Origin: Ostreococcus lucimarinus | Taxonomy: Eukaryota | Strand: one strand, 5' to 3' | NCBI GenBank assembly: GCA_000092065.1 | Contig: CP000582.1 | DNA: 64,000 nt | In this document: positions 1-64,000 of the stretch, piece after piece | Layout: every line of letters begins with the position of its first letter | Position numbering within the stretch: the first letter of the stretch is position 1 | Translations under genes and position numbers: made by a program | Notes under the pieces: model-generated | What the model saw: the letters and a program-made list of their open reading frames with translations, nothing else | What the model was told of the DNA's origin: nothing | The model's database searches: none

Positions 1-359
1 TTTCTTGGCATCCTTCTTCTCCCCCTTGCTCGGCGACGATGCGCCTCGCTTTTTCCCCTCTCCTTTTCCGTTTGATTTACCCCCCTTTGACGCTTTCGGC
101 GTCGACGGCTTCGCCACTCGATTCGCCTTCGCGTGTCTCCTATTATCTCTCACCCCACACGCGTTACACAGCGTTTTCGGGCCATCCGGGCCGTTTCGCC
201 ACAACGGCGTCGTCTGCGTGTTGCAGTGCGCGCACCGCTTCCCAGCCACTCCCGGCAGACCTTGCGCCGACGTCGCGGCGTCCATCACCTTATCGCGCAC
301 GAAAAGTTCACCGAAGTCAGTTTCATCGCACGCGCGACGGATAACGCGACAATTTCGCG

Positions 360-850
360 CGTGAAAACAAGCGCGCGCGCGCGTCGTCGCGTCCCGCGCG
401 TATTGAGGCTCCAGAAACCCCAACCGTTCGCCGTCGCGCGTTCTCGTCGTCTCGACAACCCGCGGACGCACCTTCGCCATCTCCCGCGCGCTCGTTCCGC
501 GCCAAACACCCCCCCGCACCGAACACTGCGCGCACGAACGCTCGCTAGCGCGCGCGACACATCGCTTCGTCAGTCTCCGCGCGTCGTCATCGCGGCATCG
601 AAACACCGACACGCCACCATCGGCGCGCGCGCGTCGCCCTCCCGCGCGTTTCCGCGTCTCCCGCGCGCGCGAACGACGCGTCTTAATCCCATCCACCATC
701 GCGCGCGCGCGCGCGCCGCACCGCGCGCGGGCGACGACGCCCGCGCGCGCTTCGTTCGCGCCATCGAGCGCCCGCGCGCATCCAGCCCCCGAAACCGCAA
801 CGCGACTTCGCGCAAAATCTAGCCCCCAACGCCCGCGCGCGCGCGTTCCC
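360..850. repeat. Block of alternating (CG)n tracts in a gene-free GC-rich region
   Basis: Runs of 10-20 nt of pure CGCGCG at about 373, 621, 661, 697, 733, 829. No protein-like ORF on either strand (translations are Arg/Ala artefacts). Confidence 0.5.
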
Positions 851-1179
851 ATCGCGCCGCGACGGCCGAGCGACGTCGATAATTTCACTCGATCCCTCGC
901 GCGCGTCGAGCGTCGAGCGCACGCACCGCGTCGTCGAAAAACCGGCGTTCGATTCGCGCGCGCGAACAATCAATCGGTCGCGCGATTGACGGAAATCGCT
1001 CGCGTTCGCGCGCGTCGACGGCTTCGTTCGTCGTCTGCGCCGAGGCGGGCGGTCAAGAAGACGCGCGTGCGTCGCGCCCGCGCTTCGCGGGACCTTCGGC
1101 TCGACGCTCGCGCCACCGACTGCGGGGGGGCCGGCGGGGCGTGCGGGCAGGACAGAATCACACGCCACCAAAGTTTTGT

Positions 1180-1395
1180 GCGTGGGATTAGTGACGGTTC
1201 GCGAACGGTAAATAAAAAATCTTGCGCGTAATTTTTTATGTGGTATAAGGGCTCGTATTCGAGCTATAAGATTCGCTATGTTTAATGAACGGCGGAGACG
1301 ACGCCACGTCGATCGCGCGGCGCCGCGCGGCGCCGCGCGAGTCGCGCGACGAAGGTTGGTTGCGCTTGAAAAAACGATGCTTGGGTATTACGTAG
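1180..1395 (-). terminator. AT-rich 3' region downstream of GT77-like gene
   Basis: Only AT-rich patch (TAAATAAAAAATCTTG...TTTTTTATGTGGTATAAGG) within 1.4 kb. Lies immediately 3' of the minus-strand stop at 1396. Confidence 0.35.
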
Positions 1396-3104
1396 CTAGG
1401 GTGACGACGCGGGGTCAGTGAAAGAGACGCACCACATCTCGGCGGTGCCGCCTCGGGTCGCGCGCGTCGCGCCGCGGCGGAGGACGTCAGCGGCGAGGAC
1501 GCTCGCGCACGCCTCGCGTAGACACTCCGCGCACCAAGGTTCGGGATGGGACACCGCGCTCGAGAGCGCGGCGTGGTTTGCGTCAAATTTTAACGCTGGG
1601 ACTCGATCGATGTCGCCGAGGGTGAGGAGAACGTCGTCTCGGCGTTCGCCGCGCGCCGCGTCGACGAAGACGGCGGCGCGCGGGCTCGGGACGCTCGCGA
1701 GCGGGACGAATCGGCCTCCGGCTTTGCGTATCTTCGCACCGGAGACGAAGTGGTCGAGAGGACACGTTCCTGGAAGGTAGTTCTCGTCGTTCGCGCCCGG
1801 ATATCGACACTTTGCGCTGAACACGTCGTCATGGCCGCTCCAAACTTTGTCGCACCGACACGGCAGTGGGGGAATCGCAAGCGTGCGGTTGAGGGATACG
1901 GCGTACGCGAACGCCTTCACGAGCGCGCGAACGTTCGCGCTCGCGACAATGAGGTGGTCCTCAATCGTCGGTTCCTCGCTCGTCAAGTTTTGAGGCGCGA
2001 GTTCAAACGTGAGGAACTTTTCGTCCTCGCCCGCGGCGTCGTGCAGCGCCCACAAGCCAACCTCTTGAAACCTATACCGCTTCGCCTCTCCACCACTACC
2101 GTCGAACGTGTACGTCGCGTGCACGGCGTACGGTTTAACGTCATCCCAGACGCCGTCTTTTCGATTCACCCACTGCATGAAGTATCCGTGACCGTTCACG
2201 AAGAGTCGAAGCGGCAACGCGCCAATCGCGAACGGCGAACCGGTCGACGGCAACGGCGAACCCGATTGCAGCACTCGCGTCTTCGCCGACGCTCCCGGGG
2301 CAACATCTAGTCCCGGCCACGCATTTTCCTCGCGCACCATCTTGTTAAACACTTGTTGGTGCGTCGTGAGCTTTGAGTACGCCCCGTCCTTTGCCTGTAA
2401 ATTTCGCGCCCAGTCGCTCAAGAAATCCTTCCCCGCGCGCGTGTTCCTGATGAACATCATCCCAGTGTTGAAGATCCCGCGCATCGCGTATCTCGCTCCT
2501 AATTCCCAATCCATCGTCGGGCTTAAATTATCGCTGCTAATCATCACGTCCGCCCCGCGAATCTCCTCGCACCCGTCCACGTCGCCGCTCTCGCACTTGA
2601 AGTACGGCGCCGCGTCTCGAAGCCACACGACGTCGACGTCGGATAAAATCACGTCAAACCCGGCGTCGAGCACCGCGCGCAATTCCTTCACCATCAACGC
2701 GCAAAACTTCTTCCAACTCTCGCTCGCGTGATCCGCGGCGTCGTTCAAATCGCCGTACTCGGCGCGATACGTCGCCACGCCCAGCGCGCGCGCCGCGTCA
2801 TGCGTCTCCGCGTCCAACGCCACGAGCACCGGCCGCACGCGCGCGCGCGACGCCTCCGCGCCGCTCCCATCCCCCCCCTCGCCCGCGCGCGCCCGCATCG
2901 CGTGCGTCGCCCAATTCTTCGCCACGTCGAGCACCTTCGCGTCGGCGAACGCGACGACGACGACGTCCTCCCCCTCCCGCGCGCCGACGTCGCGCAGCGT
3001 CGCCGCCGCGCCCGCGACCTCGACCGCCGGCGTCGTCCTCGCCGCGCGCGCGTCGCCGATCGCGCCCGCGTCGCCGATCGCGTCCGTCGCCGCGTCCGTC
3101 GTCC

Positions 3105-3137
<33 letters not shown>

Positions 3138-3255
3138 GCGCGCCTCCCGCGCGCGTCCGCGTCGCCGCGACCGCGCACGCCGCGACGACGACGCACGCGA
3201 GCGCCCTGCGCGCGCGCCGCGCGCGCGACGCGCCCTCGCGCGCGCCCGCGCGCAT
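1396..3255 (-). CDS. Glycosyltransferase family 77-like (nucleotide-diphospho-sugar transferase domain), Golgi-type type-II membrane protein
   Basis: ORF 1396..3432(-). Motifs DVDVVWLRDAAPYF, DVMISSDNLSP and FNTGMMFIRNTRAGKDF match the Nucleotid_trans/GT77 fold. The in-frame ATG at 3255 is followed by a short Arg-rich tail and the hydrophobic anchor ALACVVVAACAVAA. The ORF-track extension upstream of it is an Arg/Ala GC-frame artefact and would run into the POLD1 promoter. Confidence 0.6.
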
Positions 3256-3422
3256 CGCGCCGCGCGCGCGCGTCTCGCGCGTCGGCGTCGTCGCGCGTCG
3301 CGCGCGCGCGTCCTCGCGTCGCGCGCGTCGCGCGAGACGCGCGCGACGTCCCCGCGGGCTCGCCGCGCGTCGCGCGCCGCGAGACGCGCGCGCGCGACGC
3401 CGCGAGACGCGACGAAGCGACG

Positions 3423-6400
3423 ATGGATTCAAACGCGTCGCGGCTGTCGCGACACATCGCGACGACGATGCGACGCGCGGCGCGCGCGAACGACGACGAC
3501 GCGACGAAGCGACGAAAGAGTGATCCCGATGACGACGCGCTGCTGCGCGACGCCGAGGACGCGCGCGACGACGACGACGACGGCGCGACGACGGGAGGCG
3601 CGCGCGCGACGGGGGACGACGGCGCGGAGGAGTACGCCGACGACGTCGATTACGACGAGGAGGAGGTGTACGCGCGGACGACGAACGGCGAGGGCGAAGG
3701 ATTGATCGATGTGCGAGCGGCGGATCGCGCGAATTGGGTGCGACGACCGCTGGCGCGGGCGGTGGACGCGACGCGGGACGCGCTGCTGTTTCAACAGTTG
3801 GACATCGATTACGCGGTGGAGAAGCCGCACGAGGGACTGGGGGCGCGACGGGCGAAAGGTGACGCCGCGGTGGTGCGGATGTTCGGGGTGACGAAAGAGG
3901 GACACAGCGTGTGCGCGCACGTGCACGGGTTCGAGCCGTATTTTTACGCGTCGGTGCCGGAAAATTTCGGCGAGGCGGATTGCGCGGCGTTCAGGCGACG
4001 TTTGAACGAGGAGGTGAGCGCGGCGAGGAAGAACGCGCCGGGAGTGCACGTCGTGGACGTGTCGCTCGAGAGGAAGCAGAGTTTGATGCATTATAGCGAC
4101 GTGAAGGATCGCTTGTTCGCCAAGATCACGATGGGGCTGCCGAATATGGTGAGCGCGGCGCGAGGGATTTTGGAAAAGGGATTCAGCGTGCCGGGGGTTC
4201 GGGACGGGGCGTTCACGACGTACCCGACGTTTGAGTCCAACATCGTGTACGCCTTGCGGTTTATGGTGGACTGCGCCGTGGTCGGTGGGAACTGGATCGA
4301 GTTTCCGGTGAATTCGTACACGGTTCGTGCGAAGAAGGCGTCGCACTGTCAAATCGAAGTGGACATCATGTACGACAAGCTCATCTCGCACCCGGCGGAG
4401 GGTGAGTACTCCAAGCTCGCCCCGTTTCGCATCTTATCCGTGGATATCGAGTGTGCGGGGCGTAAAGGCCACTTTCCCGACGCACAATTGGATCCGGTGA
4501 TTCAGATCGCGACTCTAGTCACCGAGCAAGGGAGCGATAAACCGATTATTCGAGCCGTGTGGACGCTCGATACGTGCGCTCCGATCGTCGGCGCTGACGT
4601 CTTGAGTTTTAAGGATGAGCGGGAACTGCTTCGGAACTGGGGTAATTTTCTTCGCGGGTGCGACCCGGATTTGTTGATCGGCTATAACATCGTCAATTTC
4701 GATTTCCCGTACTTGTTGGAGCGCGCCGAGAAGCTCGGCGTCGCCGACTTTCCGTACTGGGGACGCTTGATCGGCACCAAGGTGCGCATGCGCGACACGG
4801 TTTTCTCGTCCAAGGCGTACGGTACGCACGAAAGTAAAGAAATATCTTGCGAGGGACGCGTGCAATTCGACATGCTTCGCGCTATTCAGCGCGATTACAA
4901 GTTGTCTTCATATTCGCTCAACGCAGTTTCTGCGCATTTTTTGGGCGAGCAAAAAGAAGACGTGCACTACAGCGCTATCTCGGAGCTGCAAAACGGTACG
5001 CCCGAGACGAGACGGCGTTTAGCGGTGTACTGTTTGAAGGATGCGTATCTTCCGCAGAGATTGCTGGACAAGTTGATGTACATGTACAACTACATCGAAA
5101 TGGCTCGCGTCACCGGCGTGCCGCTGAATTACCTGTTGACTCGCGGTCAGTCCATCAAGGTCATGTCGCAGCTTTTGCGCAAGGCGAGGCAGCGAAACAT
5201 GCTGATTCCTCACCATGTGAAGCAGGGCGGTGGCAACGTTCAAGCGGAGGGTGGTGTCGCGTACGAAGGTGCGACGGTCTTAGACGCCAAGGCTGGTTAC
5301 TACGAGATGCCCATCGCGACGCTCGATTTCGCTTCGCTGTATCCATCCATCATGATGGCTCACAATCTGTGCTACTCGACTTTAGTGCCAAAGGATAAGG
5401 TGGGTAAGCTCAACCCGGATGATTACGGGACATCGCCATCGGGAGATACGTTCGTGAAGGCATCCAAGGTGAAGGGGATTTTGCCAGAAATTTTAGAGGA
5501 ACTCTTGGGGGCGCGTAAACGCGCCAAGGCTGATCTTAAAAAAGCCACTGATCCGTTGCAAAAAGCGGTCTTAGACGGTCGCCAGCTCGCGCTGAAAGTC
5601 TCAGCAAACTCTGTGTACGGTTTCACCGGTGCCATGGTCGGACAGCTGCCTTGCCTCGAAATTTCTTCTTCAACGACGGCGTACGGCCGTACGATGATTG
5701 ATCACACGAAGAAAATGGTGGAAGAGAAGTATCGAACCGTGAATGGATACACTGGAAATGCCGAGGTCATTTATGGTGATACCGACTCCGTGATGATCAA
5801 GTTCAATACGCCGGATTTGGCGGAGTCTATGAAACTCGGTGAAGAAGCCGCGGTGTACGTCTCTGAGACGTTCTTGAAGCCTATCAAACTCGAATTCGAA
5901 AAGGTGTACTGGCCATATCTCTTGATTAGCAAGAAGCGCTACGCTGGTTTACTCTGGACGAACACTGAAAATTACGACAAGATGGACACCAAAGGTATCG
6001 AGACCGTGCGTCGCGATAACTGTTTGCTCGTGCGACAAGTCATCGAGACGGTTTTGGAGAAGATTTTGAAGCAGCGAGATGTGCAGGGCGCGGTGAAATA
6101 CGTGCAGAGTACGATCGCAGACTTGCTCATGAATAGATTAGATTTCTCACAGCTCGTGATCACGAAGGGTTTCACAAAAGAAGCAGACTCGTATGGGGTC
6201 AAGATGGCACACATAGAGCTCGCGCAGCGCATGCGCCAGCGCGATCCCGCCACCGCGCCGGTAGTCGGCGATCGTATCGCGTACGTCATCATTAAAGCGG
6301 CGAAGAACGCAAAGGCGTATGAAAAGTCAGAGGATCCGATTTTTGCTTTGGACAACAACTTACCCATCGATACGAAGCACTATTTGGATCACTACTTGAC

Positions 6401-6827
6401 CAAGCCTCTGCTGCGTATTTTCGAGCCCATCTTGCACAACGCGCAATCCGTACTGTTGCACGGCGAGCACACGCGTCGCATCGCGCAGCCGACGCCGACT
6501 GCGAAAGCTGGCGGAATCATGCAGTTTGCCAAGATTCGTTTAAGCTGTATCGGTTGCCGCGCACCGATATCGGATGAGAAAATGTCCAAGTCGCTGTGCA
6601 AGAATTGCCTCAACGACGAATCGCAGCACCTGAGAAAAGCGCTCGCCTCCGTGAACAACCTCGAGGGAGACTTCAACCGGCTTTGGACGCAGTGTCAGCG
6701 GTGCCAAGGCTCACTTCACCAGGACGTCCTCTGCACATCGCGGGATTGTCCCATTTTCTACCGTCGCAAAAAAGTCCAAAAAGATTTAACCGAAGCCACG
6801 GCGCAGCTGCGACGTTTCGATTGGTGA
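3423..6827 (+). CDS. POLD1: DNA polymerase delta catalytic subunit (family B polymerase)
   Basis: 1134 aa single ORF, ATG at 3423. Exo I DIECAG, Exo II YNIVNFDFPYL, pol motif A DFASLYPSIMMAHNLCYST, motif B KVSANSVYGFTG, motif C YGDTDS. C-terminal CysA/CysB zinc modules: CIGCRAP...CKNC and CQRCQGS...CTSRDCPIFYRR. Confidence 0.92.
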   Translation: MDSNASRLSRHIATTMRRAARANDDDATKRRKSDPDDDALLRDAEDARDDDDDGATTGGARATGDDGAEEYADDVDYDEEEVYARTTNGEGEGLIDVRAADRANWVRRPLARAVDATRDALLFQQLDIDYAVEKPHEGLGARRAKGDAAVVRMFGVTKEGHSVCAHVHGFEPYFYASVPENFGEADCAAFRRRLNEEVSAARKNAPGVHVVDVSLERKQSLMHYSDVKDRLFAKITMGLPNMVSAARGILEKGFSVPGVRDGAFTTYPTFESNIVYALRFMVDCAVVGGNWIEFPVNSYTVRAKKASHCQIEVDIMYDKLISHPAEGEYSKLAPFRILSVDIECAGRKGHFPDAQLDPVIQIATLVTEQGSDKPIIRAVWTLDTCAPIVGADVLSFKDERELLRNWGNFLRGCDPDLLIGYNIVNFDFPYLLERAEKLGVADFPYWGRLIGTKVRMRDTVFSSKAYGTHESKEISCEGRVQFDMLRAIQRDYKLSSYSLNAVSAHFLGEQKEDVHYSAISELQNGTPETRRRLAVYCLKDAYLPQRLLDKLMYMYNYIEMARVTGVPLNYLLTRGQSIKVMSQLLRKARQRNMLIPHHVKQGGGNVQAEGGVAYEGATVLDAKAGYYEMPIATLDFASLYPSIMMAHNLCYSTLVPKDKVGKLNPDDYGTSPSGDTFVKASKVKGILPEILEELLGARKRAKADLKKATDPLQKAVLDGRQLALKVSANSVYGFTGAMVGQLPCLEISSSTTAYGRTMIDHTKKMVEEKYRTVNGYTGNAEVIYGDTDSVMIKFNTPDLAESMKLGEEAAVYVSETFLKPIKLEFEKVYWPYLLISKKRYAGLLWTNTENYDKMDTKGIETVRRDNCLLVRQVIETVLEKILKQRDVQGAVKYVQSTIADLLMNRLDFSQLVITKGFTKEADSYGVKMAHIELAQRMRQRDPATAPVVGDRIAYVIIKAAKNAKAYEKSEDPIFALDNNLPIDTKHYLDHYLTKPLLRIFEPILHNAQSVLLHGEHTRRIAQPTPTAKAGGIMQFAKIRLSCIGCRAPISDEKMSKSLCKNCLNDESQHLRKALASVNNLEGDFNRLWTQCQRCQGSLHQDVLCTSRDCPIFYRRKKVQKDLTEATAQLRRFDW

Positions 6828-7037
6828 GCGCGACGAAGATTCCCGACGCGATAGTCGAGTCGATTCCCGACGCGATAGCCAAGTCTGCATTGAAAACCAC
6901 TCACCGCGCGCACAGCAACGAACGAACCGCGACGTAGGTCTCGACGAGCGAATCGCCGCGCGCTCGCCGCTTTTCGCGTCGCCGCCTCGCTCCAATCCAA
7001 AATCCAATTCGCCCGCACACCCCCCCGCGTCGCCGCG

Positions 7038-8660
7038 ATGTCCGCGCCGCGCTCGCCCGACGCGCCGATGATCGACGACCGTTACGTCTTGCTCGCCAAG
7101 GTCGGTCGCGGCGCCACGGGCGAGGTGTACAAGGCGCGCGACGTCCGCACCGACGCAACCGTCGCGGTGAAACTCGTCGACCTGGAAGACGCCGAGGACG
7201 ACGTCGCGGACATCCAGCGCGAGATATCCACGCTCGCGCAGTGCGCGAGCCCGTACGTGACGAAATATCTCGCGAGCGCGCTGGTGCGAGGGACGAGCAA
7301 GCTGGCGATCGTGATGGAGTACATGGCGGGAGGGAGCGCGCGACACCTCGCGGACGAGGCGGCGAAAGGAGAGGGCGAGACGACGGCGATCGAGGACGAA
7401 GCGAAGGTTGGATTGGAAGAGGGAGAGATATCGTACATCACCAGGGACGTGCTGCGGGCGTTGGAGTACTTGCACGAGGAGGGGAAGATTCATCGAGACG
7501 TGAAGGCGGCGAACGTGTTGCTGACGGAGGGCGGCGAGGCGCGATTGGCGGATTTCGGTGTGAGCGGACAGATGACGCACACGTTAGGAGCGCGGAGGAA
7601 AACGTTCACGGGGACGCCGTTTTGGATGGCGCCCGAGGTGATTCAAGGTGGGGAAGGGTACGATGAGAAGGCGGATATTTGGAGCTTGGGCATTACGTGT
7701 TACGAGTTGGCGTTGGGCGCCGCGCCGCACGCGGATTTACATCCGATGCGCGTGTTGTTCGTGATCCCTAAAAATGACGCTCCTCGACTGCCAGATGATG
7801 GGAGATTTAGCGCAGATTTTCAAGACTTCGTGGCTAAGTGCTTACAAAAAGATGCGAAAGCGAGGCCGAGTGCGAGAGAGTTGTTGAACCATCCATTCGC
7901 GAAACAATTCGATGGCGCGGCTGTGGACACGTTGAAGGCTCGAGTTGAAAAACATATTTCTTTGACGGAAGGAGATGCGTCGCAAGCCAGCGGCGCGGAG
8001 ACCGCGTTAGCACAAAAGCAGACGAGTAAAGCTGCGCCGACTTGGGACTTCGGCGAAGATTCGCTCGGGAGGAAGTTTTCGAAGCAGCAACTGGAACAGC
8101 AACAGGCGCAAACGCAAGATGTTGAAATCGCTTCCGATCACGGCGGAAGTTCGATTTATCAATCCATGGGCGGGACGATTCGCATGGCGAGTCGCCCTTC
8201 GATGGAGGGTACGGACGACGATGCGGATGCTAGCTCCATGGGAACCGCCACGGTTGGCACGGAGAGCTCTCGAGGCGCTCAAACGCGTTACAAGCTCGAC
8301 GATATCCTCGACAGTGGCACGGTGTACACACCTCTGATGCAGAGTCTGATCGCGCCGGCGTTCGAGCGGGTACAAACGAGCAACGACGCTGGTGCTGCCG
8401 CAGCTCTGGCCGCCGCCGAAGCTTTGGACAAGCTTGAAATCGTCTCGCCAGGCTCGCTCGCGTCCTTCGTACAAGCCGTCATGTACGAGCTGTCGACGAG
8501 TCAGGACGAGTCGATGCGAGGTTTGAAGTCGCGCGCGTCTAAGTTGTTCGGTGGTACGAGCGAAGATTCAGTTGCGGTCTCTAACGGCGGTCGATCCGTC
8601 GTGGCCAATTACCTGCTGCAGCGTTGGCAAGCAGACGTGCGCAAACAAGCGCAGAAATAG
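7038..8660 (+). CDS. STE20-family Ser/Thr protein kinase (GCK-III/MST-like)
   Basis: ATG at 7038. GRGATGEVYKA glycine loop, VAVK, HRDVKAANVLL, DFGVSGQ, GTPFWMAPEV are typical of the STE20/MST3-4 group. A long Ser/Ala/Gln-rich C-terminal tail follows. Confidence 0.8.
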   Translation: MSAPRSPDAPMIDDRYVLLAKVGRGATGEVYKARDVRTDATVAVKLVDLEDAEDDVADIQREISTLAQCASPYVTKYLASALVRGTSKLAIVMEYMAGGSARHLADEAAKGEGETTAIEDEAKVGLEEGEISYITRDVLRALEYLHEEGKIHRDVKAANVLLTEGGEARLADFGVSGQMTHTLGARRKTFTGTPFWMAPEVIQGGEGYDEKADIWSLGITCYELALGAAPHADLHPMRVLFVIPKNDAPRLPDDGRFSADFQDFVAKCLQKDAKARPSARELLNHPFAKQFDGAAVDTLKARVEKHISLTEGDASQASGAETALAQKQTSKAAPTWDFGEDSLGRKFSKQQLEQQQAQTQDVEIASDHGGSSIYQSMGGTIRMASRPSMEGTDDDADASSMGTATVGTESSRGAQTRYKLDDILDSGTVYTPLMQSLIAPAFERVQTSNDAGAAAALAAAEALDKLEIVSPGSLASFVQAVMYELSTSQDESMRGLKSRASKLFGGTSEDSVAVSNGGRSVVANYLLQRWQADVRKQAQK

Positions 8661-8717
8661 CCCATTCTAGTACAAGTAGTACATCATACTGTTGCAACGC
8701 TACTTCTAACGCTATAG
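8661..8717. terminator. 57 bp AT-rich spacer between convergent stops (kinase + / AAA ATPase -)
   Basis: Stop-to-stop distance is 57 bp. Sharply AT-richer than the flanks. Confidence 0.45.
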
Positions 8718-11516
8718 CTAAGTTCGTCGAAACTTTTGATACATTTCCAACAGTTCGCGGTGCGGCGGAGGGCTCGGACGCACGCGCGTCATCGCCGTGG
8801 CGACGTGACGGGCAAAGACTCTGTCGGCGTCGATGCTCTCCTCCAGCGCCGCCAGCGCAGCCTCTCGGGATATCGCGGACAGGTCTGCACCCGTATAACC
8901 ATGAGTCGACATCGCGGCCAAGCTCAAATCGACGTCATCCGCAAGCGGCGTATTCTTAAATTGCACTCGCAGAATAGCCATTCGATCTTCGGACGACTGC
9001 GGCGGCGGCACGTAGAGCAGGCGATCGAATCGGCCGGGGCGCAACAGTGCGCCGTCGACTAAGTCGGGACGGTTAGTCGCCGCGACAACAGTCACGTTCG
9101 TCGTCGGGGATAAGCCATCCATCTCTCCAAGGAGCTGCGTGATGACGCGGTCCTGCACGGAGGGCGCGCCGCCTTGTTCGCCACCGCCGCGTGTGCCGGC
9201 CAATCCGTCTACCTCATCTATGAATATCACTGAAGGAGCGGATGTCCTGGCGCGGGAAAACACCGCGCGCACGGCTTTTTCAGAGTCTCCTACCCATTTT
9301 GAAAACAGCTCAGATCCCTTAATGGAGATGAAATTGCGTCCCGACGCGCTCGCCACCGCTCGCGCCAGCATTGTCTTGCTACACCCGGGAGGGCCGTATA
9401 GCAGAATACCTTTAGGCGGCGAAGCTCCGACGCGCTTCATTGCGTCTGGATGCTTCTCCGCCCACTCAACGGCTTCTTTCAAGCGATCCTTTACTTCGTC
9501 AAGACCTCCGACGTCGTCCCAAGCGACGTTTGGAACTTCGATGGCTACTTCGCGCAACGCGCTCGGCCGGACTTTCACGCGCGCGTGCTCGAAATCGTCC
9601 ATAATCACTCGCTCGTCACGAGATGATATGTCGATGTCGCCAATCGCACGTGCGACGCCGTCGACATCATCGCTGACGCCGGATGACCGCTTGGACGTTT
9701 TTTCGATCACGCGAGTCAGCGCGCGCATCGCCGCGTTTTGGCACAGCGACGCGATGTCGGCGCCGACGAACCCGTGCGCTCGTCGCGCGAGATCCACGAT
9801 GTATTCCTCAGTCAAATCGTGATTTAAACCACGAAGATGCGTTTGAAGAATTTCTAATCGATCGCTGGGCGTGGGCACGCCCACTTCGAGCTCGCGATCG
9901 AATCTTCCAGGGCGCCGAAGAGAGCGTTCGATTGCGTCCGGTCTATTCGTCGTCGCGATGACGACGACGCGATCGAGCTCGGGAACGTTCGATGATGTAC
10001 CGTCAAATATGGCGAGCATCGTGGCGACGATTCGCGACGACATCATATCGTCTCCCCCCGAGGACTGATTGCGCGCGGGAGCGATGGCGTCGAGTTCGTC
10101 GAGCAGCACCACGCTCGGGGCTGCTTTCACCGCGGCGAGAAAGACGCCGCGAAGCGCCTCTTCGCTCTCTCCCATGTGCGCGCTCACGAGCTCTGGACCG
10201 TTCACGACGAACAATTTTGCGTTCGATGCTTGCGCGGCGGCGCGCGCGAGACGCGTTTTCCCCGAACCCGGCGGTCCGTAAAGTAACACTCCCCGAGGCG
10301 GCTTCACTCCGCATCGCGTGAACACCTCTGGGCTTTCGAGTGGCAGCGTCACGAGCTCGCGCAGCGCCGCTTCGTGGTCAGCCACGCCACCGAGACTATC
10401 GAACGAGACATCTTGCGACATCGCCACTCGAGACGCGCGCTTCACCGCGGACGCGACAACGTCGTCGTCGTCGTCATCTGACTCGCTCGCTCCGTCGCTC
10501 GACGACGCGTCGTCGCCGCCTTCCTCGCGCGGGTACAAAACGATGCGCGTCCTCGCCGAAATCTCCACGCCCCTGTCACCGACATCGGGCTCGAGCCGAA
10601 TCACTTTGAACATCGCGCTCGTCCCGAGCAATGGCAAGCGCACGAGATTCCCGACCAACAGTCCGCGGCCGTCCAGCGCGCGTCTGGCGAGCGCTTCCAA
10701 AATACCGCGCTGCCGCGCCGCCGTTCGCCCACCGCCTCCCGCGCGTAGTCCACGCTCGAGCCACACCGCGGCCTCTCCGCCGACGTCCAACTCGAGCGCC
10801 CAAAGCTTCAAATGGGCCACGATTTCACCCTCCGCCTCGAACGCGTCAATCGGTCCAGCCGCGTCCCGTCGCGTCTGCGCGCTCAAAATCGTCCCGCCCG
10901 ACGGGCACCCCATCGATAACCAAACCTTCCGCGAAAGCGACACGCCGTCGTCCCCTAAACCCGCGGTCGGCCACGCGCGCGCCAACACCACGCGCGCGCC
11001 GCACGTCTCGTCTTCGTCGTCTTCATCGCGATCCGCGTCGACGTCCAAGTTTAACGCGCGCCGCGCCGCCGCCGCGTGCGTCGTCGCGCGCGTCGCCCTC
11101 TCATCACCATTCTCCACCATTTCCACCCGCGTCGCCGCCCGCGCGTCGCCCGCGTCGCTGGTTTTCGTTTTCCCTCTCCCTCGCTTCGGCGTCGCGAGCG
11201 TCGCGCCGTCGTTTCCGTCTTCTCGCCGCGCGTAGCTTCGCAACTCGACCCACGCGCCCGCGCGAGCGCCGACCGCCCGCGCGAGCTTCGCCGACATCAC
11301 GCAGTGCGCGTGCGCGCCCGCGCCCTGCGCCACGGGCTCGCGCGCGTCGACGCGCATCGCGCGAACGCCGTCGGGGAGGTAGACGACGCCATCGTCGCTC
11401 GTCAAAGACGCCGACGCGACCGCCGCCGGGACGCATTCGTCGGGAGAATCGTCGCGGTGTCGCCCGCGCGCGCGACGCGCGGGCGAACGCGCGCGTCTGG
11501 ACGCGCGCGACGCCAT
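8718..11516 (-). CDS. Tandem-AAA ATPase, AFG2/SPATA5(Drg1)-like (CDC48 family)
   Basis: Two complete AAA modules, each with Walker A (GPPGSGKT / GPPGCSKT) and Walker B (VVLLDELD / VIFIDEVD). The D2 segment GILLYGPPGCSKTMLARAVASASGRNFISIKGSELFSKWVGDSEKAVR and the C-terminal GADLSAISREAALAALEE closely resemble the SPATA5/AFG2 pattern as I recall it. Start set at the in-frame ATG 11516; upstream ORF residues are low-complexity. Confidence 0.65.
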   Translation of the reverse strand: MASRASRRARSPARRARGRHRDDSPDECVPAAVASASLTSDDGVVYLPDGVRAMRVDAREPVAQGAGAHAHCVMSAKLARAVGARAGAWVELRSYARREDGNDGATLATPKRGRGKTKTSDAGDARAATRVEMVENGDERATRATTHAAAARRALNLDVDADRDEDDEDETCGARVVLARAWPTAGLGDDGVSLSRKVWLSMGCPSGGTILSAQTRRDAAGPIDAFEAEGEIVAHLKLWALELDVGGEAAVWLERGLRAGGGGRTAARQRGILEALARRALDGRGLLVGNLVRLPLLGTSAMFKVIRLEPDVGDRGVEISARTRIVLYPREEGGDDASSSDGASESDDDDDDVVASAVKRASRVAMSQDVSFDSLGGVADHEAALRELVTLPLESPEVFTRCGVKPPRGVLLYGPPGSGKTRLARAAAQASNAKLFVVNGPELVSAHMGESEEALRGVFLAAVKAAPSVVLLDELDAIAPARNQSSGGDDMMSSRIVATMLAIFDGTSSNVPELDRVVVIATTNRPDAIERSLRRPGRFDRELEVGVPTPSDRLEILQTHLRGLNHDLTEEYIVDLARRAHGFVGADIASLCQNAAMRALTRVIEKTSKRSSGVSDDVDGVARAIGDIDISSRDERVIMDDFEHARVKVRPSALREVAIEVPNVAWDDVGGLDEVKDRLKEAVEWAEKHPDAMKRVGASPPKGILLYGPPGCSKTMLARAVASASGRNFISIKGSELFSKWVGDSEKAVRAVFSRARTSAPSVIFIDEVDGLAGTRGGGEQGGAPSVQDRVITQLLGEMDGLSPTTNVTVVAATNRPDLVDGALLRPGRFDRLLYVPPPQSSEDRMAILRVQFKNTPLADDVDLSLAAMSTHGYTGADLSAISREAALAALEESIDADRVFARHVATAMTRVRPSPPPHRELLEMYQKFRRT

Positions 11517-11681
11517 CGCGCACGTCGTGCGCGCGCGCGCGCGGTCGTTCGCGGGCGCGCGCGGCGGTGTGCAGCTCGAAATCGATGGACGATTGAGATA
11601 CAAAAAGAAAAGCGTCGTTACAACAAAATGCGCGTACGCGCGGCGCTTAAAGGCGCGACGATCGACGATGACGACGATCTA

Positions 11682-12539
11682 TCACGCTCGTAAAGTTTGA
11701 TCAAAGTGCCAGGCCGCCATGCCGTCGCCCGGCGGACCCATGCGCAGGAGCGTGGCGACCATCTCGCTCACCTCGCGAACGCTCTCCACCTGCGGCGCGA
11801 GCATCTCGCCCTCGAGAAAATCGCACATGTGCGCGTCCCCGGCGTCGTCCGCCACGCGATGCAGCTCGCACAGCTTATCGTTGTTTAACTTTTCCAAGCT
11901 CAGGCTCAGTTCGAGCGCGTACAGCGCGCATCCCTTCTCCGGATGATCGTACTCGCTCTGCGGCGGCAACAGTTGCTGCAGCTCGACGCGCCCGCCGCGC
12001 AGATTCATGTATTCCATCAACTGTTCCGCGTGCTCGCGCTCCTCCAGCGCCTCGCGCTTGAAGTGTTCCGCGAATCCCTTCAGCGCGACGTTATCTCTCG
12101 AGAAATACGCCCACATCGCGTGATAGATGTACGACACGTTGTACTCGACGTTGATTTGCGCGTTGAGCGCGAGCTCGCACTCGTTGGCGAATCCGCTCCT
12201 CGCGAACGAGTACTCCACCGATTGCGTCTTCACCGGGTGCGTCGTCTGCGCCTCGACGATCGCTCGACTCTGCGTCGTTTCGTTCGCCGCGTCCGCGTCG
12301 GTCGCGTTCGCGCGCGCGCGCGCGCGTTCGATCGGTCGACGTCGATCGCGATTCGAATTCGATCGCCGCGCGGCGTTCGATCGTCGCGCCATCGTCGCGC
12401 GCGTCGCCGTCTCGGCGCGCATCGCGCGGGCGAATCGAGCGGTCGTCGTCGTCGTCGTCGTCGCGGTCGTCGTCGCGGTCAAAGTCGCGCCGCGCGTCGC
12501 GGTCGGCGTCGCGAAGTGCGAATTCGTGACGTCGCACAT
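11682..12539 (-). CDS. FER: Ferritin, plant-type (plastid-targeted)
   Basis: C-terminal 180 aa is a canonical ferritin four-helix bundle: ECELALNAQINVEYNVSYIYHAMWAYFSRDNVALKGFAEHFKREALEEREHAEQLMEYMNLRGGRV...CDFLEGEMLAPQV. The N-terminus is a Thr/Ala-rich transit-like peptide. The ORF-track start is GTG; I placed the start at the first in-frame ATG (12539). An upstream exon is not excluded. Confidence 0.8.
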   Translation of the reverse strand: MCDVTNSHFATPTATRGATLTATTTATTTTTTTARFARAMRAETATRATMARRSNAARRSNSNRDRRRPIERARARANATDADAANETTQSRAIVEAQTTHPVKTQSVEYSFARSGFANECELALNAQINVEYNVSYIYHAMWAYFSRDNVALKGFAEHFKREALEEREHAEQLMEYMNLRGGRVELQQLLPPQSEYDHPEKGCALYALELSLSLEKLNNDKLCELHRVADDAGDAHMCDFLEGEMLAPQVESVREVSEMVATLLRMGPPGDGMAAWHFDQTLRA

Positions 12540-12601
12540 CGCGACGACGCGCGACGACCGCGCGGGCGCGACGATCGAGCGCGGCGAAATATTCACCGTC
12601 G

Positions 12602-12847
12602 ATGGAGACGGCGCGCGCGATGGAGACGGCTCGAGACGCGCGCGACGCGAAGCCGCGTGCGGTGCGACGCGCGTACGCGGTGGCGCACGGGTGGGAGCAC
12701 GCGAGCGCGCTGCGCGAGACGCAGCGCGCGGCGATCGGAGCGCTCGGGACGCGCGCGCGCGACGGTCGCGGACGCGCGCTCGGGACGCGGGCGGCGCGGG
12801 ACGGGACGGAGACGGCGACGCGCGAGGGAGGGGAAGGGGAGGCGGGA

Positions 12848-12880
<33 letters not shown>

Positions 12881-15040
12881 ACGACGAGCGGGAAGGGGCG
12901 CGAAGACGCGATGAAAGGGCTGACGACGGCGCACGCGTTTTACGCGTGGTACGCGGACGTGGAGGAGACGATGGACGAGGCGCGGAGGCGAGCGAGACGA
13001 CGGGAGGCGGACGCGCTGCGCGCGGAGATTGAGAGGCGAGACGACGCGTTACGAAAATTGGAGGAGGTGGAGACGGGGGTTAAAACGCTCGTCGACGCGC
13101 AGGCGGCGCTGAAGCTGAGGGCGAGGCGGACGCAGGAGGAAAGCGAGCGGTTGATCGCGGAGAAGGATCGTCTGCTTGAGTTCGCGGACGCGCTGCGGGG
13201 AAAGCTGGATTATTTCGACCAGTTGGAAAAGGTGGCGGAGCAGTTTCAGGCTGGGGTTATCATCTCGGGCGCGAGCGATGCGAGTGGGGCGAGCTTGGCG
13301 CCGCGCGAGCAGGTGATGCCGATGCTGAAGCGTCTGGACGATTGCCTGGATTTTGTGGCGTCGCATCCGCAATACGCCGACGGCGGAAGTTACGGGACCA
13401 AGTTTCGACAGTTGCAAAATCGAGCGATGAGCACAGTGCGCGAATATTACGTCTCAGCCTTGCGCAAGGCGACGAAACACGTGCAAGATGTAGCGAAGGG
13501 TAAGACTGGTGTGAGCGGCGGCGAGGATGAGTACGACGAGCTCGTGGTCGAGGAGGGGAGTGCGACGACTTTGTTGTACGTTCGCTTTCGCGCCGCCGCG
13601 GCGGAACTGCGCGATCTCACCGAGGAGCTCGAAAAGCGAGGGCATCACGAAGAGTACGCCGCGCTTCTCTCGGACTGCCACGTGTTATACTGCGAGCAGC
13701 GTGCTCTTCTCCTCGCCGGGTCGGTTCGGACGAAGATGCGCGCCATAGCGACAGCCGAGCGTGGAGCGGATGTCATAGCTCTCGCGAGAATCGGCACTGC
13801 CTATCTCGTCGAAGTTTGTCAGGCAGAGTTCGCTCTGTTCAAACACTTTTTCCCGCAAACCGATCCCACGGGGGCCTTGTCCGCGCTCATGATTCCGCTC
13901 GGAACGTACTTGAGCGACATTTTGCGGCCAAAGTACATTTCAATCACCGAGTTGGCTTTATTGGCTGAGCTCGTCGAGGCGCTCAAGGGCGAGATCATCG
14001 AGGACGTAACCTCGAAGATTGACAATGCGCTAGCCTTGGAGCCGGCGATGCGAAGAATCCTGTCAGATGTTCAAGAGAGACTGATCTTCCGCGCGCAGAC
14101 TTACGTGAAGGATCAGGTGGGCAACTATCGAGCCACCGCGGCTGATTTGGACTTTCCCGCCAAACTCGTGCGCGCACTGCAAGCGAAGTCGTCTGGCGGC
14201 GACTCGGAGGACGACATTAAAAATTGGTACCCTCCACTCGAGCGCACACTGACGTGCTTATCTAAACTATATCGCTGCGTGGAGATCAAAACATTCGCGG
14301 GATTGGCGCAAGAGGCGGTGTCGCTGTGCGCGGACAATATCGCCGCCGCTGCGCGCGCAGTGGCGTCGAAAGCGACTCCGGTAGACGGTCAGCTCTTCCT
14401 CATCAAGCACTTGATCATCTTGCGCGAACAAATCGCGCCATTCAACGCCGAGTTTGCGGTTTCCATCAAGGATTTGGACTTTACCCATATGCGCGGGCAA
14501 ATGCGCCGAATGCTCGGCGGAGAGATGTCCTTCTTTTCGCTGACGCAAGACAACGCATTCTACCAGCTCGCTTCTGAAGGTCGACCGCGCGTCGTCGAGA
14601 GCAAAATCGACTCCAAGAGAGAGCTCGAGAAGCAACTTCAAGCCGCGTGTGAAGCGTACATCATGAGTATCACGAAACTCATCGTCGATCCAATGCTCAG
14701 TTTCATCACCAAGGTGACCGCGTTTCGCGTGTCGACGACGTCGCAGGGGAAATCCATCAAAGACGCAGCCTTTGCTTCGGAAGAAAAACTCGCAGCCATC
14801 GCGAAACAAGTCAAAACCTCGCTCGCAGACGAGCTCCCGAAGGCCGTCTACACCATGAAGTTGTACTTGCACGCGGAAAATACCCGCGAGGCGTTGCTCA
14901 AGCCCATCAAGAGCAACGTCGCCGAAGCCTTCGCGCAAATCGCCGCCATCATCGACGCCGACTTTCCTCCCGGCACCGCCGCGCGCGTCGGCCTTCTCGA
15001 CCCCGCGCAGCTCGCCGCCGCGATTGAGGACGCGAGTTAG
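12602..15040 (+). CDS. COG3: Conserved oligomeric Golgi complex subunit 3 (Sec34 domain)
   Basis: ATG at 12602. Collinear matches to COG3 hallmarks: AHAFYAWYADVEETMDEA, MPMLKRLDDCLDFVASHPQYAD, VRFRAAAAELRDLTEELE, LFLIKHLIILREQIAPFNAEF, LTCLSKLYRCVE. A poly-Asp tract sits near the N-terminus. Confidence 0.78.
12848..12877 (+). repeat. (GAC)10 coding trinucleotide repeat (poly-Asp in COG3 N-terminus)
   Basis: Read directly; in frame with COG3. Confidence 0.9.
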
Positions 15041-15105
15041 CGTCGCGACGCGCGCGCCAGATTAGAATCGCTCCGTGTAACACCCCACACTGCGCCGATC
15101 GCTCG

Positions 15106-16572
15106 ATGCCCTCGGACGACGACGACGACGTCCCGGAGCAGACCGCCGGAAATCGACGCCTGCTCGCGTCGGAGGAGGACGCGCGCCGTCGTAAGCGCGA
15201 GCGCCCGCGCGCGGTGTCGGTTTGGAAACTTTGCGGAATCAATGCGTTTTTCCTCGCCTACGGCGCGTGGATATCCTCGTTCGCCATCGTGACGCTGCCG
15301 TACGAGTCGACGAGGTTTTTCCCGGACGCCGACGCGGTGGCGCTGGGAGGGTTCATGTTCATCGCCGGCGCGAGTCAGATGTCGGGGCCGTGGGCGGGAT
15401 ACGTGAGCGATCGCACGCGGAGCGCGTACGGTAGACGGCGCCCGGTGCTCGTCAAAGGCGCCGTCGTCGCGGCGCCGTCGTTGGTGATGTTACTCGTGGC
15501 GCGAACGTACTACGGCTCGCTGGGGGGGTGGGCGCCGACGCTGTATTACGTCGCGTTCACGGCGACGATGCTGGCGCTGAACGTGATGTACACGGCGGCG
15601 AGCGGCATCGTGCCGGATATGATTCCGGACGATCAGACGGGACAGTCGAATGGGGTGCTGGCGGCGATGAGTGCGGCGGGGGCGTGCATGGGATTCGTGT
15701 ACACGATGGTGTATCCAGACGTGGGGAGCTTGTATTGGTTTTATCTCGCGCTGTTGGCGACGTGCGTGCCGATTACGTGTTATTGCGCCACGGAAGAGTC
15801 TTCGCTCGGTGGTGTAGCATCGTCAGATGACGTAGAGAGCAGTGCGAGGGAAGGTTCGACTTCTGCGACGGTCGACTCGGCGTTTTCGTGGCGCGAGCTG
15901 GCGTCGATGTACACGATTTCGCCTTTTGTTCCGGAACAAAAATCATTCTTTTGGCTCTTCGTTTGCCGCACGTTGTACTATACCGGCATCAGCGCTCAAG
16001 TGTTTTTGCTGTACTTGCTCAGAGATACCGCCGTGAAAGAAGATGGAAGTGGGCTCGAGGGACACGAGCCACAGCAAACGGTTGCACGCTTGTCCTTCAT
16101 CGGCCAAGTCGGCGGCATGATCGCCGCCTATCCCGCTGGTTTGCTGAGCGACGTCTTCGGTCGAAAGCCATTGATCGTCATCGCGTGCGCGGGCATTATA
16201 TCTGTGTACATCATGTTTATGTACATCCACCGATTGACGTCGATCATGTACATTGGCGTGTATTACGGCGCGTTGAACGGCATGTTCCTCTCGGTCGATT
16301 ACGCGCTCGCCATCGACTGTTTACCGAGCCGAGAAAACGCCGCGCGATGGCTCGCGGTTTGGGGTGTCGCCAGTTTCATCGGCACCTCCATCGGTCCGAC
16401 TGTGTTCGCCTTGATTCTTCACTTTTCTCCGCAGCCCGCCGACGGACGAGCGTACGGTTCGTCTCAAGAAGGGTACGACGTCATGCTCGTCGTCGGCGCC
16501 GTGTGGATGGCCCTCTGCGCCTCGTTCCTGTGCTTGGTCGACTCGAAGAAGCCCCGCGCGCGCGAACTGTAG
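15106..16572 (+). CDS. Major facilitator superfamily transporter (GPH/MFS_2-like, ~12 TM)
   Basis: ATG at 15106. Multiple hydrophobic spans. MFS signature between TM2 and TM3: GYVSDRTRSAYGRRRP. Acidic N-terminal tail. Only 65 bp downstream of the COG3 stop. Confidence 0.6.
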   Translation: MPSDDDDDVPEQTAGNRRLLASEEDARRRKRERPRAVSVWKLCGINAFFLAYGAWISSFAIVTLPYESTRFFPDADAVALGGFMFIAGASQMSGPWAGYVSDRTRSAYGRRRPVLVKGAVVAAPSLVMLLVARTYYGSLGGWAPTLYYVAFTATMLALNVMYTAASGIVPDMIPDDQTGQSNGVLAAMSAAGACMGFVYTMVYPDVGSLYWFYLALLATCVPITCYCATEESSLGGVASSDDVESSAREGSTSATVDSAFSWRELASMYTISPFVPEQKSFFWLFVCRTLYYTGISAQVFLLYLLRDTAVKEDGSGLEGHEPQQTVARLSFIGQVGGMIAAYPAGLLSDVFGRKPLIVIACAGIISVYIMFMYIHRLTSIMYIGVYYGALNGMFLSVDYALAIDCLPSRENAARWLAVWGVASFIGTSIGPTVFALILHFSPQPADGRAYGSSQEGYDVMLVVGAVWMALCASFLCLVDSKKPRAREL

Positions 16573-16777
16573 AACTGTAAGCCACGCCTAGATCGAGTCA
16601 GCTCTCGTCGCGCCCTGCGCACCGCGCCGCGTCGACGTCGCGCGTCCAATCGAATCGGAACATCGCGCCGTTCCTTTTTTCGGAAATGAAAAGGGAGACG
16701 AAGAGTCGCCGAAACGCTCGCGCGCGCGCGGGGTGCGCGGCCGCACGTCGACGCGCGCGGCGTCGCGAGCGCGCGGG

Positions 16778-19609
16778 ATGGGATGCCTGAAAGGTTGCAT
16801 GTTCTCGCGCGACGTGCTCACCGCCGCGTCGTGGGACGCCTTCGCCAAGGACGCCCTCGACGTCGATTTGGATTCCAAACCGACGCTCGACGATGGCGCG
16901 CGCGCGGGGACGAAACGCGCGCGCGCGCGCAAGCGCCTCGCCGTCGGAGAGGCGCTCGGGGATGAAAACGAATCGAAACAGACGAATCTCGACGCGCGAG
17001 AGGCGGCAAACGAGCGAACGGAGGGGTCGCTGCGGGCGATGGAATCAGCGATGGATGGGAATTTGCTCTTCGTCGAGCTGGACGCGCGAGCGCGACGACG
17101 GGTGATGGACGCCATGACGCCCTCGTACGTCGACGAGGGCGAGATCGTGATCGCGCAGGGCGATACGAATTGCGATCGATTCTACGTGATCGAAATCGGG
17201 GAGGTGCGGGTGATGAAGAATGAAAATTCGAAGCGGTCGAGCTTGTCGAACGATAGCGCGAACGAAGAGGGATCGCCGCGCGCTGCGCGGCTGGCGACGT
17301 CAAAGCGTTCGTTTGAAGGGTGTGCGTACCATCCCGAGACCGCCAAGCAAGTGGCAACGCTTGGCCCGGGTCGGGGATTCGGCGAGCTCGCGCTGCTGTA
17401 CGCCTGCCCGCGATCGGCGACGGTCGTGGCGGCGACGCCGTTGAAACTGTGGACGCTGCACGCGAGCGCGTTCAAGGCGATAAAGCGTTCCATCGCGACG
17501 AAGGATGCATCTTGTATGCTCGAACTTCTGGAGAGCGTGGAGCTATTCAACGCTCTGTCAGAGCAACAGCTGATTGCGATATGTACCGCGGCGAGAAGAG
17601 AGGTGTACGAGACGAATGACGTTGTATTCAATCAAGGCGATCCCGGAAATTGCTTCTACATCGTGGAACGCGGCGAGGTGAGCGTTCGAGTCCATGGTGG
17701 CGAAGTCGCGAAACTCTCGCGTGGCGATTTCTTCGGTGAGCGCGCACTGATAAATAATGAACCTCGTGCGGCGACGATCGTCGCCGCAACCGACATTTCG
17801 TGTTTGGTGCTTAATCGCCAAACTTTTGTCTCCATGCTCGGTTCCATTGAAGAGGCGCGATGTTTTGCCGGTTTGGCCGAATGCCCGATTCTCGCCGCTT
17901 TGAGCGACGCACAGTTGACGGATATCTCAAGTTTGATGAAAATGCAAACGTTCGTCAAAGATGAAGTCGTGTTTCAACAGAACTCTCTCGGAGATGCTTT
18001 TTACGTCATCATCGACGGGGAATTCGTGGTTACGAAATCATCCGTTGACGAACCGTTGGCCAAACTCACTCGAGGTCAGTACTTCGGCGAACTCGCACTG
18101 CTGCGTAAAGATAAGCGTGCAGGCACAGTCACATGCGTGAGCCAACACGCGAAGGTCGCGTGCATGACGAAGACGGCGTTCGAGAAGAAATTGGGCAACT
18201 TGGAAGTCTTGCGCAAGGCTTGGCGACTCGAGACGTTGAGAAAGGTGCCGATTCTCTCAAAGCTCTCTCCTGACGAAGCTCGAGCGTTATCGGACGAACT
18301 CACCGATGTGTCTTTTCGAGAGAATGAAACGATCGTTCGTCAAGGCGACAAAGGTGACGCCATGTTTATTTTGGAATCTGGCGAAGTTGAAGTCGTGGAC
18401 GAAAAGACGCTCGACGCCGAAGGAGCGCCGAAACTGTTATGCAAGCTCGGTCCGAGCTCCTACTTTGGCGAGCTTGGACTACTAAATTCTGAAACTAGAG
18501 CCGCTACCGTACGTGTTCCGCATCGAGCGACTGTTTTGATCATCACCCGTCGCACCTTCGAGCAACATCTCGGCAACTTGAAGGACATCCTGAAGAGAAA
18601 CGCCGAGGAAATGTACGCTAAGAGCGGTAGCGGCTCGTACAAGAAACCGGTGACAGCTGAGCTCGAGGAGCTCCAAACCATCGGTTTCTTAGGCGTTGGA
18701 TCGTTCGGTCGAGTGACGCTTGTGGCTCACGATGGAGAGACGTACGCGCTGAAGGAAATTGGCAAAGCACAAGTTGTCGCTCGCGGGTTGGTCGAGCACG
18801 TGTGGCGCGAAAAGCAAACCATGGCGCAATGTGACTCACCGTTCTTGGTAAACCTTCGGCGTACCTACGTCAGCGAAAGATCGATTTACATGCTCATGGA
18901 CAAAGTTCTTGGTGGAGAGCTTTTTACGTACTTGCAAACTCGAAACTCGCCGCTGCCCGAGGCGCACGCCAAATTTTATGCGGCGTGCGTGGTGCTGGCA
19001 TTCGAGTATCTGCACGACCGGCAGATCACTTACCGCGATTTAAAGCCAGAGAACCTTCTGATTTGTACAAATGGTTATCTCAAAGTCACGGACTTTTCGT
19101 TCGCGAAGAAACTTCCGAAGGGCGCGAAAACTTTTACGCTGTGCGGCACGCCACAATACTTGGCGCCCGAGCAAGTACAACAAGTCGGCCACAATCGCGC
19201 CGTCGATTGGTGGGCGGTTGGCGTTTTGGTGTACGAACTCGTCAACGGCGTCCCACCTTTCAATCAAGACGACCACTACCAAATGTACAAGGCGATCAAC
19301 GAGGTCAAATTCCACTTTTCGCCTCGCAACGGCCCCAAATTCCGCGCCGTCGTCTCCGGCCTCCTTCGCCGCATGCCCGCGAGTCGACTCGGCATGGGCA
19401 AAACCGGCGCACGCGAAATCAAGCAGCACGAGTGGTTTGCAGACATAAACTGGAGCGCTCTCGCGCAGCAACGCGCGCGCGCGCCGTACGTGCCGCTCGT
19501 CGAAGACGTTCGCGATTTAAGGCACTTTGTGGACACCGGCGACGACGTCCCGGGACTCTCCGCGAAGTGGGGCACCTACGCCTCCATCGGGCGATTTACC
19601 GACTTTTAA
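16778..19609 (+). CDS. PKG: cGMP-dependent protein kinase with four cyclic-nucleotide-binding domains
   Basis: Four CNB phosphate-binding cassettes: FGELALLYACPRSATVVA, FFGERALINNEPRAATIVA, YFGELALLRKDKRAGTVTC, YFGELGLLNSETRAATVRV. An AGC kinase domain follows: LGVGSFGRV, YALKEI, YRDLKPENLL, DFSFAK, GTPQYLAPE. The ORF-track start is GTG. The first ATG (16778) gives MGCLKGC, a Met-Gly-Cys dual-acylation motif. Confidence 0.85.
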   Translation: MGCLKGCMFSRDVLTAASWDAFAKDALDVDLDSKPTLDDGARAGTKRARARKRLAVGEALGDENESKQTNLDAREAANERTEGSLRAMESAMDGNLLFVELDARARRRVMDAMTPSYVDEGEIVIAQGDTNCDRFYVIEIGEVRVMKNENSKRSSLSNDSANEEGSPRAARLATSKRSFEGCAYHPETAKQVATLGPGRGFGELALLYACPRSATVVAATPLKLWTLHASAFKAIKRSIATKDASCMLELLESVELFNALSEQQLIAICTAARREVYETNDVVFNQGDPGNCFYIVERGEVSVRVHGGEVAKLSRGDFFGERALINNEPRAATIVAATDISCLVLNRQTFVSMLGSIEEARCFAGLAECPILAALSDAQLTDISSLMKMQTFVKDEVVFQQNSLGDAFYVIIDGEFVVTKSSVDEPLAKLTRGQYFGELALLRKDKRAGTVTCVSQHAKVACMTKTAFEKKLGNLEVLRKAWRLETLRKVPILSKLSPDEARALSDELTDVSFRENETIVRQGDKGDAMFILESGEVEVVDEKTLDAEGAPKLLCKLGPSSYFGELGLLNSETRAATVRVPHRATVLIITRRTFEQHLGNLKDILKRNAEEMYAKSGSGSYKKPVTAELEELQTIGFLGVGSFGRVTLVAHDGETYALKEIGKAQVVARGLVEHVWREKQTMAQCDSPFLVNLRRTYVSERSIYMLMDKVLGGELFTYLQTRNSPLPEAHAKFYAACVVLAFEYLHDRQITYRDLKPENLLICTNGYLKVTDFSFAKKLPKGAKTFTLCGTPQYLAPEQVQQVGHNRAVDWWAVGVLVYELVNGVPPFNQDDHYQMYKAINEVKFHFSPRNGPKFRAVVSGLLRRMPASRLGMGKTGAREIKQHEWFADINWSALAQQRARAPYVPLVEDVRDLRHFVDTGDDVPGLSAKWGTYASIGRFTDF

Positions 19610-19772
19610 ACCCCCCTTAAATAATTTGTGTAATAATTTACGAGCGCGTGCGACTGCGCCGTCGCGTCCGTCGAAGAAATTCCGCTCGCCGCCGCGCTCG
19701 ATATCCAGTACTGGCAGCGCTGTTCAAACGCGTTGCCCGTCCGCGCGTGCCGCACACACGCGCGCGACGCAC

Positions 19773-21575
19773 GACATGCTCGTCGCGCGCGCGCGCGCGA
19801 CGACGCGCGCATCGCCGCGCGCATCGCGCGCGCGCGCGTCTTCCGCACCTCGCGTCGCCCGTCGCGTGGCCGCGCGCGCGACAAAGTTGACGATGGGTCC
19901 GGTGGGACAACCTGTCCCGAATGGATACGGCGATTATTACCCCACCCCGCGCGACGATCGCCGCGCGGGCGTGATCATGCACCCCACGAGTCTGCCCGGA
20001 GCGTACGGGATCGGCGACGCGGGCCCGGAGGCGCGCGCGTTCGTGGATTGGATGGCGAAAGGAAAGATGAGTATCTGGCAGGTGCTGCCGCTCGTGCCGC
20101 CGGGACGTCCGATACCGGGCGTGCGGGAAGACTATTGGTCGCCCTACAGCGGACGCGACGCGCACTGTGGAAATACGCTCGTGATATCGCTGGATGATTT
20201 GGTCGCGGACGGGCTGCTCGAGACGAAAGATTTGCCGAAGGCGTACGGCGGAAGCGAAAACGTGGATTTCGGACGCGTCGCGGCGACGAATGAGCCGCTG
20301 ATTGCAAAGGCGGCGGAAAAGTTGCTCGCGATGGCGAGTGGTAGTGGACTAAAGGGGGAGTATGATGCGTTCTGCGCGCGCGCGGATGTGAAGGCGTGGT
20401 TAGATCCCGCCGCGACGTTCGACGCCATCGATTCGACGCCGGAACTCTTGGGTAAATATTGGTGGGATTGGCCCGCGGAATATCGCGATCGCGATCCAGG
20501 CGCGCTCGCGGCGATCGAAAGCGAAAAAGCGAGTTCGATTGAACTCTTCAAGGCGACGCAATTTCTGTTCCATGTGCAGTGGATGCGTTTGAAAAAGTAC
20601 GCCAACGATAGAGGCGTTTCTCTGGTGGGCGACATGCCTATCTACGTCGGCGGTCACAGCGCCGACGTGTGGGCGAATCAAAACTTATTCTTGCTCGGTG
20701 ACGATAAACGCCCGTCGGCGTTGGCGGGTGTACCACCCGACGCGTTCTCCGAGGACGGTCAGTTGTGGGGTAACCCGTTGTTTGATTGGGGCGAGCACGC
20801 GCGAACGGATTACGCGTGGTGGGCTCAGCGATTGAAGCGCACGCTCGAACTTCACGACGAGGTGCGCATCGATCACTTCCGCGCCTTTGCGGCGTACTGG
20901 GAAGTCGAAGCCGGCGCGCCGACGGCGAAGAGCGGTCGATGGATGGTCGGTCCGGGGGTGGATATGTTCAACAAGCTCAAGCCGGCGCTCGGCGACGCGA
21001 AAATCGTCGCGGAAGATCTCGGGGTCATCACCGCCGACGTCGTCGATTTGCGTCAAGAGTGCGGTTTCCCGGGTATGGTTGTCCTTCAGTTCGCGTGGGG
21101 TGGTAACGGGCGCAACCCGCACTTGCTGCACAACCACTACGAAAATTCATTTTGCTACCCGGGCACGCACGACAACGAAACGTCGCAAGGCTGGTACGCG
21201 CAACAGGACGAGGACACCAAGCGCCGCTTGGAGGCGTACGCCGGCATCGCCTACGGCGACGGCGCGTGGGGCATGATCAAGGCTGGGATGTCCAGCGTGA
21301 GCAAGGCGTGCGTATTCACCATGCAAGACGTCCTCGCCCTCGGCAACGAGGCGCGCATGAACACCCCCGGCGTCGCCGACGGCAACTGGTCCTGGCGCAT
21401 CGGTGAACCGGGCGTTTTCGCCACCCTCGACGCCGAGGCGCACAAGCTCGCGAGTTTAGCCACCGTCTACGATCGCGTCGCCGACCCGGACGCGCAGTCC
21501 ATGCGCGAATCCTGTCAATCCGTCGCCGGCGGCGGTCGAGGCGGCTTATTCGGTTTAGGCTTCTGGATCTTCTAG
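19773..21575 (+). CDS. DPE1: 4-alpha-glucanotransferase (disproportionating enzyme, GH77), plastidial
   Basis: GVIMHPTSLPGAYGIGDAGPEARAFVDWMAKGKMSIWQVLPLVPPG opens the GH77 domain. Further conserved blocks: VGDMPIYVGGHSADVW, RIDHFRAF, WE. The ATG at 19773 precedes a ~45 aa Ala/Arg/Ser transit-like peptide. The ORF-track upstream extension overlaps the PKG 3' end. Confidence 0.85.
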   Translation, partial: DMLVARARATTRASPRASRARASSAPRVARRVAARATKLTMGPVGQPVPNGYGDYYPTPRDDRRAGVIMHPTSLPGAYGIGDAGPEARAFVDWMAKGKMSIWQVLPLVPPGRPIPGVREDYWSPYSGRDAHCGNTLVISLDDLVADGLLETKDLPKAYGGSENVDFGRVAATNEPLIAKAAEKLLAMASGSGLKGEYDAFCARADVKAWLDPAATFDAIDSTPELLGKYWWDWPAEYRDRDPGALAAIESEKASSIELFKATQFLFHVQWMRLKKYANDRGVSLVGDMPIYVGGHSADVWANQNLFLLGDDKRPSALAGVPPDAFSEDGQLWGNPLFDWGEHARTDYAWWAQRLKRTLELHDEVRIDHFRAFAAYWEVEAGAPTAKSGRWMVGPGVDMFNKLKPALGDAKIVAEDLGVITADVVDLRQECGFPGMVVLQFAWGGNGRNPHLLHNHYENSFCYPGTHDNETSQGWYAQQDEDTKRRLEAYAGIAYGDGAWGMIKAGMSSVSKACVFTMQDVLALGNEARMNTPGVADGNWSWRIGEPGVFATLDAEAHKLASLATVYDRVADPDAQSMRESCQSVAGGGRGGLFGLGFWIF

Positions 21576-21797
21576 CCGCGCGTTCGCGACGATCACCGAC
21601 GTCCCGTCCGATCCGCGCGCGCGCGATCGACGCCCGCGCACCACCCTCTCACTTCCCATCGCGTTCTTCGCTACGTCCGTGCGGATTGAATTACAAAAAG
21701 AAACCTACGAGCCTTCGCGCGTCGTCTCGCGCGTCCCGCTCGCGTCCCTTAGGGGTATCCTCGCCGTCCCGTCTCTCGTCGTCTCTTCGCTCTTCGC

Positions 21798-22118
21798 TCA
21801 CGTCTCCTCGAGTTCGCTCTCGTCCAGGTGCGCGATGAAATCTTTCCCGCCGTTCGGGTTCGGGATCGCCACCTTGACCGCGAGCGTCGCGCTCGTCGTC
21901 GCGCCCTCGTGCGCGTCCGCGCGCGAATCGACGACGCCCGTCATGCCGATGAGATCCGTCGCCGCGCCCTTTGATTTCGGGACGTGGTACACGACGACGG
22001 ATGATTTCACGCGAACCTTCGCGCCGACGCCGAGCGCGGCGCGGGCGACGACGGCGGCGCGGGCGGGAGGGCGCGCGACGGCGCGCGCGAGGGGGGCGCG
22101 CGAGGACGACGCGAACAT
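21798..22118 (-). CDS. FTRV: Ferredoxin-thioredoxin reductase, variable subunit (chloroplast)
   Basis: VGAKVRVKSSVVVYHVPKSKGAATDLIGMTGVV...FIAHLDESELEE matches the cyanobacterial/plant FtrV core (VGDRVRVTSSVVVYHHPEHK...GMEGEV...FKAHLKEDEFE). Preceded by a transit-like peptide. ATG at 22118. Confidence 0.8.
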   Translation of the reverse strand: MFASSSRAPLARAVARPPARAAVVARAALGVGAKVRVKSSVVVYHVPKSKGAATDLIGMTGVVDSRADAHEGATTSATLAVKVAIPNPNGGKDFIAHLDESELEET

Positions 22119-22232
22119 CGCGGCGAGAGGCGCGAAGTGCGGACGAAGGGGCGAAGTCGAAAGCTACGATGCGACGGGGTGCGTGTTGAAAAGAATCGAT
22201 TCGACGAGGCGATCGGTGGGGCGACAGGACGG

Positions 22233-23394
22233 TCACGCGTCGGCGTCGTCGCGGTCGGCGCGGTCGGTGTGGTCGCGAAGCGACATCGCGAGCGCGGCGC
22301 GAAGCTCGGCGTCGTCGTCGTCCTCGGCGGTCGCCGTCGCGGCGTCGGCGATTTCGGCGCTCGGACGCTGACCCATGCTCAGCGCGAGGGCTTGTTGGAG
22401 TAAAGCGTCGTCGTCGAGCATCATGGGATCGGCGGTGGCGTCGACGGGGGAGGTGTCGGCGCTGCCGGCGCCCTCGCTCGCGGCGACGCCCTCCTCGGCG
22501 GCGGCGGGCGCGGACGCGCCGGCGGCGGCGGCGGCTTCCTGACGCGCGCGCTCTTCTTCGAGCGAAATTCGCAGCGCCATCATCAACGCTGGATCGTCTC
22601 CCATGTCTCCCATGTCTCCCATGCCCTCGAGGCCCTGCATCGCCGCCTGCGACTGCGCCGCCGCCGCCGCCGCCGCGAATCCGCTCCCCGACGCCGCTCC
22701 GTCTTGATTGAAAATCGCCGTCCCGCACAAGACATCGCTCAGATTCGCCCCCGGCTCGACGACGACCAGATTCGAGTTATTATTCTTATTCACGCTCGTC
22801 ACGAACGCGTCCAACTTCTCTCGATTCGCCTCGACGTCGCCGAACGACACCACGTCCACCGCCACGTTGCACTTGCGCAATTTTTTCCCCACCGCTCGCA
22901 GCGCCTCGATCTCATCCCTCAGCGGGCTTCCGACGAACAGCACGATCCGCATTCGCTGGTGTTTATTCTGTCTGTGTTTCAGCGCCAAGTGCGCCACCTG
23001 GACGCCGACGCAGACGTTGATCTCGCCCTCGATCTTCACCCCGTGCACCGAGTTGAGCACCGCGCCCAGGTCCTGCGTCGGCGTCGTGAGCACGCGCGGC
23101 GTCTTTCCCGCCAGCGACAGCACGCCGACCGCGTTCTCGGGGTTGCTCTGCGTCTTCGCCCCGGCGAGCAGGTTCAATGCGTCCGCCTCGGCCTGCGATC
23201 GCGCGGCGCGCGTCAGTCGTCGCGTCGCGCGCGTCGTCGGTCGTCGGTCGTCGCCGCGGTCGTTGGGCGATCTGCGCGCGAGAAAAACGTCGCGCGCGGC
23301 GCGGCGCGCGCACCTGAAGACGCGAGGGGGCGTAGTCGGAGTTGCGAACGTGTTCGCTGTTATCGAGACACAGGATCGTGGCCTCGAGGACCAT
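22233..23394 (-). CDS. RPN10: 26S proteasome regulatory subunit RPN10/PSMD4 (VWA domain + UIMs); two exons
   Basis: Exon 1 is 23394..23314: MVLEATILCLDNSEHVRNSDYAPSRLQ. Exon 2 is 23192..22233, beginning AEADALNLLAGAKTQSNPEN. Joined, this reproduces the conserved RPN10 N-terminus, including the spliced-out junction. Three UIM-like motifs: ALRISLEEE, LQQALALSM, ELRAALAMSL. Confidence 0.85.
23193..23313 (-). other. Spliceosomal intron of RPN10 (121 nt)
   Basis: Donor CAG|GTGCGCGC. Branch-like CGACTGACG about 24 nt upstream of acceptor GATCGCAG|. Reading frame and RPN10 homology are restored only when it is removed. Confidence 0.8.
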
Positions 23395-23525
23395 GACGCG
23401 CGCGCGGGGGGGGGTGTGACGCGATCGAGCGCGGAGGCGCGGCGACGCCGAGGCGAAGCGGCGAAGCGGCGCGCGGATTACAAAAGCTCGAGACGCGAGC
23501 GTGGGGCGCGCGAAGCGCTGGGTGA

Positions 23526-24530
23526 CTAGACGACGCCGACGAAATCTTCGCCCTCCCAATCGTCGTATATGGAGCGGCGCGCGAGGTCGGGAACGGGGGC
23601 GTCGCAGTCCATCGCGTCCGTCGCGTCCGTCGCGTCCGTCGCGCGCGCCGCGTCGGACGACGGCGCGAATCCCGGACGCTTGCGAGGCGTCGGGGTGACG
23701 GCGTCCCAACCGGGGCTCATGTCCGCGCGCGATGGAAGCGTGGAGCGCGTCGCGACGTCGGCGGCGCGCAGCGGCGCGAGGCGGACCACGGGAAGGCGTC
23801 GACCGTCGCGCGCGGCGGCTTCGGCTTCGGCTTTGGCGCGCGCGCGCGCCTCGGCGGCCTCGGCCAACTCTCGCGGCACGTACTCTCCGGGTTTCAGCGT
23901 CCCGTTCGGTCTCGCGAGTGGATCCACGGGCACGCGAACCATCTCCTCGTCGTCCTCCACCGGCGGATCGTACGCGTGCAACAACCGTCGCCACTTGCGC
24001 ACCGCGCCGTCGAACGCGCGTTTCGACATTCCCGCGCGAATGTTCGGCGTCCACGCATCGCTCGATCTCCTCGCGCTCTTCGCCACGAGCTCGCGATATC
24101 GCGCGTACCCGAGCGTGTTCTTCCCGTAATCGATCTGTCGCTGTCGTTGTCGCAGCTTGTGCGGATCCGTCTCCTCGCGCGTCGTCGCGTCGTCGCCCGA
24201 GCCGCGCCGCGCGTCGCCCGCCGCGGCGTTCGTCAGGTCGTACACGTCCTCGATCTCCCCGTCTTCGATCGCGCGCTTGACGTCGATTCGTTTGCGTTCG
24301 TTCGAGCGCCTCGCGCGCGCGCCCTCGCGCGATCGCGCGACGAGGCCGCGCGAGACGTCGCCGTCGCGCGTCGCTTTTCGCGCGCTCGCGGGCTTGACGA
24401 TCGCGCGCGCGGGCGCGGTGCGCTTGACGTTGGCGTCGTGCTTGCGCGCGAACGGACGGTGCGATGGCGATTCGTCGTCGCGCGCGGCGCGCGGCGCGCG
24501 CGAGGGCGACGGACGCGGACGAGGCGTCAT
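23526..24530 (-). CDS. Histone RNA hairpin-binding protein (SLBP)-like
   Basis: KLRQRQRQIDYGKNTLGYARYRELVAKSARRSSDAWTPNIRAGMSKRAFDGAVRKWRRLLHAYDPP matches the SLBP RNA-binding domain signature (RQKQI.YGKNT..Y.RY...TPNK...SRRSWD..IK.WK..LH.WDPP). The rest is low-complexity. ATG at 24530. Confidence 0.65.
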   Translation of the reverse strand: MTPRPRPSPSRAPRAARDDESPSHRPFARKHDANVKRTAPARAIVKPASARKATRDGDVSRGLVARSREGARARRSNERKRIDVKRAIEDGEIEDVYDLTNAAAGDARRGSGDDATTREETDPHKLRQRQRQIDYGKNTLGYARYRELVAKSARRSSDAWTPNIRAGMSKRAFDGAVRKWRRLLHAYDPPVEDDEEMVRVPVDPLARPNGTLKPGEYVPRELAEAAEARARAKAEAEAAARDGRRLPVVRLAPLRAADVATRSTLPSRADMSPGWDAVTPTPRKRPGFAPSSDAARATDATDATDAMDCDAPVPDLARRSIYDDWEGEDFVGVV

Positions 24531-24655
24531 GGAGTGGGGCGTCTGTCGCGACGCGATTTAAATAAAGTCGACGCGGCGGAGCTGATGTCGCGTCGGGCCG
24601 TTACAATGGCTCTACTAGGAAGCTAAGTTCGCGTTCGACAGATAAAAACGATCGA

Positions 24656-25854
24656 TTAGAAGCCGATGAACTTGGCGGCGAACACGTTGTTGTGCGCGGG
24701 ATCCGCCATGTGGGACACCAAGTTGGCCACCGGGCCGACGCCGGTGTGGTCGTATTGCACCATGATGCCGGCGAAGGCGACCATCGCGAGACGACCGTTG
24801 GCGATCTCCTTCGCCTTCAAGGTCTTCAAGTCACCCTTGGCGTAGCCGAGCGGGTCGAAGATGCCACCCGGGTAACCCACAACGCCAGCCGGGAGCTTGG
24901 CGTTGGAGAACGGCGTCGGATCTTCGCTCACCGAACCCGGCTTGCGAATGTCTTGCCATCTGCGCACTTCGGCCCAGTTCATCATGAGCATTTGCACCCA
25001 GAACAAAGTCGTGGCGTCGGTGAAGTAGCCGTCGTACGACGGGGCCTCGTGCCAGTTCGGCAAGTTGCTGATGCCCATGTTGGTGAGGATCTCCGGCGCC
25101 GCGGCGCCGGCGACGCCGAGCATCGCCCAGCGGCCGTGTTGAAGCTCGGCTTGCACGTACCACTTCAAATCCTCCGGATCCTTGCCGAGTTCGAGCGGAT
25201 CGAAGCCGTAATCACCCGGCAACTCGTTCTTCAAGTGCGCCGGCGCGGTCGCACCCGGCATCCACATCGGTTGCGTCGCGGCGCTCGCGCGCGTCTTCAA
25301 GCTTTGACGCTTTTGCGCCTTCGCCGCGCGCAAACTGCATTCGCGAAATCGCGCGTTCGTCGTCAGTCGCCCGTTCGTCGCGTTCGCGTCCCGTCCATCC
25401 CATCCCTCCCTCGCGCCGCGCGTCTCGCCGCGCCGCCTCGCCGCGCGCCGTCGCTCCCTCGCGTCGCTCGCGCGCCCGCGGCGGCGCCGCGGACGGCGTC
25501 GAGTCCGAAGCCCCGCGCGCGTCGCCGCGCGCGTCCCGCCCCGTCCCGCCGCGCCCGATCGCCGCTCGAACGTCCGCCCCCCCCGCGCCCTCGCGCGCGC
25601 TTCCGCGCCGCTCGATCGCCGCGCGCGACGCGCGAAATTCCCTCGAATCGAAATCCCCGTTCGAAGACGCGCGTCCGCGCGCGCGCGCCGCGTCCGCGCG
25701 CGCGCGAGCCCGTCGCCGTATCTCCCTCGCGCGATACGATACGATCGCGATACGACGCGCGCGATCCGTTCGCGGCGCGTCTCCGAGCGCGCGACGTCGC
25801 GTCGAGCGCGCACCTGGCGACGGCGGTGGAAGAGAATTGAACGGCGGCGGACAT
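24656..25854 (-). CDS. LHC: Chlorophyll a/b-binding light-harvesting protein (LHC, Lhcp/LHCII-like), two exons
   Basis: Exon 1 is 25854..25814: MSAAVQFSSTAVA+AG. Exon 2 is 25334..24656: (S)LRAAKAQKRQSLKTRASAATQPMWMPGATAPAHL... It contains both LHC helix motifs, ELQHGRWAMLGVAG and EIANGRLAMVAFAG, plus GDYGFDPLELGKDP and GGIFDPLGYAKGD. The spliced product is about 239 aa with a transit peptide. Confidence 0.85.
25335..25813 (-). other. Spliceosomal intron of LHC gene (479 nt)
   Basis: Donor GCCAG|GTGCGCGC. Branch-like CGACTGACG about 29 nt upstream of acceptor GAATGCAG|T. Phase-2 junction: AG+T gives Ser. Very GC-rich, low-complexity interior. Confidence 0.75.
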
Positions 25855-25963
25855 GACGACGGGTGTGCGTTTCGCGCGCGGGTGTGTCGCCGGCGCGCGA
25901 TCGGCGCGCGCGGCGATGGTTGGTGTTTATGTCACACATCGTTTGTGTGGGTTTGTAGTGACA

Positions 25964-25975
25964 GATATAATATAG
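25964..25975. promoter_or_regulatory. TATA-like element GATATAATATAG in the shared LHC / coiled-coil-gene bidirectional promoter
   Basis: It is the only AT-rich stretch in the 231 bp between the divergent ATGs at 25854(-) and 26086(+). It lies about 110 bp from each ATG. Confidence 0.35.
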
Positions 25976-26085
25976 CATGTCGGACATTCGGTATGTATTT
26001 AAGGGATTCGTAACGGTTTTATTTCACGCGCTCGATATATCCGTTCGGCGCGCCATCGCCCGCACAGCGCGACGCGGGCGGCGCG

Positions 26086-27958
26086 ATGACGCGACGCGTC
26101 GACGCGAACGCGCGCGCCGTCGACGCGCGCGAGCGCGAGTGCGGTGAACTCAGGGTGCGTCGGAAGCGCGAACGCGACGCGAGATGGCGCGGACGCGACG
26201 CGAACGCGAACGATGAATGAATTCGAGTGACCGTTCGACCGTTCGACCGTTCGCGCGACCGTCGACGCGTCGACGGCGCGCGACGGCGACGCGGAGGCGC
26301 GCGCGACGGCGCGAAACGGTGATGCGAAACGCGTCGAACGCGCGCGAGCGAGCGCGAGGCGCGAGGACGGGCGCGGGAGACGCGAGGGGACGCGAGCGCG
26401 GACGGGGGACTGACGGCGAGGCGAGACGCGCGCGCGACAGGGATTTTCGCACTCGTTGCTCGGGAAATTGGACGCCGCGAGACAGGCTGGGAGGTTCGGT
26501 GAGGCGGAGATCGCGTTGTTGAAGGAAAAGCTCGCGATCGTGGTGAGCGCGTTTCAGAGCGAGCGGGAGAAGAGGGAGAAGGAATTGGAGGCGCTCGGGA
26601 GCGCGGCGCGCGTGGAGCTGAGCGAGCGAGAGTTCGCGTTGTCGAGCGCGAGATTGGAGCTCGCGGAGGCGAGACGGTTGATAAAGATTTTGGAAGCGAG
26701 AGAGGATAGTACGAGAGATGATCTCGACGAGGCTTTGACGGCGAATGAGATTTTGAAGGCGCAGTTGCTGGACGAACACGAGTGCGCTTCGACGCTTCGA
26801 CGCGAGTGCGCGCGGTTGCGCGAGGCGCTGCGAGATGCGGGCGAGGCGTTGGCGTACGCGGCGGAAAGAGAAGAAGAACTCACGAATAAGCCGGCGGGAA
26901 TGGATGACGTGGAGGTGAGACTCGAGCGTGAGGCGCAAAACGCAAAGATTGCGCGCTTGGAAGAAAAGCTCGTCGAGACGAGGGACGAAAACAAATTGCT
27001 CAGACGAGACTTGGTGGAGCGCGACGGAGAAAACTCAGAGTTACATCGCGCGGTTGCCGAGCGCGATGGTGCGCAGCGGTTCCTCAAAACGCAACTCGCG
27101 GACTGGAATCAGCGTTTGTACGCTCGCGCCGAAGGAAGCGACTCCCAACTCGCCGGTACGACGACGAGCGCGAGCGAAGGTTCGGCGACTGAACTGCGAA
27201 CGAGGTTGGATCAAGTCGAGATCGAACTCGGTGCGAAGACTGGCGCGGTTATCGCGTTGGAGCGTCGCGTGAAAGATCAAGACAAGGCACTCGAACGCGC
27301 GCGTGCGGAGATCGAAAAGATGCGCGAGAAGCTCTTCGCGCGCGAGACGACGGATGTCCGCGCCACGGCACCGAAGCAGCGATCCAAGTACGTCGAGGAC
27401 GCCGAGAATACCGCGGCGCAGGTTATGGAGACGCTTCGCGCGACGCGCGACAGACATGCAGAGAAGCGTAGTCGCGACGCTCGCGCGGCACGACGCGTCG
27501 GTGGCCCCAAGAGCGCGCAGAGCCGACCGGCGACGAAGAAACGCGAGCGAGCGCCGCCGTCATCCGTGGTCATTGACGCGAACGCCCCGTACCAACCGCC
27601 GCGAGCGAATGACGACGAGGACGAGGACGACGATGGCGATGATGACAGCGAGTACGAAGAAATTGACGTGCCGATCAAGCGCACGACGAAGAAGGGAATG
27701 TCGAAGAAGAAGTCAATCGCGCCCGCCGCCGCCAAGGAAAATGCCGCGACGGACGCCGCGCCGGCGAACGACGGTCCGCGCATGCCTCTCGGCATGCTTC
27801 AGATGCCCAAACTAGGCGCAAAGAAAGACAAGGGCGCGGTCGACGATGTCGCGCAGAAGAAGCGCCGATTGAATCGTCAATCGGCGATTCCCGAAGCGTT
27901 GCCGTCTTTAATGTTCGGCGTCGCCGACGGCGATTTTCAAGTCGCCCCGGCAAAGTGA
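26086..27958 (+). CDS. Coiled-coil protein with basic C-terminal tail (function unknown), two exons
   Basis: The ORF-track start at 26456 is TTG. Proposed exon 1 is 26086..26154: MTRRVDANARAVDARERECGELR. Proposed exon 2 is 26441..27958. About 350 aa of heptad-rich Glu/Leu/Arg/Lys sequence, then a Lys-rich tail ending PEALPSLMFGVADGDFQVAPAK. Confidence 0.5.
26155..26440 (+). other. Putative spliceosomal intron (286 nt) of coiled-coil gene
   Basis: Donor CTCAGG|GTGCGT. ACTGAC at 26409..26414, 27 nt upstream of acceptor CGCGACAG|GG. Phase 0. No in-frame stop in exon 1. Confidence 0.5.
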
Positions 27959-28272
27959 GCCACCCGAGAATTACCCTCGTTCGCGTCCTTTGCACGATGA
28001 AACACCACACGAGCTAAATACTATCACGCATCGCTGCGTCCTACGCGTCCCTCCCGCGCCGCGTCGCCCCCTCGCCGCCGCCTTCGCCGCGTCGACTCAA
28101 ACGTCCCGCGTCTCTCGCGCCGTCCCATCGCCACCAACCGCACCAACAGCCCCCCCACGACGAGCGCGCTCACCACGCACACCCCCACCAGCGCCTCGCG
28201 CGCGCGCGCCCCCCCCCTCGCGTCGTCTTTCCACCGCCAGTCCTCGAACATGCCCGCACACCGCGCCTCGCA

Positions 28273-29307
28273 ATGGCGTCCGTCGCCCCGCGCGCGCGCG
28301 CGTCGACCGCCTCGCGCGCGCGCGCGCGCGTCGCGTCGTCCGCGTCGGCGTCGTCGACCGCGCGTCGGCGCGCGTCGCGCTCGAAACACGGCGACGCGCG
28401 CGGCGTCGACGTCAACCGACGCGCGGTCGCGGTCGCGCTCGCGGTCGCGCTCGCGACGCGCGCGGCGCCGCGCGCGCGCGCGACGGCGACGACGACGACG
28501 GATGAATTCAACGCGCTCGAGCGACGGGCGAAGCGGGCGTACTACGCGCGCGATTTGAAGCGGGCGCGCGAGGACTTGACAGCCATCATCGCGATGGAGC
28601 CCGAGACGCCCGAGTGGCGCGAGCGCCGCGCGCAGGTGCTCGTCGACATGAAATTGTTCGAAGAAGCCATCGCGGATTACGACGAGGCGGAGCGAATGTA
28701 TCGAGCGATGTACGACGACGCGACGACGACGTACAAGTCGCTCGGGATGCTGAGTAATCGCGCGTTGGCGTACGAAGGGTTGAGTCGCTGGGACGCGGCG
28801 ATCGCGGATTACTCGGAGGCGTTGAAGTACTCGTCGATGATGGGAGCGACGCCGCCGTACGTGCTGAATTCGCGTGGGAATTGTTATAACTCGATCGGGG
28901 AGTACGAGAAGGCGCTGGATGATTACTCGCGCGCGGCGGGCATTTTTCAGCAGTCTCGAAATCTTAGCGGAGCGATCTACGCGCAGAGCAACGCGGCGTT
29001 GATGCTCGCCGAACTCGGCCGAATCGACGAGGCGATAGAGGACATGGAAAAGGTTAAAAGACGAGCCGCCGGGAGCGTTGACATGCGCGCCGCGCTCGCG
29101 GCTCTCTATTGGTCGCGAGGGGAGGAGCAGCGCGCGGAGGATAATTGGAATTGGAGCTGCACGGCGATCAACAGTGGCCAAATGGTCGAAGGTGGTCCAG
29201 TGCTCGACGGCTGCGAGCTTTATCGCGATTACGATTGGCTCGGTCGCATTCGACGTTGGCCCCCGTCAATGGTGCAAAAGTTTAAAAGATTCATTGAGTT
29301 GAGTTGA
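28273..29307 (+). CDS. TPR-repeat protein, probably organelle-targeted
   Basis: ATG at 28273. Ala/Arg/Ser-rich N-terminus. Then at least 4 TPR-like units: AYYARDLKRAREDL, NRALAYEGLSRWDAAIADYSEALKY, NSRGNCYNSIGEYEKALDDYSRAAGI, AQSNAALMLAELGRIDEAIEDMEKV. Confidence 0.6.
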   Translation: MASVAPRARASTASRARARVASSASASSTARRRASRSKHGDARGVDVNRRAVAVALAVALATRAAPRARATATTTTDEFNALERRAKRAYYARDLKRAREDLTAIIAMEPETPEWRERRAQVLVDMKLFEEAIADYDEAERMYRAMYDDATTTYKSLGMLSNRALAYEGLSRWDAAIADYSEALKYSSMMGATPPYVLNSRGNCYNSIGEYEKALDDYSRAAGIFQQSRNLSGAIYAQSNAALMLAELGRIDEAIEDMEKVKRRAAGSVDMRAALAALYWSRGEEQRAEDNWNWSCTAINSGQMVEGGPVLDGCELYRDYDWLGRIRRWPPSMVQKFKRFIELS

Positions 29308-29341
29308 AAACAATGATTTAGTGATACAATAGTCGTTAGAT
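29308..29341. terminator. 34 bp AT-rich spacer between convergent stops (TPR + / dioxygenase-GT2 -)
   Basis: AAACAATGATTTAGTGATACAATAGTCGTTAGATCTAG. Confidence 0.45.
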
Positions 29342-31963
29342 CTAGTTGAAATACCACAGCGTCGTTCCCTCGATGAGCCCGAGCGTGTCTACGTTTGATT
29401 CCAAGTCGCCGCTATCGCCAGAACCTTTGCGGCGCTTTGCCACGCACACGACGACGGGAAGCCCTCTCGGCGCCTTTGAGAAGTGCACGATAGGCACTGG
29501 CGCTTGGTCGGGTGCTTGCGAATTCGTGTACTGACGTCCCGTTTTTCTGGGATCAATGTCAATCATCGCTTCTACGCGTGCTCTCGCGGCGGGCGAAATT
29601 TCATTCATGAAATTTTTCGCGTCACGCCCTGCGCCCCACACGATGAATTTCTCCCACGACTTCATGGGAAGAATGCGTTCCTCGAACGCTTGCGCGCGAA
29701 CCTGCAACAGCCGACGGCGACTACACCGTGCTGATGCGCTCTGTGGACTCCAGCGATACAACAGCACCGGGTTATGCGGGTAGTCCCCGGCGCGTAAAAG
29801 CGATGGCAAGCCCTTTTTCAAGTTCTGCTCGTAATTTAACGCCAAGTGCCGTTGGAAGAAAATTAAATCTTCCGCCTCGCCCGAACCAGGCGGTGCCTCA
29901 ACAAAACCGCCTACGGTTTCTGCGACCGTTCGCGCCATGCACCACGTCGGCAAGAGTACCGTGCACTCTCGGAATTGTTCGAGGTGAAGCTCGTTTTGCG
30001 TCATCATGTTCGCCCAGGCTTCGTAATGCTCCGTTGAACCGCTTGGATACCGTTTCCAGCACCCTCCAACGATGGCCGTCCGATTTTCCGCGGCGAGTGG
30101 CACTTGTAGCTCGAGTCGCTGTGGCATCATGACGTCGTCAGAGTCCAGGAAGACTAAAATGTCTCCGTGACTCTGCTCGATGCAACGATTTCGACAGAAC
30201 CCGATACCAAAGTTGGGCGCGTCTTCCGCGACAAACTTCGAGCTCTCTGGCCACCTGCTTCCGTTCACCACAACGGCGATGCCCACTCGGGTAAACGCCT
30301 CGCGCCAGATTTTGATGATGTCTGGCGACCCATCCGTACTGCTGTCGTCGAAGATGCTCACCTCGATTGGACCTCGGTACGTTTGAGCGCATATAGAGCT
30401 CAAAGTCTCATCTAACCAACGAGATGCGTTATACACGGGAACAATGATACTGACGCTCGGCAAAGTAGTATCCACCGGAGGTCGAACGGGTTGCTCCTTG
30501 GGCGACGTCGACACTAGGAAATCGAGCACGCGCTTGAGCTTCGGCTTGGCGGATACGACTTCTTTGAGGATGGGAATCCCAACCTGCTCATACGATTCTT
30601 GCTTCACTCGAGCCATGCCATTCGCCAAAAGGCGTACTGACGAAGTCAAGTTACTCGTTCCACTATGAATCATCCACGGGTGTAACAACGCCACGGTCCC
30701 AGCCTTCCCGACAAGTTGCTCGATGACGCCATCGATGTCGTCTCGTCGAATCGCATTTTCAGCTTCGTGCGCATCTAGCTCGTACGAAAGCGGGAGACGT
30801 CCTTCGGTCGACAATTCGCTCACTAGATCAATAGCCCATGAGTTCAAATCTTGGTGAATGATGCCGCCCTTTGAGCGCAAATGCGACGCGATCCACTTGT
30901 GTGAACCCTTGATGAACGCCGTACCGCCGCCGCCCGGGACGCAGTCGGATAAAAATACCAAAATAATCACGCCTTGGTACGGATGTCCGTCCGGTGTGCG
31001 CTGCGCATCCGTGCTGAATCCCGCGCCAATGTCTAAGTGCCAGCCTCGGTTGAGCATACGCCTTCGATTGACCGGATGCCACGACCTGGCCGCCTCGAGC
31101 TCCTCCGCCTTTGGCTCTGGAGATCCCTCCCTGACTTGTCTGTCTACGATATTTGCCGACCTTTCGTCTAAAAGCATCATCGCCCGCCCTCGCACTTGTT
31201 TTTTCGTGCACGAAGGGCGTACTCTCTGCATCAACTGCGTGATGTACTGCCACTTCTCCCCGTGCTCCGTAACAGCCGCCAGAAGCGCGGCGTCGTGCTC
31301 GGGCGCCCATGCGCTTTCATAATGCTCCTCACACTGCTTCGCCGTCCACGTCAACTCACTCGTGCTCATCATCTTCGCGATGGCATCCCAATTGTGACCG
31401 CCCTCCTTCAACTTTCTCACGTTCCCGCTGTCGCACTCTGTCCATCTCGCAGGCGCCGGCGCGCACGCCCCGCTCTCGTCGCTCACTTTCCTTCGCTTCT
31501 CGCTCTGTTCCGCCCTCGCCGCCCTCGCTTTGGCTTCCTCCGCCACGAGCATCGCTTGTTCACTATCCTTTTCCGGAAACGTCACCGGGCAGTACCAATG
31601 CCGCACGTCGCACGCGCGTCGCCGTTCGTCCACCGCGTTCAGTTCTATGTCCCACGCCGCGCGCCCGAGCACTTCGTCCAGCGCTTTCGCGAGCTCGGGC
31701 GAGTTCCTCAGCGCGTCCCACGGCGCGCCGTCGCTCGGGGCGACGACTTCGATCACCCTTCGCGCGTTCCCGCGCGGCCACGTCGAGGGGTCGTCCAAAG
31801 CGAGCGGCGTCGACGCATTTCTTTCGCGACCGCTCTCGGCGGTGACGCACGGGTCGGCGAGTTCGCGACGCAACTGCGCGCGTATACCGTCGACGACGGA
31901 CGCGGAGACGGCGTCGGGGATGAGAACGATGCCGTCGGCGATGAATCGCTCGCGGAGCGACAT
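29342..31963 (-). CDS. Multidomain fusion: PhyH-type 2OG-Fe(II) dioxygenase (interrupted by two SANT/Myb-like repeats) + GT2 glycosyltransferase + C-terminal Rossmann-like region
   Basis: ATG at 31963 (MSLRERFIADGIVLIPDAVSASVVDGIRAQL = PhyH N-terminal strand). SANT/Myb-like repeats: RWTECDSGNVRKLKEGGHNWDAIAKMM...QCEEHY and WAPEHDAALLAAVTEHGEKWQYITQLMQRVRPSCTKKQVRGR. PhyH core: WHLDIG (HxD) ... LLHPWMIHSGTSNLTSSVR (distal His/Arg). GT2: VSIIVPVYNASRWLDETLSSICAQTY...FDDSSTDGS ... DxD motif VFLDSDDVMMPQRLE. Single uninterrupted 873 aa ORF. Confidence 0.65.
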   Translation of the reverse strand: MSLRERFIADGIVLIPDAVSASVVDGIRAQLRRELADPCVTAESGRERNASTPLALDDPSTWPRGNARRVIEVVAPSDGAPWDALRNSPELAKALDEVLGRAAWDIELNAVDERRRACDVRHWYCPVTFPEKDSEQAMLVAEEAKARAARAEQSEKRRKVSDESGACAPAPARWTECDSGNVRKLKEGGHNWDAIAKMMSTSELTWTAKQCEEHYESAWAPEHDAALLAAVTEHGEKWQYITQLMQRVRPSCTKKQVRGRAMMLLDERSANIVDRQVREGSPEPKAEELEAARSWHPVNRRRMLNRGWHLDIGAGFSTDAQRTPDGHPYQGVIILVFLSDCVPGGGGTAFIKGSHKWIASHLRSKGGIIHQDLNSWAIDLVSELSTEGRLPLSYELDAHEAENAIRRDDIDGVIEQLVGKAGTVALLHPWMIHSGTSNLTSSVRLLANGMARVKQESYEQVGIPILKEVVSAKPKLKRVLDFLVSTSPKEQPVRPPVDTTLPSVSIIVPVYNASRWLDETLSSICAQTYRGPIEVSIFDDSSTDGSPDIIKIWREAFTRVGIAVVVNGSRWPESSKFVAEDAPNFGIGFCRNRCIEQSHGDILVFLDSDDVMMPQRLELQVPLAAENRTAIVGGCWKRYPSGSTEHYEAWANMMTQNELHLEQFRECTVLLPTWCMARTVAETVGGFVEAPPGSGEAEDLIFFQRHLALNYEQNLKKGLPSLLRAGDYPHNPVLLYRWSPQSASARCSRRRLLQVRAQAFEERILPMKSWEKFIVWGAGRDAKNFMNEISPAARARVEAMIDIDPRKTGRQYTNSQAPDQAPVPIVHFSKAPRGLPVVVCVAKRRKGSGDSGDLESNVDTLGLIEGTTLWYFN

Positions 31964-32189
31964 GGCCGCGACGGGCGCGGCGCGCGCTGCGGGACGAAGT
32001 CGAAATTGAAATTGCCAAACCTTTGCTGCAACAAAAAGTGCACACGACCGGGACGGCGACCGGGACGGCGACCGGGACGGCGACGAGAACGAAGAATCGA
32101 CCGAGGCGCGCGATCGGACGTGTCGTGACGTCGTGAAGTCGTGATTGAACGACGATGAAAGAATGTGATGGTACAACGCGAAGTGGAGC

Positions 32190-33305
32190 TCACACTTCGG
32201 ATCGGTCGTCGGCGTTCGCGGCGGCGGCTAGGAGGGCGTCGGATCGCTTGGCCAAACGCGTGGCCAGCGGCGCGTCCATGAAGAGCTGTGTGATGTGACA
32301 CACGATGCATGGGATTGCTATCAGACCGCCTGAGCCAAAGACATCTTCGGGGAGGTAAGATATGATGGTCATGGCCACGGGGAGGGTCTTTTGGCTGGAC
32401 ATCATCACGCACGCCACGCGTTCGGGGCCGGAGAGGCCGAGCGCGTGCGTGGCGGCGTAATTGATGGCTAGGAATACGACGTGAACCAGGACGGCGGCGA
32501 AAAGCACGGCGAATATCGTGCCTACGTTTGTGTCGATGAGCTCTTTGGCGCTCTTGGAGATGGACATCCAAACGACGATGATGAGACACGAATTATTTGT
32601 CAACGTGAGCTCCGCTTTGCGCGCGTTCGCAAACGCCGCCACTGCTGGAATCATCTCTCGCGCAACCTTCCCGAGCACGATCGGAAGCAGAATCGTGAAC
32701 AACAACTTAACCAAAAGTTTCACCGCCTGCGTCGACATGTCGTTCGCCGCCCCATTCACCGCGCTCGCCATCTCTCTCGGCCCGCTCGCCACGACGGCGT
32801 TGAAGTAAAACGGCACGGTAAACACCCCGATCAGATTCGTGCTCACCGTCAGCATCAGCGCCAGCGCGACGTTCCCTTTCGCGTTTCGCACGAGCGTCAC
32901 ACCACTCGTCAGCGTCGTCGGCACGCAGCAAAACAGCGCTAATCCGTATCGAAATTCTATCGGTTTGTACGGCACGCGTACTAGGATAAACCCGAGCAGC
33001 GGCGTCAAGCCTAATATGGCCACCCATCCGTACCCGAGCGCGCCTCGTCCAGCCTTGAGCGCTTGCGTGATTTCCTCCGTCTTCAGCGTGGCGCCGGATA
33101 TGACGAAGATGATCACCACGCACACCGTTTGGATGACGCTCCAGCCGCTCACTGACACCTTGGCGAGCGCCTTGCCGGCGGCCGGGACGGAGAGCCCGAA
33201 TAAAAGCGCGAGGCAGAAGCCGCAGACGAGAAAATTGTCGAGCAAGAAGGCGCGCGCGCGCGCGTGCATCGGTTTGGGCTCAGGCTTCACGACATCAGCG
33301 AGCAT
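32190..33305 (-). CDS. SBF-like (sodium/bile-acid symporter family-related) membrane transporter
   Basis: ATG at 33305. About 10 hydrophobic spans. Pattern GYGWVAILGLTPLLGFILV...LALFCCVPTTLTSGVTLV is typical of SBF_like/BASS-type carriers. Confidence 0.6.
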   Translation of the reverse strand: MLADVVKPEPKPMHARARAFLLDNFLVCGFCLALLFGLSVPAAGKALAKVSVSGWSVIQTVCVVIIFVISGATLKTEEITQALKAGRGALGYGWVAILGLTPLLGFILVRVPYKPIEFRYGLALFCCVPTTLTSGVTLVRNAKGNVALALMLTVSTNLIGVFTVPFYFNAVVASGPREMASAVNGAANDMSTQAVKLLVKLLFTILLPIVLGKVAREMIPAVAAFANARKAELTLTNNSCLIIVVWMSISKSAKELIDTNVGTIFAVLFAAVLVHVVFLAINYAATHALGLSGPERVACVMMSSQKTLPVAMTIISYLPEDVFGSGGLIAIPCIVCHITQLFMDAPLATRLAKRSDALLAAAANADDRSEV

Positions 33306-33449
33306 CGCGCGCGAGGCGCGGTGTGAGACGCGGACGAATGGCGAGCTAGTGAAGAAAAAGTGAAACGACGCGCTTTGGCGGCGATGTGTCTACGCGTTGG
33401 TGGTTTCACTACAACCAAACTAAAGCTTTGGTGTCGGTCGGGGTCGCGC

Positions 33450-34789
33450 TCACAGTCGATCATCGCCTCGGTGAGGCTTGACGTTGCTCATGTCTCGCGG
33501 CTCGTTTCGGTAGCTCGCCGTCGAGAGGCCGGTGATGGGCTCTTTGCGAGCTTGAAATCGCGAGAGTTTTTGCGTGACGCTCAAACCGTGCAATCTGTCT
33601 TCCTTGCCGAATGGCGCGCGGTGGATATCGAATCGATCGTCGTACTCGTCGTAATCCAAATCCGTGTAGTAGTACCCGTCGTCCTCCGTCATGCAAGAAA
33701 TGATGGTTAAGATGCCCATGGAGAGCGCGGCGACGAGGACGACGGTGGTGAGGATGACATAGAGCACCCCGTTCACGTCACTCATGTGATGGTGCGGAGC
33801 CCAGTCGATGTAATCATTCATCCCGGCGACGTATGTCGGATCAGTGTACGTCAGGTTGCTGAGTTTCAACGGCGCGACAGCCTCGATGAGCAAACCGCAC
33901 GTCGCGTTGAGCTCGCCGCCTTGCAACGCGATGCGCGCGTAACCATTTTCACCCCACTGCGTGCCCCAAGAGTTCTTTATCACGACGTACTCCATATCCA
34001 GCGTTTTATCGTAGCCGAAACCGACGGCGACGACGGCGTGATTGATCAAGTTTGGATGGTTGGCCCAATCCGGTTGACACTGATCGTACGTGAGGATGCC
34101 GCCAGAGTAGAATCTAAAGTGCTCGCCCATCGCGTTGACGGCGACGGACACCGGTTGCATGTAAATTGCCGATTTCAAGTCGTCCCACGTGTTTTCGAGG
34201 ACGATATAGTCGTCGATCGACGCTGCGTGTTTGCGAGCCGTGTTCGATCTGCAAGGCCCTACTTCGCTCGTCTTGATCGTGTACGGATGCACTGGATAAT
34301 CTTCCGCGGCGCTGATGCCCCCCTTCATCACCGCGTACTGATACCCCGTCACCATGTTACCCCCCGTGCAATCTTGATCGATCGGATCGCACTCTAACAA
34401 CATTTGAGGCGACAGCGTCACCGCCTCTCTTGTCCAAATATAGTGCACGCCCTCCACCGCGGCGGCCGTAGTAAAAGCCCAGCACCCACCGCACGCACCC
34501 TGCTCCCAAACCTTACTCAAGCCACCGAACTTGCGCCAATCCCAACTCGTTGGAAGATTATTGGCGTCGTATAACTCGCCATCCTTCCCGCGCTCGTTGG
34601 CCCAAATATCCGCGTTTCTCCGCAGAAACTCGTCGTGCATCTCGCGCCAGCTATCTTTCTTCGTCCTGCTACGGTCCCGTTCGCCATCGGGTGTCGGTAC
34701 TAACCGTCCCGTGCGCGCTACAAACTCCTCTCGCGTCCTATCGCTCCACAGCGTCGGCCCGAACGTCGCTCGCGAGTCCTCCTCCTCCT

Positions 34790-34825
<36 letters not shown>

Positions 34826-35276
34826 AGCGCTTCGACCGTCGACCCTTCGACCGATGCCCCAGCGCCGCCGAGTCGTCCTCCGCGTCGCGCAGCGCCCGCA
34901 CCACGCGCATATTCTCATAAAAAATAGCCTCCCGCCGTCGACTCTCCTCGCAAGGATACGCGTCGGCGTCGTCGCCGCAGTACTCGCGCGCGCGTCCGCC
35001 CTCGCGCGCGAACGCCTCGAACGCCTCCCGCATCGTCCGCGCGTCTTCCTCCCTCGCCAGCGTCGTCAACAGCGCGGTCTCCATCGCCGTCGCCGTCGTC
35101 GCCGGTCTCCCGTCGCCGTCGCGCGCGTCGTCGCGCGTCGTCGGCGCTTGTTGGGTGTTGCGCGTTCGATCGTCGTCGTCGTCGTCGCCGCGCGCGACGC
35201 CCGCGCGCGTCAGCGCGAGCGCCAGCGCGCACGCGACGAGCGCGACGCGCGTCGTCGACGCGCGCGCGCGCGCCAT
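33450..35276 (-). CDS. Papain-family (C1A, cathepsin L-like) cysteine protease with C-terminal transmembrane anchor
   Basis: ATG at 35276 gives signal peptide MARARASTTRVALVACALALALTRAGVARG. ERFNIN-type propeptide: EESRRREAIFYENMRVV. Catalytic Cys block: QGACGGCWAFTTAAAVEG. His block: NHAVVAVGFGYD. Asn block: IKNSWGTQWGENGYARI. Then a hydrophobic span VLYVILTTVVLVAALSMGILTIISC and a 60 aa tail. A (GCC)n-encoded poly-Ala sits inside the pro-region. Confidence 0.8.
34777..34824 (-). repeat. (CCT)4(GCC)11 coding repeat (poly-Glu/poly-Ala in cathepsin pro-region)
   Basis: Read directly; minus-frame translation SAAAAAAAAAAAEEEED. Confidence 0.9.
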
Positions 35277-35375
35277 CGCGCGTCGCCGTGTGCGCGCGCG
35301 CCGGTCGGTCCGCGACGACGGCCGTCGAGTGTTCACGCGTATAACGCGCGCGAAAACGCTATGAAATCGAGTACG

Positions 35376-35382
35376 TATAAAG
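35376..35382 (+). promoter_or_regulatory. TATAAAG box about 130 bp upstream of the ATG at 35512
   Basis: Canonical TATAAAG within a short AT-richer patch (35341..35400) of the divergent cathepsin / coiled-coil-gene intergenic region. Confidence 0.4.
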
Positions 35383-35511
35383 CGCACGAAAACACCATGA
35401 AACCGTTTTGACGACCGAGGGGGACGAGGCGCGCGCGACGGCGACGCGCGGCGCGCGACACCGCGACGCGACGCGCGCGCGACGGCGCGACGACGGCGCG
35501 ACGACGCGAGG

Positions 35512-36723
35512 ATGGTTTTTTGGGACAGTCCCGAGAGCGCGGACGAGGACGCGCGACGACCGCGCGCGCGGTGCGACGGCGAGGACATCAACCGACGCGC
35601 GACGGCGACGACGCGCGCGCGCGCGTGGTTGCGAGACGCGCTCGAGCGAGGGACGACGGCGACGGCGCGCGCGACGGCGACGAAGGAGACGTTAGTTCTG
35701 GACGACGCCGCGCGCGAAGCGCGCGAGGGAGCGACGAGCGAGGAGGAATCGAGGCACCTGCGTCGACACGTGGACGCGCTGACGAGGGAGTGCGCGGACG
35801 CCGTCGCCAGGGCGAACGCGAGCGAGATCGCGAGGGAACGATTTGAACAACTGCGGCGCGAAAATGCGGCGTTGAAAAACGCGGACGCGCTGTGCAAGAA
35901 GGCGGAGACGCGAGCGAAGGCGGCGGAGGCGAGGGCGAACGCGGCGCGGGACGCGATGGTGAGCGCGAAGCTTCGTCACGAGGCGGCGCTCAAGAAGGCG
36001 TACGAGGAAAAGGATGGCGTCGTGGAGCGCATGCGGATAGACATCGAGATGTTGCGATCGGAACTCGCGTGCGTGGAGGCCAAGGTGTCGACGCTGGAGG
36101 ATCAAAACGCGGAGATGGAGGAGGATTTGAACGAATACCGCGAAGAAACGGCGCACTTGGACGAAATCATCGCGCAGGCGGAGAGCGAGATGGTGAGAAT
36201 GCTCGAGGAGAAACGCGCGATCGAGCGTGAACTCGCGGCAAAGAGTGCGATGAACATCAAGTCGCTCATCATGAGTCCTTTCTCGCCGTCATCCAGTTCG
36301 CCGCTCGGCACGCCGCGTCTCGCCGCCGCCATGCGTTGGTTCGACACCGCCGTCGTCTCGCCAATGCGTTCGCCGTTCGCGGACATCACGAACGCCGATG
36401 ACGCCGACAACGACACCATGGGTACGAAAACACCGACCGCGCGTAAATCTCGCCTCGGACCGGGGATGAGTCCTTTACCCAAGACGCCCGGCGCCGTCGT
36501 CGAGGATTCGGCGGAGGACGTCGAGCAATACGAGAGCGACGACGAAAGCGTCGGCGTCGAGACTGTTCGAGAACGAACGTGCGAAGTCAAACGTTGGCGA
36601 TTGGTTCTTTCCAAAGTTCCCGAATCGAGACTTTACGGCAGACGTTGGAGCGACGTCGGCGTGCGCTTGCGCGTCGTCGGCGCGGTGTCGCTGTGCAACC
36701 TCGCGTCGGCGGCGTCGACGTAG
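35512..36723 (+). CDS. Coiled-coil protein (function unknown)
   Basis: ATG at 35512. Central Ala/Glu/Arg/Lys heptad region: LRRENAALKNADALCKKAETRAKAAEARANAARDAMVSAKLRHEAALKKAYEEKDG...LEDQNAEMEEDLNEYREE. Ser/Pro-rich C-terminal half. No recognisable catalytic motifs. Confidence 0.45.
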   Translation: MVFWDSPESADEDARRPRARCDGEDINRRATATTRARAWLRDALERGTTATARATATKETLVLDDAAREAREGATSEEESRHLRRHVDALTRECADAVARANASEIARERFEQLRRENAALKNADALCKKAETRAKAAEARANAARDAMVSAKLRHEAALKKAYEEKDGVVERMRIDIEMLRSELACVEAKVSTLEDQNAEMEEDLNEYREETAHLDEIIAQAESEMVRMLEEKRAIERELAAKSAMNIKSLIMSPFSPSSSSPLGTPRLAAAMRWFDTAVVSPMRSPFADITNADDADNDTMGTKTPTARKSRLGPGMSPLPKTPGAVVEDSAEDVEQYESDDESVGVETVRERTCEVKRWRLVLSKVPESRLYGRRWSDVGVRLRVVGAVSLCNLASAAST

Positions 36724-36918
36724 TTTCGCCCGGCGCGCGATCTCGAAAGCTTGTCATCATCATGTATGTTTATACCGTCATGGCATCGCGCCCCGCGAGC
36801 ACCTCGCGCGAGCGCCGCGCGTGAACGTCGTGTCGAAGCGAAGCGAGAGCGCGGCGCGGCGCGTGATTCGAAAATGATTCTCCTCTCATTACCTTCGCTA
36901 GAGTTATGTCTACGACGC

Positions 36919-37740
36919 CTACAAACGACGACCACGGCGACCACCCTTTCTACGAGTAGAATCCGTCGGCGTCGGCGTGACGTCTTCGATTCGGCCAATC
37001 TTCAACCCGGAGCGCGACAACGCGCGAAGCGCGCTTTGCCCGCCCGGACCCGGCGACTTCGTCTTATTACCCCCGGTCGCGCGCATCTTAATGTGCAGCG
37101 CCGTGATACCGAGCTCTTTGCATCGCGCGGCGACGTCTTGCGCCGCGAGCATCGCCGCATACGGCGAGGATTCATCGCGATCAGCCTTCACCTTCATCCC
37201 GCCGGTGCATCGGCTCAGGGTTTCCTTGCCCGACAAATCCGTCACGTGCTGCGTCGTCGAACGCGCGCGTCGGTCAGTCTCTCGCAATCGTCGTTCGGCG
37301 CGTCGCACGGCGCGCGCGAAAACGAAAACGAATGTCATCGCGCACGGCGTCGACGTCCTTCATCGCCGCGTCGCGCGCGCGTCGTCATCGCCATCGTGCG
37401 CGCGACGATCGCACTAGGGCTTTCATCGCGCCATCGCCATCGCCATCGTCATCGCGCGTCCCTCGCGCGCGTCGCGTCGCATCGCTCGTTCGAGCACGCA
37501 CCACGAAAGTATCGTTAAACGACGCGTAGATGTGCGCGACGCCGAAGACGAGCTCGCCCTCGCGCGCGTTGGGACCGACGTACGTAGCCTGCGCGCGGCG
37601 TCGATCGCGGTCGGGTCAGTCGGGCGTTCGCGTCGTCGTCGTCGCGCGCGCGCGCTCGGTCGCGCGCGCTCGGTCGCGCGCGCTCGACGCGATAGGCGCG
37701 CGCGTCGCGGCGTCGCGGCGTCGGTCGAGTCGCGCACCAT
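36919..37740 (-). CDS. RPS14: 40S ribosomal protein S14 (uS11), three exons, first coding exon = ATG only
   Basis: Exon 3 is 37248..36919: [109 protein letters not shown], near-identical to eukaryotic S14. Exon 2 is 37588..37502: [29 protein letters not shown]. Exon 1 is 37740..37738, ATG immediately followed by GTGCGCG. Confidence 0.85.
37249..37501 (-). other. RPS14 intron 2 (253 nt)
   Basis: Donor TTCGTG|GTGCGTGC. GAGACTGACCG about 25 nt upstream of acceptor CGACGCAG|CAC. Contains (GGCGAT)n hexamer repeats. Confidence 0.85.
37589..37737 (-). other. RPS14 intron 1 (149 nt), begins right after the start codon
   Basis: ATG|GTGCGCGAC donor. CCGACTGACCCG branch-like motif about 27 nt upstream of acceptor GCGCGCAG|GCT. 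Contains a tandem CGCGCGCTCGGT repeat. Confidence 0.65.
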
Positions 37741-37933
37741 GTCGCGGTGCGGCGCGTCGTCGAAAGACGGCGCGCGCGCGCCGCGCGCCCGCGGTCTCGC
37801 GGCGGGCGCGCGGATGGACGGTGTCGTCGATGTTGGCGTTTTCGGGCGTACTCTACGTGCGTTACTGAATACGCATACGGAGCGGTCGGTCGCCGCGGGG
37901 CCCGGCCGTTACACCGACGCGCGCGGCGTCGCG

Positions 37934-39712
37934 ATGACGGCGCGGCGCGAGCGCGCGCGCGCGCGGCGACGGCGCCGCGTCGCCCTCATCGCGTGCGCGT
38001 GCGCGCTCGCGGTGATCTGCGCGCGCGCGGTGACGCCGCGACGCGCGCGCGAGCGGCGCGCGGACGCGCGAACGCCGCGAGAACTCACGCTCGCGTCGCA
38101 CGGTGCGTTTCTGGCGCTGGACGTCGAGTCGAAGGCGGCGCGCGTGATACATCGCGGCCGGGGGGTGTATTACGGCACGTTCGAGGACGGATCGTCGTCG
38201 TCGGACGCGGTGTGGGTGGCGTCGAGGCCGGATAACGCGAAGACGCGGACGCGGACGGCGACGCGCGGGGACGCGTTGCTCAGAATAGACGCGAAGCGGG
38301 GGGAGATTTTAGAGGAAAGGGCGATCGATGCGGCGTTCACGCACGACGTCGTGCGACGAGGTGACTCGGTGTTCGTCGCCGACACTGGGAACGGGCGGAT
38401 TTTGGAGTTGGAGTATCCGTCGATGAGGACGCTTCGGGCGGTGGAGTTGTCGGTGAAGGCGCACGTGAATACGCTCGCGCCGGCGGACGCGAGCGAGTAC
38501 GGCGAGCACGCGGTGTGGGCGGTGCTTCATAATTTAGGTCCGAGCGAGGTGGCGTTGATCGACTTGGAAACTGGGCGCGAGTTGCGACCGAGGTTGACCA
38601 GAGTGGGCACGAAGTCGCACGGGTTGGTCATATACGAAGATCGATTCATCATGCTGAACAGTGGAGAGGGGCAATTGATTTCCGTGGACCCGTCGGGTGT
38701 CGAAGATTACGAGATTTTATGGACCGATGATTCGCGGACGTTCATGAAAGGGTTGTGCGTGATCGATGACGTGGCGTTTTTCGGCGTTTCGGCGTTCGGA
38801 AGAAGAGAAGACCGAGGCGATCCAAACAAGTCGAGCGACGTGGTGGCTTTCGATCTCGTTCGTAAGCGCGAGCTCTGGCGACAGACCGTGATGACGCACG
38901 GATTGCTCAACGTCATCGCCGCGCCGCAAATAGAGTCGAGCACTTGGTCGCACGCACATTGGAATGCAAACTCGCCGTCGTTGTACGCCGAATGGATTCC
39001 TCTGGCGGCGAAGCAAACGAACAATTGTGAAGCGACCGATCGGAATTCCTTGCTGTTGACGTACGACGACGTCGATGTACATCTGCTTCGTGATTACATT
39101 CAAGGCCTCCCTCGCGACGTGTTCAAAGAGTCTGGCAAAAACGGAAACGCTTTGTTGGGTGGGAGAGACGGCAACATGCAAAAGTTCAAGCCAAACGTCG
39201 ATGGCATGCTCTTGTTTTTCTCAGATCGAGGTGGCGAACACGTTTTTGAGTTTCCATTTTGGAAACGTCTCGAGCCGTACGTGCAACCTGTGCTGATTGA
39301 TTTGTTCACCGATCAACTCGGCGTCTCGGATCCGTTACGACACGTGATACGGCTACAGCTGGCGGTGATGAATCCTGGTTCTGAAATTTTGCCACACGTG
39401 GATACGGGCGACTGGGCGAGAAGACACCATCGATTTCACGTTCCAATCATAGTCCCGCAAAACGCTGGAGCGGTGGAATTCGTCATGATGCCAGAATCCG
39501 GTCAGGAAATCGCCGTTCCGCTCATCGAAGGTCGTCCATTTGAGATAAACAACGCGGTGACGCATCGAGTACGGAACAGCGCCTCGTCTTGGCGCATCCA
39601 CTTACTCGTCGACTTTAGCGAGCAACCGACGGCGAAGAGGCACGTGCTCAAGCCTGGGGACGTTTGTGACTACGCCAAAATGGGCAGCGGTCGGTGTGTG
39701 GCTGTCACTTAG
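37934..39712 (+). CDS. Membrane-anchored protein with NHL/beta-propeller-like region and C-terminal aspartyl/asparaginyl beta-hydroxylase-type 2OG-Fe(II) oxygenase domain
   Basis: Start placed at ATG 37934: [30 protein letters not shown], a signal anchor. Earlier in-frame ATGs fall inside the RPS14 5' region on the other strand. The middle region has VFVADTGNGRILELEY-type propeller blades. The C-terminus has the AspH-family core LPHVDTGDWARRHHRFHVPIIVP ... GRPFEINNAVTHRVRNSASSWRIHLLVDF. Confidence 0.6.
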   Translation: MTARRERARARRRRRVALIACACALAVICARAVTPRRARERRADARTPRELTLASHGAFLALDVESKAARVIHRGRGVYYGTFEDGSSSSDAVWVASRPDNAKTRTRTATRGDALLRIDAKRGEILEERAIDAAFTHDVVRRGDSVFVADTGNGRILELEYPSMRTLRAVELSVKAHVNTLAPADASEYGEHAVWAVLHNLGPSEVALIDLETGRELRPRLTRVGTKSHGLVIYEDRFIMLNSGEGQLISVDPSGVEDYEILWTDDSRTFMKGLCVIDDVAFFGVSAFGRREDRGDPNKSSDVVAFDLVRKRELWRQTVMTHGLLNVIAAPQIESSTWSHAHWNANSPSLYAEWIPLAAKQTNNCEATDRNSLLLTYDDVDVHLLRDYIQGLPRDVFKESGKNGNALLGGRDGNMQKFKPNVDGMLLFFSDRGGEHVFEFPFWKRLEPYVQPVLIDLFTDQLGVSDPLRHVIRLQLAVMNPGSEILPHVDTGDWARRHHRFHVPIIVPQNAGAVEFVMMPESGQEIAVPLIEGRPFEINNAVTHRVRNSASSWRIHLLVDFSEQPTAKRHVLKPGDVCDYAKMGSGRCVAVT

Positions 39713-39783
39713 CGTGTGAGTAGGTCATCTTAGTCAACTTTGTATTGGTTTGATTACACATTCTTTCTTTCACATTTGCTTTC
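39713..39783. terminator. 71 bp AT-rich spacer between convergent stops (AspH-like + / USP7 -)
   Basis: T-rich: TTTGTATTGGTTTGATTACACATTCTTTCTTTCACATTTGCTTTCTCAC. Confidence 0.45.
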
Positions 39784-42700
39784 TCACATGATTTTGATCG
39801 CTCGCTCAAATCCAGCCGGCTTCCCCTGACGGCTAGCCGGCCTTCGCGGACCTCTAACTTCGCGCTCGATCCCCAGCGTCGATTCGCAAAAGCCCTCTTT
39901 GGCGATGCGAACCAATTTACTCGATATAACCAACTCGTCGTCGTCCAAGATTTCATACCGCGGCGGGTGGCCGATGTAGAACTTCCATTTTGCGAAGTCC
40001 TCATCCGTCGCTTCGAGCCTCGTCTTGATCCGAGCCTTCACTTCCCCGAGCGTCTCACCTTCACACGTGCGAAGTAACATCGGTTCATCGTAGGCATAGA
40101 ACTGGTTAGGATTGGACAAGTCTTTGGAAATGTTGTACACACGCAAGAGTCTGTCTTCCTCTGACTCGTCATCGGGAACTTCCTCCGCACGAAGCGTCCA
40201 ATATTGGTCGTTGATATCTGCGATATCCTTTTCCTCCTCGAAAACTTTGTAGATTTGCGAGTAGAAAAGTTCAAGCAGACGTAATTTGCGACCGCCGACT
40301 CGAGTACCGAGCCTAGATCTGACCTCTTCGAGGACATCCTTCACCGCTGCGCTCTTCGACAGACGCAGTTGGAATTCTTCAACGAGCTTTGTGTTCAGTC
40401 CATGGAAGAAAACTTTTAGCGTCTTCAATTCCTGGAGTTCGGGCAGCGGCATGTCTAAGACTTCGTAATAGAGCACGTCGCTTTGCTGGTTTTCCAGCAT
40501 TTTTATCAAAGTATCCGCGCCTCTAAATTGGAAGCTTGCACTCTTTGGACCGTTCGTGTACACGTGATGCGCGGTGAAGCGCAATCGAAGAGGATCGTCC
40601 AAACCGATCGCCGAAGCCAAAACATCAGCGACTTGATCGTAACTCATCATTTTCGTCAACTCCAGAGTCACTTTGTCCACCTTAGGGGCCTCCAGCTCTC
40701 TGAAGTGAACGATTTGATGATTGTGTCTGAAGTCCGCATATTGAACCACGTTGGGGAACTTTAGTGAATCTTCCATGTCTTCAGTGATTTCTGGTTGAAT
40801 AAGCAAGATATCACCGTTACCGAGCTGCAACGTCTTGCTACCGTCATCGGGGTCGCTCAACGGATATGTTTTCACTTGTTTGTCCGATAATTGATCAATT
40901 TGAATCTTACTTTCGCGAACGAACGCAATTTCCTCAAACATGAGCGTTGACGCGGTACTGGCAAACCCTGCCATGGATTTGATCTTCGGCATGTAGGTAC
41001 TGAGCGTCTCCTCGGGACTCGCGTAAAGCGTGCCACAGTAACTCAACCGCGCCTCATGCGGATTGTAAAGCTTGACGTGCAACCAAATGTCTCTTTCTGG
41101 GTCACTGTTCGCGAACGCATCATCGTCAAGCTCTTCCAGGTAGAGTCTGAATTCGCCTGATGAAGCATGCTGTGAGTTAGGCACCGTGTATTTCAGCCGT
41201 GTTTTTTCAACCGTCCAGGTCGGTGGGGTATTTGCGTGGTCTGGAAGCGCGGTGGCTGGCCGAGATGTTTTGTTGCGTCGTGGCGAGTAAGTCCAGTACC
41301 GCTGCCTCTCAGCTGGTATTCCGAGCTTCTCGGAAACGAGCTCCCTAAACTTTGTAAATGTCGACTTTTTATGCAGTCGGAACCTTTGCGCGCTCTCAAA
41401 ATTGCCCAGATCAAAAAACTTCTCCGAAGCGATCTGCCGCTCTAAATCTTGCCTGGTCAAAACCTTGATGATGGTGTACAGATGCGCCTCCTTCTTTTCC
41501 TGCGCCTCTTTCTCCTTTGCCTTCTGCTCCTCAGCGAAGCGGGCCTGGAGGTATTCCGTGAGATGAGACTTATTGGCGACGCACATGATTTGATCCATGT
41601 CATCCTCTCGAATGTACACGAGCATGTAGGCGCTACTCACTTTTTGGAACCGCAAGTTCGGCGCCACGCGGACGTTTGTCGAGTCATCGTCTGCATCCAT
41701 ATCGCTATCGACCGCGGCTGCGCCGCCGCTTCCGTACTGTTCCACCACCGACTTTTCTGCGGTTTCTTTCGTCACGTGTTCGTCATCAAACTTGAACCAC
41801 TGCGCATCTTCCGCCTGCAAATTGGGCTTGACAAACGCGTAATAATGTCCACCATTTATCCCCCCGCTGTGTACTAAGACGCTATGAAGCTTATACTTGT
41901 TGCGAACACTCTTGTCGGACTCGGGAACGAGGTACTTACGATCACCCACGTCGAGATCGAGCTCTTCGGGGAACTCATATCTATCATGGATCTTCACCAT
42001 GGTGTCTCGTTGGTAATCGTACTCAAAACGCTTCAGCTGAATCTGCAACACGGGAGGAAAGTCGTGGAACAGCGTGCCTTTGCGAGCGTCTTGCAATCCG
42101 TGTCCCTCGGCGCGATACTTGTTCTCGCCATCAAGTTTTTCAATCTCAGTGTAACGATCAAAGGACGCATAAATATCTTTGCATCCCTTGACGTCTAACT
42201 GAAGATCGAGAAACTCCTCCTTGCGTTCGCTCTTGTAATCAACGTTGATGCACTCGATGAAGTTCGTCGTGTGCCCTTCGAAGAGCTTCTGAATCGTGCC
42301 CTCGACGCACGTTTGTTTCATGGCCTCTTCAAGCTTATCCTGAAGTACACGGTTGAGTTCCTGTACGTCGTGTTGCATGAAGGAATCGTAAGAGTCCCAT
42401 CCAAACGATCGCGTCAAATCCTCCGTGCTCACGTCGCCTTCTTTGGCGTACTGAAGACAGTAGAACACCGATTGTAACGCTAATGGCATCGATGTGTGCG
42501 CCTCTTCCGTTTCGTTCGTAGGCATGTGATAGACCGCGCGACGAAAGGAGGGAATGTGATAGAGCGTCTGCAAGAGCGAGTTCATGTAACACGTCGCCCC
42601 TTGATTCTTCAGACCGATCAGCCCTGTCTCTTTGCGCGAGTCGTATTCGCTATAAAACGCACTCTGCATCGGTCGGTCGACTTCGTGCTCCTCAATCGGC

Positions 42701-43413
42701 GTCACATGCACTCGGAAATTCACACAGCCTTCGGCGTCAACGTAGCCCTTTTCAAAAACGTCTTCGCGCGTGATGAACGACGCGAACCCCCAATCCGCTT
42801 CGCGTCTGTCGAACGTGTGCGACGTTTCCTTCGATTCTACCACCGACGCATCCGTCGGATGAAGCAGCTGCAATTCGAACTTCGCGTGCCTTCTCCACTC
42901 TCTACTCATGTCGTCCTCGATTCGGCGCGGCTTTGTCGCCCCCGTGTCCAAGAACAAGCTCACCTGCGCCGGCGTCTCCGATTTCGAGTTCAAATTACTC
43001 CCGAACGGATACATCGCCAACCGAAAGAGTGTATCTCCGCACTCAAACGTTTGACTCACCACCTTCGCGTCTCGTTTCTTCCATCGCGAGAACTCGGCGC
43101 GCCACGAGAACGTCGTCGGCTCCGCCGTCGAGAACGCCAACTCGCTATCTTCCGAACCGCTCGACATCGATCGATCGTCGTCTTCCGCGTCCGACGCGTT
43201 GCCGTCGTCGGCATCTAACGACCGCATCTCCACTGCTCGCGCGGGCGTCGTTCGTCCGGACGCGTCGTCGTCAGTCGTCGAGGCGGGTGCGGATTCCAGA
43301 TCGATTGCCGTCGCGATTCTCCGTCGGTTTCGTCGCGCGCGAAGCGCGCGCGCCCGATCGAGCGCCCGCGAGCGATGCGCACCGTCTTGCGAGGCGATAT
43401 CATCGCCTGACAT
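39784..43413 (-). CDS. USP7: Ubiquitin carboxyl-terminal hydrolase 7 (USP7/HAUSP; plant UBP12/13-type) with N-terminal MATH domain
   Basis: ATG at 43413. MATH: FSWRAEFSRWKKRDAKVVSQTFECGDTLFRLAMYPFG. Cys box: GLKNQGATCYMNSLLQTLYHIPSFRRAVY. His box: YKLHSVLVHSGGINGGHYYAFVKP. Long UBL-repeat C-terminal region. 1209 aa single exon. Confidence 0.9.
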   Translation of the reverse strand: MSGDDIASQDGAHRSRALDRARALRARRNRRRIATAIDLESAPASTTDDDASGRTTPARAVEMRSLDADDGNASDAEDDDRSMSSGSEDSELAFSTAEPTTFSWRAEFSRWKKRDAKVVSQTFECGDTLFRLAMYPFGSNLNSKSETPAQVSLFLDTGATKPRRIEDDMSREWRRHAKFELQLLHPTDASVVESKETSHTFDRREADWGFASFITREDVFEKGYVDAEGCVNFRVHVTPIEEHEVDRPMQSAFYSEYDSRKETGLIGLKNQGATCYMNSLLQTLYHIPSFRRAVYHMPTNETEEAHTSMPLALQSVFYCLQYAKEGDVSTEDLTRSFGWDSYDSFMQHDVQELNRVLQDKLEEAMKQTCVEGTIQKLFEGHTTNFIECINVDYKSERKEEFLDLQLDVKGCKDIYASFDRYTEIEKLDGENKYRAEGHGLQDARKGTLFHDFPPVLQIQLKRFEYDYQRDTMVKIHDRYEFPEELDLDVGDRKYLVPESDKSVRNKYKLHSVLVHSGGINGGHYYAFVKPNLQAEDAQWFKFDDEHVTKETAEKSVVEQYGSGGAAAVDSDMDADDDSTNVRVAPNLRFQKVSSAYMLVYIREDDMDQIMCVANKSHLTEYLQARFAEEQKAKEKEAQEKKEAHLYTIIKVLTRQDLERQIASEKFFDLGNFESAQRFRLHKKSTFTKFRELVSEKLGIPAERQRYWTYSPRRNKTSRPATALPDHANTPPTWTVEKTRLKYTVPNSQHASSGEFRLYLEELDDDAFANSDPERDIWLHVKLYNPHEARLSYCGTLYASPEETLSTYMPKIKSMAGFASTASTLMFEEIAFVRESKIQIDQLSDKQVKTYPLSDPDDGSKTLQLGNGDILLIQPEITEDMEDSLKFPNVVQYADFRHNHQIVHFRELEAPKVDKVTLELTKMMSYDQVADVLASAIGLDDPLRLRFTAHHVYTNGPKSASFQFRGADTLIKMLENQQSDVLYYEVLDMPLPELQELKTLKVFFHGLNTKLVEEFQLRLSKSAAVKDVLEEVRSRLGTRVGGRKLRLLELFYSQIYKVFEEEKDIADINDQYWTLRAEEVPDDESEEDRLLRVYNISKDLSNPNQFYAYDEPMLLRTCEGETLGEVKARIKTRLEATDEDFAKWKFYIGHPPRYEILDDDELVISSKLVRIAKEGFCESTLGIEREVRGPRRPASRQGKPAGFERAIKIM

Positions 43414-43621
43414 CAGCGCCGGTGAGGCGCGTCACCGTGTGGGGAGGTGGAGAGAGTGCGAGCGGAGATTAGACAGTTGCACTCGGGACGACGGTTGAAC
43501 CGACGGCGAGCGGCGAGCGGCGGATGTTTCATCATTCATTCATGCCTTTGCGACGACGCGTTTCGACGAGCGGTGAGCTAGATGCTAAAGTTGAGGAATC
43601 GTTCGGTGCGCGCGGAGGGCG

Positions 43622-44182
43622 TCATCGCGCGCGCGCGGCGGCGCCGACGCGAGATTTGACGTGCTGCTGCTGCTGCGCTCGAGCCGTCGGGCGGGTGTCC
43701 TCGGGAACGAACGGGTCGCCGATGGCGCCGTGCACGGATCTTCGGAACGCGGGAAACACGACTGGGTCGCGAATTTTGCTCGCGATGAATTTTTCGAGCT
43801 CTGACTTTTCGGGTGAGGACTTTTCGGCGTCGCGAGCGGCTTTGGCGTACGAATCAGCCTTGCGTTTTTCTCGCTTCTGCTGCGAAAGCAGCGGCCCGAG
43901 ATTTCTACCGCCGCCGCCGCCGCCGCCGCCGGTCGAGGAAGTTCCCGACGATTTTCCCGTTCCCGTCCGTTCGCTCAAGTTGGCCGACGCCTTCCCGGCG
44001 TACGTCGCCGAGCTCGTCGCCGATTTCTCGGGCGATTTCTCCGCCGACGATATCGGACGCGGCACTTTCTGTGACTCCTGCGTCGCACCCTCGGTTTTCT
44101 TCCCCTGCTCCTTCCCGAAGCTCTGCGTCTCGTTCTCACTCGCTCGCTTCGCCCCGTTCCCAGCCTTTCGCTCTCGTTTTCG
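43622..44182 (-). CDS. K/E/S-rich low-complexity ORF in frame with the upstream hypothetical gene (possible downstream exon or readthrough extension)
   Basis: No ATG. The ORF-track start is GTG at 44065. Open frame back to the TAG at 44186. Composition is Lys/Glu/Ser-rich, unlike the Arg/Ala artefact frames. A (GGC)n tract encodes poly-Gly. The tail is FIASKIRDPVVFPAFRRSVHGAIGDPFVPEDTRP. Confidence 0.3.
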   Translation of the reverse strand, partial: RKRERKAGNGAKRASENETQSFGKEQGKKTEGATQESQKVPRPISSAEKSPEKSATSSATYAGKASANLSERTGTGKSSGTSSTGGGGGGGGRNLGPLLSQQKREKRKADSYAKAARDAEKSSPEKSELEKFIASKIRDPVVFPAFRRSVHGAIGDPFVPEDTRPTARAQQQQHVKSRVGAAARAR

Positions 44183-44185
44183 CTC

Positions 44186-44581
44186 CTACTTCGACAATCT
44201 ACGATGCGCCGAGAAGAAGGCCGTCTTGGGCGAGTGACGAGAGAGCACCTGCCCAAAATTCGTCCCATCGTCCACGCTCAGCCGCTTCCGCTCGCCTCGA
44301 TCGCCGTCATCGTACACCAAACACACGTGGATCTTCTCCTTCAGCGCGTTGTCCCCCGTCTTGGCCAGTTCTTTGGAGAACGCCGCGTTCGATTTATGCG
44401 CCGCCGCCGCGCGCGCCACGTCTCGCAGAAATTGGTTCAACCGCTGTCCGTTGTGCACTCCCACGCGTCCGACGCGCGCGAGCCCACCGGAACCGGCGCG
44501 CGATTTATCCCCACCGCCCTCGCCGCCGTAGAACGATCGCTCGTCCACGCGCAGGTCGAACGGCGTCTTGTACTTTTCCAT
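44186..44581 (-). CDS. Hypothetical protein (131 aa as written; may continue into the downstream K/E-rich ORF)
   Basis: ATG at 44581: MEKYKTPFDLRVDERSFYGGEGGGDK...KIHVCLVYDDGDRGERKRLSVDDGTNFGQVLSRHSPK. Non-GC-artefact composition (Lys, Tyr, Phe, Asn codons). Terminated by TAG at 44186..44188, which is in the same frame as ORF 43622..44065. Confidence 0.4.
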   Translation of the reverse strand: MEKYKTPFDLRVDERSFYGGEGGGDKSRAGSGGLARVGRVGVHNGQRLNQFLRDVARAAAAHKSNAAFSKELAKTGDNALKEKIHVCLVYDDGDRGERKRLSVDDGTNFGQVLSRHSPKTAFFSAHRRLSK

Positions 44582-44634
44582 GTCTCGGCGCGCGGCGTTA
44601 GTTGGCGCGCGCGCGGTCCGCAGACCGCGGCGCG

Positions 44635-45447
44635 ATGTCGCGCGCGCCGTCGATCGCCGCGCGGCGGTGCGCGAGCGTCGCGTCGACCGTCCCGACGCGC
44701 GCGCGACGGACGAATCGCGCGCGCGGCGCGGCGGCGTCGAGGAATGCGGACGCCGAGACGAACGCCGAGACGGACGACCGTCGCGACTCTCGACGCGCGT
44801 TTCTCGCGCGGGCGTGCGCGGGGACGGCGTGCGCGCGCGCGTCGTCGTCTCAAGCGTCGGAAGCGCGCGCGCCGAGCGGATACGACGCGCCGACGGTGGC
44901 GCCGAGCGGGTCGACGACGCGCGCGAACGCGTTCGAGTCGTCGCGCGCCGGCGGCGAATCCATCTCGCCGTACGCGTATCGCCTCCGATGGCCGAGCGGA
45001 TGGTGCGCGCTGCGCGACCTCGCGAGCGCGCGAACCGTGGGCGTCGACGCGTCGTTTAAGGATCCGCTGGACGAGGCGAGCACGCTCGCGGTGTTCGTGA
45101 CGCGCGGCGTTCGCGAACGCGACGTCGCGTCGCGATACGGAACGCTCGATGAAGACGCGAGACGACGCGCGGACGCCGCGCCGAATCAAAAAACCATAGG
45201 CAAGAGGACCGTGCGCGTGTCCGTGCCGCGCGGCGACGGCGCCGGTCGCGTCGTCGTCGAGGCGCACGAGATCGAAACCGAAGTCGGCGGCGGCACCGCC
45301 GGCAGGTTCGGCGCCGCCGTCGAGCTCATCCGCGTCTGGGTAGCGGACGGCTCCGAGTGGTGCGTTCGCGCCACGGCGAGTAAATCCGCGTGGCCGCGCG
45401 TTCGCGGCGAGCTTCGTCGCGCCGTCGATAGCTTTGAGTTCGCGTGA
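44635..45447 (+). CDS. PsbP-domain protein (PsbP-like/PPD), thylakoid lumen, twin-arginine signal
   Basis: The ORF-track start is TTG; first ATG is at 44635. Transit-like N-terminus, then the TAT motif DSRRAFLARACAG. PsbP-fold blocks: YAYRLRWPSGW, GVDASFKDPLDEASTLAVFV, KTIGKRTVRVSV, ELIRVWVADGSEWCVRATASKSAW. Confidence 0.7.
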   Translation: MSRAPSIAARRCASVASTVPTRARRTNRARGAAASRNADAETNAETDDRRDSRRAFLARACAGTACARASSSQASEARAPSGYDAPTVAPSGSTTRANAFESSRAGGESISPYAYRLRWPSGWCALRDLASARTVGVDASFKDPLDEASTLAVFVTRGVRERDVASRYGTLDEDARRRADAAPNQKTIGKRTVRVSVPRGDGAGRVVVEAHEIETEVGGGTAGRFGAAVELIRVWVADGSEWCVRATASKSAWPRVRGELRRAVDSFEFA

Positions 45448-45677
45448 CCGTCGCGCGGCGTTAGACGTTCGTAGTCGAGAGTCGCGTGACTTTTTGGGGT
45501 GGGTTGAATGACTTGGGCACGCGATTCAACGACGGGTAGGGTCGTTTGCGTTTCTTAGTTTTTATAGTAAAAGTGGTGACTTGGGCGTCGGTAGATCCAA
45601 ATCCGCGCGCGCGCGGAGACGCCGCGGAGACGCCGCGGGGACGCTCGAATTCCGCAATCATCACACCCCGACGCGCG

Positions 45678-46238
45678 ATGCCGACGTCGGCGACGCCCTA
45701 CCCCGACCCTCCCGCGTTCTTCACGCTTTACGGCGCGCCCGACGTCGTCCCTCCGGCGCCGCCGACGCCTCCCACGAACGCGGCGTACGCATCTTTCGGC
45801 GCCAATCATCACACCGCGCCCTGGCACGACCCCGACCACGGGTACGCCGCGTCCGGTGGGTTCGTCTACCCGATCTGCGTCGACGAGCGCGGGAAAACGG
45901 ACGCGCGAGAGGAGATGTGCGCGCTGACGCGACACGCGACGGCGAGGTTCGTGGAGGCGATGGAGAGGTGCGTGGACGCGCCGACGCGCGCGGAGGAGGC
46001 GACGGGGGCGCTGCACGCGCTGTTCAACAACGCGCATAAATTGATCAACGAAACGATACGACCGAGTCAAGCGATGACGGATTTTGAGTATCAGATAGAA
46101 CGGATGATTGAGGAGAAACGAACGAGCGTGGAGGCGCTGGAACGGGCGCTGGAACGGGCGAAAGCGGTCAAGGCGAACGCGGCCGAGGCGAGCGAGGATT
46201 TGGGAGTCGAGGCGCTGAAGAGAGCGCTGGAGGGGTAG
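45678..46238 (+). CDS. Small Pro-rich N-terminus / helical protein, possibly Mediator subunit MED7-like
   Basis: ATG at 45678: MPTSATPYPDPPAFFTLYGAPDVVPPAPPTPP resembles the MED7 N-terminal PP..Y..F..Y motif. A helical region follows (ALHALFNNAHKLINETIRPSQAMTDFEYQIERMIEEKR). Identity is tentative. Confidence 0.35.
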   Translation: MPTSATPYPDPPAFFTLYGAPDVVPPAPPTPPTNAAYASFGANHHTAPWHDPDHGYAASGGFVYPICVDERGKTDAREEMCALTRHATARFVEAMERCVDAPTRAEEATGALHALFNNAHKLINETIRPSQAMTDFEYQIERMIEEKRTSVEALERALERAKAVKANAAEASEDLGVEALKRALEG

Positions 46239-46303
46239 ATGCATAGATAGATAGAATTACAACGCAATGCGCGAGTGATGATGATACATCGTGTCGGTGA
46301 CGA
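46239..46303. terminator. 65 bp AT-rich spacer between convergent stops (MED7-like + / PIG-V -)
   Basis: ATGCATAGATAGATAGAATTACAACGCAATG... Confidence 0.4.
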
Positions 46304-47611
46304 TCACGTCCACGGGTAGAAATTGGCGAAGAGCGCGGCGCCGACGAGGGCGTAGGAGACGTGGTACGTCGCGATGAAGCGTCTCCACGCTTTGCTGTGG
46401 CGACCGAGGTGGGCCAGACCCCAATACATCGCCGGCGAGGTGCTCAAAAATCGCGTGGCGACTTGCACGTGCATGTACGTCGCCGCTATGACGGTCATCA
46501 CCCCGAGTTTGACGAAGTACGCGCCGACGAAGAAGCGCTGCTCCTCCTTGACGAAGACGCGCGCGTCTCGCGACCAAGCAAAGCGCTTCGTGAGGTAAAA
46601 CCCGAGCGCGATGGCGGGCGCGCCGAGCAAGACGTTCCCGAGGTTTCGCGCGCGATAGGACGACATGAAGCCTAGATTCCAGTAATGCCTCTGAATGAAA
46701 GAATACATCCCGCTCGGAACGTATCCGTACAGGTTGCGCCACGACTTTGGGCGACAATACGGTCGCTCCGCGCCGTCGAATACGGCGCCGTTGCAATATC
46801 GCATGTCCCCGAACTGAGCGAACGCGTAGTGCGGCGCGACGGTCAGCGCGATCGCGATCATCGCTCGCTTCAAGTGTCGCGCCGCGCGACGATGGCGCGT
46901 CTCGTCGTTCGCGTCGCGCAGTAAACGAAACATCTCTCGCCCGGCGTGTCCGAGCAACAAGACGACGCACAGCACCCCGTTCGAGCGGAACATCGTCGCG
47001 ACGCCGAACAACACGCCGCTGTGCAGCACCTTATTTTCTTGCAACAGCGACCCCGCGGCGAACTGCGCGTACGCGAATCCCGCCTCGGCGTACGCGCTTC
47101 CGTAAAACACATTCGCCGGATTCATCGCGTACAGCGTCGCCGCGGCTTCCGCCAGCGCCTCATCCCTCAGCAACTGCGTCGACAGCGCGTACATCGCCTC
47201 CACGCTCCGCGCGAACGCGTACGCGTTAATCGCCACCGCCGCCGCGCCCGCCGCGCACTCCTCCCGCGCGTCGTCCCGCGTCGTCCTCGCCCCCGCCAGC
47301 CTCGCCGCGCGTCCCACCGCGGCCGTCGTCGCCCGCGTCGCCATCGCGAGCCCCGGATAAAACGCGTGCTGATGCTCGAACTCGTACCCTCGCACCGCGA
47401 TCCCGACGTGATGTTCGCCGTCCCACGACGTCGCCGCGCGCACGCCCTCGCACGCGACGTCCGCGAGTCCGCCTCGCCGCGTCGCGTCGCGTCGCGTCGT
47501 CGACGCGCGCGCGAGCCCTCGCGAGGCGTCGTACGCCGGCATCGCGAGCCGCGTCGCGAGCACGACGCACAGCGCGACCGCGCGCGTCCGCGCGCCGCGT
47601 CGAAACATCAT
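46304..47611 (-). CDS. PIGV: GPI mannosyltransferase 2 (PIG-V/GPI18 family)
   Basis: ATG ATG at 47611 precedes TM1 (RAVALCVVLATRLAM). N-terminal block WDGEHHVGIAVRGYEFEHQHAFYPGLA matches the PIG-V signature (WDa.hf..IA..GYe.E...AFfP). Multiple TM spans. C-terminal YMHVQVATRF. The ORF-track 5' extension is an Arg-rich artefact antisense to the next gene. Confidence 0.6.
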   Translation of the reverse strand: MMFRRGARTRAVALCVVLATRLAMPAYDASRGLARASTTRRDATRRGGLADVACEGVRAATSWDGEHHVGIAVRGYEFEHQHAFYPGLAMATRATTAAVGRAARLAGARTTRDDAREECAAGAAAVAINAYAFARSVEAMYALSTQLLRDEALAEAAATLYAMNPANVFYGSAYAEAGFAYAQFAAGSLLQENKVLHSGVLFGVATMFRSNGVLCVVLLLGHAGREMFRLLRDANDETRHRRAARHLKRAMIAIALTVAPHYAFAQFGDMRYCNGAVFDGAERPYCRPKSWRNLYGYVPSGMYSFIQRHYWNLGFMSSYRARNLGNVLLGAPAIALGFYLTKRFAWSRDARVFVKEEQRFFVGAYFVKLGVMTVIAATYMHVQVATRFLSTSPAMYWGLAHLGRHSKAWRRFIATYHVSYALVGAALFANFYPWT

Positions 47612-47776
47612 CGCCCGCGTCGTCGTCGTCGTCGCGCCGCCGTCGCGCCGTCGCGAGGCGTCGCGCAGGAACGTCCCGAACGCCGCGCGCGTCGCGCGCC
47701 CGTCGGTCGCGCCGTCGCCGTCGCGCGGCATCGCGGCGCGCCCGCGCGTCACTCTGCGGCGACGCATCGACCGACG

Positions 47777-49480
47777 ATGTCTCGACGCGCCGACGCGCGC
47801 GCCGACGCCGCGCTCGGCGCGTACGCGTACGTCGACCTCGCGGGCGCGACGCAGGGGCCGTTCGCCGCGCGCGCGCTCGCGCGGTGGCACGAGGACGGGT
47901 TTCTCGAGCGCGCGCTCGCGCTGCGGCGCGACGGCGACGGACGCGAGACGACGGTCGGCGACGTCGTCGACGCGCTGCGCGCGCGCGATCGCGCGCGCGA
48001 CGAAGAGGACGACGACGCCGACGACGCGCGCGCGCGCGAGGGCGAGGGCGCGAGCGACGGCGTCGCCGATGACGATCGCGACGACGGCGGCGCGCGCGGC
48101 GACGACGCGAGGGCGAGCGCGTTGGACGATCGACTGTCGCGGTTGCTCGCGATCGGCGGCGGCGAGCTCCCGCGCGCGCGCGCGGTGACGCCGGACGTCG
48201 CGGAGGAGGGCGGGTGCGAGGACGCGGCGGCGCGGGATGCGATGGGATCGGAGACGGCGGGCGACGACGCGCGCGCGAGGGCGTACAGACGGCCGAGAGG
48301 GTGGCGGGACATCCTGCGCGCGACGCGGGAGAGGGTGCGGCGAGGACGGGCGGCGATGGGGGAACCGCTGGGCGAGGAGGACGAGACGGGGACGTGGAGC
48401 GCGGCGGTGAACGCGCGGTTGCGGGATCCGCGGCCGGACGGGCGCGCGCGGGGGACGGAACCGGACGAGGAGGGCGCGCTGCCGGAGGAACCCGCGCCGA
48501 TCGATCTTCGCGAGCCGTTTTGGGTGATTGAAGATCGCGCGCGAATGGACGGTGAGCTCGACGCCGAGCGTTTGAACGCCGCGGTGGCGGAGCAGTTGCG
48601 AAATACGTCAAAGCCGCCGGCGAGCGGCGACGCGAGGAGCGACGATTCAGACGTGAGTTGGAGCGGGAAGCCGGGAGGCTTGGAACGACAGGCTGCGCGC
48701 GCGGCGGAGCGCGCGGCGCTCGAAGCGGCGCAGCGCAACGCGCGCGAGGCTGCGGCGAGGACGGAGCGGGCGGAAGACGCCGCGGCGGTCGAAGAAGACG
48801 AAGCCGCGCGCGCGCGAGCGGCGACGGAGGAAGCGCGACGAAGACGACACGAAATGGAGCAATACTTTGCCGCAAATCCTTACGCCGGCGAGTGGTGGTT
48901 GACGGAACAAGAAAACGACGGAAAGTTTACGCTCGGACCGTTTGCGTACCACGAGCTGCTGGAAAGGCTTCCTCACGTCGCGGTGGCGCATCGCAGGGAC
49001 GACGACGCGTGGCGCGTGGTGGGTCCGTACGCGGCGCGCGAACGCGTCGAGGGTTACGGACGCAACATGGACGGCGCGGTGCTTTCGTTCGACCGTGATG
49101 AGGCTGATGCGGACGCGGCGGCGTCGCGCGATATGGAGACGGAAGCGTGGTTCGACGTCGTCACGTCTGTCATTGACGTAGAGGGCGAAGTACAAAATGC
49201 GCTCTCGCGAAACGTCGGCGACGAAAAGGATGTAAACGCGTGGTTCGATAGAGAAATGTCGAAAGTGAAACTTCCACCGGGAATCGCACCGATGAAATCG
49301 GTGAAGTCGACGCAACGAAAGCGTCGTCGCGGCTTTGAAACGCGCGTCGTCGCCAACGAAACTCAAAACCTTGCGTCGGCTCGCGTACTCGGCGATCTGT
49401 ACCAAGCGGTGACGAGGAATCGAAAACGACTTTTCGCGGCGATCATCGAGCCCGTGTTGGACGAGTGGGAACGCGAATAG
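47777..49480 (+). CDS. GYF-domain protein (two GYF-like modules, acidic/Arg-rich linker)
   Basis: ATG at 47777. YVDLAGATQGPFAARALARWHEDGFLERALALR is a GYF core (W.Y.d..g..qGPf....W...GyF). A second GYF-like unit is GEWWLTEQENDGKFTLGPFAYHELLERL. Asp/Glu/Arg-rich linker. The upstream ORF-track extension is antisense to PIG-V. Confidence 0.55.
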   Translation: MSRRADARADAALGAYAYVDLAGATQGPFAARALARWHEDGFLERALALRRDGDGRETTVGDVVDALRARDRARDEEDDDADDARAREGEGASDGVADDDRDDGGARGDDARASALDDRLSRLLAIGGGELPRARAVTPDVAEEGGCEDAAARDAMGSETAGDDARARAYRRPRGWRDILRATRERVRRGRAAMGEPLGEEDETGTWSAAVNARLRDPRPDGRARGTEPDEEGALPEEPAPIDLREPFWVIEDRARMDGELDAERLNAAVAEQLRNTSKPPASGDARSDDSDVSWSGKPGGLERQAARAAERAALEAAQRNAREAAARTERAEDAAAVEEDEAARARAATEEARRRRHEMEQYFAANPYAGEWWLTEQENDGKFTLGPFAYHELLERLPHVAVAHRRDDDAWRVVGPYAARERVEGYGRNMDGAVLSFDRDEADADAAASRDMETEAWFDVVTSVIDVEGEVQNALSRNVGDEKDVNAWFDREMSKVKLPPGIAPMKSVKSTQRKRRRGFETRVVANETQNLASARVLGDLYQAVTRNRKRLFAAIIEPVLDEWERE

Positions 49481-49533
49481 CTCATCTAGTATACTGTAGA
49501 TTTCAACTCAATGCTCTAAATGTCTGCTATAAG
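49481..49533. terminator. 53 bp AT-rich spacer between convergent stops (GYF + / PNPase -)
   Basis: CTCATCTAGTATACTGTAGATTTCAACTCAATGCTCTAAATGTCTGCTATAAG. Confidence 0.45.
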
Positions 49534-52017
49534 TTACTCGGGGTCGGATGGCGTCGTCGCCTTCGCCTTCACCGTGAAACGCGGCGTTTCGCGTCCAGGT
49601 GGACGGGGACGAGGTAACAGCGCTTTTCGACTCCATTTGATGCTTCCACGCGCGTCCTTCTTGACGCACTTCACCTCGACTTGATCGCCCACCGAATAAA
49701 CGTCGGATACATTTTCGGTGTGCTCGTGCGCAATTTCGCTCACGTGCAACAGCCCATCGTCGCCGGAAGCGGTAGTGAGCACGCAACCGAAAGGTAGCAC
49801 TTCTTTCACCGTGGTGGCGTACGTCTTGCCGACTTCTACGATGGAATTCTTCAAGTTTTCGATGTGCGCGATGGCGGCGTCGTACGACGCTTTATTTTGT
49901 CCAAACACAGCCAAGTCACCATCGTCGTTAACGACGGAAACCTTTGCCCCGGTTTCTTTTTCTAAAGCCTTAATATTCGAACCTTGAGGGCCGATAAGTT
50001 TCCCGATCAACGCCGGCGGCAGCGTCGCTCTGCCATAGCGAGGCGCGGAGTCCTTCATCACAGATTTTGGCTCGCTCACGGCGCGCTCCATTACGTCGAT
50101 GACTTTCTGCCTCGCCGCTGACGCGCGATCGAGCGCTTCGATGAGAATATCCAACGGAATGCCCGCAGGCTTACAATCGAGTTGAATGCCAGTGACGCCC
50201 GAACGTGTGCCCGCAATTTTAAAATCCATATCCCCTAAAACATCTTCGAGACCCATGATGTCGTCCATGAGCGCGTACCGCTTGACCTCGCCCGTTTCCT
50301 CGTCTTCGTCCATGACGAGACCGATCGAAATTGCGCCGACGTGCTCGGTGAGCGGCACGCCTGCATCCATGAGCGCCATGGATCCCGAGCACACGGCAGC
50401 CATAGAAGACGAACCGTTGCTCTCGAGAGTCTCGGTGTTCACGCGCACCGCAAATGGGAAAGCGTCCTCATCCGGAAAGACTCCCAAAAGCGACTTCTCC
50501 GCGAGTGCGCCGTGTCCAACCTCGCGCCGTGAAAGCCCCCTCGCACCGGTTTCGTTCACAGAAAACGAAGGGAACGAGTAGTGCAACATCAGACGCTTGG
50601 ACGTTGGACCCGTTAAATTGTCCAACCGCTGCGAGTCTTCGAGCGAGCCCAAGGTGACGGTGGCCAGCGCCTGCGTGTTCCCGCGCTCAAATAGTGCGCT
50701 GCCGTGCACGATGGGCATCGTTCCAGTGACACCGTCGAGATTGCGAAGTTCGTACACACCGCGTCCGTCGACGCGCACGCCCTCGTCGAGAACTCGTTCG
50801 CGAAGCACGCGACCGCACACGGCGAAGTACGCCGAACCCAACATGGCTTCGCTCACCTCACCACTCTCCATCCACTCCGGATGGCTATCCATGAGTTCGC
50901 GCACGACTTCGCTTTGTAGCTCCGCCATTTTACGCCCACGCTCGTGTTTATCCTGAATGTGCTCTTCGTAGAGCGCGACTAATCGCGCCTTGGCGACGTC
51001 GTAGCACGCGCGTTTCATCTCCGCCGTCACGGGAGCCGCCGCGAGCTCTTGCTTGGGCTTACCTATCTCGTTTGCGAGCGCGATTTGAGGAGGTATCAAC
51101 TCACGCACGGCTTCGTGCGCTTTTCGCAGCGCATCGGCGACTAAAGTTTCCTCCAAGCCCCCAGATTTATTACTCTGCGCCTCGATCATCAACGCTCGCG
51201 CTTCGTTCCCGGCGTAAAACAGAGTGAAATCTGAACTCTCCACCACCTCATCCGACGGCGAAACTATGATTGCTTTATTCACCACCGCCACTCGGACCGC
51301 GCCGATGGGTCCATTCCATGGAATGCTCGACGCCGTCAACGCCGCGCTCGCTCCGTTCACCGCCAACACCGCCGGATCCTCCACGCCGTCGCTCGCCATG
51401 ACGACGCACTGCAACATCACCTCCTTGGCGAAATTCTTCTCAAAAAGCGGCCGAGTCGCCCTATCGATCACCCGCATCGCCAGTATCTCCCTCTCTTTCG
51501 GCGCGCCCTCGCGTCGCGTGAACGTCGACGGAATCTTCCCCTTCGCGTACGACCGCTCGCGATAATCCACCATCAACGGCGCGAACCCTTTAATCAACGA
51601 CCCGTGATCGAGCTCTCGACTCGCCGTCGCCGCGCACAGCGCCACCGTTTCCCCACTGTACGCCAGCACCGCCCCATCCGTCAGCCGCGCGAGTCGTCCG
51701 CTTTCAAACGTGACTCGTCTCGGCGTCGCCGCGTTCGCGTCGCCGTCCTCGCGGCTCGTCGTCGCGCGCGCCGTCGCGCCCGGAAACTTTCCCTCCGTCG
51801 ACGACGACGCGCTCGCCGCGAACGCGCGCGTTCGTCCGCGCGTCTCCGTCTTCGCCGCGGCCGCGCCGTGCGTTCTTCCGCGCGTCGTCGTCGTCGATCG
51901 CGTCGCGCCGTCCGCCGCCACCGCGACGAGCGTCTTCGTCGCGTCCGCGCGCGCGCGAAGCGTCGCGTCGCGGCCGAACGCGCGCGCGAGCGCTCGCAGG
52001 GCGTTCGCGCGCGGCAT
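49534..52017 (-). CDS. PNP: Polyribonucleotide nucleotidyltransferase (PNPase), organellar
   Basis: Two RNase PH domains (FESGRLARLTDGAVLAYSGETVAL...; GRGVYELRNLDGVTGTMPIVHGSALFERGNTQAL...), KH (LPPALIGKLIGPQGSNIKALEKETGAKVSV) and S1 (VGKTYATTVKEVLPFGCVLTTASGDDGLLHVSEIAHEH) domains. Start is uncertain: ATGs at 52017, 52083 and 52098 all precede an about 100 aa transit-like region. 52098 would abut the divergent NMO ATG. Confidence 0.85.
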   Translation of the reverse strand: MPRANALRALARAFGRDATLRARADATKTLVAVAADGATRSTTTTRGRTHGAAAAKTETRGRTRAFAASASSSTEGKFPGATARATTSREDGDANAATPRRVTFESGRLARLTDGAVLAYSGETVALCAATASRELDHGSLIKGFAPLMVDYRERSYAKGKIPSTFTRREGAPKEREILAMRVIDRATRPLFEKNFAKEVMLQCVVMASDGVEDPAVLAVNGASAALTASSIPWNGPIGAVRVAVVNKAIIVSPSDEVVESSDFTLFYAGNEARALMIEAQSNKSGGLEETLVADALRKAHEAVRELIPPQIALANEIGKPKQELAAAPVTAEMKRACYDVAKARLVALYEEHIQDKHERGRKMAELQSEVVRELMDSHPEWMESGEVSEAMLGSAYFAVCGRVLRERVLDEGVRVDGRGVYELRNLDGVTGTMPIVHGSALFERGNTQALATVTLGSLEDSQRLDNLTGPTSKRLMLHYSFPSFSVNETGARGLSRREVGHGALAEKSLLGVFPDEDAFPFAVRVNTETLESNGSSSMAAVCSGSMALMDAGVPLTEHVGAISIGLVMDEDEETGEVKRYALMDDIMGLEDVLGDMDFKIAGTRSGVTGIQLDCKPAGIPLDILIEALDRASAARQKVIDVMERAVSEPKSVMKDSAPRYGRATLPPALIGKLIGPQGSNIKALEKETGAKVSVVNDDGDLAVFGQNKASYDAAIAHIENLKNSIVEVGKTYATTVKEVLPFGCVLTTASGDDGLLHVSEIAHEHTENVSDVYSVGDQVEVKCVKKDARGSIKWSRKALLPRPRPPGRETPRFTVKAKATTPSDPE

Positions 52018-52101
52018 CGGACGGCGCGTCGAGGTGTGCGGACGCGTCGCGCGCGTCGTCGTCACTCGTCGACGCGTTCGCATCGCATCGCGACGCATCG
52101 G

Positions 52102-53142
52102 ATGGCGCGACGCGCGCGCCTGCGCACGCGGCTCACCGATCTCGTTCCCGGACTCGAGCATCCCGTGACGCAGGGCGGCATGCACCACGTCGCGTACGCC
52201 GCGCTCGTCGCCGCGGTGTCGAACGCCGGCGCGCTCGGCACGCTCACGGCGCTGACGCAGCCGACGCCCGAGGATCTGCGACGAGAGATCGCGCGAACGC
52301 GCGCGATGATCACGCGGAGGAGCGAAAAGAGTAAGAGCGGATACGCGCCGTTCGCGGTGAACTTCACGCTGCTGCCGGCGCTGCGACCGCCGGATTACGA
52401 ATCGTACGCGAGGGTGATTTGCGAGAGCGACGTCGAGGTGGTGGAGACGGCGGGAGCGAATCCGGGGAAATTCATCGAGATGTTCAAGAAAAAGGGGATA
52501 ATAGTGATACATAAGTGCACGACGCTGCGACACGCGCTGGCGGCGGAGCGGTTGGGGGTGGACGCGGTGAGCGTGGACGGGTTCGAGTGCGCGGGACATC
52601 CGGGGACGAACGACGTGGGGGCGATGGTTTTGTTGGCCAAGGCGCGAGACGTGCTGACGGTACCGTTTCTAGCGTGCGGGGGGATAGGAACTGGGAGGCA
52701 ACTCGCGGCGGCGCTGGCTTTGGGCGCGGATGGGGTGTGCATGGGGACGAGATTTATGGCGACGCGCGAGGCGCCGATTAAGGATGGCATCAAACGCGCG
52801 TTAATCGCCGCCGACGAGAACCAAACCACGCTCGTCATGACGACGGTGAAGAATCACGAGCGGGTGTATAAGAATAAAGTCGCCGAAGAAGTGCGCGCGA
52901 TCGAGGCGGTGAAGCCCGGAGACTTTGGCGCGATTCACCATTTAGTGCGCGGGGAAAACTATCGCGTATCGTTTCAGGAAACCGGCGACGCCGAATCGAG
53001 CGTCTGGAGCGCCGGATGCGTCATGGGTCTCATCGACGACGCCCCATCGTGCGACGAACTCCTCACGCGCATCATCGACGAGGCTGTGGACGTGATGACG
53101 ACGCGACTACATCGCATGATTGTCGTAGACGCCGCGCTCTGA
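52102..53142 (+). CDS. Nitronate monooxygenase / 2-nitropropane dioxygenase-like FMN oxidoreductase (NMO family)
   Basis: ATG at 52102. LTDLVPGLEHPVTQGGMHHVAYAALVAAVSNAGALGTL is the NMO N-terminal FMN-binding signature. TIM-barrel blocks DAVSVDGFECAGHPG and ACGGIGTGRQLAAALALGADGVCMGTRF. Confidence 0.75.
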   Translation: MARRARLRTRLTDLVPGLEHPVTQGGMHHVAYAALVAAVSNAGALGTLTALTQPTPEDLRREIARTRAMITRRSEKSKSGYAPFAVNFTLLPALRPPDYESYARVICESDVEVVETAGANPGKFIEMFKKKGIIVIHKCTTLRHALAAERLGVDAVSVDGFECAGHPGTNDVGAMVLLAKARDVLTVPFLACGGIGTGRQLAAALALGADGVCMGTRFMATREAPIKDGIKRALIAADENQTTLVMTTVKNHERVYKNKVAEEVRAIEAVKPGDFGAIHHLVRGENYRVSFQETGDAESSVWSAGCVMGLIDDAPSCDELLTRIIDEAVDVMTTRLHRMIVVDAAL

Positions 53143-53242
53143 GCCGCGTTTCGCCGTAGAAGCTCCTTCTTCTCTCCTTCTCTTGTAGTTGACTTCATTT
53201 TCCCGCGCTCGGTCCTCGTCGTTCGCGCGCGCGCGCGCGAGC

Positions 53243-54379
53243 ATGTCGACCAAACCTTTCGACTACTCCAAATGGGACGCCATCGAGCTCAGCGACGACG
53301 AAGACAGCCATCCCGGGGCGCAATTCATCGAAGCTCAAACGCTGCGAAGGATCAAACGCGAGGCGCACGAGCACAAGGAGCGCGAGCGCATCGCGCGCGT
53401 GGACGCGCTGAAGACGAAAAAGAAGGCGCTGAAGCGCGAGATTAAAAGCGAGGAAGAGACGCTGGTGAGGACGGTGGAAACGCTGACGCCCGAAGCGGAC
53501 GGGAACGGGGACGGGGACGCGGCGAGACGCGCCGCGGAGACGGCGCGAGCGACGATCGAAGCGAAACGGACGGAACTCGCCGACGTTGAGCGTCAAATAG
53601 AGGCGTTGGAGCATCAAAAGAAGTTCAACGCGGAGGAGATGTGTTACGTGGCGAGTGAGAAGACATTGGTCGGCGCGGCGTGCAAGCCGGAGGAAGTGGC
53701 TCGAGCGCAAACGATGTCGTACGAAGAGTACGTGAAGACATACGGGGAGGATTTGGATGAAATTGCGAGCGGTAACGCGTCGATGTCGTACGGTGAGCTC
53801 GGAGAATGGTTCGCGAACGGCAAGTTGCACCTATTTTGTGAACACTCCACGGGATACTTGCTCTTGAAATCGCTTTACTTGGAGATGGAGAAGAAGACGC
53901 GCGAGGCGAGGACGTGCGCTCGGGTCGCTTTCGCTTGCAAATCCATCGGCGAATTCGCCGAGGCTGGTAAAAAGAGCGAGCGAGACGCGGCGGAACCATT
54001 TTTTAGACGACTAGACACCAACCCGGACGTCGCTCGCGAGTACGAAAAGTCCTTCGACGAGTACTTTGAAAAGCTCCGCGAGCGCGCCGAGGTCAAGCTT
54101 CGCGAGGAAGCCGCGTCGGCGTCCGCCGCCGAGCCCACGTCGCTCGAAGAAGTCCCTTTAGAAGACCGTCTCGGTCCCGGCGGTCTCGACCCGGTCGCCG
54201 TGTACGACGCCCTCCCTCGCGAGATGCGCGAAGCCTTCGATTCCGGCTCCGTCGACGCGTTGAAAAAATTTGTCAACTCCCTCCCCATGGACGAGGCTCG
54301 CGCGCACATGCGCGCGATGGTGGACAGCGGTCTTTGGGTTCCGACCCCGGGCGAGGATCCAGGCGAGGCTCTGCGCTGA
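53243..54379 (+). CDS. CDC37: Hsp90 co-chaperone Cdc37
   Basis: ORF-track start is TTG; ATG at 53243. MSTKPFDYSKWDAIELSDDEDSHPGAQFIEAQTLRRIKREAHE reproduces the Cdc37 N-terminal kinase-binding motif (DYSKWD..ELSDDED.HPN). The middle Hsp90-binding and C-terminal regions are collinear. Confidence 0.8.
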   Translation: MSTKPFDYSKWDAIELSDDEDSHPGAQFIEAQTLRRIKREAHEHKERERIARVDALKTKKKALKREIKSEEETLVRTVETLTPEADGNGDGDAARRAAETARATIEAKRTELADVERQIEALEHQKKFNAEEMCYVASEKTLVGAACKPEEVARAQTMSYEEYVKTYGEDLDEIASGNASMSYGELGEWFANGKLHLFCEHSTGYLLLKSLYLEMEKKTREARTCARVAFACKSIGEFAEAGKKSERDAAEPFFRRLDTNPDVAREYEKSFDEYFEKLRERAEVKLREEAASASAAEPTSLEEVPLEDRLGPGGLDPVAVYDALPREMREAFDSGSVDALKKFVNSLPMDEARAHMRAMVDSGLWVPTPGEDPGEALR

Positions 54380-54494
54380 GCTCGGTCGTGTCGTCGCGAT
54401 TCCCTCGACGCGCGCGCGACCGCCTGATTTTTCAACTGTAACATCTGACCCTTCGTTTCCTCTTTCCCCTCACGCGCTCCCGCACACGCCGACG

Positions 54495-57400
54495 ATGCCC
54501 GCCGCCGACGCGGACGCGCCCGCGCGCGACGACGACGCGGGATTCGTCGTGCGCACCATCTCGAGGCGTCCGTGCGTGACCTGCGTCGCGACGCTCTTGT
54601 TCGCCGCGATAATTTCCGCCGTCGGTTTGGTGACGGGGACGCTCGAGGTGCAGACCGAAGGCTGGGAAACGCGCGGCACGCCGATCGCGAATCGCCAGGT
54701 GCCGTACAGCCTGTACAGCGAGAGCACGTTCGACGACGGCACGACGAACAACGCGTACCTGAGCGAACCGAACGCGCGACGAAAGTTGTTGTCTGGGACG
54801 CCCGACTGCGGAACGGGGGGGCAGTACGACTCGGAGAGCAACAGTAACATGGAGGACGACAACAATTTTCACTTGATATTCGAATCGACGGGGGGGGATT
54901 TGTTCACGCCGGAAGCGTTCGCGGATATGTGCAAGGCGACGGAGTCTTTCATGGATCACGCCAACGGGGGCGGCGACGGCGACGACTTTGGAAGCCTGTG
55001 CGAGCGACAGAGCGTATGCTCGAGCGCCAGCGATCCGCCGGGGACGACGTCGTCGGATTGGTCGTCGGGTGGGACGTATAAAGGAACGTGGCAGAACTGG
55101 CAGATCGAAACTTCGGGCTCGCCTTCGACGTACAGGCGATGCTCGCGGGCCTTTTCGTACCCCACGTATCTGTACATGAACACCGCCGGGGCCTCGAGCT
55201 GCGACGACTACTTAACAAACTCTGCGTTGCAAACGGCTCTGACGAATTTGAAGACATACTTACTCGCCTGCGCCCCCGTGAAGGCTGCTGATTCTGAGGC
55301 GGCTTGTTCGGGAACTTCGCCTGTGCCTTGGAAGTCGGCGGCGCTCGGTGAAGCTTTCGGCTTAAATGGCGTCACCGATTTATCGCTCACCCGCTCCATC
55401 ATCCCAACGACTGGCAACAGCGATATGATCGCAACATGGGGTTTGAACACGTGGGAAGGCGGTTGGACGTACTCGAGTTCGTATTTCAACGTGTACTATG
55501 ACACCGCTAGTTCGGACGTAAAAGACGCGTATGTCGACGAACAGCTGTTCAAAGACTTGGCGCTCGCCGTCAGCGCCATCTCCATCATTATCATCTTGAT
55601 GTGGGTGCACATGGGTTCGGTGCTATTGACCGTGGGTGGAATCGTACAAGTGCTACTGGCGTTCCCGTCGGCCATTTTCTTCACCAAGACGCTCTGTCAA
55701 CTCGACTTCTTTCCGTTTCTCAACTTCATCGGTCTTTTTGTGATCGCCGGCATCGGCGCCGACGATTGCTTCGTGATGTACGACAAGTTCCAACAGTCCA
55801 AGTGTCGGTGCGTCCCCGGGGCGAACGCTACGGAAGTCATGAAACGCGCGTATTGGGATTCCGCGTGGGCCATGTTTTTGACGTCGATGACTACGGCTGC
55901 AGCGTTCTACTCGAACGCAATCATACCCATCGCTCCCATTCGCGTCTTCGCAATTTTCATGGGCACGATGGTCATATTTGACTATCTGTATGATATCACG
56001 ATATTTGCCGCTTTGCTGGCATGGCAGCACGACGTCATCGTTGGGTACGAAAACACTGGCAAGAACACGTTTGGGTCGTGGTTTCTGGATTTTTATGGCT
56101 CAATCGCACGCTTTCGAGCCAACTGCAAGAAAGGACCACCAAAAACCCGCGACGCTGACGATGTCATCGATTCCAACCGCGAACGAAGATCGGTGGCTGA
56201 AGCTATGCTCGCAGACAAAGTGTTCCCCATCATTCACACACTCCGGTGGTTCCTCGTGGTGGCTCTCATCGGTGCTTTTGCGGGCGGCATGGTCGGCACT
56301 TTGAAGCTGTCGACTCCGCGTGACTCGGAAGTCCAATTGCTCCCTGACGACCACATGTTCACGAAATTTTCGTTCCTCAGGCGTTCAGGCTTCAAGAGCT
56401 CAACGGAGTCTCAGGTGTGGACGAAAGTTCTGTGGGGGGTTACTCCGTCGGACAATGGCGATCACTTCAACCCCGCGAGCCGAGCTTCGATTGAATGGGA
56501 CACGTCGTTCGATCTTTCACCCACTGCGAATCAAAACTGGTTGAAGACTTTTTGCAGTGACACAAAGTCGAACATGGCGAACGATAACGCAGCGTATTGT
56601 TGGTTCGAATACTTTGAAACTTGGCTCGGCTCGGCGGGTGGCCCGACCGAGTGTGGCGGCTACAAATTCATTCCAGTCCCTCAGGCCAACTTTTACAGTT
56701 GCGTCAAGTATTACGCCGATCAGAATCCAAGTGTACAGATGATGTCTCGCCCACTCTCGAACGCGTTCTACACTAGTAATGGCCAAACAAGGATGAAAAT
56801 CATGTCGGTGCAGTTCGCCACAAACGTATTGTGGACCGCGCCTACGGAAGACCTTGAAAAAGTCTGGCAAACTTGGGAGAACTATTTCGCGGCCAAGATG
56901 GCGACAGCACCAGCTGGACTTAAGAACGGGTTTCAAACGTCTGACGCATGGGCTTGGATGGATACCGTCGCTCAGATGCGAGACGGTGCGTACATCGCGG
57001 CCGGGACGACGCTCGCAATCGCTGCGGTGACGACGATGATCTCCACGCAAAACGTCATCATCACCTTGTACTCACTGTTGTGCATCTTGACGATTCTCGT
57101 CGTCACGGTCGCCGGGGTCGTTTCCATGGGCTGGAATCTCGGGTTCCTCGAAGGGATCTGTCTCGTCATCTTAATCGGGCTTTCGGTTGATTACGTCGTT
57201 CACATCGGGCACGCGTACGCGCACGCTGCTCGCCACGAAGGCGTCAGTCGTCGGGAATGCGCTCGCTCGGCGCTCAGTGTCATGGGTTTCCCCGTCCTCG
57301 GTGCGGCGTTCACAACTCTGTGCGCTGCGCTTGCGTTACTTCAAGCCGTGATCGTCTTTTTCACAAAGTTCGGCACCATCGTCGTGCTCTCCGCCGTCTT

Positions 57401-57530
57401 CTCGTCCATCGTCTCCGTCGTGTTGTTCATCGGCCTGCTCGCGGCGGCGGGTCCGGTCAACGGTATGGGCGACGTCACGCGCCTCTGTGGACGAAAAGCG
57501 TTGTCCAAGAGCAAGAGCATTGCGTACTAA
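54495..57530 (+). CDS. Patched-family RND membrane protein with sterol-sensing domain
   Basis: ATG at 54495. 12 TM in two blocks, separated by large Cys-containing extracytoplasmic loops. SSD signature: FIGLFVIAGIGADDCFVMYDKF. Second TM bundle has the same topology. Confidence 0.75.
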   Translation: MPAADADAPARDDDAGFVVRTISRRPCVTCVATLLFAAIISAVGLVTGTLEVQTEGWETRGTPIANRQVPYSLYSESTFDDGTTNNAYLSEPNARRKLLSGTPDCGTGGQYDSESNSNMEDDNNFHLIFESTGGDLFTPEAFADMCKATESFMDHANGGGDGDDFGSLCERQSVCSSASDPPGTTSSDWSSGGTYKGTWQNWQIETSGSPSTYRRCSRAFSYPTYLYMNTAGASSCDDYLTNSALQTALTNLKTYLLACAPVKAADSEAACSGTSPVPWKSAALGEAFGLNGVTDLSLTRSIIPTTGNSDMIATWGLNTWEGGWTYSSSYFNVYYDTASSDVKDAYVDEQLFKDLALAVSAISIIIILMWVHMGSVLLTVGGIVQVLLAFPSAIFFTKTLCQLDFFPFLNFIGLFVIAGIGADDCFVMYDKFQQSKCRCVPGANATEVMKRAYWDSAWAMFLTSMTTAAAFYSNAIIPIAPIRVFAIFMGTMVIFDYLYDITIFAALLAWQHDVIVGYENTGKNTFGSWFLDFYGSIARFRANCKKGPPKTRDADDVIDSNRERRSVAEAMLADKVFPIIHTLRWFLVVALIGAFAGGMVGTLKLSTPRDSEVQLLPDDHMFTKFSFLRRSGFKSSTESQVWTKVLWGVTPSDNGDHFNPASRASIEWDTSFDLSPTANQNWLKTFCSDTKSNMANDNAAYCWFEYFETWLGSAGGPTECGGYKFIPVPQANFYSCVKYYADQNPSVQMMSRPLSNAFYTSNGQTRMKIMSVQFATNVLWTAPTEDLEKVWQTWENYFAAKMATAPAGLKNGFQTSDAWAWMDTVAQMRDGAYIAAGTTLAIAAVTTMISTQNVIITLYSLLCILTILVVTVAGVVSMGWNLGFLEGICLVILIGLSVDYVVHIGHAYAHAARHEGVSRRECARSALSVMGFPVLGAAFTTLCAALALLQAVIVFFTKFGTIVVLSAVFSSIVSVVLFIGLLAAAGPVNGMGDVTRLCGRKALSKSKSIAY

Positions 57531-57593
57531 TCGGTGCAACTTGTACGGCTTTTTACAAATTTTTCACTTTACTGTAATTTATTACAACACTCT
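57531..57593. terminator. 63 bp AT-rich spacer between convergent stops (Patched + / methyltransferase -)
   Basis: TCGGTGCAACTTGTACGGCTTTTTACAAATTTTTCACTTTACTGTAATTTATTACAACACTC. Confidence 0.45.
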
Positions 57594-58529
57594 TCACACG
57601 CCGGCCTGCGCGACGCGTTGAAGAAACATCTCAAACGAATCCACGTACGCCCGCTTCCCCTCTCCCACGCGCGCCTCCTGGTAAAGCGCGCACGACGTCT
57701 CCTGGTAAAGCGCGCACGACGTCTCGACCGCATCGCCTGAATATCCTCGCAATGTCGCGCGGGCGAATACTAAACTCGGCCGCGACGCGCCTTCGTGGTC
57801 GAACACATCCGTCGCGCGCACGGCGTCGTCGCCGAATGCCGCCACCATCGCCGCCAACAACCGCGCGCGGCCAAGACTGGGGTAGACGACAAAAAATTCT
57901 CCATCCTCTCTCAGCGCCTCCTTTGCGAACCCGATAAAGTCGTGAATCGTCGCCGCGCCTCCATCCTCCAGTATGCCAAACCGAGCGCCTTTTTTCTCTT
58001 TATTCTTCGGCGGCGTCCCGCGCGTCGCCTCGAAAAACGGTGGGTTCGTCAGCACCACATCGAACGCCCGCCGCATTTTACGATCGTCCAGCAGCGCCCG
58101 CGCGTCTTCCACGACATCCCCCGGCACGACGTCGAACGCATCGCTCGCTCGCGCGTTCGTCTCGACGCTTCGTCGAAGCCTCTCGCAGCTGTCCCGCTGC
58201 GCCTCGACGAACGTCGCGCGCGCGGGCCGCGCTCCCGACAGCGCGTACGCGAGCCCGACCGCCCCGCTCGAGCCCGCCCCGAGGTCGCACGCGCGATCGG
58301 CGAAACTCTCGACGTCGCCGCGGCTTCGTCTCGCGAACCACGCGAGGGCGAGGGCGTCGACGCCCGTGCGGTAGCCGACTTTGCTTTGCACCACGCGAAG
58401 CTTCGAGGCGCCGAGCACGTCGAGAGTTTCGCCGTCGGCGACGCGCGGCGCGCGCGGAGCGGTCGAAAGCGCGCGGACGATCGTCGTCGCGGGACGAGCG
58501 GCGCGAGGGGACGCGAGCGCGGCGCGCAT
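57594..58529 (-). CDS. SAM-dependent methyltransferase, small-domain N6-adenine type (YfiC/TrmN6/HemK-like, NPPF motif)
   Basis: ATG at 58529. Motif I: CDLGAGSSGAVGLAYAL. Motif IV: DVVLTNPPFFE. The C-terminus carries a perfect 24 bp tandem duplication encoding ETSCALYQ twice. Confidence 0.6.
   Translation of the reverse strand: MRAALASPRAARPATTIVRALSTAPRAPRVADGETLDVLGASKLRVVQSKVGYRTGVDALALAWFARRSRGDVESFADRACDLGAGSSGAVGLAYALSGARPARATFVEAQRDSCERLRRSVETNARASDAFDVVPGDVVEDARALLDDRKMRRAFDVVLTNPPFFEATRGTPPKNKEKKGARFGILEDGGAATIHDFIGFAKEALREDGEFFVVYPSLGRARLLAAMVAAFGDDAVRATDVFDHEGASRPSLVFARATLRGYSGDAVETSCALYQETSCALYQEARVGEGKRAYVDSFEMFLQRVAQAGV
57674..57721. repeat. Perfect 24 bp tandem duplication (CTCCTGGTAAAGCGCGCACGACGT x2) inside coding sequence
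   Basis: Read directly: 57674..57697 is identical to 57698..57721. In frame on the minus strand, giving TSCALYQE TSCALYQE. Confidence 0.9.
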
Positions 58530-58737
58530 GGGTGGGGAGTCGCGCGCGCGAGGCGGCGACTGCCGTCGCGCGCGTCTTCGGTAGCCGCGTCGTCGTCGTC
58601 GTTGGGTCACAAACGTCTACGTGGGCGCGCGTCGCCAGTTCTTCTAATTAATCGTTGATCACGTACACACAATACACTCTCACGCCTCCCGCCTATCGTT
58701 GTCGAATAAAGAATTGTATTCTTCTCGCCGAGCGCGT

Positions 58738-59459
58738 TTACGCCGTCAAGAGACCCTTGTCCCGTCGCAACTCTTGCTTGTACTTGGACATGCGCGCCTT
58801 GCGTCGAGCGCCGGTGTTCTTGTGCAAGATCCCCCGCGCCACGGCCTTATCCACGGACTTTGTCGCTTCCGAGATCAACGTTTCCAAACCGCTAATATCC
58901 GCCTCCGTGCACGCGTCCGCCGCCATGAGTTCGCTCGCGTTGACGAAAACCTTCTTCATTCGCGTCGTGATTTCAGACTTTCGCGCCTTGTTATACAAGC
59001 GTTCCTTTTGCGACAATCGCGTGCGCGCAACCTTGTTTTGCGCCGCGCGCACGATGAAAGCCCCTCGAGCCGGCGACGCCGTCGTCGAGCCTGCGCGCGC
59101 GCGACCCCGCGTTTAGGGTTCCAGGTCAGTCACCGCCCCGTCCGCGCGCTTCTTATCTCCCCCTTCCTCCCGCGCGCGCGACGCGCGTTCGCCCGTCGCG
59201 CGCCGTCGAGCGATCGTCGAGAAACGCATCGTCCTCTTCCCGCGATCGCGCGACGCGTCGCGCCGCGCGCGCGCGCCCGCGACCCCTCATCGCCGCGCGC
59301 GCGCCTCCCACCGCGTCGCGCGCCGTCGCGCGCGCGTCGTCGCGCGTCGCGCGTCGCGCGTCGCGCGTCGCCCGGAGCGCGTCCGATTCGACGATTCGTA
59401 CCTCGAGCGAGCGCGGTCTTGGACGCGACGGCGTTGGAGAACGTGAGCGCGGCGTGCAT
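58738..59459 (-). CDS. PRPS20: Plastid ribosomal protein S20 (bS20), two exons
   Basis: Exon 2 is 59090..58738: ...VRAAQNKVARTRLSQKERLYNKARKSEITTRMKKV...AVARGILHKNTGARRKARMSKYKQEL, collinear with bacterial bS20. Exon 1 is 59459..59402: MHAALTFSNAVASKTALAR+G, a transit-peptide start. Phase-1 junction reconstructs Gly. Confidence 0.75.
59091..59401 (-). other. Intron of plastid S20 gene (311 nt)
   Basis: Donor CGAG|GTACGA. GGTGACTGACCTGG about 33 nt upstream of acceptor GCGCGCGCAG|GC. Contains (GCGCGTC)n tandem repeats at about 59338..59366. Confidence 0.65.
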
Positions 59460-59651
59460 GGCGCGTCGATGTGTGCGGCGTCGCGCGCGCGGCGACGTCG
59501 CCGCGCCGGCGCGCGCGAAAAGAGCCTTAAATATGAGATTTGATGGCGCGACGGCGGTGTCGTTCGTACGTTCGTGTGTTTATCACTGTTTACACATACA
59601 CAGATTGCGCGGTCGGTCGCGCCCGTCGGTCGCGCGCGCGCGCGCGTCCGC

Positions 59652-60368
59652 ATGGCGCCGCGCGCGCTCGCCGCGCGCGCGCGTCCGGCGCCGATTCGCG
59701 CGCGCGCTCGAAGAGAACGTCGTCGCGCTCTCGCGTCGTCGTCGAGCGCGAGCGACGAGCTGTGCGCGCGCGTGGACGAGCTGAATGCATTCGTCGGCTG
59801 CGAGACGCGCGCGGTGACGGTGCGCGAGCGCGCGCTCGGCCGCGGCGCGTTCGGCGTCGTCCTGCGCGCGTCTCGCGACGGCGGCGTCGGCGCGCTCGAC
59901 GCGCTGGTGACGCGGCGGAGCGAGACGAAGGACGTGTGGCCGGGCGGGACGGACGCGGCGACGAGCGGCGTGGTGCGCGCGACGCGAGGGCGCGACGGCG
60001 AGGCGGCGGCGGCGGAGACGTACGAGGAAACGATGCGACGGGAGCTGGAGGAAGAGCTCGGGAGCGATGCGGCGAGAGGCGCGAGCGTGCGGGAGTTGTT
60101 CACGTTTCCGTACGAGGACGCGTACATGCGAGTGTTCGGCGCGTGCTTTGAAATCGTGCTCAGGGACGACGCCGAAATCGAATTCGCGGACGGCGAAGTG
60201 GCGGCGGCGAGATTCGTGAGTCTGGATGAGTTGGCGAGGAGCCTGAGAGAGGGGCGGGAGAATTTCACGCCGATCGGGAAGTACGTGCTGGAGTCGTACT
60301 TGGCCTTCGTCGAGACGGGCGCGCGGCCGCCCTCGGCGTGGGCCGAGCGGCGCGTCGAACCTTCGTGA
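59652..60368 (+). CDS. Nudix hydrolase
   Basis: ATG at 59652. Nudix box with insertion, ending in the REx2EE core: PGGTDAATSGVVRATRGRDGEAAAAETYEETMRRELEEELG. Transit-like N-terminus. Confidence 0.65.
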   Translation: MAPRALAARARPAPIRARARRERRRALASSSSASDELCARVDELNAFVGCETRAVTVRERALGRGAFGVVLRASRDGGVGALDALVTRRSETKDVWPGGTDAATSGVVRATRGRDGEAAAAETYEETMRRELEEELGSDAARGASVRELFTFPYEDAYMRVFGACFEIVLRDDAEIEFADGEVAAARFVSLDELARSLREGRENFTPIGKYVLESYLAFVETGARPPSAWAERRVEPS

Positions 60369-60437
60369 GAGACGAGTGCTTTGCATTTAAAAATAATCGC
60401 GCTAGTGTAGAGTGTAGTATAATTCGTTTGGATGTAG
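60369..60437. terminator. 69 bp AT-rich spacer between convergent stops (Nudix + / PTGES2-like -)
   Basis: GCATTTAAAAATAATCGCGCTAGTGTAGAGTGTAGTATAATTCGTTTGGATG. Confidence 0.45.
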
Positions 60438-61472
60438 TCAGTTCTCTAAGCCGTCCGTGCGGGTGGCCGGTCCCACGGCTTTTTCCATGCGCTCGTACCA
60501 GGGGCGGATCGAAGTGTTCGCCATGACGTCCGCGAACGTCTCAAACGTCTTCACGGCGCGCAAGACACCGAACACGCACAAATCTGCGTTATTCGGCGCA
60601 TCGCCGCCGCAGAATTTACGAGAGCCGACCGCTTCGTCGACGAACTTGTCGCACTCGGCGTATAAATCGGCGCGCTCGTCCTCGATTCCGTGTCGCTTCT
60701 TCAGCACGCGATGGGCGATGACGTACATGGACGCCGCCCCCACCCATCTCGCGCTCTCGCGCTCAAAGTACCCAAAATTCCCTCTCTTTGTGATGTAATC
60801 GAAAGATTTCACCGCTTCCGCCCACGTGCGGTAGATGTTCGGCGTCAAAACGTGCACGAAGCGTTCGTCGACCCACTTCGTCCACGTCGCCTCGCGTTCG
60901 AGGTACGCCTTCGTCTTCTTCGCCCCGAACCACGCCCCCGCGTTCGCGCTCGACCCGCTCGCGTCGAACCGCTTCGTGAGCTCGGCGATGATCGCGCTCG
61001 AATCGTTCAACTTTTCGTCCCCCACGGTGACGATCGGGACCTTTTTCCATCCATCCTCGACCCATCCCAGTTCGCCCTTCGTCATCGGGTTCACCTCCAC
61101 GACGTCGTACGGCGTCCCGTGATAATCCAAAAACGCCTTCACCTTGTTACAGAACGGGCACACGTCGTACTGATACAGCGTCACGCGCGCGCCTCCGAGC
61201 GCCGCGTCCGCCGGGCTCGTCCTCGGCGCCTCCGCGCTCGCCTCGCGTCCCGCCGTCGTCGCCGCGAGCGCCGCCGCCGCCGCCGCCGCCGCCGTCGCCG
61301 TCGCCGCCGTCCCCGCGCGCGTCCTCGTCGACGCGCGCGCCGTCGTCGCCGCCGTCGACGCGCGATGCGTCATCGCGCGCGTCGTCGTCGCGCGCATCGG
61401 CGTCGCGCGCGTCACCGCGTCGCGCATCAGCGACATCGCCCGTCGACGCGCCGACGCCGTCGTCGTCATCAT
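60438..61472 (-). CDS. Prostaglandin-E synthase 2-like glutaredoxin/GST-fold protein
   Basis: ATG at 61472. After an Ala/Thr-rich presequence: VTLYQYDVCPFCNKVKAFLDYHGTPYDVVEVNP...KVPIVTVGDEKLNDSSAIIAEL. CPFC thioredoxin-fold motif and order match PTGES2. A GST-C-like helical domain follows. Confidence 0.7.
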   Translation of the reverse strand: MMTTTASARRRAMSLMRDAVTRATPMRATTTRAMTHRASTAATTARASTRTRAGTAATATAAAAAAAALAATTAGREASAEAPRTSPADAALGGARVTLYQYDVCPFCNKVKAFLDYHGTPYDVVEVNPMTKGELGWVEDGWKKVPIVTVGDEKLNDSSAIIAELTKRFDASGSSANAGAWFGAKKTKAYLEREATWTKWVDERFVHVLTPNIYRTWAEAVKSFDYITKRGNFGYFERESARWVGAASMYVIAHRVLKKRHGIEDERADLYAECDKFVDEAVGSRKFCGGDAPNNADLCVFGVLRAVKTFETFADVMANTSIRPWYERMEKAVGPATRTDGLEN

Positions 61473-61615
61473 TCCGAATCGATCGTCCGCGCGTTCGCGC
61501 GCGCGTCGGCGATGCCTCGGCGCGAGACCGCGGCGTCGACGATGCCCTCGCGCGCCGTCGTCGAGCCCGCGCGCGCGTCGTCGTCGCGTCGCGAAGTCTC
61601 GTCGACGCGCCGTCG

Positions 61616-62770
61616 ATGCGCGCGCGACGTCACGTCGCGACGCGCGACGACGACGGCGCGCGACGTCGCGCGCGCCGCGCGAGCGGGATGTCGAGCGACG
61701 ACGCGCCGACGTTCGACGCGCTCGAGACGCGCCGCGCGTGCCGCGCGCTGCTGCCGACGCTCGATTTAGAGCGCGCGACCGAACGCTCGGTGCGCGAGGC
61801 CGTGCGCGACGCCCTGCGCGCGGCGCGCGGCGACGACGGGCGAGACGTCGATCGAATCGTCGTGCAAAACGAGATCGACGCGTTCCTGGGGCGCGCGGAC
61901 GCGGCGGTGGCGGCGAACGAGGACGGCGAGCGCGGGGCGACGACGACGGCGACGACGAAGCGCGAACGCGTCGACGACGAGGGGTCGCCGACGACCGGAG
62001 GGAATAAGAGGGCGAGCGCGACGGCGGAAGAGAGCGCGCTGGATGAAACGCGAGTGTTGGCGGCGCTGGAGGCGATCGGAGAGGACGGGACGGAGGCGAA
62101 GGCGTTGGCGAGCTTTTTGAAGCGCGACAAGACGGCGGTGAACAAGGCGCTGTACGCGATGGCGGCGCGCGGATCGGCGAGGAGAGAAGACGGCGAGGGC
62201 GGGGCGCCGAGGTGGTTCGTGGCGAACGCGAGGGTCGGTGCGAGCGAGGCGGCGACGACGCAGAGCGCGCGGCCGGCGAGCTCGACGGCGGACGCGGCGA
62301 CGACGGACGCGGCGACGAGCGCGGGCGGCGACGACGCGGTGGAGAACGAAGTCGTGGCGCTGTCGAAGACGAAGCGCGTGACGGTGCGAAAGTGGAAGGA
62401 AACGACGCTCGTTGACATTCGCGAGTACTATCAAGCCGGTGGCGAGGGACCGTACAAGCCGGGGAAGAAAGGGATTTCGTTGTCTTCGGCGCAGTGGCGG
62501 GTGCTCGACGCGAACATCGATAAAGTGGCGAGCGCCATCGAGGCGTGCGAGGCGTCGAGCCAAGAGCAGCTGGTGTGCGAGATGTCGAACACGCGACGGT
62601 GCACGGTGAGCAAGTACAAAGGGAAAGTTTTGGTCAACATTCGCGAGTACTACGAAAAAGATGGCGAGATGCGACCGGGAATGAAAGGAGCGTCTCTCGC
62701 GGTCGAAGCAGCGCGACGTCTCGTCGCGCACGCGTCGCAAATTTCTGCGCGCGTGGCTAGCCTCGAGTAG
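61616..62770 (+). CDS. Transcriptional coactivator PC4/Sub1 family (KELP-like: DEK-C domain + two PC4 ssDNA-binding repeats)
   Basis: ATG at 61616 (alternative ATG at 61688). DEK-C-like: PTFDALETRRACRALLPTLDLERATERSVREAVRDAL. PC4 repeats: VALSKTKRVTVRKWKETTLVDIREYYQAGGEGPYKPGKKGISLSSAQW and CEMSNTRRCTVSKYKGKVLVNIREYYEKDGEMRPGMKGASLAVE. Confidence 0.7.
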   Translation: MRARRHVATRDDDGARRRARRASGMSSDDAPTFDALETRRACRALLPTLDLERATERSVREAVRDALRAARGDDGRDVDRIVVQNEIDAFLGRADAAVAANEDGERGATTTATTKRERVDDEGSPTTGGNKRASATAEESALDETRVLAALEAIGEDGTEAKALASFLKRDKTAVNKALYAMAARGSARREDGEGGAPRWFVANARVGASEAATTQSARPASSTADAATTDAATSAGGDDAVENEVVALSKTKRVTVRKWKETTLVDIREYYQAGGEGPYKPGKKGISLSSAQWRVLDANIDKVASAIEACEASSQEQLVCEMSNTRRCTVSKYKGKVLVNIREYYEKDGEMRPGMKGASLAVEAARRLVAHASQISARVASLE

Positions 62771-62844
62771 ATTTGGAAGAAGATGTGGAACACCGACGAA
62801 ATGTAAAACGATGAACGAAATGCTTACCAAGGCGCTCGCGATGC

Positions 62845-64000
62845 TCACTCCTCGAACGGTTGTTCGAGTAACTCTTTTCGAATCCACACCGCGTAATCGT
62901 CGCCGTGCGTTGCGAGCTCGAACTCTGCGATTTGAGCGAGTATTTCACCCGGAACGTCGTATCTCGGCCCTAGCTTGACGATGATTTTGTCATCGATGAC
63001 CGCGACGTATAAATCGCTCTCGGCGATTTTGATGTCAACTCTGCTCTCGCAGCACACGTTGGCGAGCTTACGGCAGCTCAACAAAGCTCGAATTTCTGAT
63101 GTTAGCGATTAGGACCAACCCAAGTTTTCGTCGCAGCACCAAATGTGCGGGCCAAACACGCAGGGAATGCCGGGATGCAGAAGCGTGTACGCGTAACCCA
63201 AACCGAGACGATCGAGTGGAAACGGCCAGTGATTCTGCGGGTATCCGGTATCGTGGTTGTCGAGAAATGTCACAGCACTTTGCGGTACCCAGCCGGCAAG
63301 CCCAGGCATGCCGCCTTGCTGGTCTCGTAGCCGCCAAAACTCTACTCGCTTGACTGCTTCTTGTAGAATTCCCTTGGTCACGAAGTCGAACAACGCCGCG
63401 CATTCGTCTGCGGCGTTCAACCAATCCACGAGCACGCGTCTCGGCTTGTCTTGATTGTACTCGAGAAAGCTTCCCGACCACGTCATCCCGACCCAGTTCT
63501 CGCCGACGCAGAATTGCTCAAATCCAACCGTTTTCTCCACATACTCTCTCACGAAATTCGGAGCGTAGCCTTGGACGAAATCGAACCTCCATCCGCTGAA
63601 ACCGATGTCATCTTTCAACCAGTTCAACCACTCGATGATCGCTTCGCGAATCTCGGCGTTTGTGTGGTCGAGATCAGGGGCGATTTCGATCGAGTCGCCA
63701 CTATCGTTGGCTCCTTGACCTTCGCGAAAAAATGGATCGTCGCCGACGATGGCGTAAGCTCCCCAATTTATTCGTCTCCCGCTCGGCGTTACTTCGTCCG
63801 CAAACGAGATGAAGCGGCCATCCGAAGCGTACTCAGCGCAACGATGGTTGATGACGATGTCGCACACGGCTACTATTCCGGCTTTTTTCAGAGCCTGTAC
63901 CAACGATTTAAGCTCCGCTTCATCGCCGTACTCGCTACCGTCCAAGTTGTAAATTTCCGATGGCATGTAACCGTGCTCGTCTACCGATAACGACGGTGGA
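62845..64000 (-). CDS. AMY: Alpha-amylase (GH13, plant AMY-type), 5' end beyond window; catalytic core and C-domain separated by one in-frame TAA
   Basis: 63966..63109: GYMPSEIYNLDGSEYG, IVAVCDIVINHRC, GWRFDFVQGY, FCVGENW, FLDNHDTG, HPGIPCVF. The coding sequence continues upstream to the window edge as ...PPSLSVDEHGYMP. TAA at 63109..63111. Then same-frame ORF 63084..62845 encodes the AMY C-domain: ...SRVDIKIAESDLYVAVIDDKIIVKLGPRYDV...HGDDYAVWIRK. Confidence 0.7.

Follow-up and report, generated by a model that had tools for sequence, protein, structure and literature searches.

What are the sharp AT-rich islets that separate the stop codons of closely spaced convergent genes in a GC-rich algal genome, and do the mRNAs of such genes overlap at their 3' ends? 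The question is raised by a 64,000-nucleotide stretch of DNA (hereinafter the window), which is nuclear DNA of Ostreococcus lucimarinus CCE9901 with a GC fraction of 0.62 throughout; its MED7 and CDC37 proteins are identical to XP_001416123.1 and XP_001416126.1 of that strain, and the guess of the first-pass annotation that the DNA comes from a eukaryote with polyadenylated mRNAs was correct. We propose, as the probable answer, that the islets are polyadenylation zones, two of which are squeezed into one in each short convergent pair, with the 3' ends of the two mRNAs overlapping. The pattern itself is real, ordinary and already known, and is a consequence of an extremely compact genome that involves no new element.

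Convergent gene pairs in the window

Our sample comprised 37 genes and 10 convergent pairs in the window, together with 16 convergent pairs in relatives. All seven pairs of stops first reported lie at the coordinates given for them, with a stop codon present on each strand; their spacers span 34-71 bp as claimed and are AT-rich against the background of the window, each falling in the lowest 0.1-2.5% of GC among windows of the same length (Table 1). The flanking ORFs of all seven are real eukaryotic genes as judged by Pfam. That list was nevertheless incomplete, as ten tail-to-tail pairs of adjacent protein-coding genes on opposite strands are present, the three additional ones being one short pair and two long pairs. 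The eighth short pair (PC4/alpha-amylase) was absent from the list, the end of the amylase gene being concealed by an in-frame TAA at 63109; this codon is CAA in nine of nine environmental contigs, and an Alpha-amyl_C2 domain is detected by Pfam in the ORF 62845-63084. A + strand ORF implied at 36751-37518 was rejected as a shadow of the RPS14 gene on the - strand.

Table 1. Spacers between convergent genes in the window, with sense poly(A) signal-like motifs (positions with a plus sign are nucleotides past the stop of the gene named) and orthologous spacers in related Ostreococcus
Spacer	+ strand gene (stop)	- strand gene (stop)	Length (bp)	GC	Motifs and islets	Orthologous spacers
8661-8717	protein kinase (8660)	AAA ATPase (8718)	57	0.40	palindromic TTGCAA at 8692-8697, which reads as the published UGCAA variant on either strand; - strand TGTA (TACA at 8671 and 8680)	
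29308-29341	TPR protein	GT2/PhyH protein	34	0.26	GT2: TGTAT at +14, TTTAA at +56 within the TPR coding sequence	55 bp, GC 0.33, with TGTAA (L012)
39713-39783	Asp/Asn hydroxylase-like	USP7	71	0.35	face-to-face module TGTATTGGTTTGATTACA at 39741-39758; hydroxylase-like: TGTAT at 39741; USP7: TGTAA (TTACA at 39754-39758)	43, 108 and 86 bp (L013-L015)
46239-46303	MED7	PIG-V mannosyltransferase	65	0.43	PIG-V: TGTAA (TTACA at 46257-46261), +43; MED7: no listed variant in this spacer	74 bp (L012); 90 bp with TGTAA on both strands (L013)
49481-49533	GYF-domain protein	PNPase	53	0.34	TGTAG at 49495 (+); PNPase: TGAAA at +29	41 bp, GC 0.32, with TGTAA (L012)
57531-57593	NPC1/Patched-like	methyltransferase	63	0.32	near-palindrome TGTAATTTATTACA at 57573-57586; second module at 57542-57557; TGTAA (+) at 57573-57577; TGTAA (-) at 57553-57557 and 57582-57586	
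60369-60437	NUDIX	GST/glutaredoxin-like	69	0.38	NUDIX: TTTAA at +18, three TGTAG (60406, 60413, 60433); GST: TTTAA at +47, TGCAA at +53	
62771-62844	PC4 coactivator (62770)	alpha-amylase (natural stop 62845)	74	0.46	PC4: TGTAA at 62802-62806	
21576-21797	4-alpha-glucanotransferase (21575)	ferredoxin-thioredoxin reductase variable chain, FTRV (21798)	222	0.65	one central AT islet at 21672-21717; FTRV: TGTAA (TTACA at 21691-21695), +103	
36724-36918	conserved 403-aa protein of unknown function (36723)	ribosomal protein S14e/S11, RPS14 (36919)	195	0.59	two separate AT islets, one per gene, at 36739-36787 and 36861-36907	126-216 bp in four related genomes

AT-rich islets mark 3' ends

The spacers had been described as almost the only AT-rich patches of this DNA, which does not hold: 173 segments of the window have a 31-bp GC of at most 0.39, most of them within coding sequence (DNA polymerase delta and USP7 among others) or downstream of tandem gene stops, and just six of the 16 lowest-GC 50-bp windows coincide with the seven spacers, the most AT-rich 50 bp being those of the NPC1/methyltransferase spacer. 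In the TPR/GT2 pair the AT-rich zone reaches into the final ~30 nt of the TPR coding sequence, GC being 0.24 over 29277-29326. The AT-richness is instead specific to 3' ends. Whatever the orientation of the next gene, an islet, defined as 31 bp with GC of at most 0.42, lies within 120 nt past the stop in 31 of the 37 genes, as against only 12 of 37 with such an islet ahead of the start (Wilcoxon p=6e-6). Pooled GC is 0.71 in divergent (promoter) spacers and 0.64 in tandem ones, compared with 0.26-0.46 in the eight short convergent spacers. Set against the 26 remaining spacers in the window, the convergent ones are of lesser length (Mann-Whitney p=7e-4) and higher AT content (p=2e-5). Past the stops of convergent genes GC is 0.34-0.45 over the first 60 nt and ~0.6 further out. 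The poly(A) sites of O. lucimarinus are known to show a U peak followed by an A peak against a GC-rich background (PMC6413133), and a corresponding AT peak in a GC-rich context is what we observe here.

Candidate poly(A) signal motifs in the islets

TGTA/TGTAA is a known poly(A) signal of green algae including O. lucimarinus, in which UGUAA and its one-base variants form the near-upstream element 10-35 nt before the poly(A) site (PMC6413133). The 3,037 nt of sense 3' flank contain 13 copies of TGTAA, a density of 4.3 per kb, where composition predicts 2.2 copies; the density is 0.31 per kb across the remaining intergenic DNA and 0.38 per kb on the antisense strand of coding sequence, and the enrichment in sense 3' flanks is ~14-fold. 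Within the short spacers TGTA is the top 4-mer when their own composition is controlled for (16 observed versus 4.96 expected, z=5), and it is found on at least one strand in all eight. Exact TGTAA is present for five of the 16 genes of the short pairs and any sense TGTA inside the spacer for ten, with neither in the spacer for the remaining six (kinase, TPR, MED7, PNPase, GST and amylase). Most short-pair genes devoid of TGTA have a listed one-base variant, MED7 and amylase being without any; UGUAA or a variant of it, as expected of a green-algal cleavage and polyadenylation region, is found overall but not for these two genes. The weaker variants of kinase, TPR, PNPase and GST are offered as candidate signals by way of a guess from their motifs.

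The suggestion that the islet acts as a shared bidirectional element fits the presence of TGTA in every short spacer, but TGTA stands on both strands, in face-to-face TGTA...TACA modules, in only two of the eight. Modules of the form TGTA(A)-N4-12-(T)TACA are seen at 39741-39758, 57542-57557 and 57573-57586, and also in the PIG-V/MED7 spacer of L013. We regard it as a long shot that these are true bidirectional poly(A) elements with an obligatory 20-60 nt duplex usable for reciprocal control; were it so, each mRNA would be cleaved atop the complement of its partner's signal, and each pair would form a 20-60 nt sense/antisense 3' duplex that might serve reciprocal control, e.g. in the day/night cycle. 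Ostreococcus is reported to be without canonical RNAi, and pervasive duplexes may be tolerated for that reason.

Predicted 3' UTR lengths and overlap

The positions of the motifs relative to the stops, combined with the literature value of 10-35 nt between signal and site (PMC6413133), permit the extent of the 3' UTRs to be estimated. USP7, PIG-V, NPC1 and PC4, whose spacers are 63-74 bp, have TGTAA or TGTAT between +26 and +43 relative to the stop, and the methyltransferase has TGTAA at +8 and +37. Among tandem genes TGTAA is found at +4 to +60 with a median of +44, so that UTRs of 50-80 nt would be usual. Signals 8-43 nt past the stop with cleavage 10-35 nt further on would yield UTRs of ~40-80 nt, and as the predicted sum of two such UTRs exceeds a spacer of 34-74 bp, those of the partners would have to overlap. 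Specifically, with the 10-35 nt added the summed lengths exceed the spacer for Asp-hydroxylase/USP7 and NPC1/methyltransferase, and at most 12 nt is left for MED7 and at most 32 nt for amylase; the position of the PIG-V signal places its predicted cleavage at or past the MED7 stop. The choice originally posed, of tiny UTRs or overlapping transcripts, is therefore a false dichotomy: each is predicted in part, the UTRs being short and their sum still larger than the spacer. From the medians of the divergent (155 bp) and tandem (185 bp) spacers, a pair of 3' regions that share nothing is predicted to take up ~215 bp; both long convergent spacers match this figure, whereas the eight short ones have roughly one third of that length. 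Two metagenome scans returned genomic contigs only and no poly(A)-tailed ones, the ends of Logan contigs being arbitrary.

In light of the above, we posit that the AT islets are the cleavage and polyadenylation signal zones of O. lucimarinus nuclear genes, comprising a UGUAA-type near-upstream element in U/A-rich surroundings, and that nearly every gene would have such a zone soon past the stop. Between convergent genes of so compact a genome, two zones would be compressed into one common islet of 34-74 bp, whose two strands may each supply one partner with its 3' UTR and poly(A) signal. The 3' UTR of each mRNA would then be short, ~40-80 nt, and end at or past the partner's signal or stop, and the two mature mRNAs would be complementary over some tens of nucleotides. 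The geometry, the contrast in composition and the enrichment and orientation of the motif are directly seen in the DNA; that the motifs are signals in use, the positions of cleavage and hence the overlap are what we infer from them.

Conservation in related genomes

Across four related Ostreococcus genomes that retain the gene order, the median convergent spacer is 88 bp long and GC is 0.47, against 170 bp and 0.67 for divergent and 138 bp and 0.58 for tandem spacers (length, p=0.01; GC, p=3e-6). The convergent layout and short spacers of four pairs are kept across Ostreococcus species at a protein identity of only ~65-70%, and this recurrence speaks against mis-set stops. The spacer sequences themselves diverge between species, composition and motif type alone persisting. 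As to polymorphism, three variable sites in 384 bp are too few for statistical power.

Alternative explanations

The UTRs might instead be tiny (less than ~17-35 nt) and not overlap, with cleavage of each transcript in its own half of the spacer and the islet amounting to two abutting minimal signals. Some signals do lie close to the stop (TGTAA at +8 in the methyltransferase and at +4 in an MFS gene, TGTAT at +14 in GT2), but exact TGTAA, where there is one, mostly sits in the half further from the stop (+43 of 65, +43 of 63, +32 of 74 and +37 of 63 bp), the tandem genes point to longer UTRs, a 34-bp spacer is too small for two signals and two cleavage sites at 10-35 nt spacing (PMC6413133), and O. 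lucimarinus ESTs have overlapping 3' ends (PMC2367439), all of which render this reading unlikely. We think it somewhat less likely still that the overlap has been selected as a means of regulation, the antisense partners controlling each other through transcriptional interference or mRNA duplexes. The persistence of four short-spacer pairs despite protein divergence would be in keeping with this, as would the reciprocal regulation suggested for convergent overlapping pairs in Micromonas (PMC4815162) and shown for short-spacer convergent pairs in yeast (PMC6993858, PMC3900390). However, gene order at these loci is conserved overall rather than for convergent pairs specifically, the partners have no obvious functional relation (MED7/PIG-V, NUDIX/GST, kinase/AAA), and what persists in the spacers is composition and motif type rather than sequence. 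Nothing supports a special regulatory antisense role.

A signal-free origin of the AT-richness, in which non-coding DNA has relaxed towards AT and the GC of the genome is driven by coding sequence, would agree with the lack of spacer sequence conservation between species, but it is already contradicted by the other non-coding DNA, whose divergent and tandem spacers are GC-rich at or above the coding level, by the 3-fold enrichment of TGTA beyond the spacers' own composition, by the strand-specificity of TGTAA relative to the upstream gene and by the excess of islets past stops over those ahead of starts; we give it very little credence. Least credible of all is an annotation artefact (mis-set stops, unseen 3' introns or shadow ORFs) or a bidirectional terminator of the bacterial hairpin type. 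The shadow ORF opposite RPS14 and the stop at 63109, which falls short of the gene's natural end, are instances of such artefacts, but all seven pairs first listed are unaffected by them, including by the mis-set stops that had been named as able to remove the pattern. Furthermore, in several of the proteins Pfam domains extend close to the C-terminus (PIG-V to the last residue, USP7_C2 to 1183/1209 and the PNPase S1 domain to 988/1021), and the orthologues are of similar length with similar stops. With regard to hairpins, the genes are eukaryotic and the spacers lack stable secondary structure, the eight short ones folding no better than shuffled sequences (z-scores -0.95 to +2.24); a search of the whole window for structured non-coding RNAs recovered no tRNAs and no Rfam matches at the gathering score.

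Comparison with known systems

Overlapping convergent 3' ends have already been reported in O. lucimarinus, O. tauri and Micromonas. The closest parallel, the same phenomenon in the same species or genus, is provided by Ostreococcus itself (Lanier et al. 2008, PMC2367439; Blanc-Mathieu et al. 2014, PMC4378021), in which transcription units on opposite strands extend across very small intergenic regions and overlap at their 3' ends and ESTs or RNA-seq contigs merge: O. lucimarinus ESTs over-cluster for this reason in 148 of 1,647 clusters (PMC2367439), and O. tauri RNA-seq assembly joins transcripts end to end owing to overlapping UTRs (PMC4378021). Those transcript-based studies regard the overlap as a complication for clustering or assembly and describe neither the AT islet nor how the signals are arranged in it, whereas the present account is one of sequence anatomy alone. 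The motif is that of the green-algal UGUAA signal (Chlamydomonas; O. lucimarinus, PMC6413133; Wodniok et al. 2007, PMC1868727), with the same pentamer and listed one-base variants in sense orientation soon after the stops, where U/A-richness peaks against GC-rich surroundings. Exact TGTAA is found for 13 of 37 genes here as compared with 30% published. The published analysis pools all genes, whereas in the present case a single islet accommodates the signals of both genes, which at times form a near-palindrome (TGTAATTTATTACA). In the sister genus Micromonas, also of the order Mamiellales, 'convergent overlapping pairs' of genes likewise have overlapping 3' UTRs (van Baren et al. 2016, PMC4815162), but they are concentrated in a low-GC region with 5' intergenic distances of ~900-1,250 nt, while our window, with its normal GC and short 5' spacers of 62-912 bp (median 155), does not resemble that low-GC region.

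Further afield, yeast convergent genes with overlapping 3' UTRs and bidirectional termination zones (PMC3900390; PMC6993858; bioRxiv 10.1101/2022.11.02.514956) also belong to a compact genome with AT-rich common 3' regions and an overlap that depends on short intergenic distance; they differ in having UA-rich efficiency and positioning elements in place of UGUAA, in longer spacers and UTRs, and in that function was tested. In microsporidia and nucleomorphs (Williams et al. 2005, PMC1182411, as cited in PMC2367439), shrinking intergenic DNA has likewise forced transcripts to overlap, but there the signals are often lost or lie within neighbouring genes and multi-gene transcripts arise, whereas here a dedicated, recognisable signal islet is retained.

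Gene content and convergent pairs

The window has a GC content of 62.1%, with long, mostly intron-free ORFs crowding both strands, and Pfam identifies these ORFs as ordinary eukaryotic genes, among them those for DNA polymerase delta, USP7, MED7, PIG-V, PNPase, CDC37, an LHC protein, RPS14, Rpn10 and an NPC1-like protein. Exact look-ups showed the MED7 and CDC37 proteins to be identical to XP_001416123.1 and XP_001416126.1 of O. lucimarinus CCE9901, and USP7 is closest to marine metagenome proteins and to Ostreococcus tauri (69% identity). Same-species marine metagenome contigs are 99.6-99.75% identical to the window across 23.6 kb.

The resulting map comprises 37 genes with ten convergent pairs (see table). 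The first-pass annotation had listed seven of these, and all of its stop-codon coordinates are correct; the list is nonetheless incomplete, three pairs having been missed. Its description of the spacers as AT-rich spikes also holds, as each of the seven ranks, by GC, among the lowest 0.1-2.5% of windows of its length, with 200-bp flanks at GC 0.54-0.66. That they are almost the only AT-rich patches is, however, an overstatement: 173 segments have a 31-bp window with GC of at most 0.39, the majority in coding sequence or past the stops of tandem genes, and the seven spacers account for six of the 16 lowest-GC 50-bp windows. The biggest AT patch outside the convergent spacers (110 bp, GC 0.39, 1187-1296) lies between a minus-strand GATA-type zinc-finger gene, which occupies 1-1000 and extends past the left window edge, and a glycosyltransferase stop at 1396.

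The PC4/alpha-amylase pair was overlooked because the alpha-amylase ORF carries an in-frame TAA at 63109-63111 (minus-strand codon) in the window. This codon is CAA (Gln) in all nine same-species environmental contigs (L016-L024), which places the natural stop at 62845, and the 79 codons past the TAA still encode the Alpha-amyl_C2 domain. Either, then, the CCE9901 sequence has a base error here, or the strain carries a premature stop that deprives the protein of its C-terminal domain. A 3' intron was considered and rejected, since the difference is a single C-to-T; spliced transcripts are consequently unusable for recognising RNA-derived contigs. Likewise, the plus-strand ORF at 36751-37518 was rejected as a gene, being the shadow of cytosolic ribosomal protein S14e (RPS14) at 36919-37338 on the minus strand (Pfam Ribosomal_S11, E=7.6e-37), and it is the reality of RPS14 on that strand that adds its convergent pair to the list.

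Convergent pairs, signal modules and ribosomal protein 3' regions (window coordinates unless a related Ostreococcus genome, L012-L015, is named; +n, nt after the stop codon)
Feature	Coordinates	Spacer (bp)	GC	Remarks
Convergent pair	8660/8718	57	0.40	
TPR/GT2	29307/29342	34	0.26	
Asp-hydroxylase/USP7	39712/39784	71	0.35	TGTAA at +26 (USP7)
MED7/PIG-V	46238/46304	65	0.43	TGTAA at +43 (PIG-V)
Convergent pair	49480/49534	53	0.34	
NPC1-like/methyltransferase	57530/57594	63	0.32	TGTAA at +43 (NPC1-like), +8 and +37 (methyltransferase)
Convergent pair	60368/60438	69	0.38	
PC4/alpha-amylase	62770/62845	74	0.46	Eighth short pair; TGTAA at +32 (PC4)
4-alpha-glucanotransferase/FTR variable chain	21575/21798	222		One central AT islet
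Unknown-403/RPS14	36723/36919	195		Two separate islets
Face-to-face module TGTATTGGTTTGATTACA	39741-39758			
Face-to-face module TGTAATTTATTACA	57573-57586			
Second face-to-face module	57542-57557			Same spacer as TGTAATTTATTACA
Conserved RPS14 3' segment	36860-36918 (-)			
Conserved RPS14 3' segment	L012 14424-14490			
Conserved RPS14 3' segment	L013 17815-17875			
Conserved RPS14 3' segment	L015 13534-13600			
Long ribosomal-protein spacer	36724-36918			
Long ribosomal-protein spacer	L012 14424-14635			
Long ribosomal-protein spacer	L013 17815-17995			
Long ribosomal-protein spacers	L014 8157-8380; 16537-16662			
Long ribosomal-protein spacer	L015 13534-13749			

Compression and AT-richness of 3' ends

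Convergent spacers in the window (n=10) have a median length of 67 bp, with GC of 0.26-0.46 for the eight short ones, divergent spacers (n=10) a median of 155 bp and a pooled GC of 0.71, and tandem spacers (n=16) a median of 185 bp and a pooled GC of 0.64; the ten convergent spacers are distinct from the remaining 26 in both length (p=7e-4) and GC (p=2e-5, Mann-Whitney). The same pattern is seen in L012 (O. tauri cluster), L013, L014 and L015, four related Ostreococcus genomes that preserve the gene order; there the medians and GC are 88 bp and 0.47 (convergent), 170 bp and 0.67 (divergent) and 138 bp and 0.58 (tandem; length p=0.01, GC p=3e-6), bringing 16 further convergent pairs to the ten of the window. 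Based on the divergent and tandem medians, an additive estimate puts two 3' regions that share nothing at about 215 bp. Both long convergent spacers fit this value and the eight short ones are about a third of it, so the long spacers resemble an unshared state and the short ones a shared state. Within the species, convergent spacers have 0.78% variable sites, divergent ones 1.77% and tandem ones 1.28%, but the three sites in 384 bp of the convergent class are too few for a conclusion.

AT-richness is a property of 3' ends and not of non-coding DNA generally. A 31-bp islet with GC of at most 0.42 occurs within 120 nt past the stop in 31 of the 37 genes and ahead of the start in only 12, a level that about 35% of random windows within coding sequence also attain, and promoter-side (divergent) spacers exceed coding sequence in GC. 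These divergent spacers, including 3256-3422, 47768-47899 and 61473-61615, have individual GC values of 0.66-0.85 and are rich in CGCG-type words, the opposite of the AT-rich 3' islets. Non-convergent spacers are sometimes equally short: the ferritin and COG3 start codons diverge from 62 bp apart (12540-12601), and 65 bp separate the COG3 stop from the MFS start codon (15041-15105), with the COG3 TGTAA (15076-15080) just 25 nt ahead of the MFS ATG. Given such spacers, tandem neighbours must overlap too, a 3' UTR with a promoter or 5' UTR.

Probable shared polyadenylation signals

The most over-represented 4-mer in the eight short spacers is TGTA/TACA (16 against 4.96 expected when each spacer is shuffled, z=5), although six of the 16 short-pair genes have no TGTA in their spacer. 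Exact TGTAA reaches 4.3 per kb in sense 3' flanks (13 in 3,037 nt, where composition predicts 2.2), the values being 0.31 per kb for other intergenic sequence, 0.38 for antisense and 0.05 for sense coding sequence; in tandem genes it lies at +4 to +60. This enrichment matches the published O. lucimarinus poly(A) signal, in which UGUAA is found at 30% of sites and the one-base variants UUUAA, UGAAA, UGUAU, UGUUA, UGUGA and UGCAA at a further 29%, as a near-upstream element 10-35 nt ahead of the cleavage site, with a U peak and then an A peak against a GC-rich background (PMC6413133). Selection against cryptic poly(A) signals might be invoked for the three sense versus 20 antisense TGTAA in coding sequences, but synonymous-codon shuffles give 5.2 +/- 1.9, and we hence attribute the scarcity to coding constraint, namely amino-acid composition and codon usage. 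The spacers yielded no stable RNA secondary structure or hairpin terminator, and no tRNA gene or Rfam match.

The first-pass annotation had posed tiny 3' UTRs and overlapping antisense transcripts as alternatives, with the islet as a shared bidirectional element in the latter case. The geometry of the signals partly supports this interpretation, and suggests that both hold, the UTRs being short and overlapping. Each gene would have a short 3' UTR ending just beyond its UGUA-type element. With the published 10-35 nt added, the NPC1-like and PIG-V transcripts would be cleaved roughly +53 to +78 from the stop, reaching or passing the stop codon of the partner gene. For Asp-hydroxylase/USP7 and NPC1/methyltransferase the two UTRs together would be longer than the spacer, and the room left over would be at most 12 nt for MED7 and 32 nt for amylase. 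At 34 bp the TPR/GT2 spacer is too small for two signals and two sites, and its AT-rich stretch reaches, together with a TTTAA, into the final 30 nt of the TPR coding sequence. Among the shared islets, some form near-palindromic double signals: face-to-face modules occur in two spacers; short convergent spacers hold three in a total of about 0.5 kb, coding sequence seven in 56 kb and other intergenic DNA none, and the L013 PIG-V/MED7 spacer holds an analogous one. We therefore consider the probable mechanism to be poly(A) signal islets that are compressed and shared between partners, with 3' UTRs that are short and overlap.

Among public contigs, a JGI metagenome scan (USP7 3' UTR anchor, then N3-33 and A8) returned nothing, a scan with a PC4 stop-region anchor gave nine contigs, all genomic, and Logan contigs in which a MED7 variant occurs end arbitrarily, in GC-rich sequence, and are without tails. 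A further Logan contig (run SRR1179203, an accession for which a literature search found no mention in papers) is 100% identical to window 37627-48039 (10,413 bp). At both ends it breaks off in very GC-rich, low-complexity sequence of the (CGCG)n kind, in agreement with reports that Illumina assemblies of Ostreococcus lose regions of extreme GC. Its perfect match and these breaks mark it as genomic and uninformative on fused transcripts, and it was ruled out as evidence for them.

Ribosomal protein genes

Convergent pairs with a ribosomal protein gene (S14e, L10) have long spacers of 126-224 bp in every species, whereas their neighbours have shared islets of 38-108 bp; highly expressed genes could avoid sharing of the 3' region. 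Four of five Ostreococcus species conserve the approximately 60 nt past the RPS14 stop (CGTAG..CACC..CTAGC..TGTGAGAGGAG), and the remaining spacers show no alignment between species. The segment is a candidate regulatory element in the 3' UTR of this ribosomal protein's mRNA.

Significance and comparison with known systems

The convergent pairs flagged initially are a correct reading of a known genome feature, as overlap, signal and compaction are already published for O. lucimarinus, and no new question is opened; the contribution here is descriptive, namely that AT islets lie at nearly all 3' ends and that promoters are GC-rich, together with the shared and unshared spacer states and the double signals described above. 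Its value is for annotation and transcriptome work in Ostreococcus. As the 3' ends of convergent genes have a single islet of 34-74 bp in common, the two partners become fused in EST assemblies and in RNA-seq assemblies made without strand information; UTR models must permit overlap, and an insertion engineered at the 3' end of a gene likely upsets the polyadenylation signal of its neighbour. The islets also illustrate how strongly a eukaryotic 3'-end signal region may be condensed, with two signals in about 15-45 bp, sometimes palindromic. Ostreococcus is reported to lack canonical RNAi; a literature search returned no statement of this.

O. lucimarinus ESTs over-cluster owing to "overlapping 3' ends of transcripts" (PMC2367439). 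Yeast is the best-studied analogue (PMC3900390, PMC6993858, bioRxiv 10.1101/2022.11.02.514956). In Micromonas, "convergent overlapping pairs" have been named as such, but these sit mainly in a low-GC region and have large 5' distances, neither of which is seen in the window (PMC4815162).

What the first reader, a model, noticed from the sequence alone, without database searches (positions are those of the whole stretch)
29342..31963. One 873 aa protein fuses a PhyH-type 2OG-Fe(II) dioxygenase, split by two SANT/Myb repeats, to a GT2 glycosyltransferase
Reading N to C on the minus strand:
- A PhyH-family N-terminal strand (RERFIADGIVLIPDAVSA...).
- An insertion carrying two SANT/Myb-like repeats (W...W...QC...Y / WAPEHDAALLAAVTEHGEKWQYI...).
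- The PhyH catalytic core (WHLDIG HxD, distal HPWMIHSGTSN...R).
- A complete GT2 domain (VSIIVPVYNASRWLDETLSSICAQTY, DSDD).

A dioxygenase covalently tied to a glycosyltransferase is the logic of hydroxylate-then-glycosylate pathways. Known examples are Skp1 prolyl hydroxylation and glycosylation, collagen Lys hydroxylation and glycosylation, and base J with JBP plus JGT. A nucleic-acid or chromatin-type SANT/Myb module embedded inside the oxygenase fold is something I do not recognise from any described enzyme.

The target could be a protein, a small molecule, or even DNA or RNA; I cannot tell from sequence.

A second 2OG oxygenase (AspH-type, 37934..39712) and a GT77 (1396..3255) lie in the same 40 kb. 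I see no evidence they act together.
Basis: partly seen in the sequence, partly recalled or inferred. Interest (0 to 1): 0.75.

Follow-up and report, generated by a model that had tools for sequence, protein, structure and literature searches.

The report
Dioxygenase fused to queuosine-tRNA glycosyltransferase homolog
A green picoalga (Ostreococcus lucimarinus) encodes one 873-residue protein that joins an uncharacterised iron/2-oxoglutarate oxygenase, carrying a tethered Myb nucleic-acid-binding lobe, to a full-length homolog of the animal enzyme that puts galactose on queuosine in tRNA, which predicts an undescribed oxidised, sugar-bearing tRNA base in marine algae.

Summary
Window 29342..31963 (-) is one uninterrupted 873-aa ORF with a PhyH-type 2OG/Fe(II) oxygenase split by two Myb repeats, followed by a GT2 domain (Pfam).

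The last 378 residues are not a generic GT2. They match B3GNTL1/QTGAL, the vertebrate queuosine-tRNA galactosyltransferase, end to end (37% identity, E=1e-72), including its basic C-terminal domain.

The oxygenase belongs to a distinct, uncharacterised PhyH clade: 191 cluster representatives at E<=1e-10, with an invariant HxD...H...R site.

QTGAL-like GTs are the only GTs found fused to this oxygenase, and it is the only partner found on them. The fusion recurs in 65 fetched proteins, including Prasinoderma and an MMETSP transcript. The Myb insert is optional (0, 1 or 2 repeats).

AlphaFold2 predicts a confident full-length model (pLDDT 88.8, pTM 0.72) in which only the Myb tethers are disordered.

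Best reading (about 0.45): a bifunctional tRNA anticodon-loop enzyme that glycosylates queuosine and also oxidises it or a neighbouring group, with the same logic as ALKBH8. The substrate is inferred, not shown. No paper describes the fusion. I rate it a new variant of a known kind.

The parts
29342..31963 (-). Complete CDS, 873 aa plus stop codon (29342..29344); a single exon
   Evidence: The ORF is continuous. The same gene is called on many metagenome contigs. The homolog alignment spans the full length.
31565..31963 (-). Oxygenase N-terminal segment (residues 1-133): first strands and helices of the PhyH-type fold. Conserved TWPxGxxRRVxE and RHWYxPxxFPE motifs.
   Evidence: invariant W62, P63, R68, R69, E72, R121, W123, Y124, P126, F129, P130, E131; HMM of standalone oxygenases matches 3-161; pLDDT mostly 87-98, with a dip over residues 41-50
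31448..31564 (-). Tether 1 (residues 134-172): a long helix followed by a disordered stretch. Contains a KRRK basic patch, a possible NLS (inference).
   Evidence: pLDDT below 50 at 157-172; sequence
31313..31447 (-). Myb repeat 1 (residues 173-217), acidic to neutral; carries the KQCxExY recognition-helix motif
   Evidence: Pfam Myb, two stretches; invariant W, W, C; profile against c-Myb R1R2R3, E=1.5e-10; pI 5.5
31160..31312 (-). Myb repeat 2 (residues 218-268), mildly basic
   Evidence: best stretch 218-263; W219, D224, L227, W238 and R249 near-invariant; pI 9.1
31088..31159 (-). Tether 2 (residues 269-292): acidic, partly disordered return to the oxygenase core
   Evidence: pLDDT below 50 at 269-279
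30554..31087 (-). Oxygenase catalytic core (residues 293-470). WxPVNRRR motif, Fe(II) ligands H309-x-D311 (31031..31039) and H433 (30665..30667), 2OG-binding R444 (30632..30634).
   Evidence: all invariant; family profile search; PhyH-type double-stranded beta-helix fold
30464..30553 (-). Ordered connector between oxygenase and GT (residues 471-500)
   Evidence: block pLDDT 84-97; pTM 0.72 for the whole chain
29864..30463 (-). GT-A / GT2 catalytic domain of B3GNTL1/QTGAL type (residues 501-700). DDSSTD motif and DSDD (30134..30145).
29345..29863 (-). QTGAL-family C-terminal domain (residues 701-873): basic (pI 10), with WGAGRD, DxDxxK, VVVCV and LxEG motifs. Candidate tRNA-binding or acceptor domain (inference).
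   Evidence: aligned to the last residue of vertebrate QTGAL; basic in all family members, including the vertebrate ones; pLDDT mostly above 90

Best explanation
This gene encodes a nucleocytosolic, bifunctional tRNA-modifying enzyme.

The C-terminal 378 residues are an ortholog-grade member of the B3GNTL1/QTGAL family. I infer that they transfer a hexose from a UDP-sugar to the cyclopentenediol of queuosine (Q34) in a GUN-anticodon tRNA, as vertebrate QTGAL does on tRNA-Tyr.

The N-terminal Fe(II)/2-oxoglutarate oxygenase is predicted as one body with the GT, joined by an ordered connector. I infer that it performs an oxidative step, most likely a hydroxylation, on the same hypermodified nucleoside, on its sugar, or on a neighbouring anticodon-loop position. 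The product would be an oxidised glycosyl-queuosine not yet described.

The two-repeat Myb lobe, tethered by two flexible linkers in a surface loop of the oxygenase, and the basic C-terminal domain of the GT would hold the nucleic acid.

Shown here:
- the three-module architecture;
- intact catalytic residues in both enzymes;
- QTGAL-family membership by end-to-end homology;
- recurrence of the fusion, with no other fusion partner on either side among the fetched proteins;
- a confident full-length model (pTM 0.72).

Inferred, not shown:
- tRNA or queuosine as the substrate;
- the sugar that is transferred;
- the chemistry and target of the oxygenase;
- the order of the two steps. The ALKBH8 precedent suggests the transferase could act first.
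For: Homology of the GT half:
- It matches newt 'queuosine-tRNA galactosyltransferase' over residues 9-378 against 35-376, at 37% identity and E=1e-72.
- Dozens of vertebrate QTGAL/B3GNTL1 entries hit at E=1e-42 to 1e-58, most of them with 98% coverage.
- 35 columns are invariant across vertebrates, Capsaspora, stramenopiles, a haptophyte and algae. These include family-specific motifs outside the generic GT2 core.
- The pattern of an acidic catalytic half and a basic C-terminal half is shared by the whole family.

Function of the QTGAL family:
- QTGAL is the enzyme that makes galQ on tRNA-Tyr (PMC11755703, PMC12518689, bioRxiv 10.64898/2026.06.28.735034).
- Mosquitoes lack a QTGAL ortholog and lack galQ; flies are likewise reported to lack both (PMC11705514, PMC12313893).

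Queuosine machinery in the host:
- Ostreococcus is reported to encode a TGT (PMC2376095).

The oxygenase:
- H309, D311, H433 and R444 are invariant in 16 aligned sequences and conserved in standalone relatives.
- The fold is PhyH-type.

The fusion:
- Among 378 fetched proteins, 65 carry both modules.
- No other GT type is fused to this oxygenase, and no other domain was found N-terminal of the GT in the fetched QTGAL-like proteins.
- It is present in the Prasinoderma coloniale gene model PRCOL_00002484-RA and on MMETSP transcript ORFs P0042 and P0378.
- The full-length AF2 model has pLDDT 88.8 and pTM 0.72, with an ordered connector.

The Myb lobe:
- Its profile best matches nucleic-acid-binding Myb repeats: c-Myb at 1.5e-10, SNAPC4 at 3e-10, and spliceosomal CEF1/CDC5.

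Precedent:
- ALKBH8 combines an RRM, a dioxygenase and a transferase on tRNA position 34. It is fused in mammals and split into two genes in plants (PMC3177185).
Against: - No biochemical data exist for any non-metazoan QTGAL homolog. At 37% identity, acceptor specificity could have drifted.
- Queuosine already has the hydroxyls used for glycosylation, so the oxygenase has no obvious necessary role.
- All the closest structural relatives of the oxygenase act on small molecules or free amino acids: GriE, a proline hydroxylase, KanJ, SnoK, EctD and PHYH. None of the top hits is an AlkB- or TET/JBP-type nucleic-acid oxygenase.
galQ synthesis as described in vertebrates does not involve one.
- Myb repeat 1 is acidic and the pair is only mildly basic. 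The inter-repeat linker is about 9 residues shorter than in c-Myb.
- The Myb lobe is absent in some fusions.
- Other members of the oxygenase family are fused to Ank, LRR or Pirin modules. These suit protein substrates or partners at least as well as nucleic acids.
- I had no coordinates for the model, so I could not measure the geometry between the two active sites.
Confidence: 0.45

Rival explanations
1. A nucleocytoplasmic protein-modification enzyme. The oxygenase hydroxylates a side chain (for example proline, lysine, Asp or Asn) of a nuclear or chromatin protein, and the GT glycosylates the new hydroxyl, as in Skp1 (P4H1 plus Gnt1) or collagen (LH3). The Myb/SANT lobe would dock on a histone or chromatin partner.
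For: - The oxygenase fold is closest to amino-acid hydroxylases, including a proline 3/4-hydroxylase and the leucine hydroxylase GriE.
- The secondary alcohol on the five-membered ring of hydroxyproline chemically resembles the queuosine cyclopentenediol acceptor (inference).
- Some family members are fused to Ank or LRR protein-interaction repeats.
- Myb repeat 1 is acidic, as in SANT domains.
Against: - The GT is an end-to-end QTGAL homolog. That family's only demonstrated acceptor is tRNA queuosine (PMC12518689).
- The Myb profile matches DNA/RNP-type Myb repeats far better than SANT (1.5e-10 against 4e-4).
- The oxygenase is not of the P4H, JmjC or LH type that hydroxylates proteins in the known systems.
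- No candidate substrate is known.
Confidence: 0.2
2. A small-molecule tailoring enzyme. It would hydroxylate and glycosylate a metabolite such as free queuine or queuosine, an osmolyte, or a mycosporine-like compound. The Myb lobe would serve regulation or localisation.
For: - Every characterised structural neighbour of the oxygenase acts on a small molecule: KanJ, SnoK, EctD, MysH, EasH, AusE, PHYH.
- Myb-less fusions exist.
Against: - The basic C-terminal domain is conserved with a tRNA-modifying enzyme.
- A Myb-type lobe has been retained in the same loop across deep lineages.
- There is no biosynthetic gene neighbourhood.
Confidence: 0.12
3. A DNA base-hypermodification enzyme of base-J type. 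The oxygenase would hydroxylate a base in DNA, the GT would glycosylate it, and the Myb repeats would target specific DNA sequences.
For: - The Myb lobe is closest to sequence-specific DNA-binding Myb domains (c-Myb, SNAPC4, Reb1).
- JBP1 shows that a DNA-binding module can be inserted into a base-hydroxylase scaffold (bioRxiv 10.1101/502252).
- There is a possible NLS in tether 1 (inference).
Against: - The oxygenase is PhyH-type, not TET/JBP.
- The GT is QTGAL-type, not a JGT or phage-type glucosyltransferase.
- The Myb lobe is dispensable in some fusions.
- I know of no report of glycosylated bases in prasinophyte DNA (own knowledge; I did not search for this).
Confidence: 0.08
4. The oxygenase domain does not act on the GT's substrate. 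It would be an O2, 2OG or Fe sensor, or a scaffold that regulates a conventional Q-tRNA glycosyltransferase.
For: - galQ formation as described in vertebrates involves QTGAL alone.
- The ordered connector and the high pTM are compatible with allosteric coupling.
Against: - The full catalytic set (HxD, H, R) and many surface motifs rich in Arg, Trp and Pro are invariant over deep divergence. This is more than a scaffold would need.
- About 45 standalone representatives of the family exist.
Confidence: 0.1
5. A gene-model artefact: two adjacent genes, or an intron-split gene, read through as one ORF.
For: - The exact 873-aa protein has no NCBI accession, although a neighbouring gene does. The reference annotation may therefore model the gene differently.
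- No RNA-seq data for this species could be examined.
Against: - The frame is open for 944 codons with no stop.
- The connector is conserved and confidently folded.
- 65 fetched homologs (many of them close variants within a few clusters) have the same order of modules.
- An independent eukaryotic gene model in Prasinoderma has the fusion, and MMETSP transcript ORFs carry the end of the oxygenase plus the whole GT.
Confidence: 0.02

Closest known systems
QTGAL / B3GNTL1 (vertebrate queuosine-tRNA galactosyltransferase)
   Same: - Residues 496-873 align end to end at 37% identity, E=1e-72.
- Same GT-A/GT2 catalytic domain with DxD motifs.
- Same family-specific C-terminal domain (WGAGRD, DxDxxK, xCV, LxEG) and the same acidic/basic charge split.
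   Different: - Vertebrate QTGAL is a standalone protein of about 330-410 aa. Here it is the C-terminal half of an 873-aa protein, joined to an oxygenase and a Myb lobe.
- The donor sugar and the acceptor are untested in any alga.
- Q glycosylation has so far been described as a feature of animals, mainly vertebrates (bioRxiv 10.64898/2026.06.28.735034).
ALKBH8 (RRM + AlkB-type 2OG dioxygenase + Trm9-type methyltransferase)
   Same: - One polypeptide combines an RNA-binding module, a 2OG/Fe oxygenase and a group transferase that act in sequence on tRNA position 34.
- It is fused in some lineages and split into separate genes in others (PMC3177185). That parallels the fused and standalone forms seen here.
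   Different: - The oxygenase fold class differs (AlkB against PhyH).
- The transferase differs (SAM methyltransferase against GT-A glycosyltransferase).
- The RNA-binding module differs and sits elsewhere (N-terminal RRM against a Myb pair inserted in a loop).
- There is no sequence homology; the resemblance is one of logic only.
JBP1/JBP2 with JGT (base J synthesis in kinetoplastids)
   Same: - A nucleic-acid base is oxidised by a 2OG oxygenase and then glycosylated.
- In JBP1 the DNA-binding JDBD is inserted in the middle of the hydroxylase folding unit and is flexibly attached (bioRxiv 10.1101/502252). This parallels the tethered Myb lobe.
   Different: - JBP is TET/JBP-type, not PhyH-type.
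- JGT is a separate protein that is not related to QTGAL.
- The substrate is DNA thymine.
LH3/PLOD3 and mimivirus L230 (collagen lysyl hydroxylase fused to a glycosyltransferase)
   Different: - The domain order is opposite (GT N-terminal, oxygenase C-terminal).
- The oxygenase is LH-type.
- The substrate is a protein in the secretory pathway.
- There is no nucleic-acid-binding module.
PhyH-superfamily small-molecule hydroxylases (GriE, KanJ, SnoK, EctD, PHYH, EasH, AusE)
   Same: - Same HxD...H triad with a C-terminal Arg for 2OG.
   Different: - Only 10-20% identity; the best profile E-value against PDB sequences is 5e-7.
- The family has its own invariant motifs (TWPxG..RRVxE, RHWYxPxxFPE, WxPVxRRR..GWHxD).
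- It has a loop that accepts a Myb insertion.
- No member has been characterised.

Membership tests
B3GNTL1 / QTGAL family | Full-length collinear sequence homology to experimentally defined vertebrate QTGAL | tested here: met
   37% identity, E=1e-72, residues 9-378 against 35-376; dozens of vertebrate QTGAL/B3GNTL1 entries, most at 98% coverage
B3GNTL1 / QTGAL family | GT-A (GT2) fold with a DxD metal/nucleotide-sugar motif | tested here: met
   [not shown]
B3GNTL1 / QTGAL family | Family-specific basic C-terminal domain (WGAGRD ... xCV ... LxEG) | tested here: met
   pLDDT above 90
B3GNTL1 / QTGAL family | Transfers galactose from UDP-Gal to the homoallylic OH of Q34 in tRNA-Tyr | not testable with these tools
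   This needs biochemistry or tRNA mass spectrometry. The only indirect support is that a TGT is reported in Ostreococcus (PMC2376095) and that the Q salvage genes have green algal orthologs (PMC12301720).
B3GNTL1 / QTGAL family | Standalone single-enzyme architecture (about 330-410 aa) | tested here: not met
   Here it is the C-terminal half of an 873-aa fusion. This is an architectural variant.
PhyH superfamily of Fe(II)/2OG oxygenases (PF05721) | Pfam match above the gathering threshold | tested here: met
   (38.5 bits against 22); 55 of 64 family members match
PhyH superfamily of Fe(II)/2OG oxygenases (PF05721) | Double-stranded beta-helix fold closest to PhyH-type enzymes | tested here: met
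   [not shown]
PhyH superfamily of Fe(II)/2OG oxygenases (PF05721) | HxD...H iron triad plus a 2OG-binding Arg | tested here: met
   H309, D311, H433 and R444 invariant; alignment to SnoK places H433 and R444 on its catalytic motif
PhyH superfamily of Fe(II)/2OG oxygenases (PF05721) | 2OG-dependent oxidation activity | not testable with these tools
   Requires an enzyme assay.
Myb/SANT helix-turn-helix repeats | Pfam Myb_DNA-binding above threshold, in tandem | tested here: met
   31.9 bits against 24.4, two stretches; profile against c-Myb R1R2R3 at 1.5e-10 and SNAPC4 at 3e-10
Myb/SANT helix-turn-helix repeats | Three regularly spaced aromatic residues per repeat, and basic recognition helices typical of DNA-binding Myb | tested here: inconclusive
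   - The first two Trp of each repeat are invariant; the third position is Y/F/H in repeat 1 and not aromatic in repeat 2 (read directly from the alignment).
- Repeat 1 is acidic and repeat 2 mildly basic.
- The inter-repeat linker is about 9 aa shorter than in c-Myb.
TET/JBP or AlkB nucleic-acid dioxygenases | TET/JBP-type or AlkB-type oxygenase fold or sequence | tested here: not met
   [not shown]
Skp1 / collagen hydroxylation-glycosylation enzymes (P4H1+Gnt1, LH3) | P4H- or LH-type oxygenase and a GT60 or LH3-type GT | tested here: not met
   The oxygenase is PhyH-type and the GT is QTGAL-type.

The most novel reading that the evidence does not exclude
Marine picoeukaryotes make a previously unknown hypermodified tRNA nucleoside, an oxidised (for example hydroxylated) glycosyl-queuosine, using a single enzyme that is both oxygenase and glycosyltransferase.

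The oxygenase half would then be the founding member of a previously unrecognised family of PhyH-type RNA-modifying dioxygenases. The family has about 190 sequence clusters, most of them standalone. It would work with QTGAL-like transferases across several algal and protist lineages.

A bolder corollary: the Myb lobe binds DNA at tRNA genes. Modification would then be coupled to Pol III transcription or to pre-tRNA processing, which would fit the finding that QTGAL can act on pre-tRNA-Tyr (PMC12313893).
Probability: 0.3. Interest if true: 0.9.

Novelty: new variant of a known kind. Interest (0 to 1): 0.74.

Why it matters
Queuosine glycosylation was assigned to enzymes only in 2023 and is treated as an animal, mainly vertebrate, feature. 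Its purpose is still debated.

An ortholog-grade QTGAL in green picoalgae and other protists would push the origin of the modification deep into eukaryote evolution. Its fusion to an intact 2OG oxygenase predicts additional, oxygen-dependent and 2OG-dependent chemistry on the anticodon. That would link translation to O2, iron and central carbon status in organisms that dominate coastal phytoplankton.

It also gives a first functional lead for an uncharacterised PhyH clade of about 190 sequence clusters.

Ostreococcus can be cultured and genetically manipulated (own knowledge), and its genome is compact. The prediction can be tested directly by tRNA mass spectrometry.

Tried and rejected
- **Generic GT2 annotation.** NCBIfam gave only sub-threshold hits to bacterial EPS and teichoic-acid GTs. 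PDB sequence search gave only generic GT2 hits. I rejected these as the identity of the domain once the half-protein search recovered QTGAL end to end.
- **Functional gene cluster.** The neighbours are DNA polymerase delta, an AAA ATPase, COG3, an LHC protein, a papain-type protease, USP7, a glucanotransferase, a TPR protein and an SBF-like transporter. The GT77 and the AspH-like ORF are unrelated bystanders. There are no tRNA genes in the window.
- **Conserved neighbourhood of standalone oxygenases.** Two look-ups found no GT next to them.
- **Viral origin.** No relative of the oxygenase core was found in IMG/VR.
- **Named relatives of the oxygenase.** The last homolog search returned only unnamed metagenome, MMETSP and EukProt proteins. 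Cluster look-ups gave one species name, Prasinoderma. NCBIfam found nothing.
- **afdb50 fold search.** The library was unavailable.
- **Direct evidence for QTRT1/QTRT2 in O. lucimarinus.** I could not get this. PMC4136680 is not held.
- **Literature.** Searches for any description of a PhyH-Myb-GT fusion found nothing.

Full report
**1. The observation**

The minus-strand ORF 29342..32176 is open for 944 codons. Its first ATG, at 31963, gives an 873-aa protein, and homolog N-termini align to this start. The upstream region holds no other in-frame ATG.

Pfam finds all three domain types:
- Glycos_transf_2 at residues 505-677, E=6e-24.
- PhyH at 38.5 bits (cut-off 22), with profile positions 11-211 stretched over residues 197-444.
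- Two Myb_DNA-binding stretches at 31.9 bits (cut-off 24.4).

An HMM built from standalone relatives matches residues 3-161 and 284-468. The oxygenase is therefore genuinely interrupted by an insert of about 120 residues.

**2. The organism and the gene model**

The adjacent TPR gene is identical to XP_001416119.1 of Ostreococcus lucimarinus CCE9901. The identical 873-aa protein occurs in 127 blocks of marine metagenome assemblies, with the same neighbours. It carries no NCBI accession, so the reference annotation may model the gene differently.

Several results support a single polypeptide:
- The frame is uninterrupted.
- Conservation runs through the connector.
- The connector is confidently folded.
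- An independent eukaryotic gene model with the same fusion exists in Prasinoderma coloniale (PRCOL_00002484-RA, 974 aa).
- MMETSP transcript ORFs (P0042, P0378) carry the C-terminal end of the oxygenase followed by the entire GT.

I could not examine RNA evidence for this species.

**3. What the GT really is**

I searched the last 378 residues alone. The search returned:
- algal and protist homologs at 45-58% identity;
- dozens of vertebrate proteins named 'queuosine-tRNA galactosyltransferase' or B3GNTL1, at 31-38% identity, most with 98% coverage, E=1e-42 to 1e-58.

A pairwise BLASTP against newt QTGAL gives 37% identity and E=1e-72, from the first beta-strand to the last residue. A ten-sequence alignment spanning vertebrates, Capsaspora, Triparma, a haptophyte and algae has 35 invariant columns. 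These include motifs outside the generic GT2 core: GST.HY..W.N, PTW, EDL.F, WGAGRD, D.D..K, CV and EG. The acidic catalytic half and the basic C-terminal half are shared by the whole family.

QTGAL is the enzyme that beta-galactosylates the homoallylic hydroxyl of Q34 in tRNA-Tyr (PMC11755703; PMC12518689; bioRxiv 10.64898/2026.06.28.735034). Mosquitoes lack the gene and lack galQ, and flies are likewise reported to lack both (PMC11705514; PMC12313893).

Ostreococcus is reported to encode a Chlamydiae-type queuine tRNA-ribosyltransferase (PMC2376095). [quoted passage not shown] An acceptor for a QTGAL-type enzyme is therefore plausibly present.

**4. What the oxygenase is**

An AlphaFold2 model of residues 1-480 has pLDDT 80 and pTM 0.68. 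Its best matches are all PhyH-superfamily enzymes:
- Foldseek E=5e-5 to 1e-3: GriE, a proline 3/4-hydroxylase, KanJ, MysH, EasH, SnoK, EctD and human PHYH.
- No AlkB, TET/JBP or JmjC enzyme appears among the top hits.

H309-x-D311, H433 and R444 are invariant.

An exhaustive profile search with the contiguous catalytic core found 768 cluster representatives at E<=1e-3, 191 at E<=1e-10 and 79 at E<=1e-30. Of 64 longer members:
- 55 hit PhyH;
- 12 have Myb;
- 9 have GT2;
- 2 have Ank repeats, 1 has LRR and 1 has Pirin;
- about 40 are standalone proteins of 340-430 aa.

The standalone proteins are genuine separate genes on eukaryotic contigs. They share the family's own motifs: TWPxG..RRVxE, RHWYxPxxFPE and WxPVxRRR..GWHxD. 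No member is named or characterised. The best profile hit to any PDB sequence is SnoK at 5e-7.

**5. The fusion is the conserved feature; the Myb lobe is an accessory**

Domain HMMs run over all 378 fetched proteins found 65 that carry both the oxygenase and the QTGAL-type GT. Many of these are close variants within a few clusters. No other GT type is fused to this oxygenase. No other domain was found N-terminal of the GT in the fetched QTGAL-like proteins.

Architectures vary:
- no insert: P0223 and P0344;
- one Myb repeat in the same loop: P0343, P0222 and P0200;
- two repeats: this protein, and P0206, the cluster that holds the Prasinoderma model;
- an extra N-terminal Ank array: P0198.

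I built neighbour-joining trees without bootstrap support, so they are only indicative. They place the fused GT halves in one clade. That clade is separate from a large clade of standalone GTs, several of which carry diatom names, and lies next to the vertebrate clade. The standalone oxygenases also form one clade apart from the fused ones. This matches the ALKBH8 pattern, fused in mammals and split into AtALKBH8 plus AtTRM9 in plants (PMC3177185).

**6. The Myb lobe**

A profile of the insert best matches nucleic-acid-binding Myb repeats, well ahead of the NCoR2 SANT domain at 4e-4:
- c-Myb R1R2R3 at 1.5e-10;
- SNAPC4 at 3e-10;
- Trichomonas Myb proteins, B-Myb and Reb1;
- spliceosomal CEF1/CDC5.

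The lobe departs from the DNA-binding type in three ways:
- Repeat 1 is acidic and repeat 2 only mildly basic.
- The inter-repeat linker is about 9 residues shorter than in c-Myb.
- The third aromatic position of repeat 2 is lost (read directly from the alignment).

In both models the lobe is well folded (pLDDT 83-94). It hangs on two low-confidence tethers, at 157-172 and 269-279.

**7. The whole-protein model**

I built a 53-sequence alignment from fusions, standalone oxygenases and standalone GTs. The resulting full-length model has pLDDT 88.8 and pTM 0.72. The 471-500 connector has pLDDT 84-97. This suggests that the two catalytic domains pack as one body, but I had no coordinates. The distance between the active sites is therefore unknown.

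**8. Interpretation**

The strongest single fact is ortholog-grade membership of the GT half in a family whose only known job is to glycosylate queuosine in tRNA. The next strongest is that the fusion recurs with no other partner on either side, which is 'Rosetta-stone' evidence that the two enzymes act in one pathway.

I therefore favour a bifunctional anticodon-loop tRNA enzyme that makes an oxidised glycosyl-queuosine. My confidence is about 0.45.

The weak points:
- Queuosine needs no extra hydroxyl.
- All structural neighbours of the oxygenase act on small molecules or free amino acids.
- The oxygenase has no detectable vertebrate ortholog.
- Nothing is known biochemically about non-animal QTGAL homologs.

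The rivals are:
- a nucleocytoplasmic protein hydroxylation-glycosylation system (0.2);
- a metabolite-tailoring enzyme (0.12);
- a sensor or scaffold role for the oxygenase (0.1);
- a base-J-like DNA system (0.08);
- a gene-model artefact (0.02).

**9. Novelty**

No paper in the searchable library mentions this fusion. The parts belong to known superfamilies. The GT belongs to a known, recently characterised family. The combination, the new PhyH clade and the implied chemistry are undescribed. I classify it as a new variant of a known kind. There is a realistic chance, about 0.3, that it marks a new tRNA nucleoside and a new family of RNA-modifying oxygenases.

Noticed in passing
window 32047..32085 (read on the - strand), in the 226-bp region upstream of the ATG at 31963: A 12-bp unit (tcgccgtcccgg) is repeated three times in tandem in the promoter or 5' leader of the gene. 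In the open upstream frame it would read SPSRSPSRSPSR, but no ATG precedes it.
   Followed up: no
window 29342..31963 compared with the public annotation: The exact 873-aa protein is found in 127 blocks of metagenome assemblies but has no NCBI accession. The neighbouring TPR gene is XP_001416119.1. The O. lucimarinus reference annotation may model this gene differently, or miss it.
   Followed up: partly
It lies next to the DNA polymerase delta gene and shows no link to the fusion gene.
   Followed up: partly
window 37532..39712 (+): The 'AspH-type' oxygenase is only a weak, partial Asp_Arg_Hydrox match (E=8e-7, the last ~95 residues of a 726-aa ORF). The remaining ~600 residues have no Pfam domain.
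   Followed up: partly
window 4001..6000 and 40001..42000: GC content drops to 0.54 and 0.50, against 0.58-0.70 elsewhere. The dips fall inside the DNA polymerase delta gene and the USP7-like gene.
   Followed up: no
window 26456..27958 (+): A 500-aa ORF that is called as a gene on several metagenome contigs but has no Pfam domain.
   Followed up: no
P0198 (1444 aa, Logan assembly), a homolog from elsewhere: A relative with an ~850-residue N-terminal extension that holds an ankyrin-repeat array, ahead of the oxygenase (with one Myb repeat) and the QTGAL-type GT. Other oxygenase family members carry LRR or Pirin domains.
   Followed up: partly
standalone oxygenase clade (e.g. P0189, P0203, P0337; loci L001-L003): About 45 standalone representatives of the same oxygenase family form their own clade. 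There is a parallel large clade of standalone QTGAL-like GTs, several of which carry diatom names. The two might be the split-gene version of the same two-enzyme system, but I could not get species labels to test co-occurrence.
   Followed up: partly
[not shown]
   Followed up: yes

Follow-up and report, generated by a model that had tools for sequence, protein, structure and literature searches.

The RPS14 locus of Ostreococcus lucimarinus raises the question of where the coding sequence of ribosomal protein S14 begins. The DNA analysed here, referred to as the window, is a stretch of 64,000 nucleotides of contig CP000582.1 (assembly GCA_000092065.1). A preliminary description made from the letters of the window had proposed that the first coding exon consists of nothing but the start codon and that the intron begins at the fourth nucleotide. 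Its coordinates, the intron length of 149 nt and the GCTACG on the acceptor side were all reproduced. With a probability of roughly 0.93, we consider the locus to be a three-exon RPS14 gene on the minus strand, with a start-codon intron that was likely inherited and was lost in some Ostreococcus, and with a short N-terminus that is genuine.

The only coding triplet of exon 1 is the ATG at 37738..37740, as seen by direct reading of the minus strand. It is immediately followed by GTGCGCGAC, the donor end (donor motif GTGCGCGA) of intron 1, a phase 0 intron of 149 nt (37589..37737), whose assignment is based on its splice signals, on relatives and on a spliced transcript from a sister lineage (lineage D, see below). 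The branch sequence CGACTGACC lies within CCGACTGACCCG: ACTGAC occupies 37620..37615 and the branch adenine is at 37616, 27 nt before the 3′ end. The acceptor end is GCGCGCAG, with GCGCAG ending at 37589. Exon 2 (37502..37588, 29 codons, assembled by script) starts with GCTACG (GCTACGTAC) at 37588 and ends with ACTTTCGTG at 37502. Intron 2 (37249..37501, 253 nt), whose position is common to O. tauri, all environmental lineages and Micromonas, has the donor GTGCGTGC, the branch site AGACTGACC (adenine at 37274, 25 nt before the 3′ end) and the acceptor CGCAG. Exon 3 (36919..37248) comprises 109 codons and the stop codon TAG (36921..36919). On the 5′ side of the ATG, a conserved pyrimidine-rich motif, CCGTCTTTCGACGACGC, marks 37741..37770 as the probable 5′UTR with a putative TOP-like transcription start region; exon 1 is probably about 30 nt long in total (short 5′UTR plus ATG).

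The spliced coding sequence of the three exons has 420 nt and encodes 139 amino acids, reading .../HVTDLSGKE...RRGRRL across the joint between exons 2 and 3. The length of about 138 aa given in the preliminary description was right as to the short form of the protein; the actual count is 139 aa including the Met. An exact-sequence look-up found the product to be identical in 139/139 residues to XP_001416360.1 / ABO94653.1, deposited for O. lucimarinus CCE9901 as 'Ribosomal protein S14, component of cytosolic 80S ribosome and 40S small subunit'. The gene model is public already and not new, and the identical protein suggests that the deposited junctions are the same. Residues 17-135 match the Pfam family PF00411 (Ribosomal_S11) over profile positions 1-110/110 with E = 9.6e-46 and 155 bits (cutoff 25.1), and identity to green-algal and plant S14 proteins is 85-92%. 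Judged by the full-length profile match, the locus is the gene of the cytosolic small-subunit protein S14 (uS11). The best-scoring database match, P0001 (NCBI, 212 aa, 757-bp contig), is a eukaryotic 40S S14 that carries the label 'Clostridioides difficile'; its source is almost certainly a contig that contaminates a bacterial assembly.

Exon 2 contains no Met, and a TGA (inside ACTGAC) is located in its frame nine codons 5′ of the exon; an upstream exon supplying the ATG is therefore required. As the length of intron 1 is not divisible by three, this ATG is out of frame in the unspliced sequence, where ATG 37740 opens an Arg-rich ORF of 105 aa, outside the S14 frame and without homology. Past the preceding in-frame stop, ATG 37740 is the first ATG of that frame, and no other upstream ATG has a phase 0 GTRCG donor. 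The minus strand has only two more ATGs within about 250 nt upstream of it, at 37876 and 37989. The former yields MRIQ followed by a stop and has no phase 0 donor; the latter lies antisense within the coding sequence of the neighbouring gene and has poor, non-consensus donors. The ATG of this neighbour is 193 bp from the RPS14 ATG, which leaves little room for a further upstream RPS14 exon. By itself, the 8-mer ATGGTGCG is unremarkable: it occurs six times in the window (2.0 expected), a count reached by 2 of 100 shuffles, and none of the other five sites fits a start-codon-intron model. It is the whole configuration, not the 8-mer alone, that is not due to chance, given the frame constraints, the identical deposited protein and the contiguity in O. 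tauri.

In O. tauri (L001/L002) ATGGCTACGTACGTC is contiguous, with the same ATG abutting GCTACGTACGTC, and the gene start cATGGCTACGTACGTCGGC is uninterrupted. Its second intron is at the same codon boundary as intron 2. The difference between the two species is a clean GT...AG insertion of 149 nt between ATG and GCT, which fixes the junction to the nucleotide. The alignment with Ostreococcus and Micromonas RPS14 models that had been proposed as a check thus bore out the junction, through O. tauri, and revealed ATG/GT in both Micromonas species. The O. tauri gene (XP_022840792.1; L001) resembles that of O. lucimarinus in its 139-aa product beginning with MATYVGP, in having an intron 2 with the 9-mer AAAGCCCTA, in its 5′UTR motif and in the downstream synteny, and differs from it in lacking an intron after the ATG and in having USP7 as its direct upstream neighbour.

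A degenerate-pattern scan of metagenome contigs for an S14 segment yielded 33 loci, which were grouped into several lineages, and intron 1 was compared across lineages by anchored extraction. An ATG-adjacent intron is present in lineage A, the O. lucimarinus type (the window, L008, L017 and L027; 148/149 nt), in lineage B (L011, L013, L022, L037 and the variant L025; 176/178 nt; ATG/GTACGC...CGACTAACCG...GCGCAG/GCGCAATAC), in lineage D (L006 and others; 183 nt) and in lineage E (L016 and others; 180 nt). O. tauri and lineages C (L009 and others), F (L028) and G (L030) are without it; intron 2 is kept in all lineages. Between lineages the coding sequences are 88-90% identical, whereas intron 1 is only 56-65% identical, compared with 53% for shuffled controls. 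The splice signals of intron 1 are conserved in lineages A, B, D and E: the donor is GTRCGC (GTAAGC in one variant), CTRAC is found 27-35 nt before the 3′ end, and the acceptor junction is GCAG/GCN. The length differences between lineages are not multiples of three. A functional spliceosomal intron, rather than coding sequence, is expected to show this combination of retained signals, diverged interiors and indels. The interior of intron 1 (37641..37690, minus strand) contains a short tandem GACCGAGCGCGCGC repeat that differs from that in L008, L017 and L027 (149 versus 148 nt), a case of population-level indel variation between the window and environmental O. lucimarinus contigs that are nearly identical elsewhere.

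Intron 1 is spliced in a sister lineage. The mature part of the Tara Oceans unigene P0002 equals the lineage D protein with 0 differences, and the genomic DNA just 5′ of the lineage D ATG (..ctctccgcgacgcaaagacacgccATG), translated in frame, gives the leader of the unigene, LSATQRHA. Since the leader matches the genomic 5′UTR, the lineage D mRNA joins 5′UTR and ATG straight to GCTACG. The MMETSP culture transcript P0123 and the Tara transcripts P0003 and P0078 also begin with MATYVGP. We infer that intron 1 is spliced in O. lucimarinus itself; S14 is not among the EST-supported ribosomal protein models in the EST paper on this species. A different picture was obtained with the only transcript-like contig of lineage B (L003, the same as L007; JGI Ga0182095_1419292), from which intron 2 has been removed and in which intron 1 is retained (positions 84-260). 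This contig reaches 83 nt 5′ of the ATG, past the conserved 5′UTR motif. L004, an RPS14 contig of the same sample, also lacks intron 2, so that the sample is apparently a metatranscriptome. The retention may reflect an assembler following pre-mRNA or DNA reads rather than the dominant isoform; alternatively, splicing of intron 1 may be slow or regulated in lineage B. On this contig a prokaryote-style call (P0125, 157 aa) takes an ATG within intron 1 as its start; in the close variant L025 this ATG is out of frame, and it is therefore not a conserved alternative start.

These data bear on two other ways of reading the 5′ end. A longer Lys-rich upstream exon spliced to 37588 had been named as the counter-case to the ATG-only model. 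One example would be an exon that starts at ATG 37989 and is followed by a phase 0 GT at 37938 or 37914, which would add an Arg-rich extension of 17 or 25 residues. Such an ATG and in-frame GT dinucleotides do exist, and a basic N-terminal extension is present in most eukaryotic S14 proteins; this segment, however, is antisense to the N-terminal coding sequence of the neighbouring gene, and its donors, GTCATC and GTGTAA, differ from the GTRCG of every verified intron here. Moreover, the deposited protein and the culture and environmental transcripts all begin with MATYVGP, and other lineages have unrelated upstream sequence yet the same ATG context. Inspection of the upstream ATGs turned up no suitable exon, a longer first exon is highly improbable, and the ATG-only model stands. 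It is just as improbable that the 149 nt are never removed and that S14 is made from a non-AUG or a downstream start, ATG 37740 being irrelevant. The lineage B contig that keeps the counterpart of intron 1 though it has lost intron 2 speaks for absence of splicing, but the next Met is in exon 3, past the first 46 of the 139 residues, which include the start of the Ribosomal_S11 match. The 105-aa out-of-frame ORF opened by the unspliced ATG, the TGA closing the exon 2 frame, the intronic ATG of lineage B shifted out of frame in L025, and the spliced lineage D transcript likewise argue against it.

With the bare ATG as exon 1, the protein lacks the basic or Lys-rich N-terminal extension, some 12-15 residues long, that precedes the LGP..REGE block; only M-A-T-Y precede VGPNAREGE. 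The absence of this extension had been anticipated in the preliminary description, and holds for the 139-aa protein when compared with the 149-155 aa found in other green lineages: S14 has 151 aa in M. commoda, 153 in M. pusilla, 155 in Mantoniella, 149 in Chloropicon, 153 in Chlamydomonas and 151 in Marchantia. These proteins have 10-16 additional N-terminal residues relative to the Ostreococcus type. The short MATYVGP N-terminus is found also in O. tauri and in the MMETSP and Tara transcripts. The 139-aa form is genuine and specific to the Ostreococcus-type proteins examined; the N-terminal extension is typical of S14/uS11 but not defining.

The position of intron 1, in phase 0 exactly between ATG 37740..37738 and GCT 37588, places it among the start-codon introns. 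Phase 0 introns between codons 1 and 2 are in sharp excess in vertebrates, arthropods, fungi and plants (Nielsen & Wernersson 2006, PMC1626468). The proteins concerned are short and conserved, with a strong enrichment of ribosomal proteins (PMC1626468); in human ribosomal protein genes the ATG ends the first exon in 20/73 cases (Yoshihama et al. 2002, as quoted in PMC1626468). RPS14 is like this class in intron phase, in the codon 1/2 position, in encoding a short conserved ribosomal protein and in that the position is occupied in distant relatives. It differs from the class in no essential respect; O. lucimarinus S14 is without the Lys-rich N-terminus that members tend to have, and some close Ostreococcus relatives have the intron and others do not. 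The observation is thus right without being unusual: the model is deposited, the class has been described since 2002-2006, and no new biology is added. A minor addition of the present work is the presence/absence pattern of the RPS14 start-codon intron among close Ostreococcus lineages.

The signals of intron 1, GTGCGC...CGACTGACC...27 nt...CAG, are those of a canonical Ostreococcus U2-type intron, and intron 2 has its corresponding branch site at 25 nt. In the introns of the relatives CTRAC is 25-42 nt before the 3′ end. The extended branch motif of canonical Ostreococcus introns is GACTGAC (Irimia & Roy 2008, as cited in PMC3879977), and O. lucimarinus introns are enriched in highly expressed genes (PMC2367439). 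Exon 1 would be a very short 5′UTR ending in ATG. The spliceosome would remove the 149-nt U2-type GT-AG intron by way of the Ostreococcus-type extended branch site, and the removal would join the ATG to GCT ACG TAC...

Beyond Ostreococcus, both Micromonas species have an ATG-only first coding exon in RPS14: M. commoda has ATG/GTAAGC with an intron of 111 nt, and M. pusilla ATG/GTGAGA with an intron of 103 nt. The Micromonas loci were reached through cluster membership. The liverwort Marchantia has ATG/GTACGC and an intron of 356 nt, and a 'putative ribosomal protein S14' of Arabidopsis is among the start-codon-intron genes in Table S2 of PMC1626468. In Chloropicon primus and in a Chlamydomonas-group genome RPS14 is without an ATG-adjacent intron. 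A homology search seeded with the Tara protein P0003 returned no Bathycoccus or other genomic outgroup. Like the Ostreococcus gene, Micromonas RPS14 (XP_002507491.1, XP_003056157.1) has a first coding exon limited to the ATG and an intron following ...DTFV; it differs in its length of 151/153 aa, in its acidic N-terminal extension, in having two further 3′ introns, and in the donors GTAAGC/GTGAGA. Of the four introns in the Micromonas genes only the two 5′-most are found in Ostreococcus.

Since Micromonas and Marchantia have it too, the intron is in all likelihood ancestral, with losses in O. tauri and some other lineages; it was most likely inherited from the common ancestor of the Mamiellales, and possibly from that of green plants. 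The simplest reading is that O. lucimarinus kept an old intron that was lost at least twice within Ostreococcus. Alternatively, intron 1 could be real but a recent gain within Ostreococcus, inserted at an ATG/G proto-splice site (an idea discussed in PMC1626468) in the ancestor of lineages A, B, D and E; Micromonas and Marchantia would then have gained their introns in parallel at the same favoured site. O. tauri and lineages C, F and G have no intron, and in a neighbour-joining tree of the 417-nt coding sequence, which is weak and midpoint-rooted, the intron-less lineages C and F are basal, outside the rest. The intron interiors are barely above shuffled similarity, and their sequences have diverged too far for homology among lineages to be proven. 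Micromonas and Ostreococcus proteins cannot be aligned in the N-terminal region that follows the ATG, so that the start codon is the only reference point for positional homology. Recent gain has to contend with the presence of an intron at exactly the same place in both Micromonas species, in Marchantia and apparently in Arabidopsis. In the coding sequence tree O. tauri and lineage G are among the intron-bearing lineages, implying at least one loss anyway, and the retention in Ostreococcus of only two of the four Micromonas introns also points to loss. We therefore find a gain within Ostreococcus unlikely, though it deserves to be weighed. Being patchy among close Ostreococcus lineages and present in Micromonas and Marchantia, the intron provides a clean small example of loss during genome streamlining.

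Intron 1 could also matter for expression. Yeast RPS14B (CRY2) reportedly has an autoregulated 5′ intron. The likeness to Ostreococcus consists in the same protein family, an intron near the 5′ end of the coding sequence, and one environmental contig that retains the corresponding intron. An intron of the yeast type would have a conserved RNA stem-loop, bound by S14, across exon 1 and the 5′ part of the intron; no conserved or unusually stable RNA structure was found here around exon 1 and intron 1. The RNA of exon 1 and intron 1 was not unusually stable (fold z = +0.28; 125/200 shuffles folded at least as well). A comparison of six sequences from four lineages, which is of low power, revealed no conserved or covarying structure (consensus -3.7 kcal/mol, covariation term unfavourable at +0.28 kcal/mol, 1/9 predicted pairs compensatory). 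By analogy with the yeast gene, intron 1 might act as a regulated checkpoint at which slow or S14-dependent splicing tunes the output of S14, a role that we consider quite improbable. Such a checkpoint would explain the lineage B transcript that is without intron 2 but with intron 1, and where O. tauri and other lineages repeatedly lost the intron, this would amount to a rewiring of ribosomal protein regulation between sibling picoalgae.

Scanning both RPS14 introns against Rfam for intron-hosted snoRNAs gave no family, only a sub-threshold chance match. For introner elements, the repeated intron families of Micromonas, no occurrence in ribosomal protein genes is reported (PMC3879977). Within the 64 kb intron 1 does not behave as such an element: a blastn search of both strands of the window detected no discrete copy of it, only low-complexity GC-rich matches (68-80% over >50 nt) and simple-sequence stretches of about 20-57 nt.

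The interior of intron 2 contains one conserved block, the 9-mer AAAGCCCTA (37415..37423, minus strand), which an alignment of 10 Ostreococcus lineages (the window, L001, L006, L009, L011, L016, L021, L025, L028 and L030) showed to be invariant; the rest of the interior is barely alignable. No other AARCCCTA occurs in the 64-kb window. The homologous intron 2 of Micromonas contains AAACCCTAA or AAGCCCTAA (L038 at about 2288, L040 at about 2262). The 9-mer is similar to the telo box of plants, AAACCCTA, a motif enriched in 5′ regions and in the first two introns of genes for the translation apparatus (PMC3022908). Its conservation suggests that it is possibly an intronic cis-element, one that might help explain the survival of intron 2 under genome compaction.

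A second conserved element is the 5′UTR motif CCGYCTYTYnnnCGACGC (about 37753..37770, minus strand), which all Ostreococcus lineages examined (L001-L037) have within some 40 nt 5′ of the ATG, whether intron 1 is present or not. The lineage D transcript P0002 begins within this motif, and its translation starts with 'MG' followed by LSATQRHAM. A SMART template-switch oligo ending in ...ATGGG and fused to the cap site CCTCTCC, about 25 nt before the ATG, would presumably account for this start. The motif probably represents a TOP-like transcription start, which would place the start site there.

Upstream of RPS14 lies a divergent gene (37934..39712, plus strand) encoding 592 aa with a weak Asp_Arg_Hydrox match at the C-terminus and a probable N-terminal signal anchor. 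In O. lucimarinus this gene sits between RPS14 and USP7 (39784..43413, minus strand), whereas in O. tauri (L001, 1..3641) USP7 is directly upstream of RPS14, with a spacer of 270 bp. The extra divergent gene indicates that a gene was gained or lost directly at the RPS14 promoter. Downstream, synteny with O. tauri is conserved, with a gene of 403/391 aa followed by a papain-type peptidase.

A scan of both strands of the window for a second start-codon intron (ATG/GTRNG, CTRAC, YAG and an open exon) gave no convincing case. One candidate, at 5216, was unconvincing. In M. pusilla the first intron of RPS15A, the gene adjoining RPS14 (L040), follows codon 12 rather than the ATG. For annotation, the locus teaches that ORF-based or prokaryote-style callers mis-start ribosomal protein genes in compact, intron-poor algal genomes; the JGI calls that begin in intron 1 are one example, and an ORF that begins in intron 2 is another. 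Public annotation has RPS14 right. The mechanical ORF finder called an ORF of 139 aa (36919..37338, minus strand) from an ATG inside intron 2, so that its first 30 residues are intron-derived and stand in for exons 1 and 2. By coincidence, this mis-called ORF has the same length as the true protein, 139 aa.

Follow-up and report, generated by a model that had tools for sequence, protein, structure and literature searches.

A segregating nonsense allele at codon 132 of a DUF7138-like gene in the reference strain of Ostreococcus lucimarinus

The protein XP_001416362.1 of Ostreococcus lucimarinus CCE9901 is 131 aa long, and the reading frame that encodes it continues well beyond its stop codon. 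Very probably, this locus is an intron-less gene of 319 codons, belonging to a branch of the DUF7138 family, which is truncated in CCE9901 by a genuine C>T nonsense allele that segregates in the species. The interruption is an ordinary low-frequency nonsense variant, and neither an intron nor a case of programmed readthrough. All coordinates below refer to the window, i.e., the whole stretch of 64,000 nucleotides from CCE9901 that was analyzed here.

One gene, interrupted at codon 132

The open reading frame (ORF) begins with an ATG at 44581 on the minus strand, runs for 131 codons (44581..44189), and is closed by a TAG at 44188..44186. Past this TAG the same frame stays open for 187 more codons, with neither Met nor stop, until a TGA at 43624..43622. 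On re-reading of the sequence, the coordinates given in the preliminary description of this locus (ATG, TAG, open frame, and the GT and AG sites discussed below) all proved correct. In an exact-sequence look-up, the 131-aa ORF was identical to XP_001416362.1 (ABO94655.1, UniRef100_A4RT80, ‘predicted protein’ of O. lucimarinus CCE9901); the reference annotation (44186..44581, minus strand, 131 aa plus TAG) therefore ends at the TAG. The complete ancestral coding sequence is a single exon at 43622..44581 on the minus strand, with 319 sense codons followed by the TGA, and is interrupted in this strain at codon 132. The basis for this model is a set of uninterrupted proteins of 318–322 aa from conspecifics and from the sister lineage (P0001–P0006, P0055, P0056, P0058, and P0070). 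The former coding sequence downstream of the stop comprises codons 133–319 (43625..44185, minus strand) and encodes a basic helix (ERKRERK...), a disordered linker rich in K, E, S, and G, and a conserved C-terminal motif; the FIASKIRDPVVFPAFR region falls within these residues.

The homology search that had been proposed for the joined product, run with an X at the stop, found full-length proteins of 318–322 aa with 85–99% identity and 100% query coverage, all of which read ...RRLSKQERKRERK... and have Gln at the stop position. Distant orthologues (33–37% identity) are also continuous, with Arg or Leu at this position. It had been considered that orthologues might end where the 131-aa ORF ends; the outcome was the opposite, as they extend to about 319 aa. 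An uninterrupted protein is likewise encoded by an MMETSP transcript (P0058, 320 aa, ‘type:complete’), and the conspecific contigs that carry the uninterrupted gene share 99.2–99.8% DNA identity with the window. In a comparison of the window with the sister lineage (about 93% DNA identity), dN/dS was 0.25 for the part before the stop and 0.37 for the part behind it; both values are below 1, and the continuation therefore evolves as a protein.

Both halves are thus parts of one gene, and the downstream part is conserved coding sequence, more than would be expected by chance. This agrees with the preliminary description, which had joined the 131-aa ORF and its K/E/S/G-rich continuation into one gene, as the uninterrupted relatives of 318–322 aa now bear out. 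It had also held that the continuation is no GC-frame artefact, an opinion strengthened by the dN/dS of 0.37 and by the invariant motif DPVVFPAFRRS..GAIGDP. The same source had left room for two unrelated elements, in which case the sequence behind a short gene would be non-coding or expressed on its own. The reference annotation, which stops at 131 aa, fits such an arrangement; however, no relative between 33% and 99% identity has the two halves apart, the 187 codons downstream of the TAG contain no in-frame ATG for re-initiation, and purifying selection acts on the codons of the downstream part. The probability of two separate elements is accordingly close to nil.

The premature stop (TAG, 44186..44188, minus strand) differs from the sense codon by its first base, window position 44188, which is T here and C (CAG, Gln) in most conspecifics. 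When 101 nt were aligned with five conspecific contigs, this base was the sole mismatch (T in the window, C in 5/5). Codon 132 is CAG in the sister lineage as well, and plant relatives have R or K at the stop position. A C>T transition at window base 44188 turned CAG (Gln132) into TAG. With sense codons in the outgroups, the stop is the derived state.

Sixteen of the contigs in hand carry C at 44188 (L001–L005, L015, and L016–L025) and five carry T (L009–L013), the latter from five different runs or assemblies. Two of the T contigs, L010 (SRR1179203) and L011 (SRR23274481), show 100% identity with the window, the former over 6.4 kb and the latter over 5.6 kb; together with L026 from these same runs, they are probably independent sequencing of CCE9901 or its clone. 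The other three (L009, L012, and L013) are divergent environmental contigs with 11–15 mismatches to the window, and they differ among themselves at other SNPs. This suggests that T occurs on different haplotype backgrounds, with the reservation that metagenome contigs can be consensus mosaics. One more contig stops exactly one base before the SNP, which is typical of an assembly-graph bubble in which both alleles are present. When metagenome contigs from JGI and TARA were scanned with a pattern blind to the allele, C was present in 10/10 of the contigs retrieved, and proteins with the Q allele were found on 205, 93, and further contigs, compared with at most about 10 for the 131-aa form. T is therefore a minor, low-frequency allele in wild populations, carried on backgrounds that differ from the reference.

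Were the strain really CAG, with the T a mistake of base calling or assembly, the prevalence of C among conspecific sequences would be accounted for. However, the T allele is genuine, because five other assemblies carry the same TAG; these are independent short-read or metagenome assemblies, two of them identical to the reference over 5.6–6.4 kb. An error in the reference is thus very improbable.

As a side observation, window position 44375, where the codon for Ser69 has its third base, is tri-allelic. Read on the minus strand, the window has C, most contigs have G, and L012 and L014 have T; none of these alleles changes the amino acid.

Variants of this kind are to be expected, because in the related O. 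tauri the mean number of nonsense SNPs per wild strain is 14, with a skew toward low frequencies (PMC5498103). Like them, the O. lucimarinus allele results from one base change that turns a sense codon of a haploid picoalga into a stop, is the less frequent allele in nature, and is carried by a strain isolated from the wild. In contrast to those cases, it sits in a reference genome and has shaped the annotation. Literature searches found no earlier description of this specific O. lucimarinus nonsense site.

Readthrough, splicing, and the amylase stop

If UAG were decoded often enough to yield a useful amount of full-length protein, the allele would be functionally near-neutral. The fully open downstream frame is compatible with such readthrough, as is the persistence of the allele in wild samples on backgrounds unlike the reference. 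However, a young polymorphism would leave the downstream frame open in any case, and the stop is a derived minor allele, absent from all relatives, rather than a conserved feature. TAG is, moreover, a common and genuine stop in the window, where it ends 10 of the 22 long ORFs; it is a normal stop in this genome. In eukaryotic termination, a purine at +4 favors termination, and UAG-CARYYA is the leaky type of context. Here, the context is AAG-UAG-GAG-CGA, with G at +4, and it matches neither CARYYA nor CUAG. Because of this context, and because the stop is derived and rare, efficient readthrough is unlikely, and a near-neutral allele maintained in this manner is an improbable explanation. The evolved readthrough that had earlier been listed as an alternative is likewise at odds with a stop that derives from a CAG codon, is a minor allele, and has the context TAG-G.

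The preliminary description had preferred a 126-nt spliceosomal intron at 44123..44248 on the minus strand, which would remove the stop in phase and yield a protein of 277 aa. The required dinucleotides exist, with a GT at 44248 (GGGCAG/GTGCTC) and an AG ending at 44123 (GACGCAG/AGC), and the interval between them is a multiple of three in phase 0. However, 707 GT..AG pairs of 30–500 nt span the stop, and 256 of these are in frame with an open product. One in-frame GT..AG interval over the stop is thus expected, since 256 equally valid ones exist, and this one has no CTRAY branch motif inside it. It codes for residues 112–153, and its removal would delete eight invariant residues (H116, P118, A121, R128, K131, E133, R134, and K135) and would take away the final beta-strand of the folded domain as well as the SK-x-ERK motif that is common to the land-plant relatives. 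The 42 codons of the interval are kept in the conspecific full-length proteins, among them the transcript-derived P0058, and in all orthologues. The interval and its splice-site dinucleotides are invariant in the conspecific contigs compared site by site, and a look-up of the exact 277-aa spliced product among about 15 billion proteins found no entry. Over 41 codons within the interval dN/dS was 0.6, a value inflated by a one-residue indel that simple pairwise alignment handles poorly, and to which no weight is given. The interval is coding sequence and not an intron, and the mechanism preferred at first is now extremely unlikely.

The codon-132 stop had also been paired with a second interruption in the window, in an alpha-amylase gene at its right edge (about 62845..63999+, minus strand), where an in-frame TAA at 63111..63109 separates ..DENLGWS from SLTSEIRALL... 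No near-identical uninterrupted protein was found for this amylase, and the members of the cluster formed by its C-terminal piece, which come from environmental contigs, are short fragments of 64–78 aa in 10/10 cases; for these reasons, the interruption seems to be fixed in the species. A search for conspecific DNA across this stop, made via the neighboring PC4 gene, returned only a reference-identical run. The pairing does not hold, as the amylase interruption appears fixed in conspecifics whereas the TAG at codon 132 is a minor allele; the two stops do not share a cause. In two related proteins, P0018 and P0019, GPHFW is followed at once by ‘VG...’, which looks like reading on into an intron. 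In addition, an in-frame interval of 24 nt (GTTGGT..CTAAC..CAG) spans the amylase TAA, a length that would be extremely short for an intron.

Fold, family, and conserved segments

The folded N-terminal domain of the protein (codons 1–128; 44198..44581, minus strand) adopts a beta-grasp fold of the ubiquitin-like type and is a homologue of the Pfam domain DUF7138. The stop lies directly after this domain, which the truncated product keeps. Its likeness to ubiquitin-like and Ras-association beta-grasp domains (plexin RBD, 3h6n; RalGDS RA, 3kh0; ubiquitin) is one of fold only, as sequence identity is 4–14%, and a sequence profile search of the PDB gave only noise (E of 0.24 or worse). Unlike these domains, that of O. 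lucimarinus has inserted helices at residues 48–83. It also differs from ubiquitin in that it has no C-terminal Gly-Gly, and for this reason it is not a conjugatable modifier.

Behind the domain, residues 145–225 have pLDDT values below 50. The gene contains a (GGC)n tract that encodes poly-Gly (43907..43930, minus strand); it is (GGC)8 in the window and varies in length among conspecifics, with 8–10 Gly in P0001–P0006 and P0058. In P0007 and P0008, which come from long-read metagenome assemblies, the frame is lost at this tract.

The best-conserved segment of the whole protein is found near its C-terminus, at codons 265–290 (F..SKIRDPVVFPAFRRSVHGAIGDP; 43712..43789, minus strand), and is lost by the TAG allele. 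Across nine orthologues, down to 33% identity, the columns F265, K269, D272–S282, and G285–P290 are invariant, which corresponds to the pattern F..SK.RDPVVFPAFRRS..GAIGDP. The motif is also present in further relatives (P0076–P0079), and the segment is probably a short binding motif.

A profile built from the Mamiellales orthologues retrieves at least 30 proteins of 370–560 aa from bryophytes, lycophytes, ferns, gymnosperms, streptophyte algae, and Cymbomonas, none of them characterized. When ten of these were scanned with Pfam, DUF7138 was detected in nine, in eight of them above threshold. In an hhalign comparison with DUF7138 proteins, the probability was 98.5% and the E-value 2.4e-15 over 108 columns from the N-terminal Met, with an aligned span that extends from MEKYKTPF (opposite MESFATPY) to SKQERKR (opposite SKRERKG). 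A Pfam scan of both halves, the joined protein, and eight orthologues gave no significant match, the window protein and its close orthologues having none at E≤10; the relative P0079 scored 11.8 bits against DUF7138 (PF23596) and did not reach the gathering threshold of 27 bits. Since the Mamiellales proteins lie beyond the range of the Pfam model, they are better regarded, on the strength of the profile comparison, as a divergent branch of DUF7138 than as a recognized member. Literature searches for DUF7138, for the protein accessions, and for those of the runs and samples gave no match.

The Viridiplantae proteins with DUF7138 (PF23596), e.g., Marchantia MPTK1_5g09620, Physcomitrium A0A2K1JYF4, and those of Selaginella, Mesostigma, and Cymbomonas, share with the Mamiellales proteins an N-terminal layout that runs from MEx[FY]xTP[FY] to NTNF..H.P...F.V..K.SK.ERK, behind which both have a long disordered central region and, at the C-terminus, a short motif that is conserved. 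However, they are longer (370–560 aa vs 286–365 aa), and their tail is the Cys-rich FH.C..D...GPSPAGPI, whereas DPVVFPAFRRS..GAIGDP is found in Mamiellales instead. An hhalign comparison of the two tails gave E 0.19, a vague and non-significant likeness that is counted as no evidence.

A relationship with the RNA-binding proteins Stm1 and HABP4 had previously been suggested. The protein has in common with Stm1, HABP4, and SERBP1 a disordered region rich in K, E, S, and G, but its conservation resides in a UBL-type domain and in a C-terminal motif that is unrelated, and no match to Stm1_N or HABP4_PAI-RBP1 was obtained in Pfam at E≤10.

Adjacent genes and consequences of the allele

On the opposite strand, an ORF of 237 aa (43524..44237, plus strand) overlaps the orphaned C-terminal coding region. 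Gene-calling programs report it as a gene on the TAG-allele contigs L009–L011 and on a few other Logan/ENA contigs, and it has neither an NCBI record nor a Pfam match. This ORF is probably an antisense artefact of high GC content, preferred only where the sense ORF is interrupted.

At about 39784..45500, the genes are, in order, a PsbP-like gene, the UBL-fold DUF7138-like gene, and a gene for a USP7-type deubiquitinase of 1209 aa with MATH, UCH, and USP7 C-terminal domains. This order is kept in all conspecific and sister-lineage contigs (L002 and L006–L009). The proximity of a protein with a ubiquitin-like fold to a deubiquitinase may be a coincidence in a compact genome.

In strains with the TAG allele, ribosomes would end at UAG-G, so that only the 131-aa ubiquitin-like domain would be made and the next 561 nt would become 3′ UTR; the young age of the mutation alone would have kept the downstream frame open. 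The product would lack the basic helix, the linker, and the invariant motif at the C-terminus. The architecture of the family, with a UBL-type domain and a C-terminal linear motif as two binding modules, points to an adaptor. Judging from conservation, the allele would be a partial or complete loss of function, tolerated by the haploid alga, because the most conserved motif would be missing. It is also conceivable, if unlikely, that the TAG allele is a maintained polymorphism and that the free UBL domain which it yields has an altered or dominant activity, e.g., one favored under viral or nutrient pressure, or that the allele is partly rescued by readthrough. Such a reading draws on the position of the cut, exactly at the boundary of the UBL-fold domain, and on the presence of the allele on several sequence backgrounds in the sea.

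The main value of a truncated nonsense allele as the explanation lies in annotation hygiene and a corrected gene model: XP_001416362.1 (131 aa) should be flagged as a truncated allele of a 319-aa gene, and no intron should be modeled. The interrupted gene gives no evidence for unusual splicing or decoding in Ostreococcus. More generally, an orphan gene of Mamiellales is now placed in the uncharacterized, Viridiplantae-wide DUF7138 family, whose domain is shown to have a ubiquitin-like fold. For the study of this family, CCE9901 is a natural C-terminal truncation mutant, which can be compared with strains that carry the Q allele.
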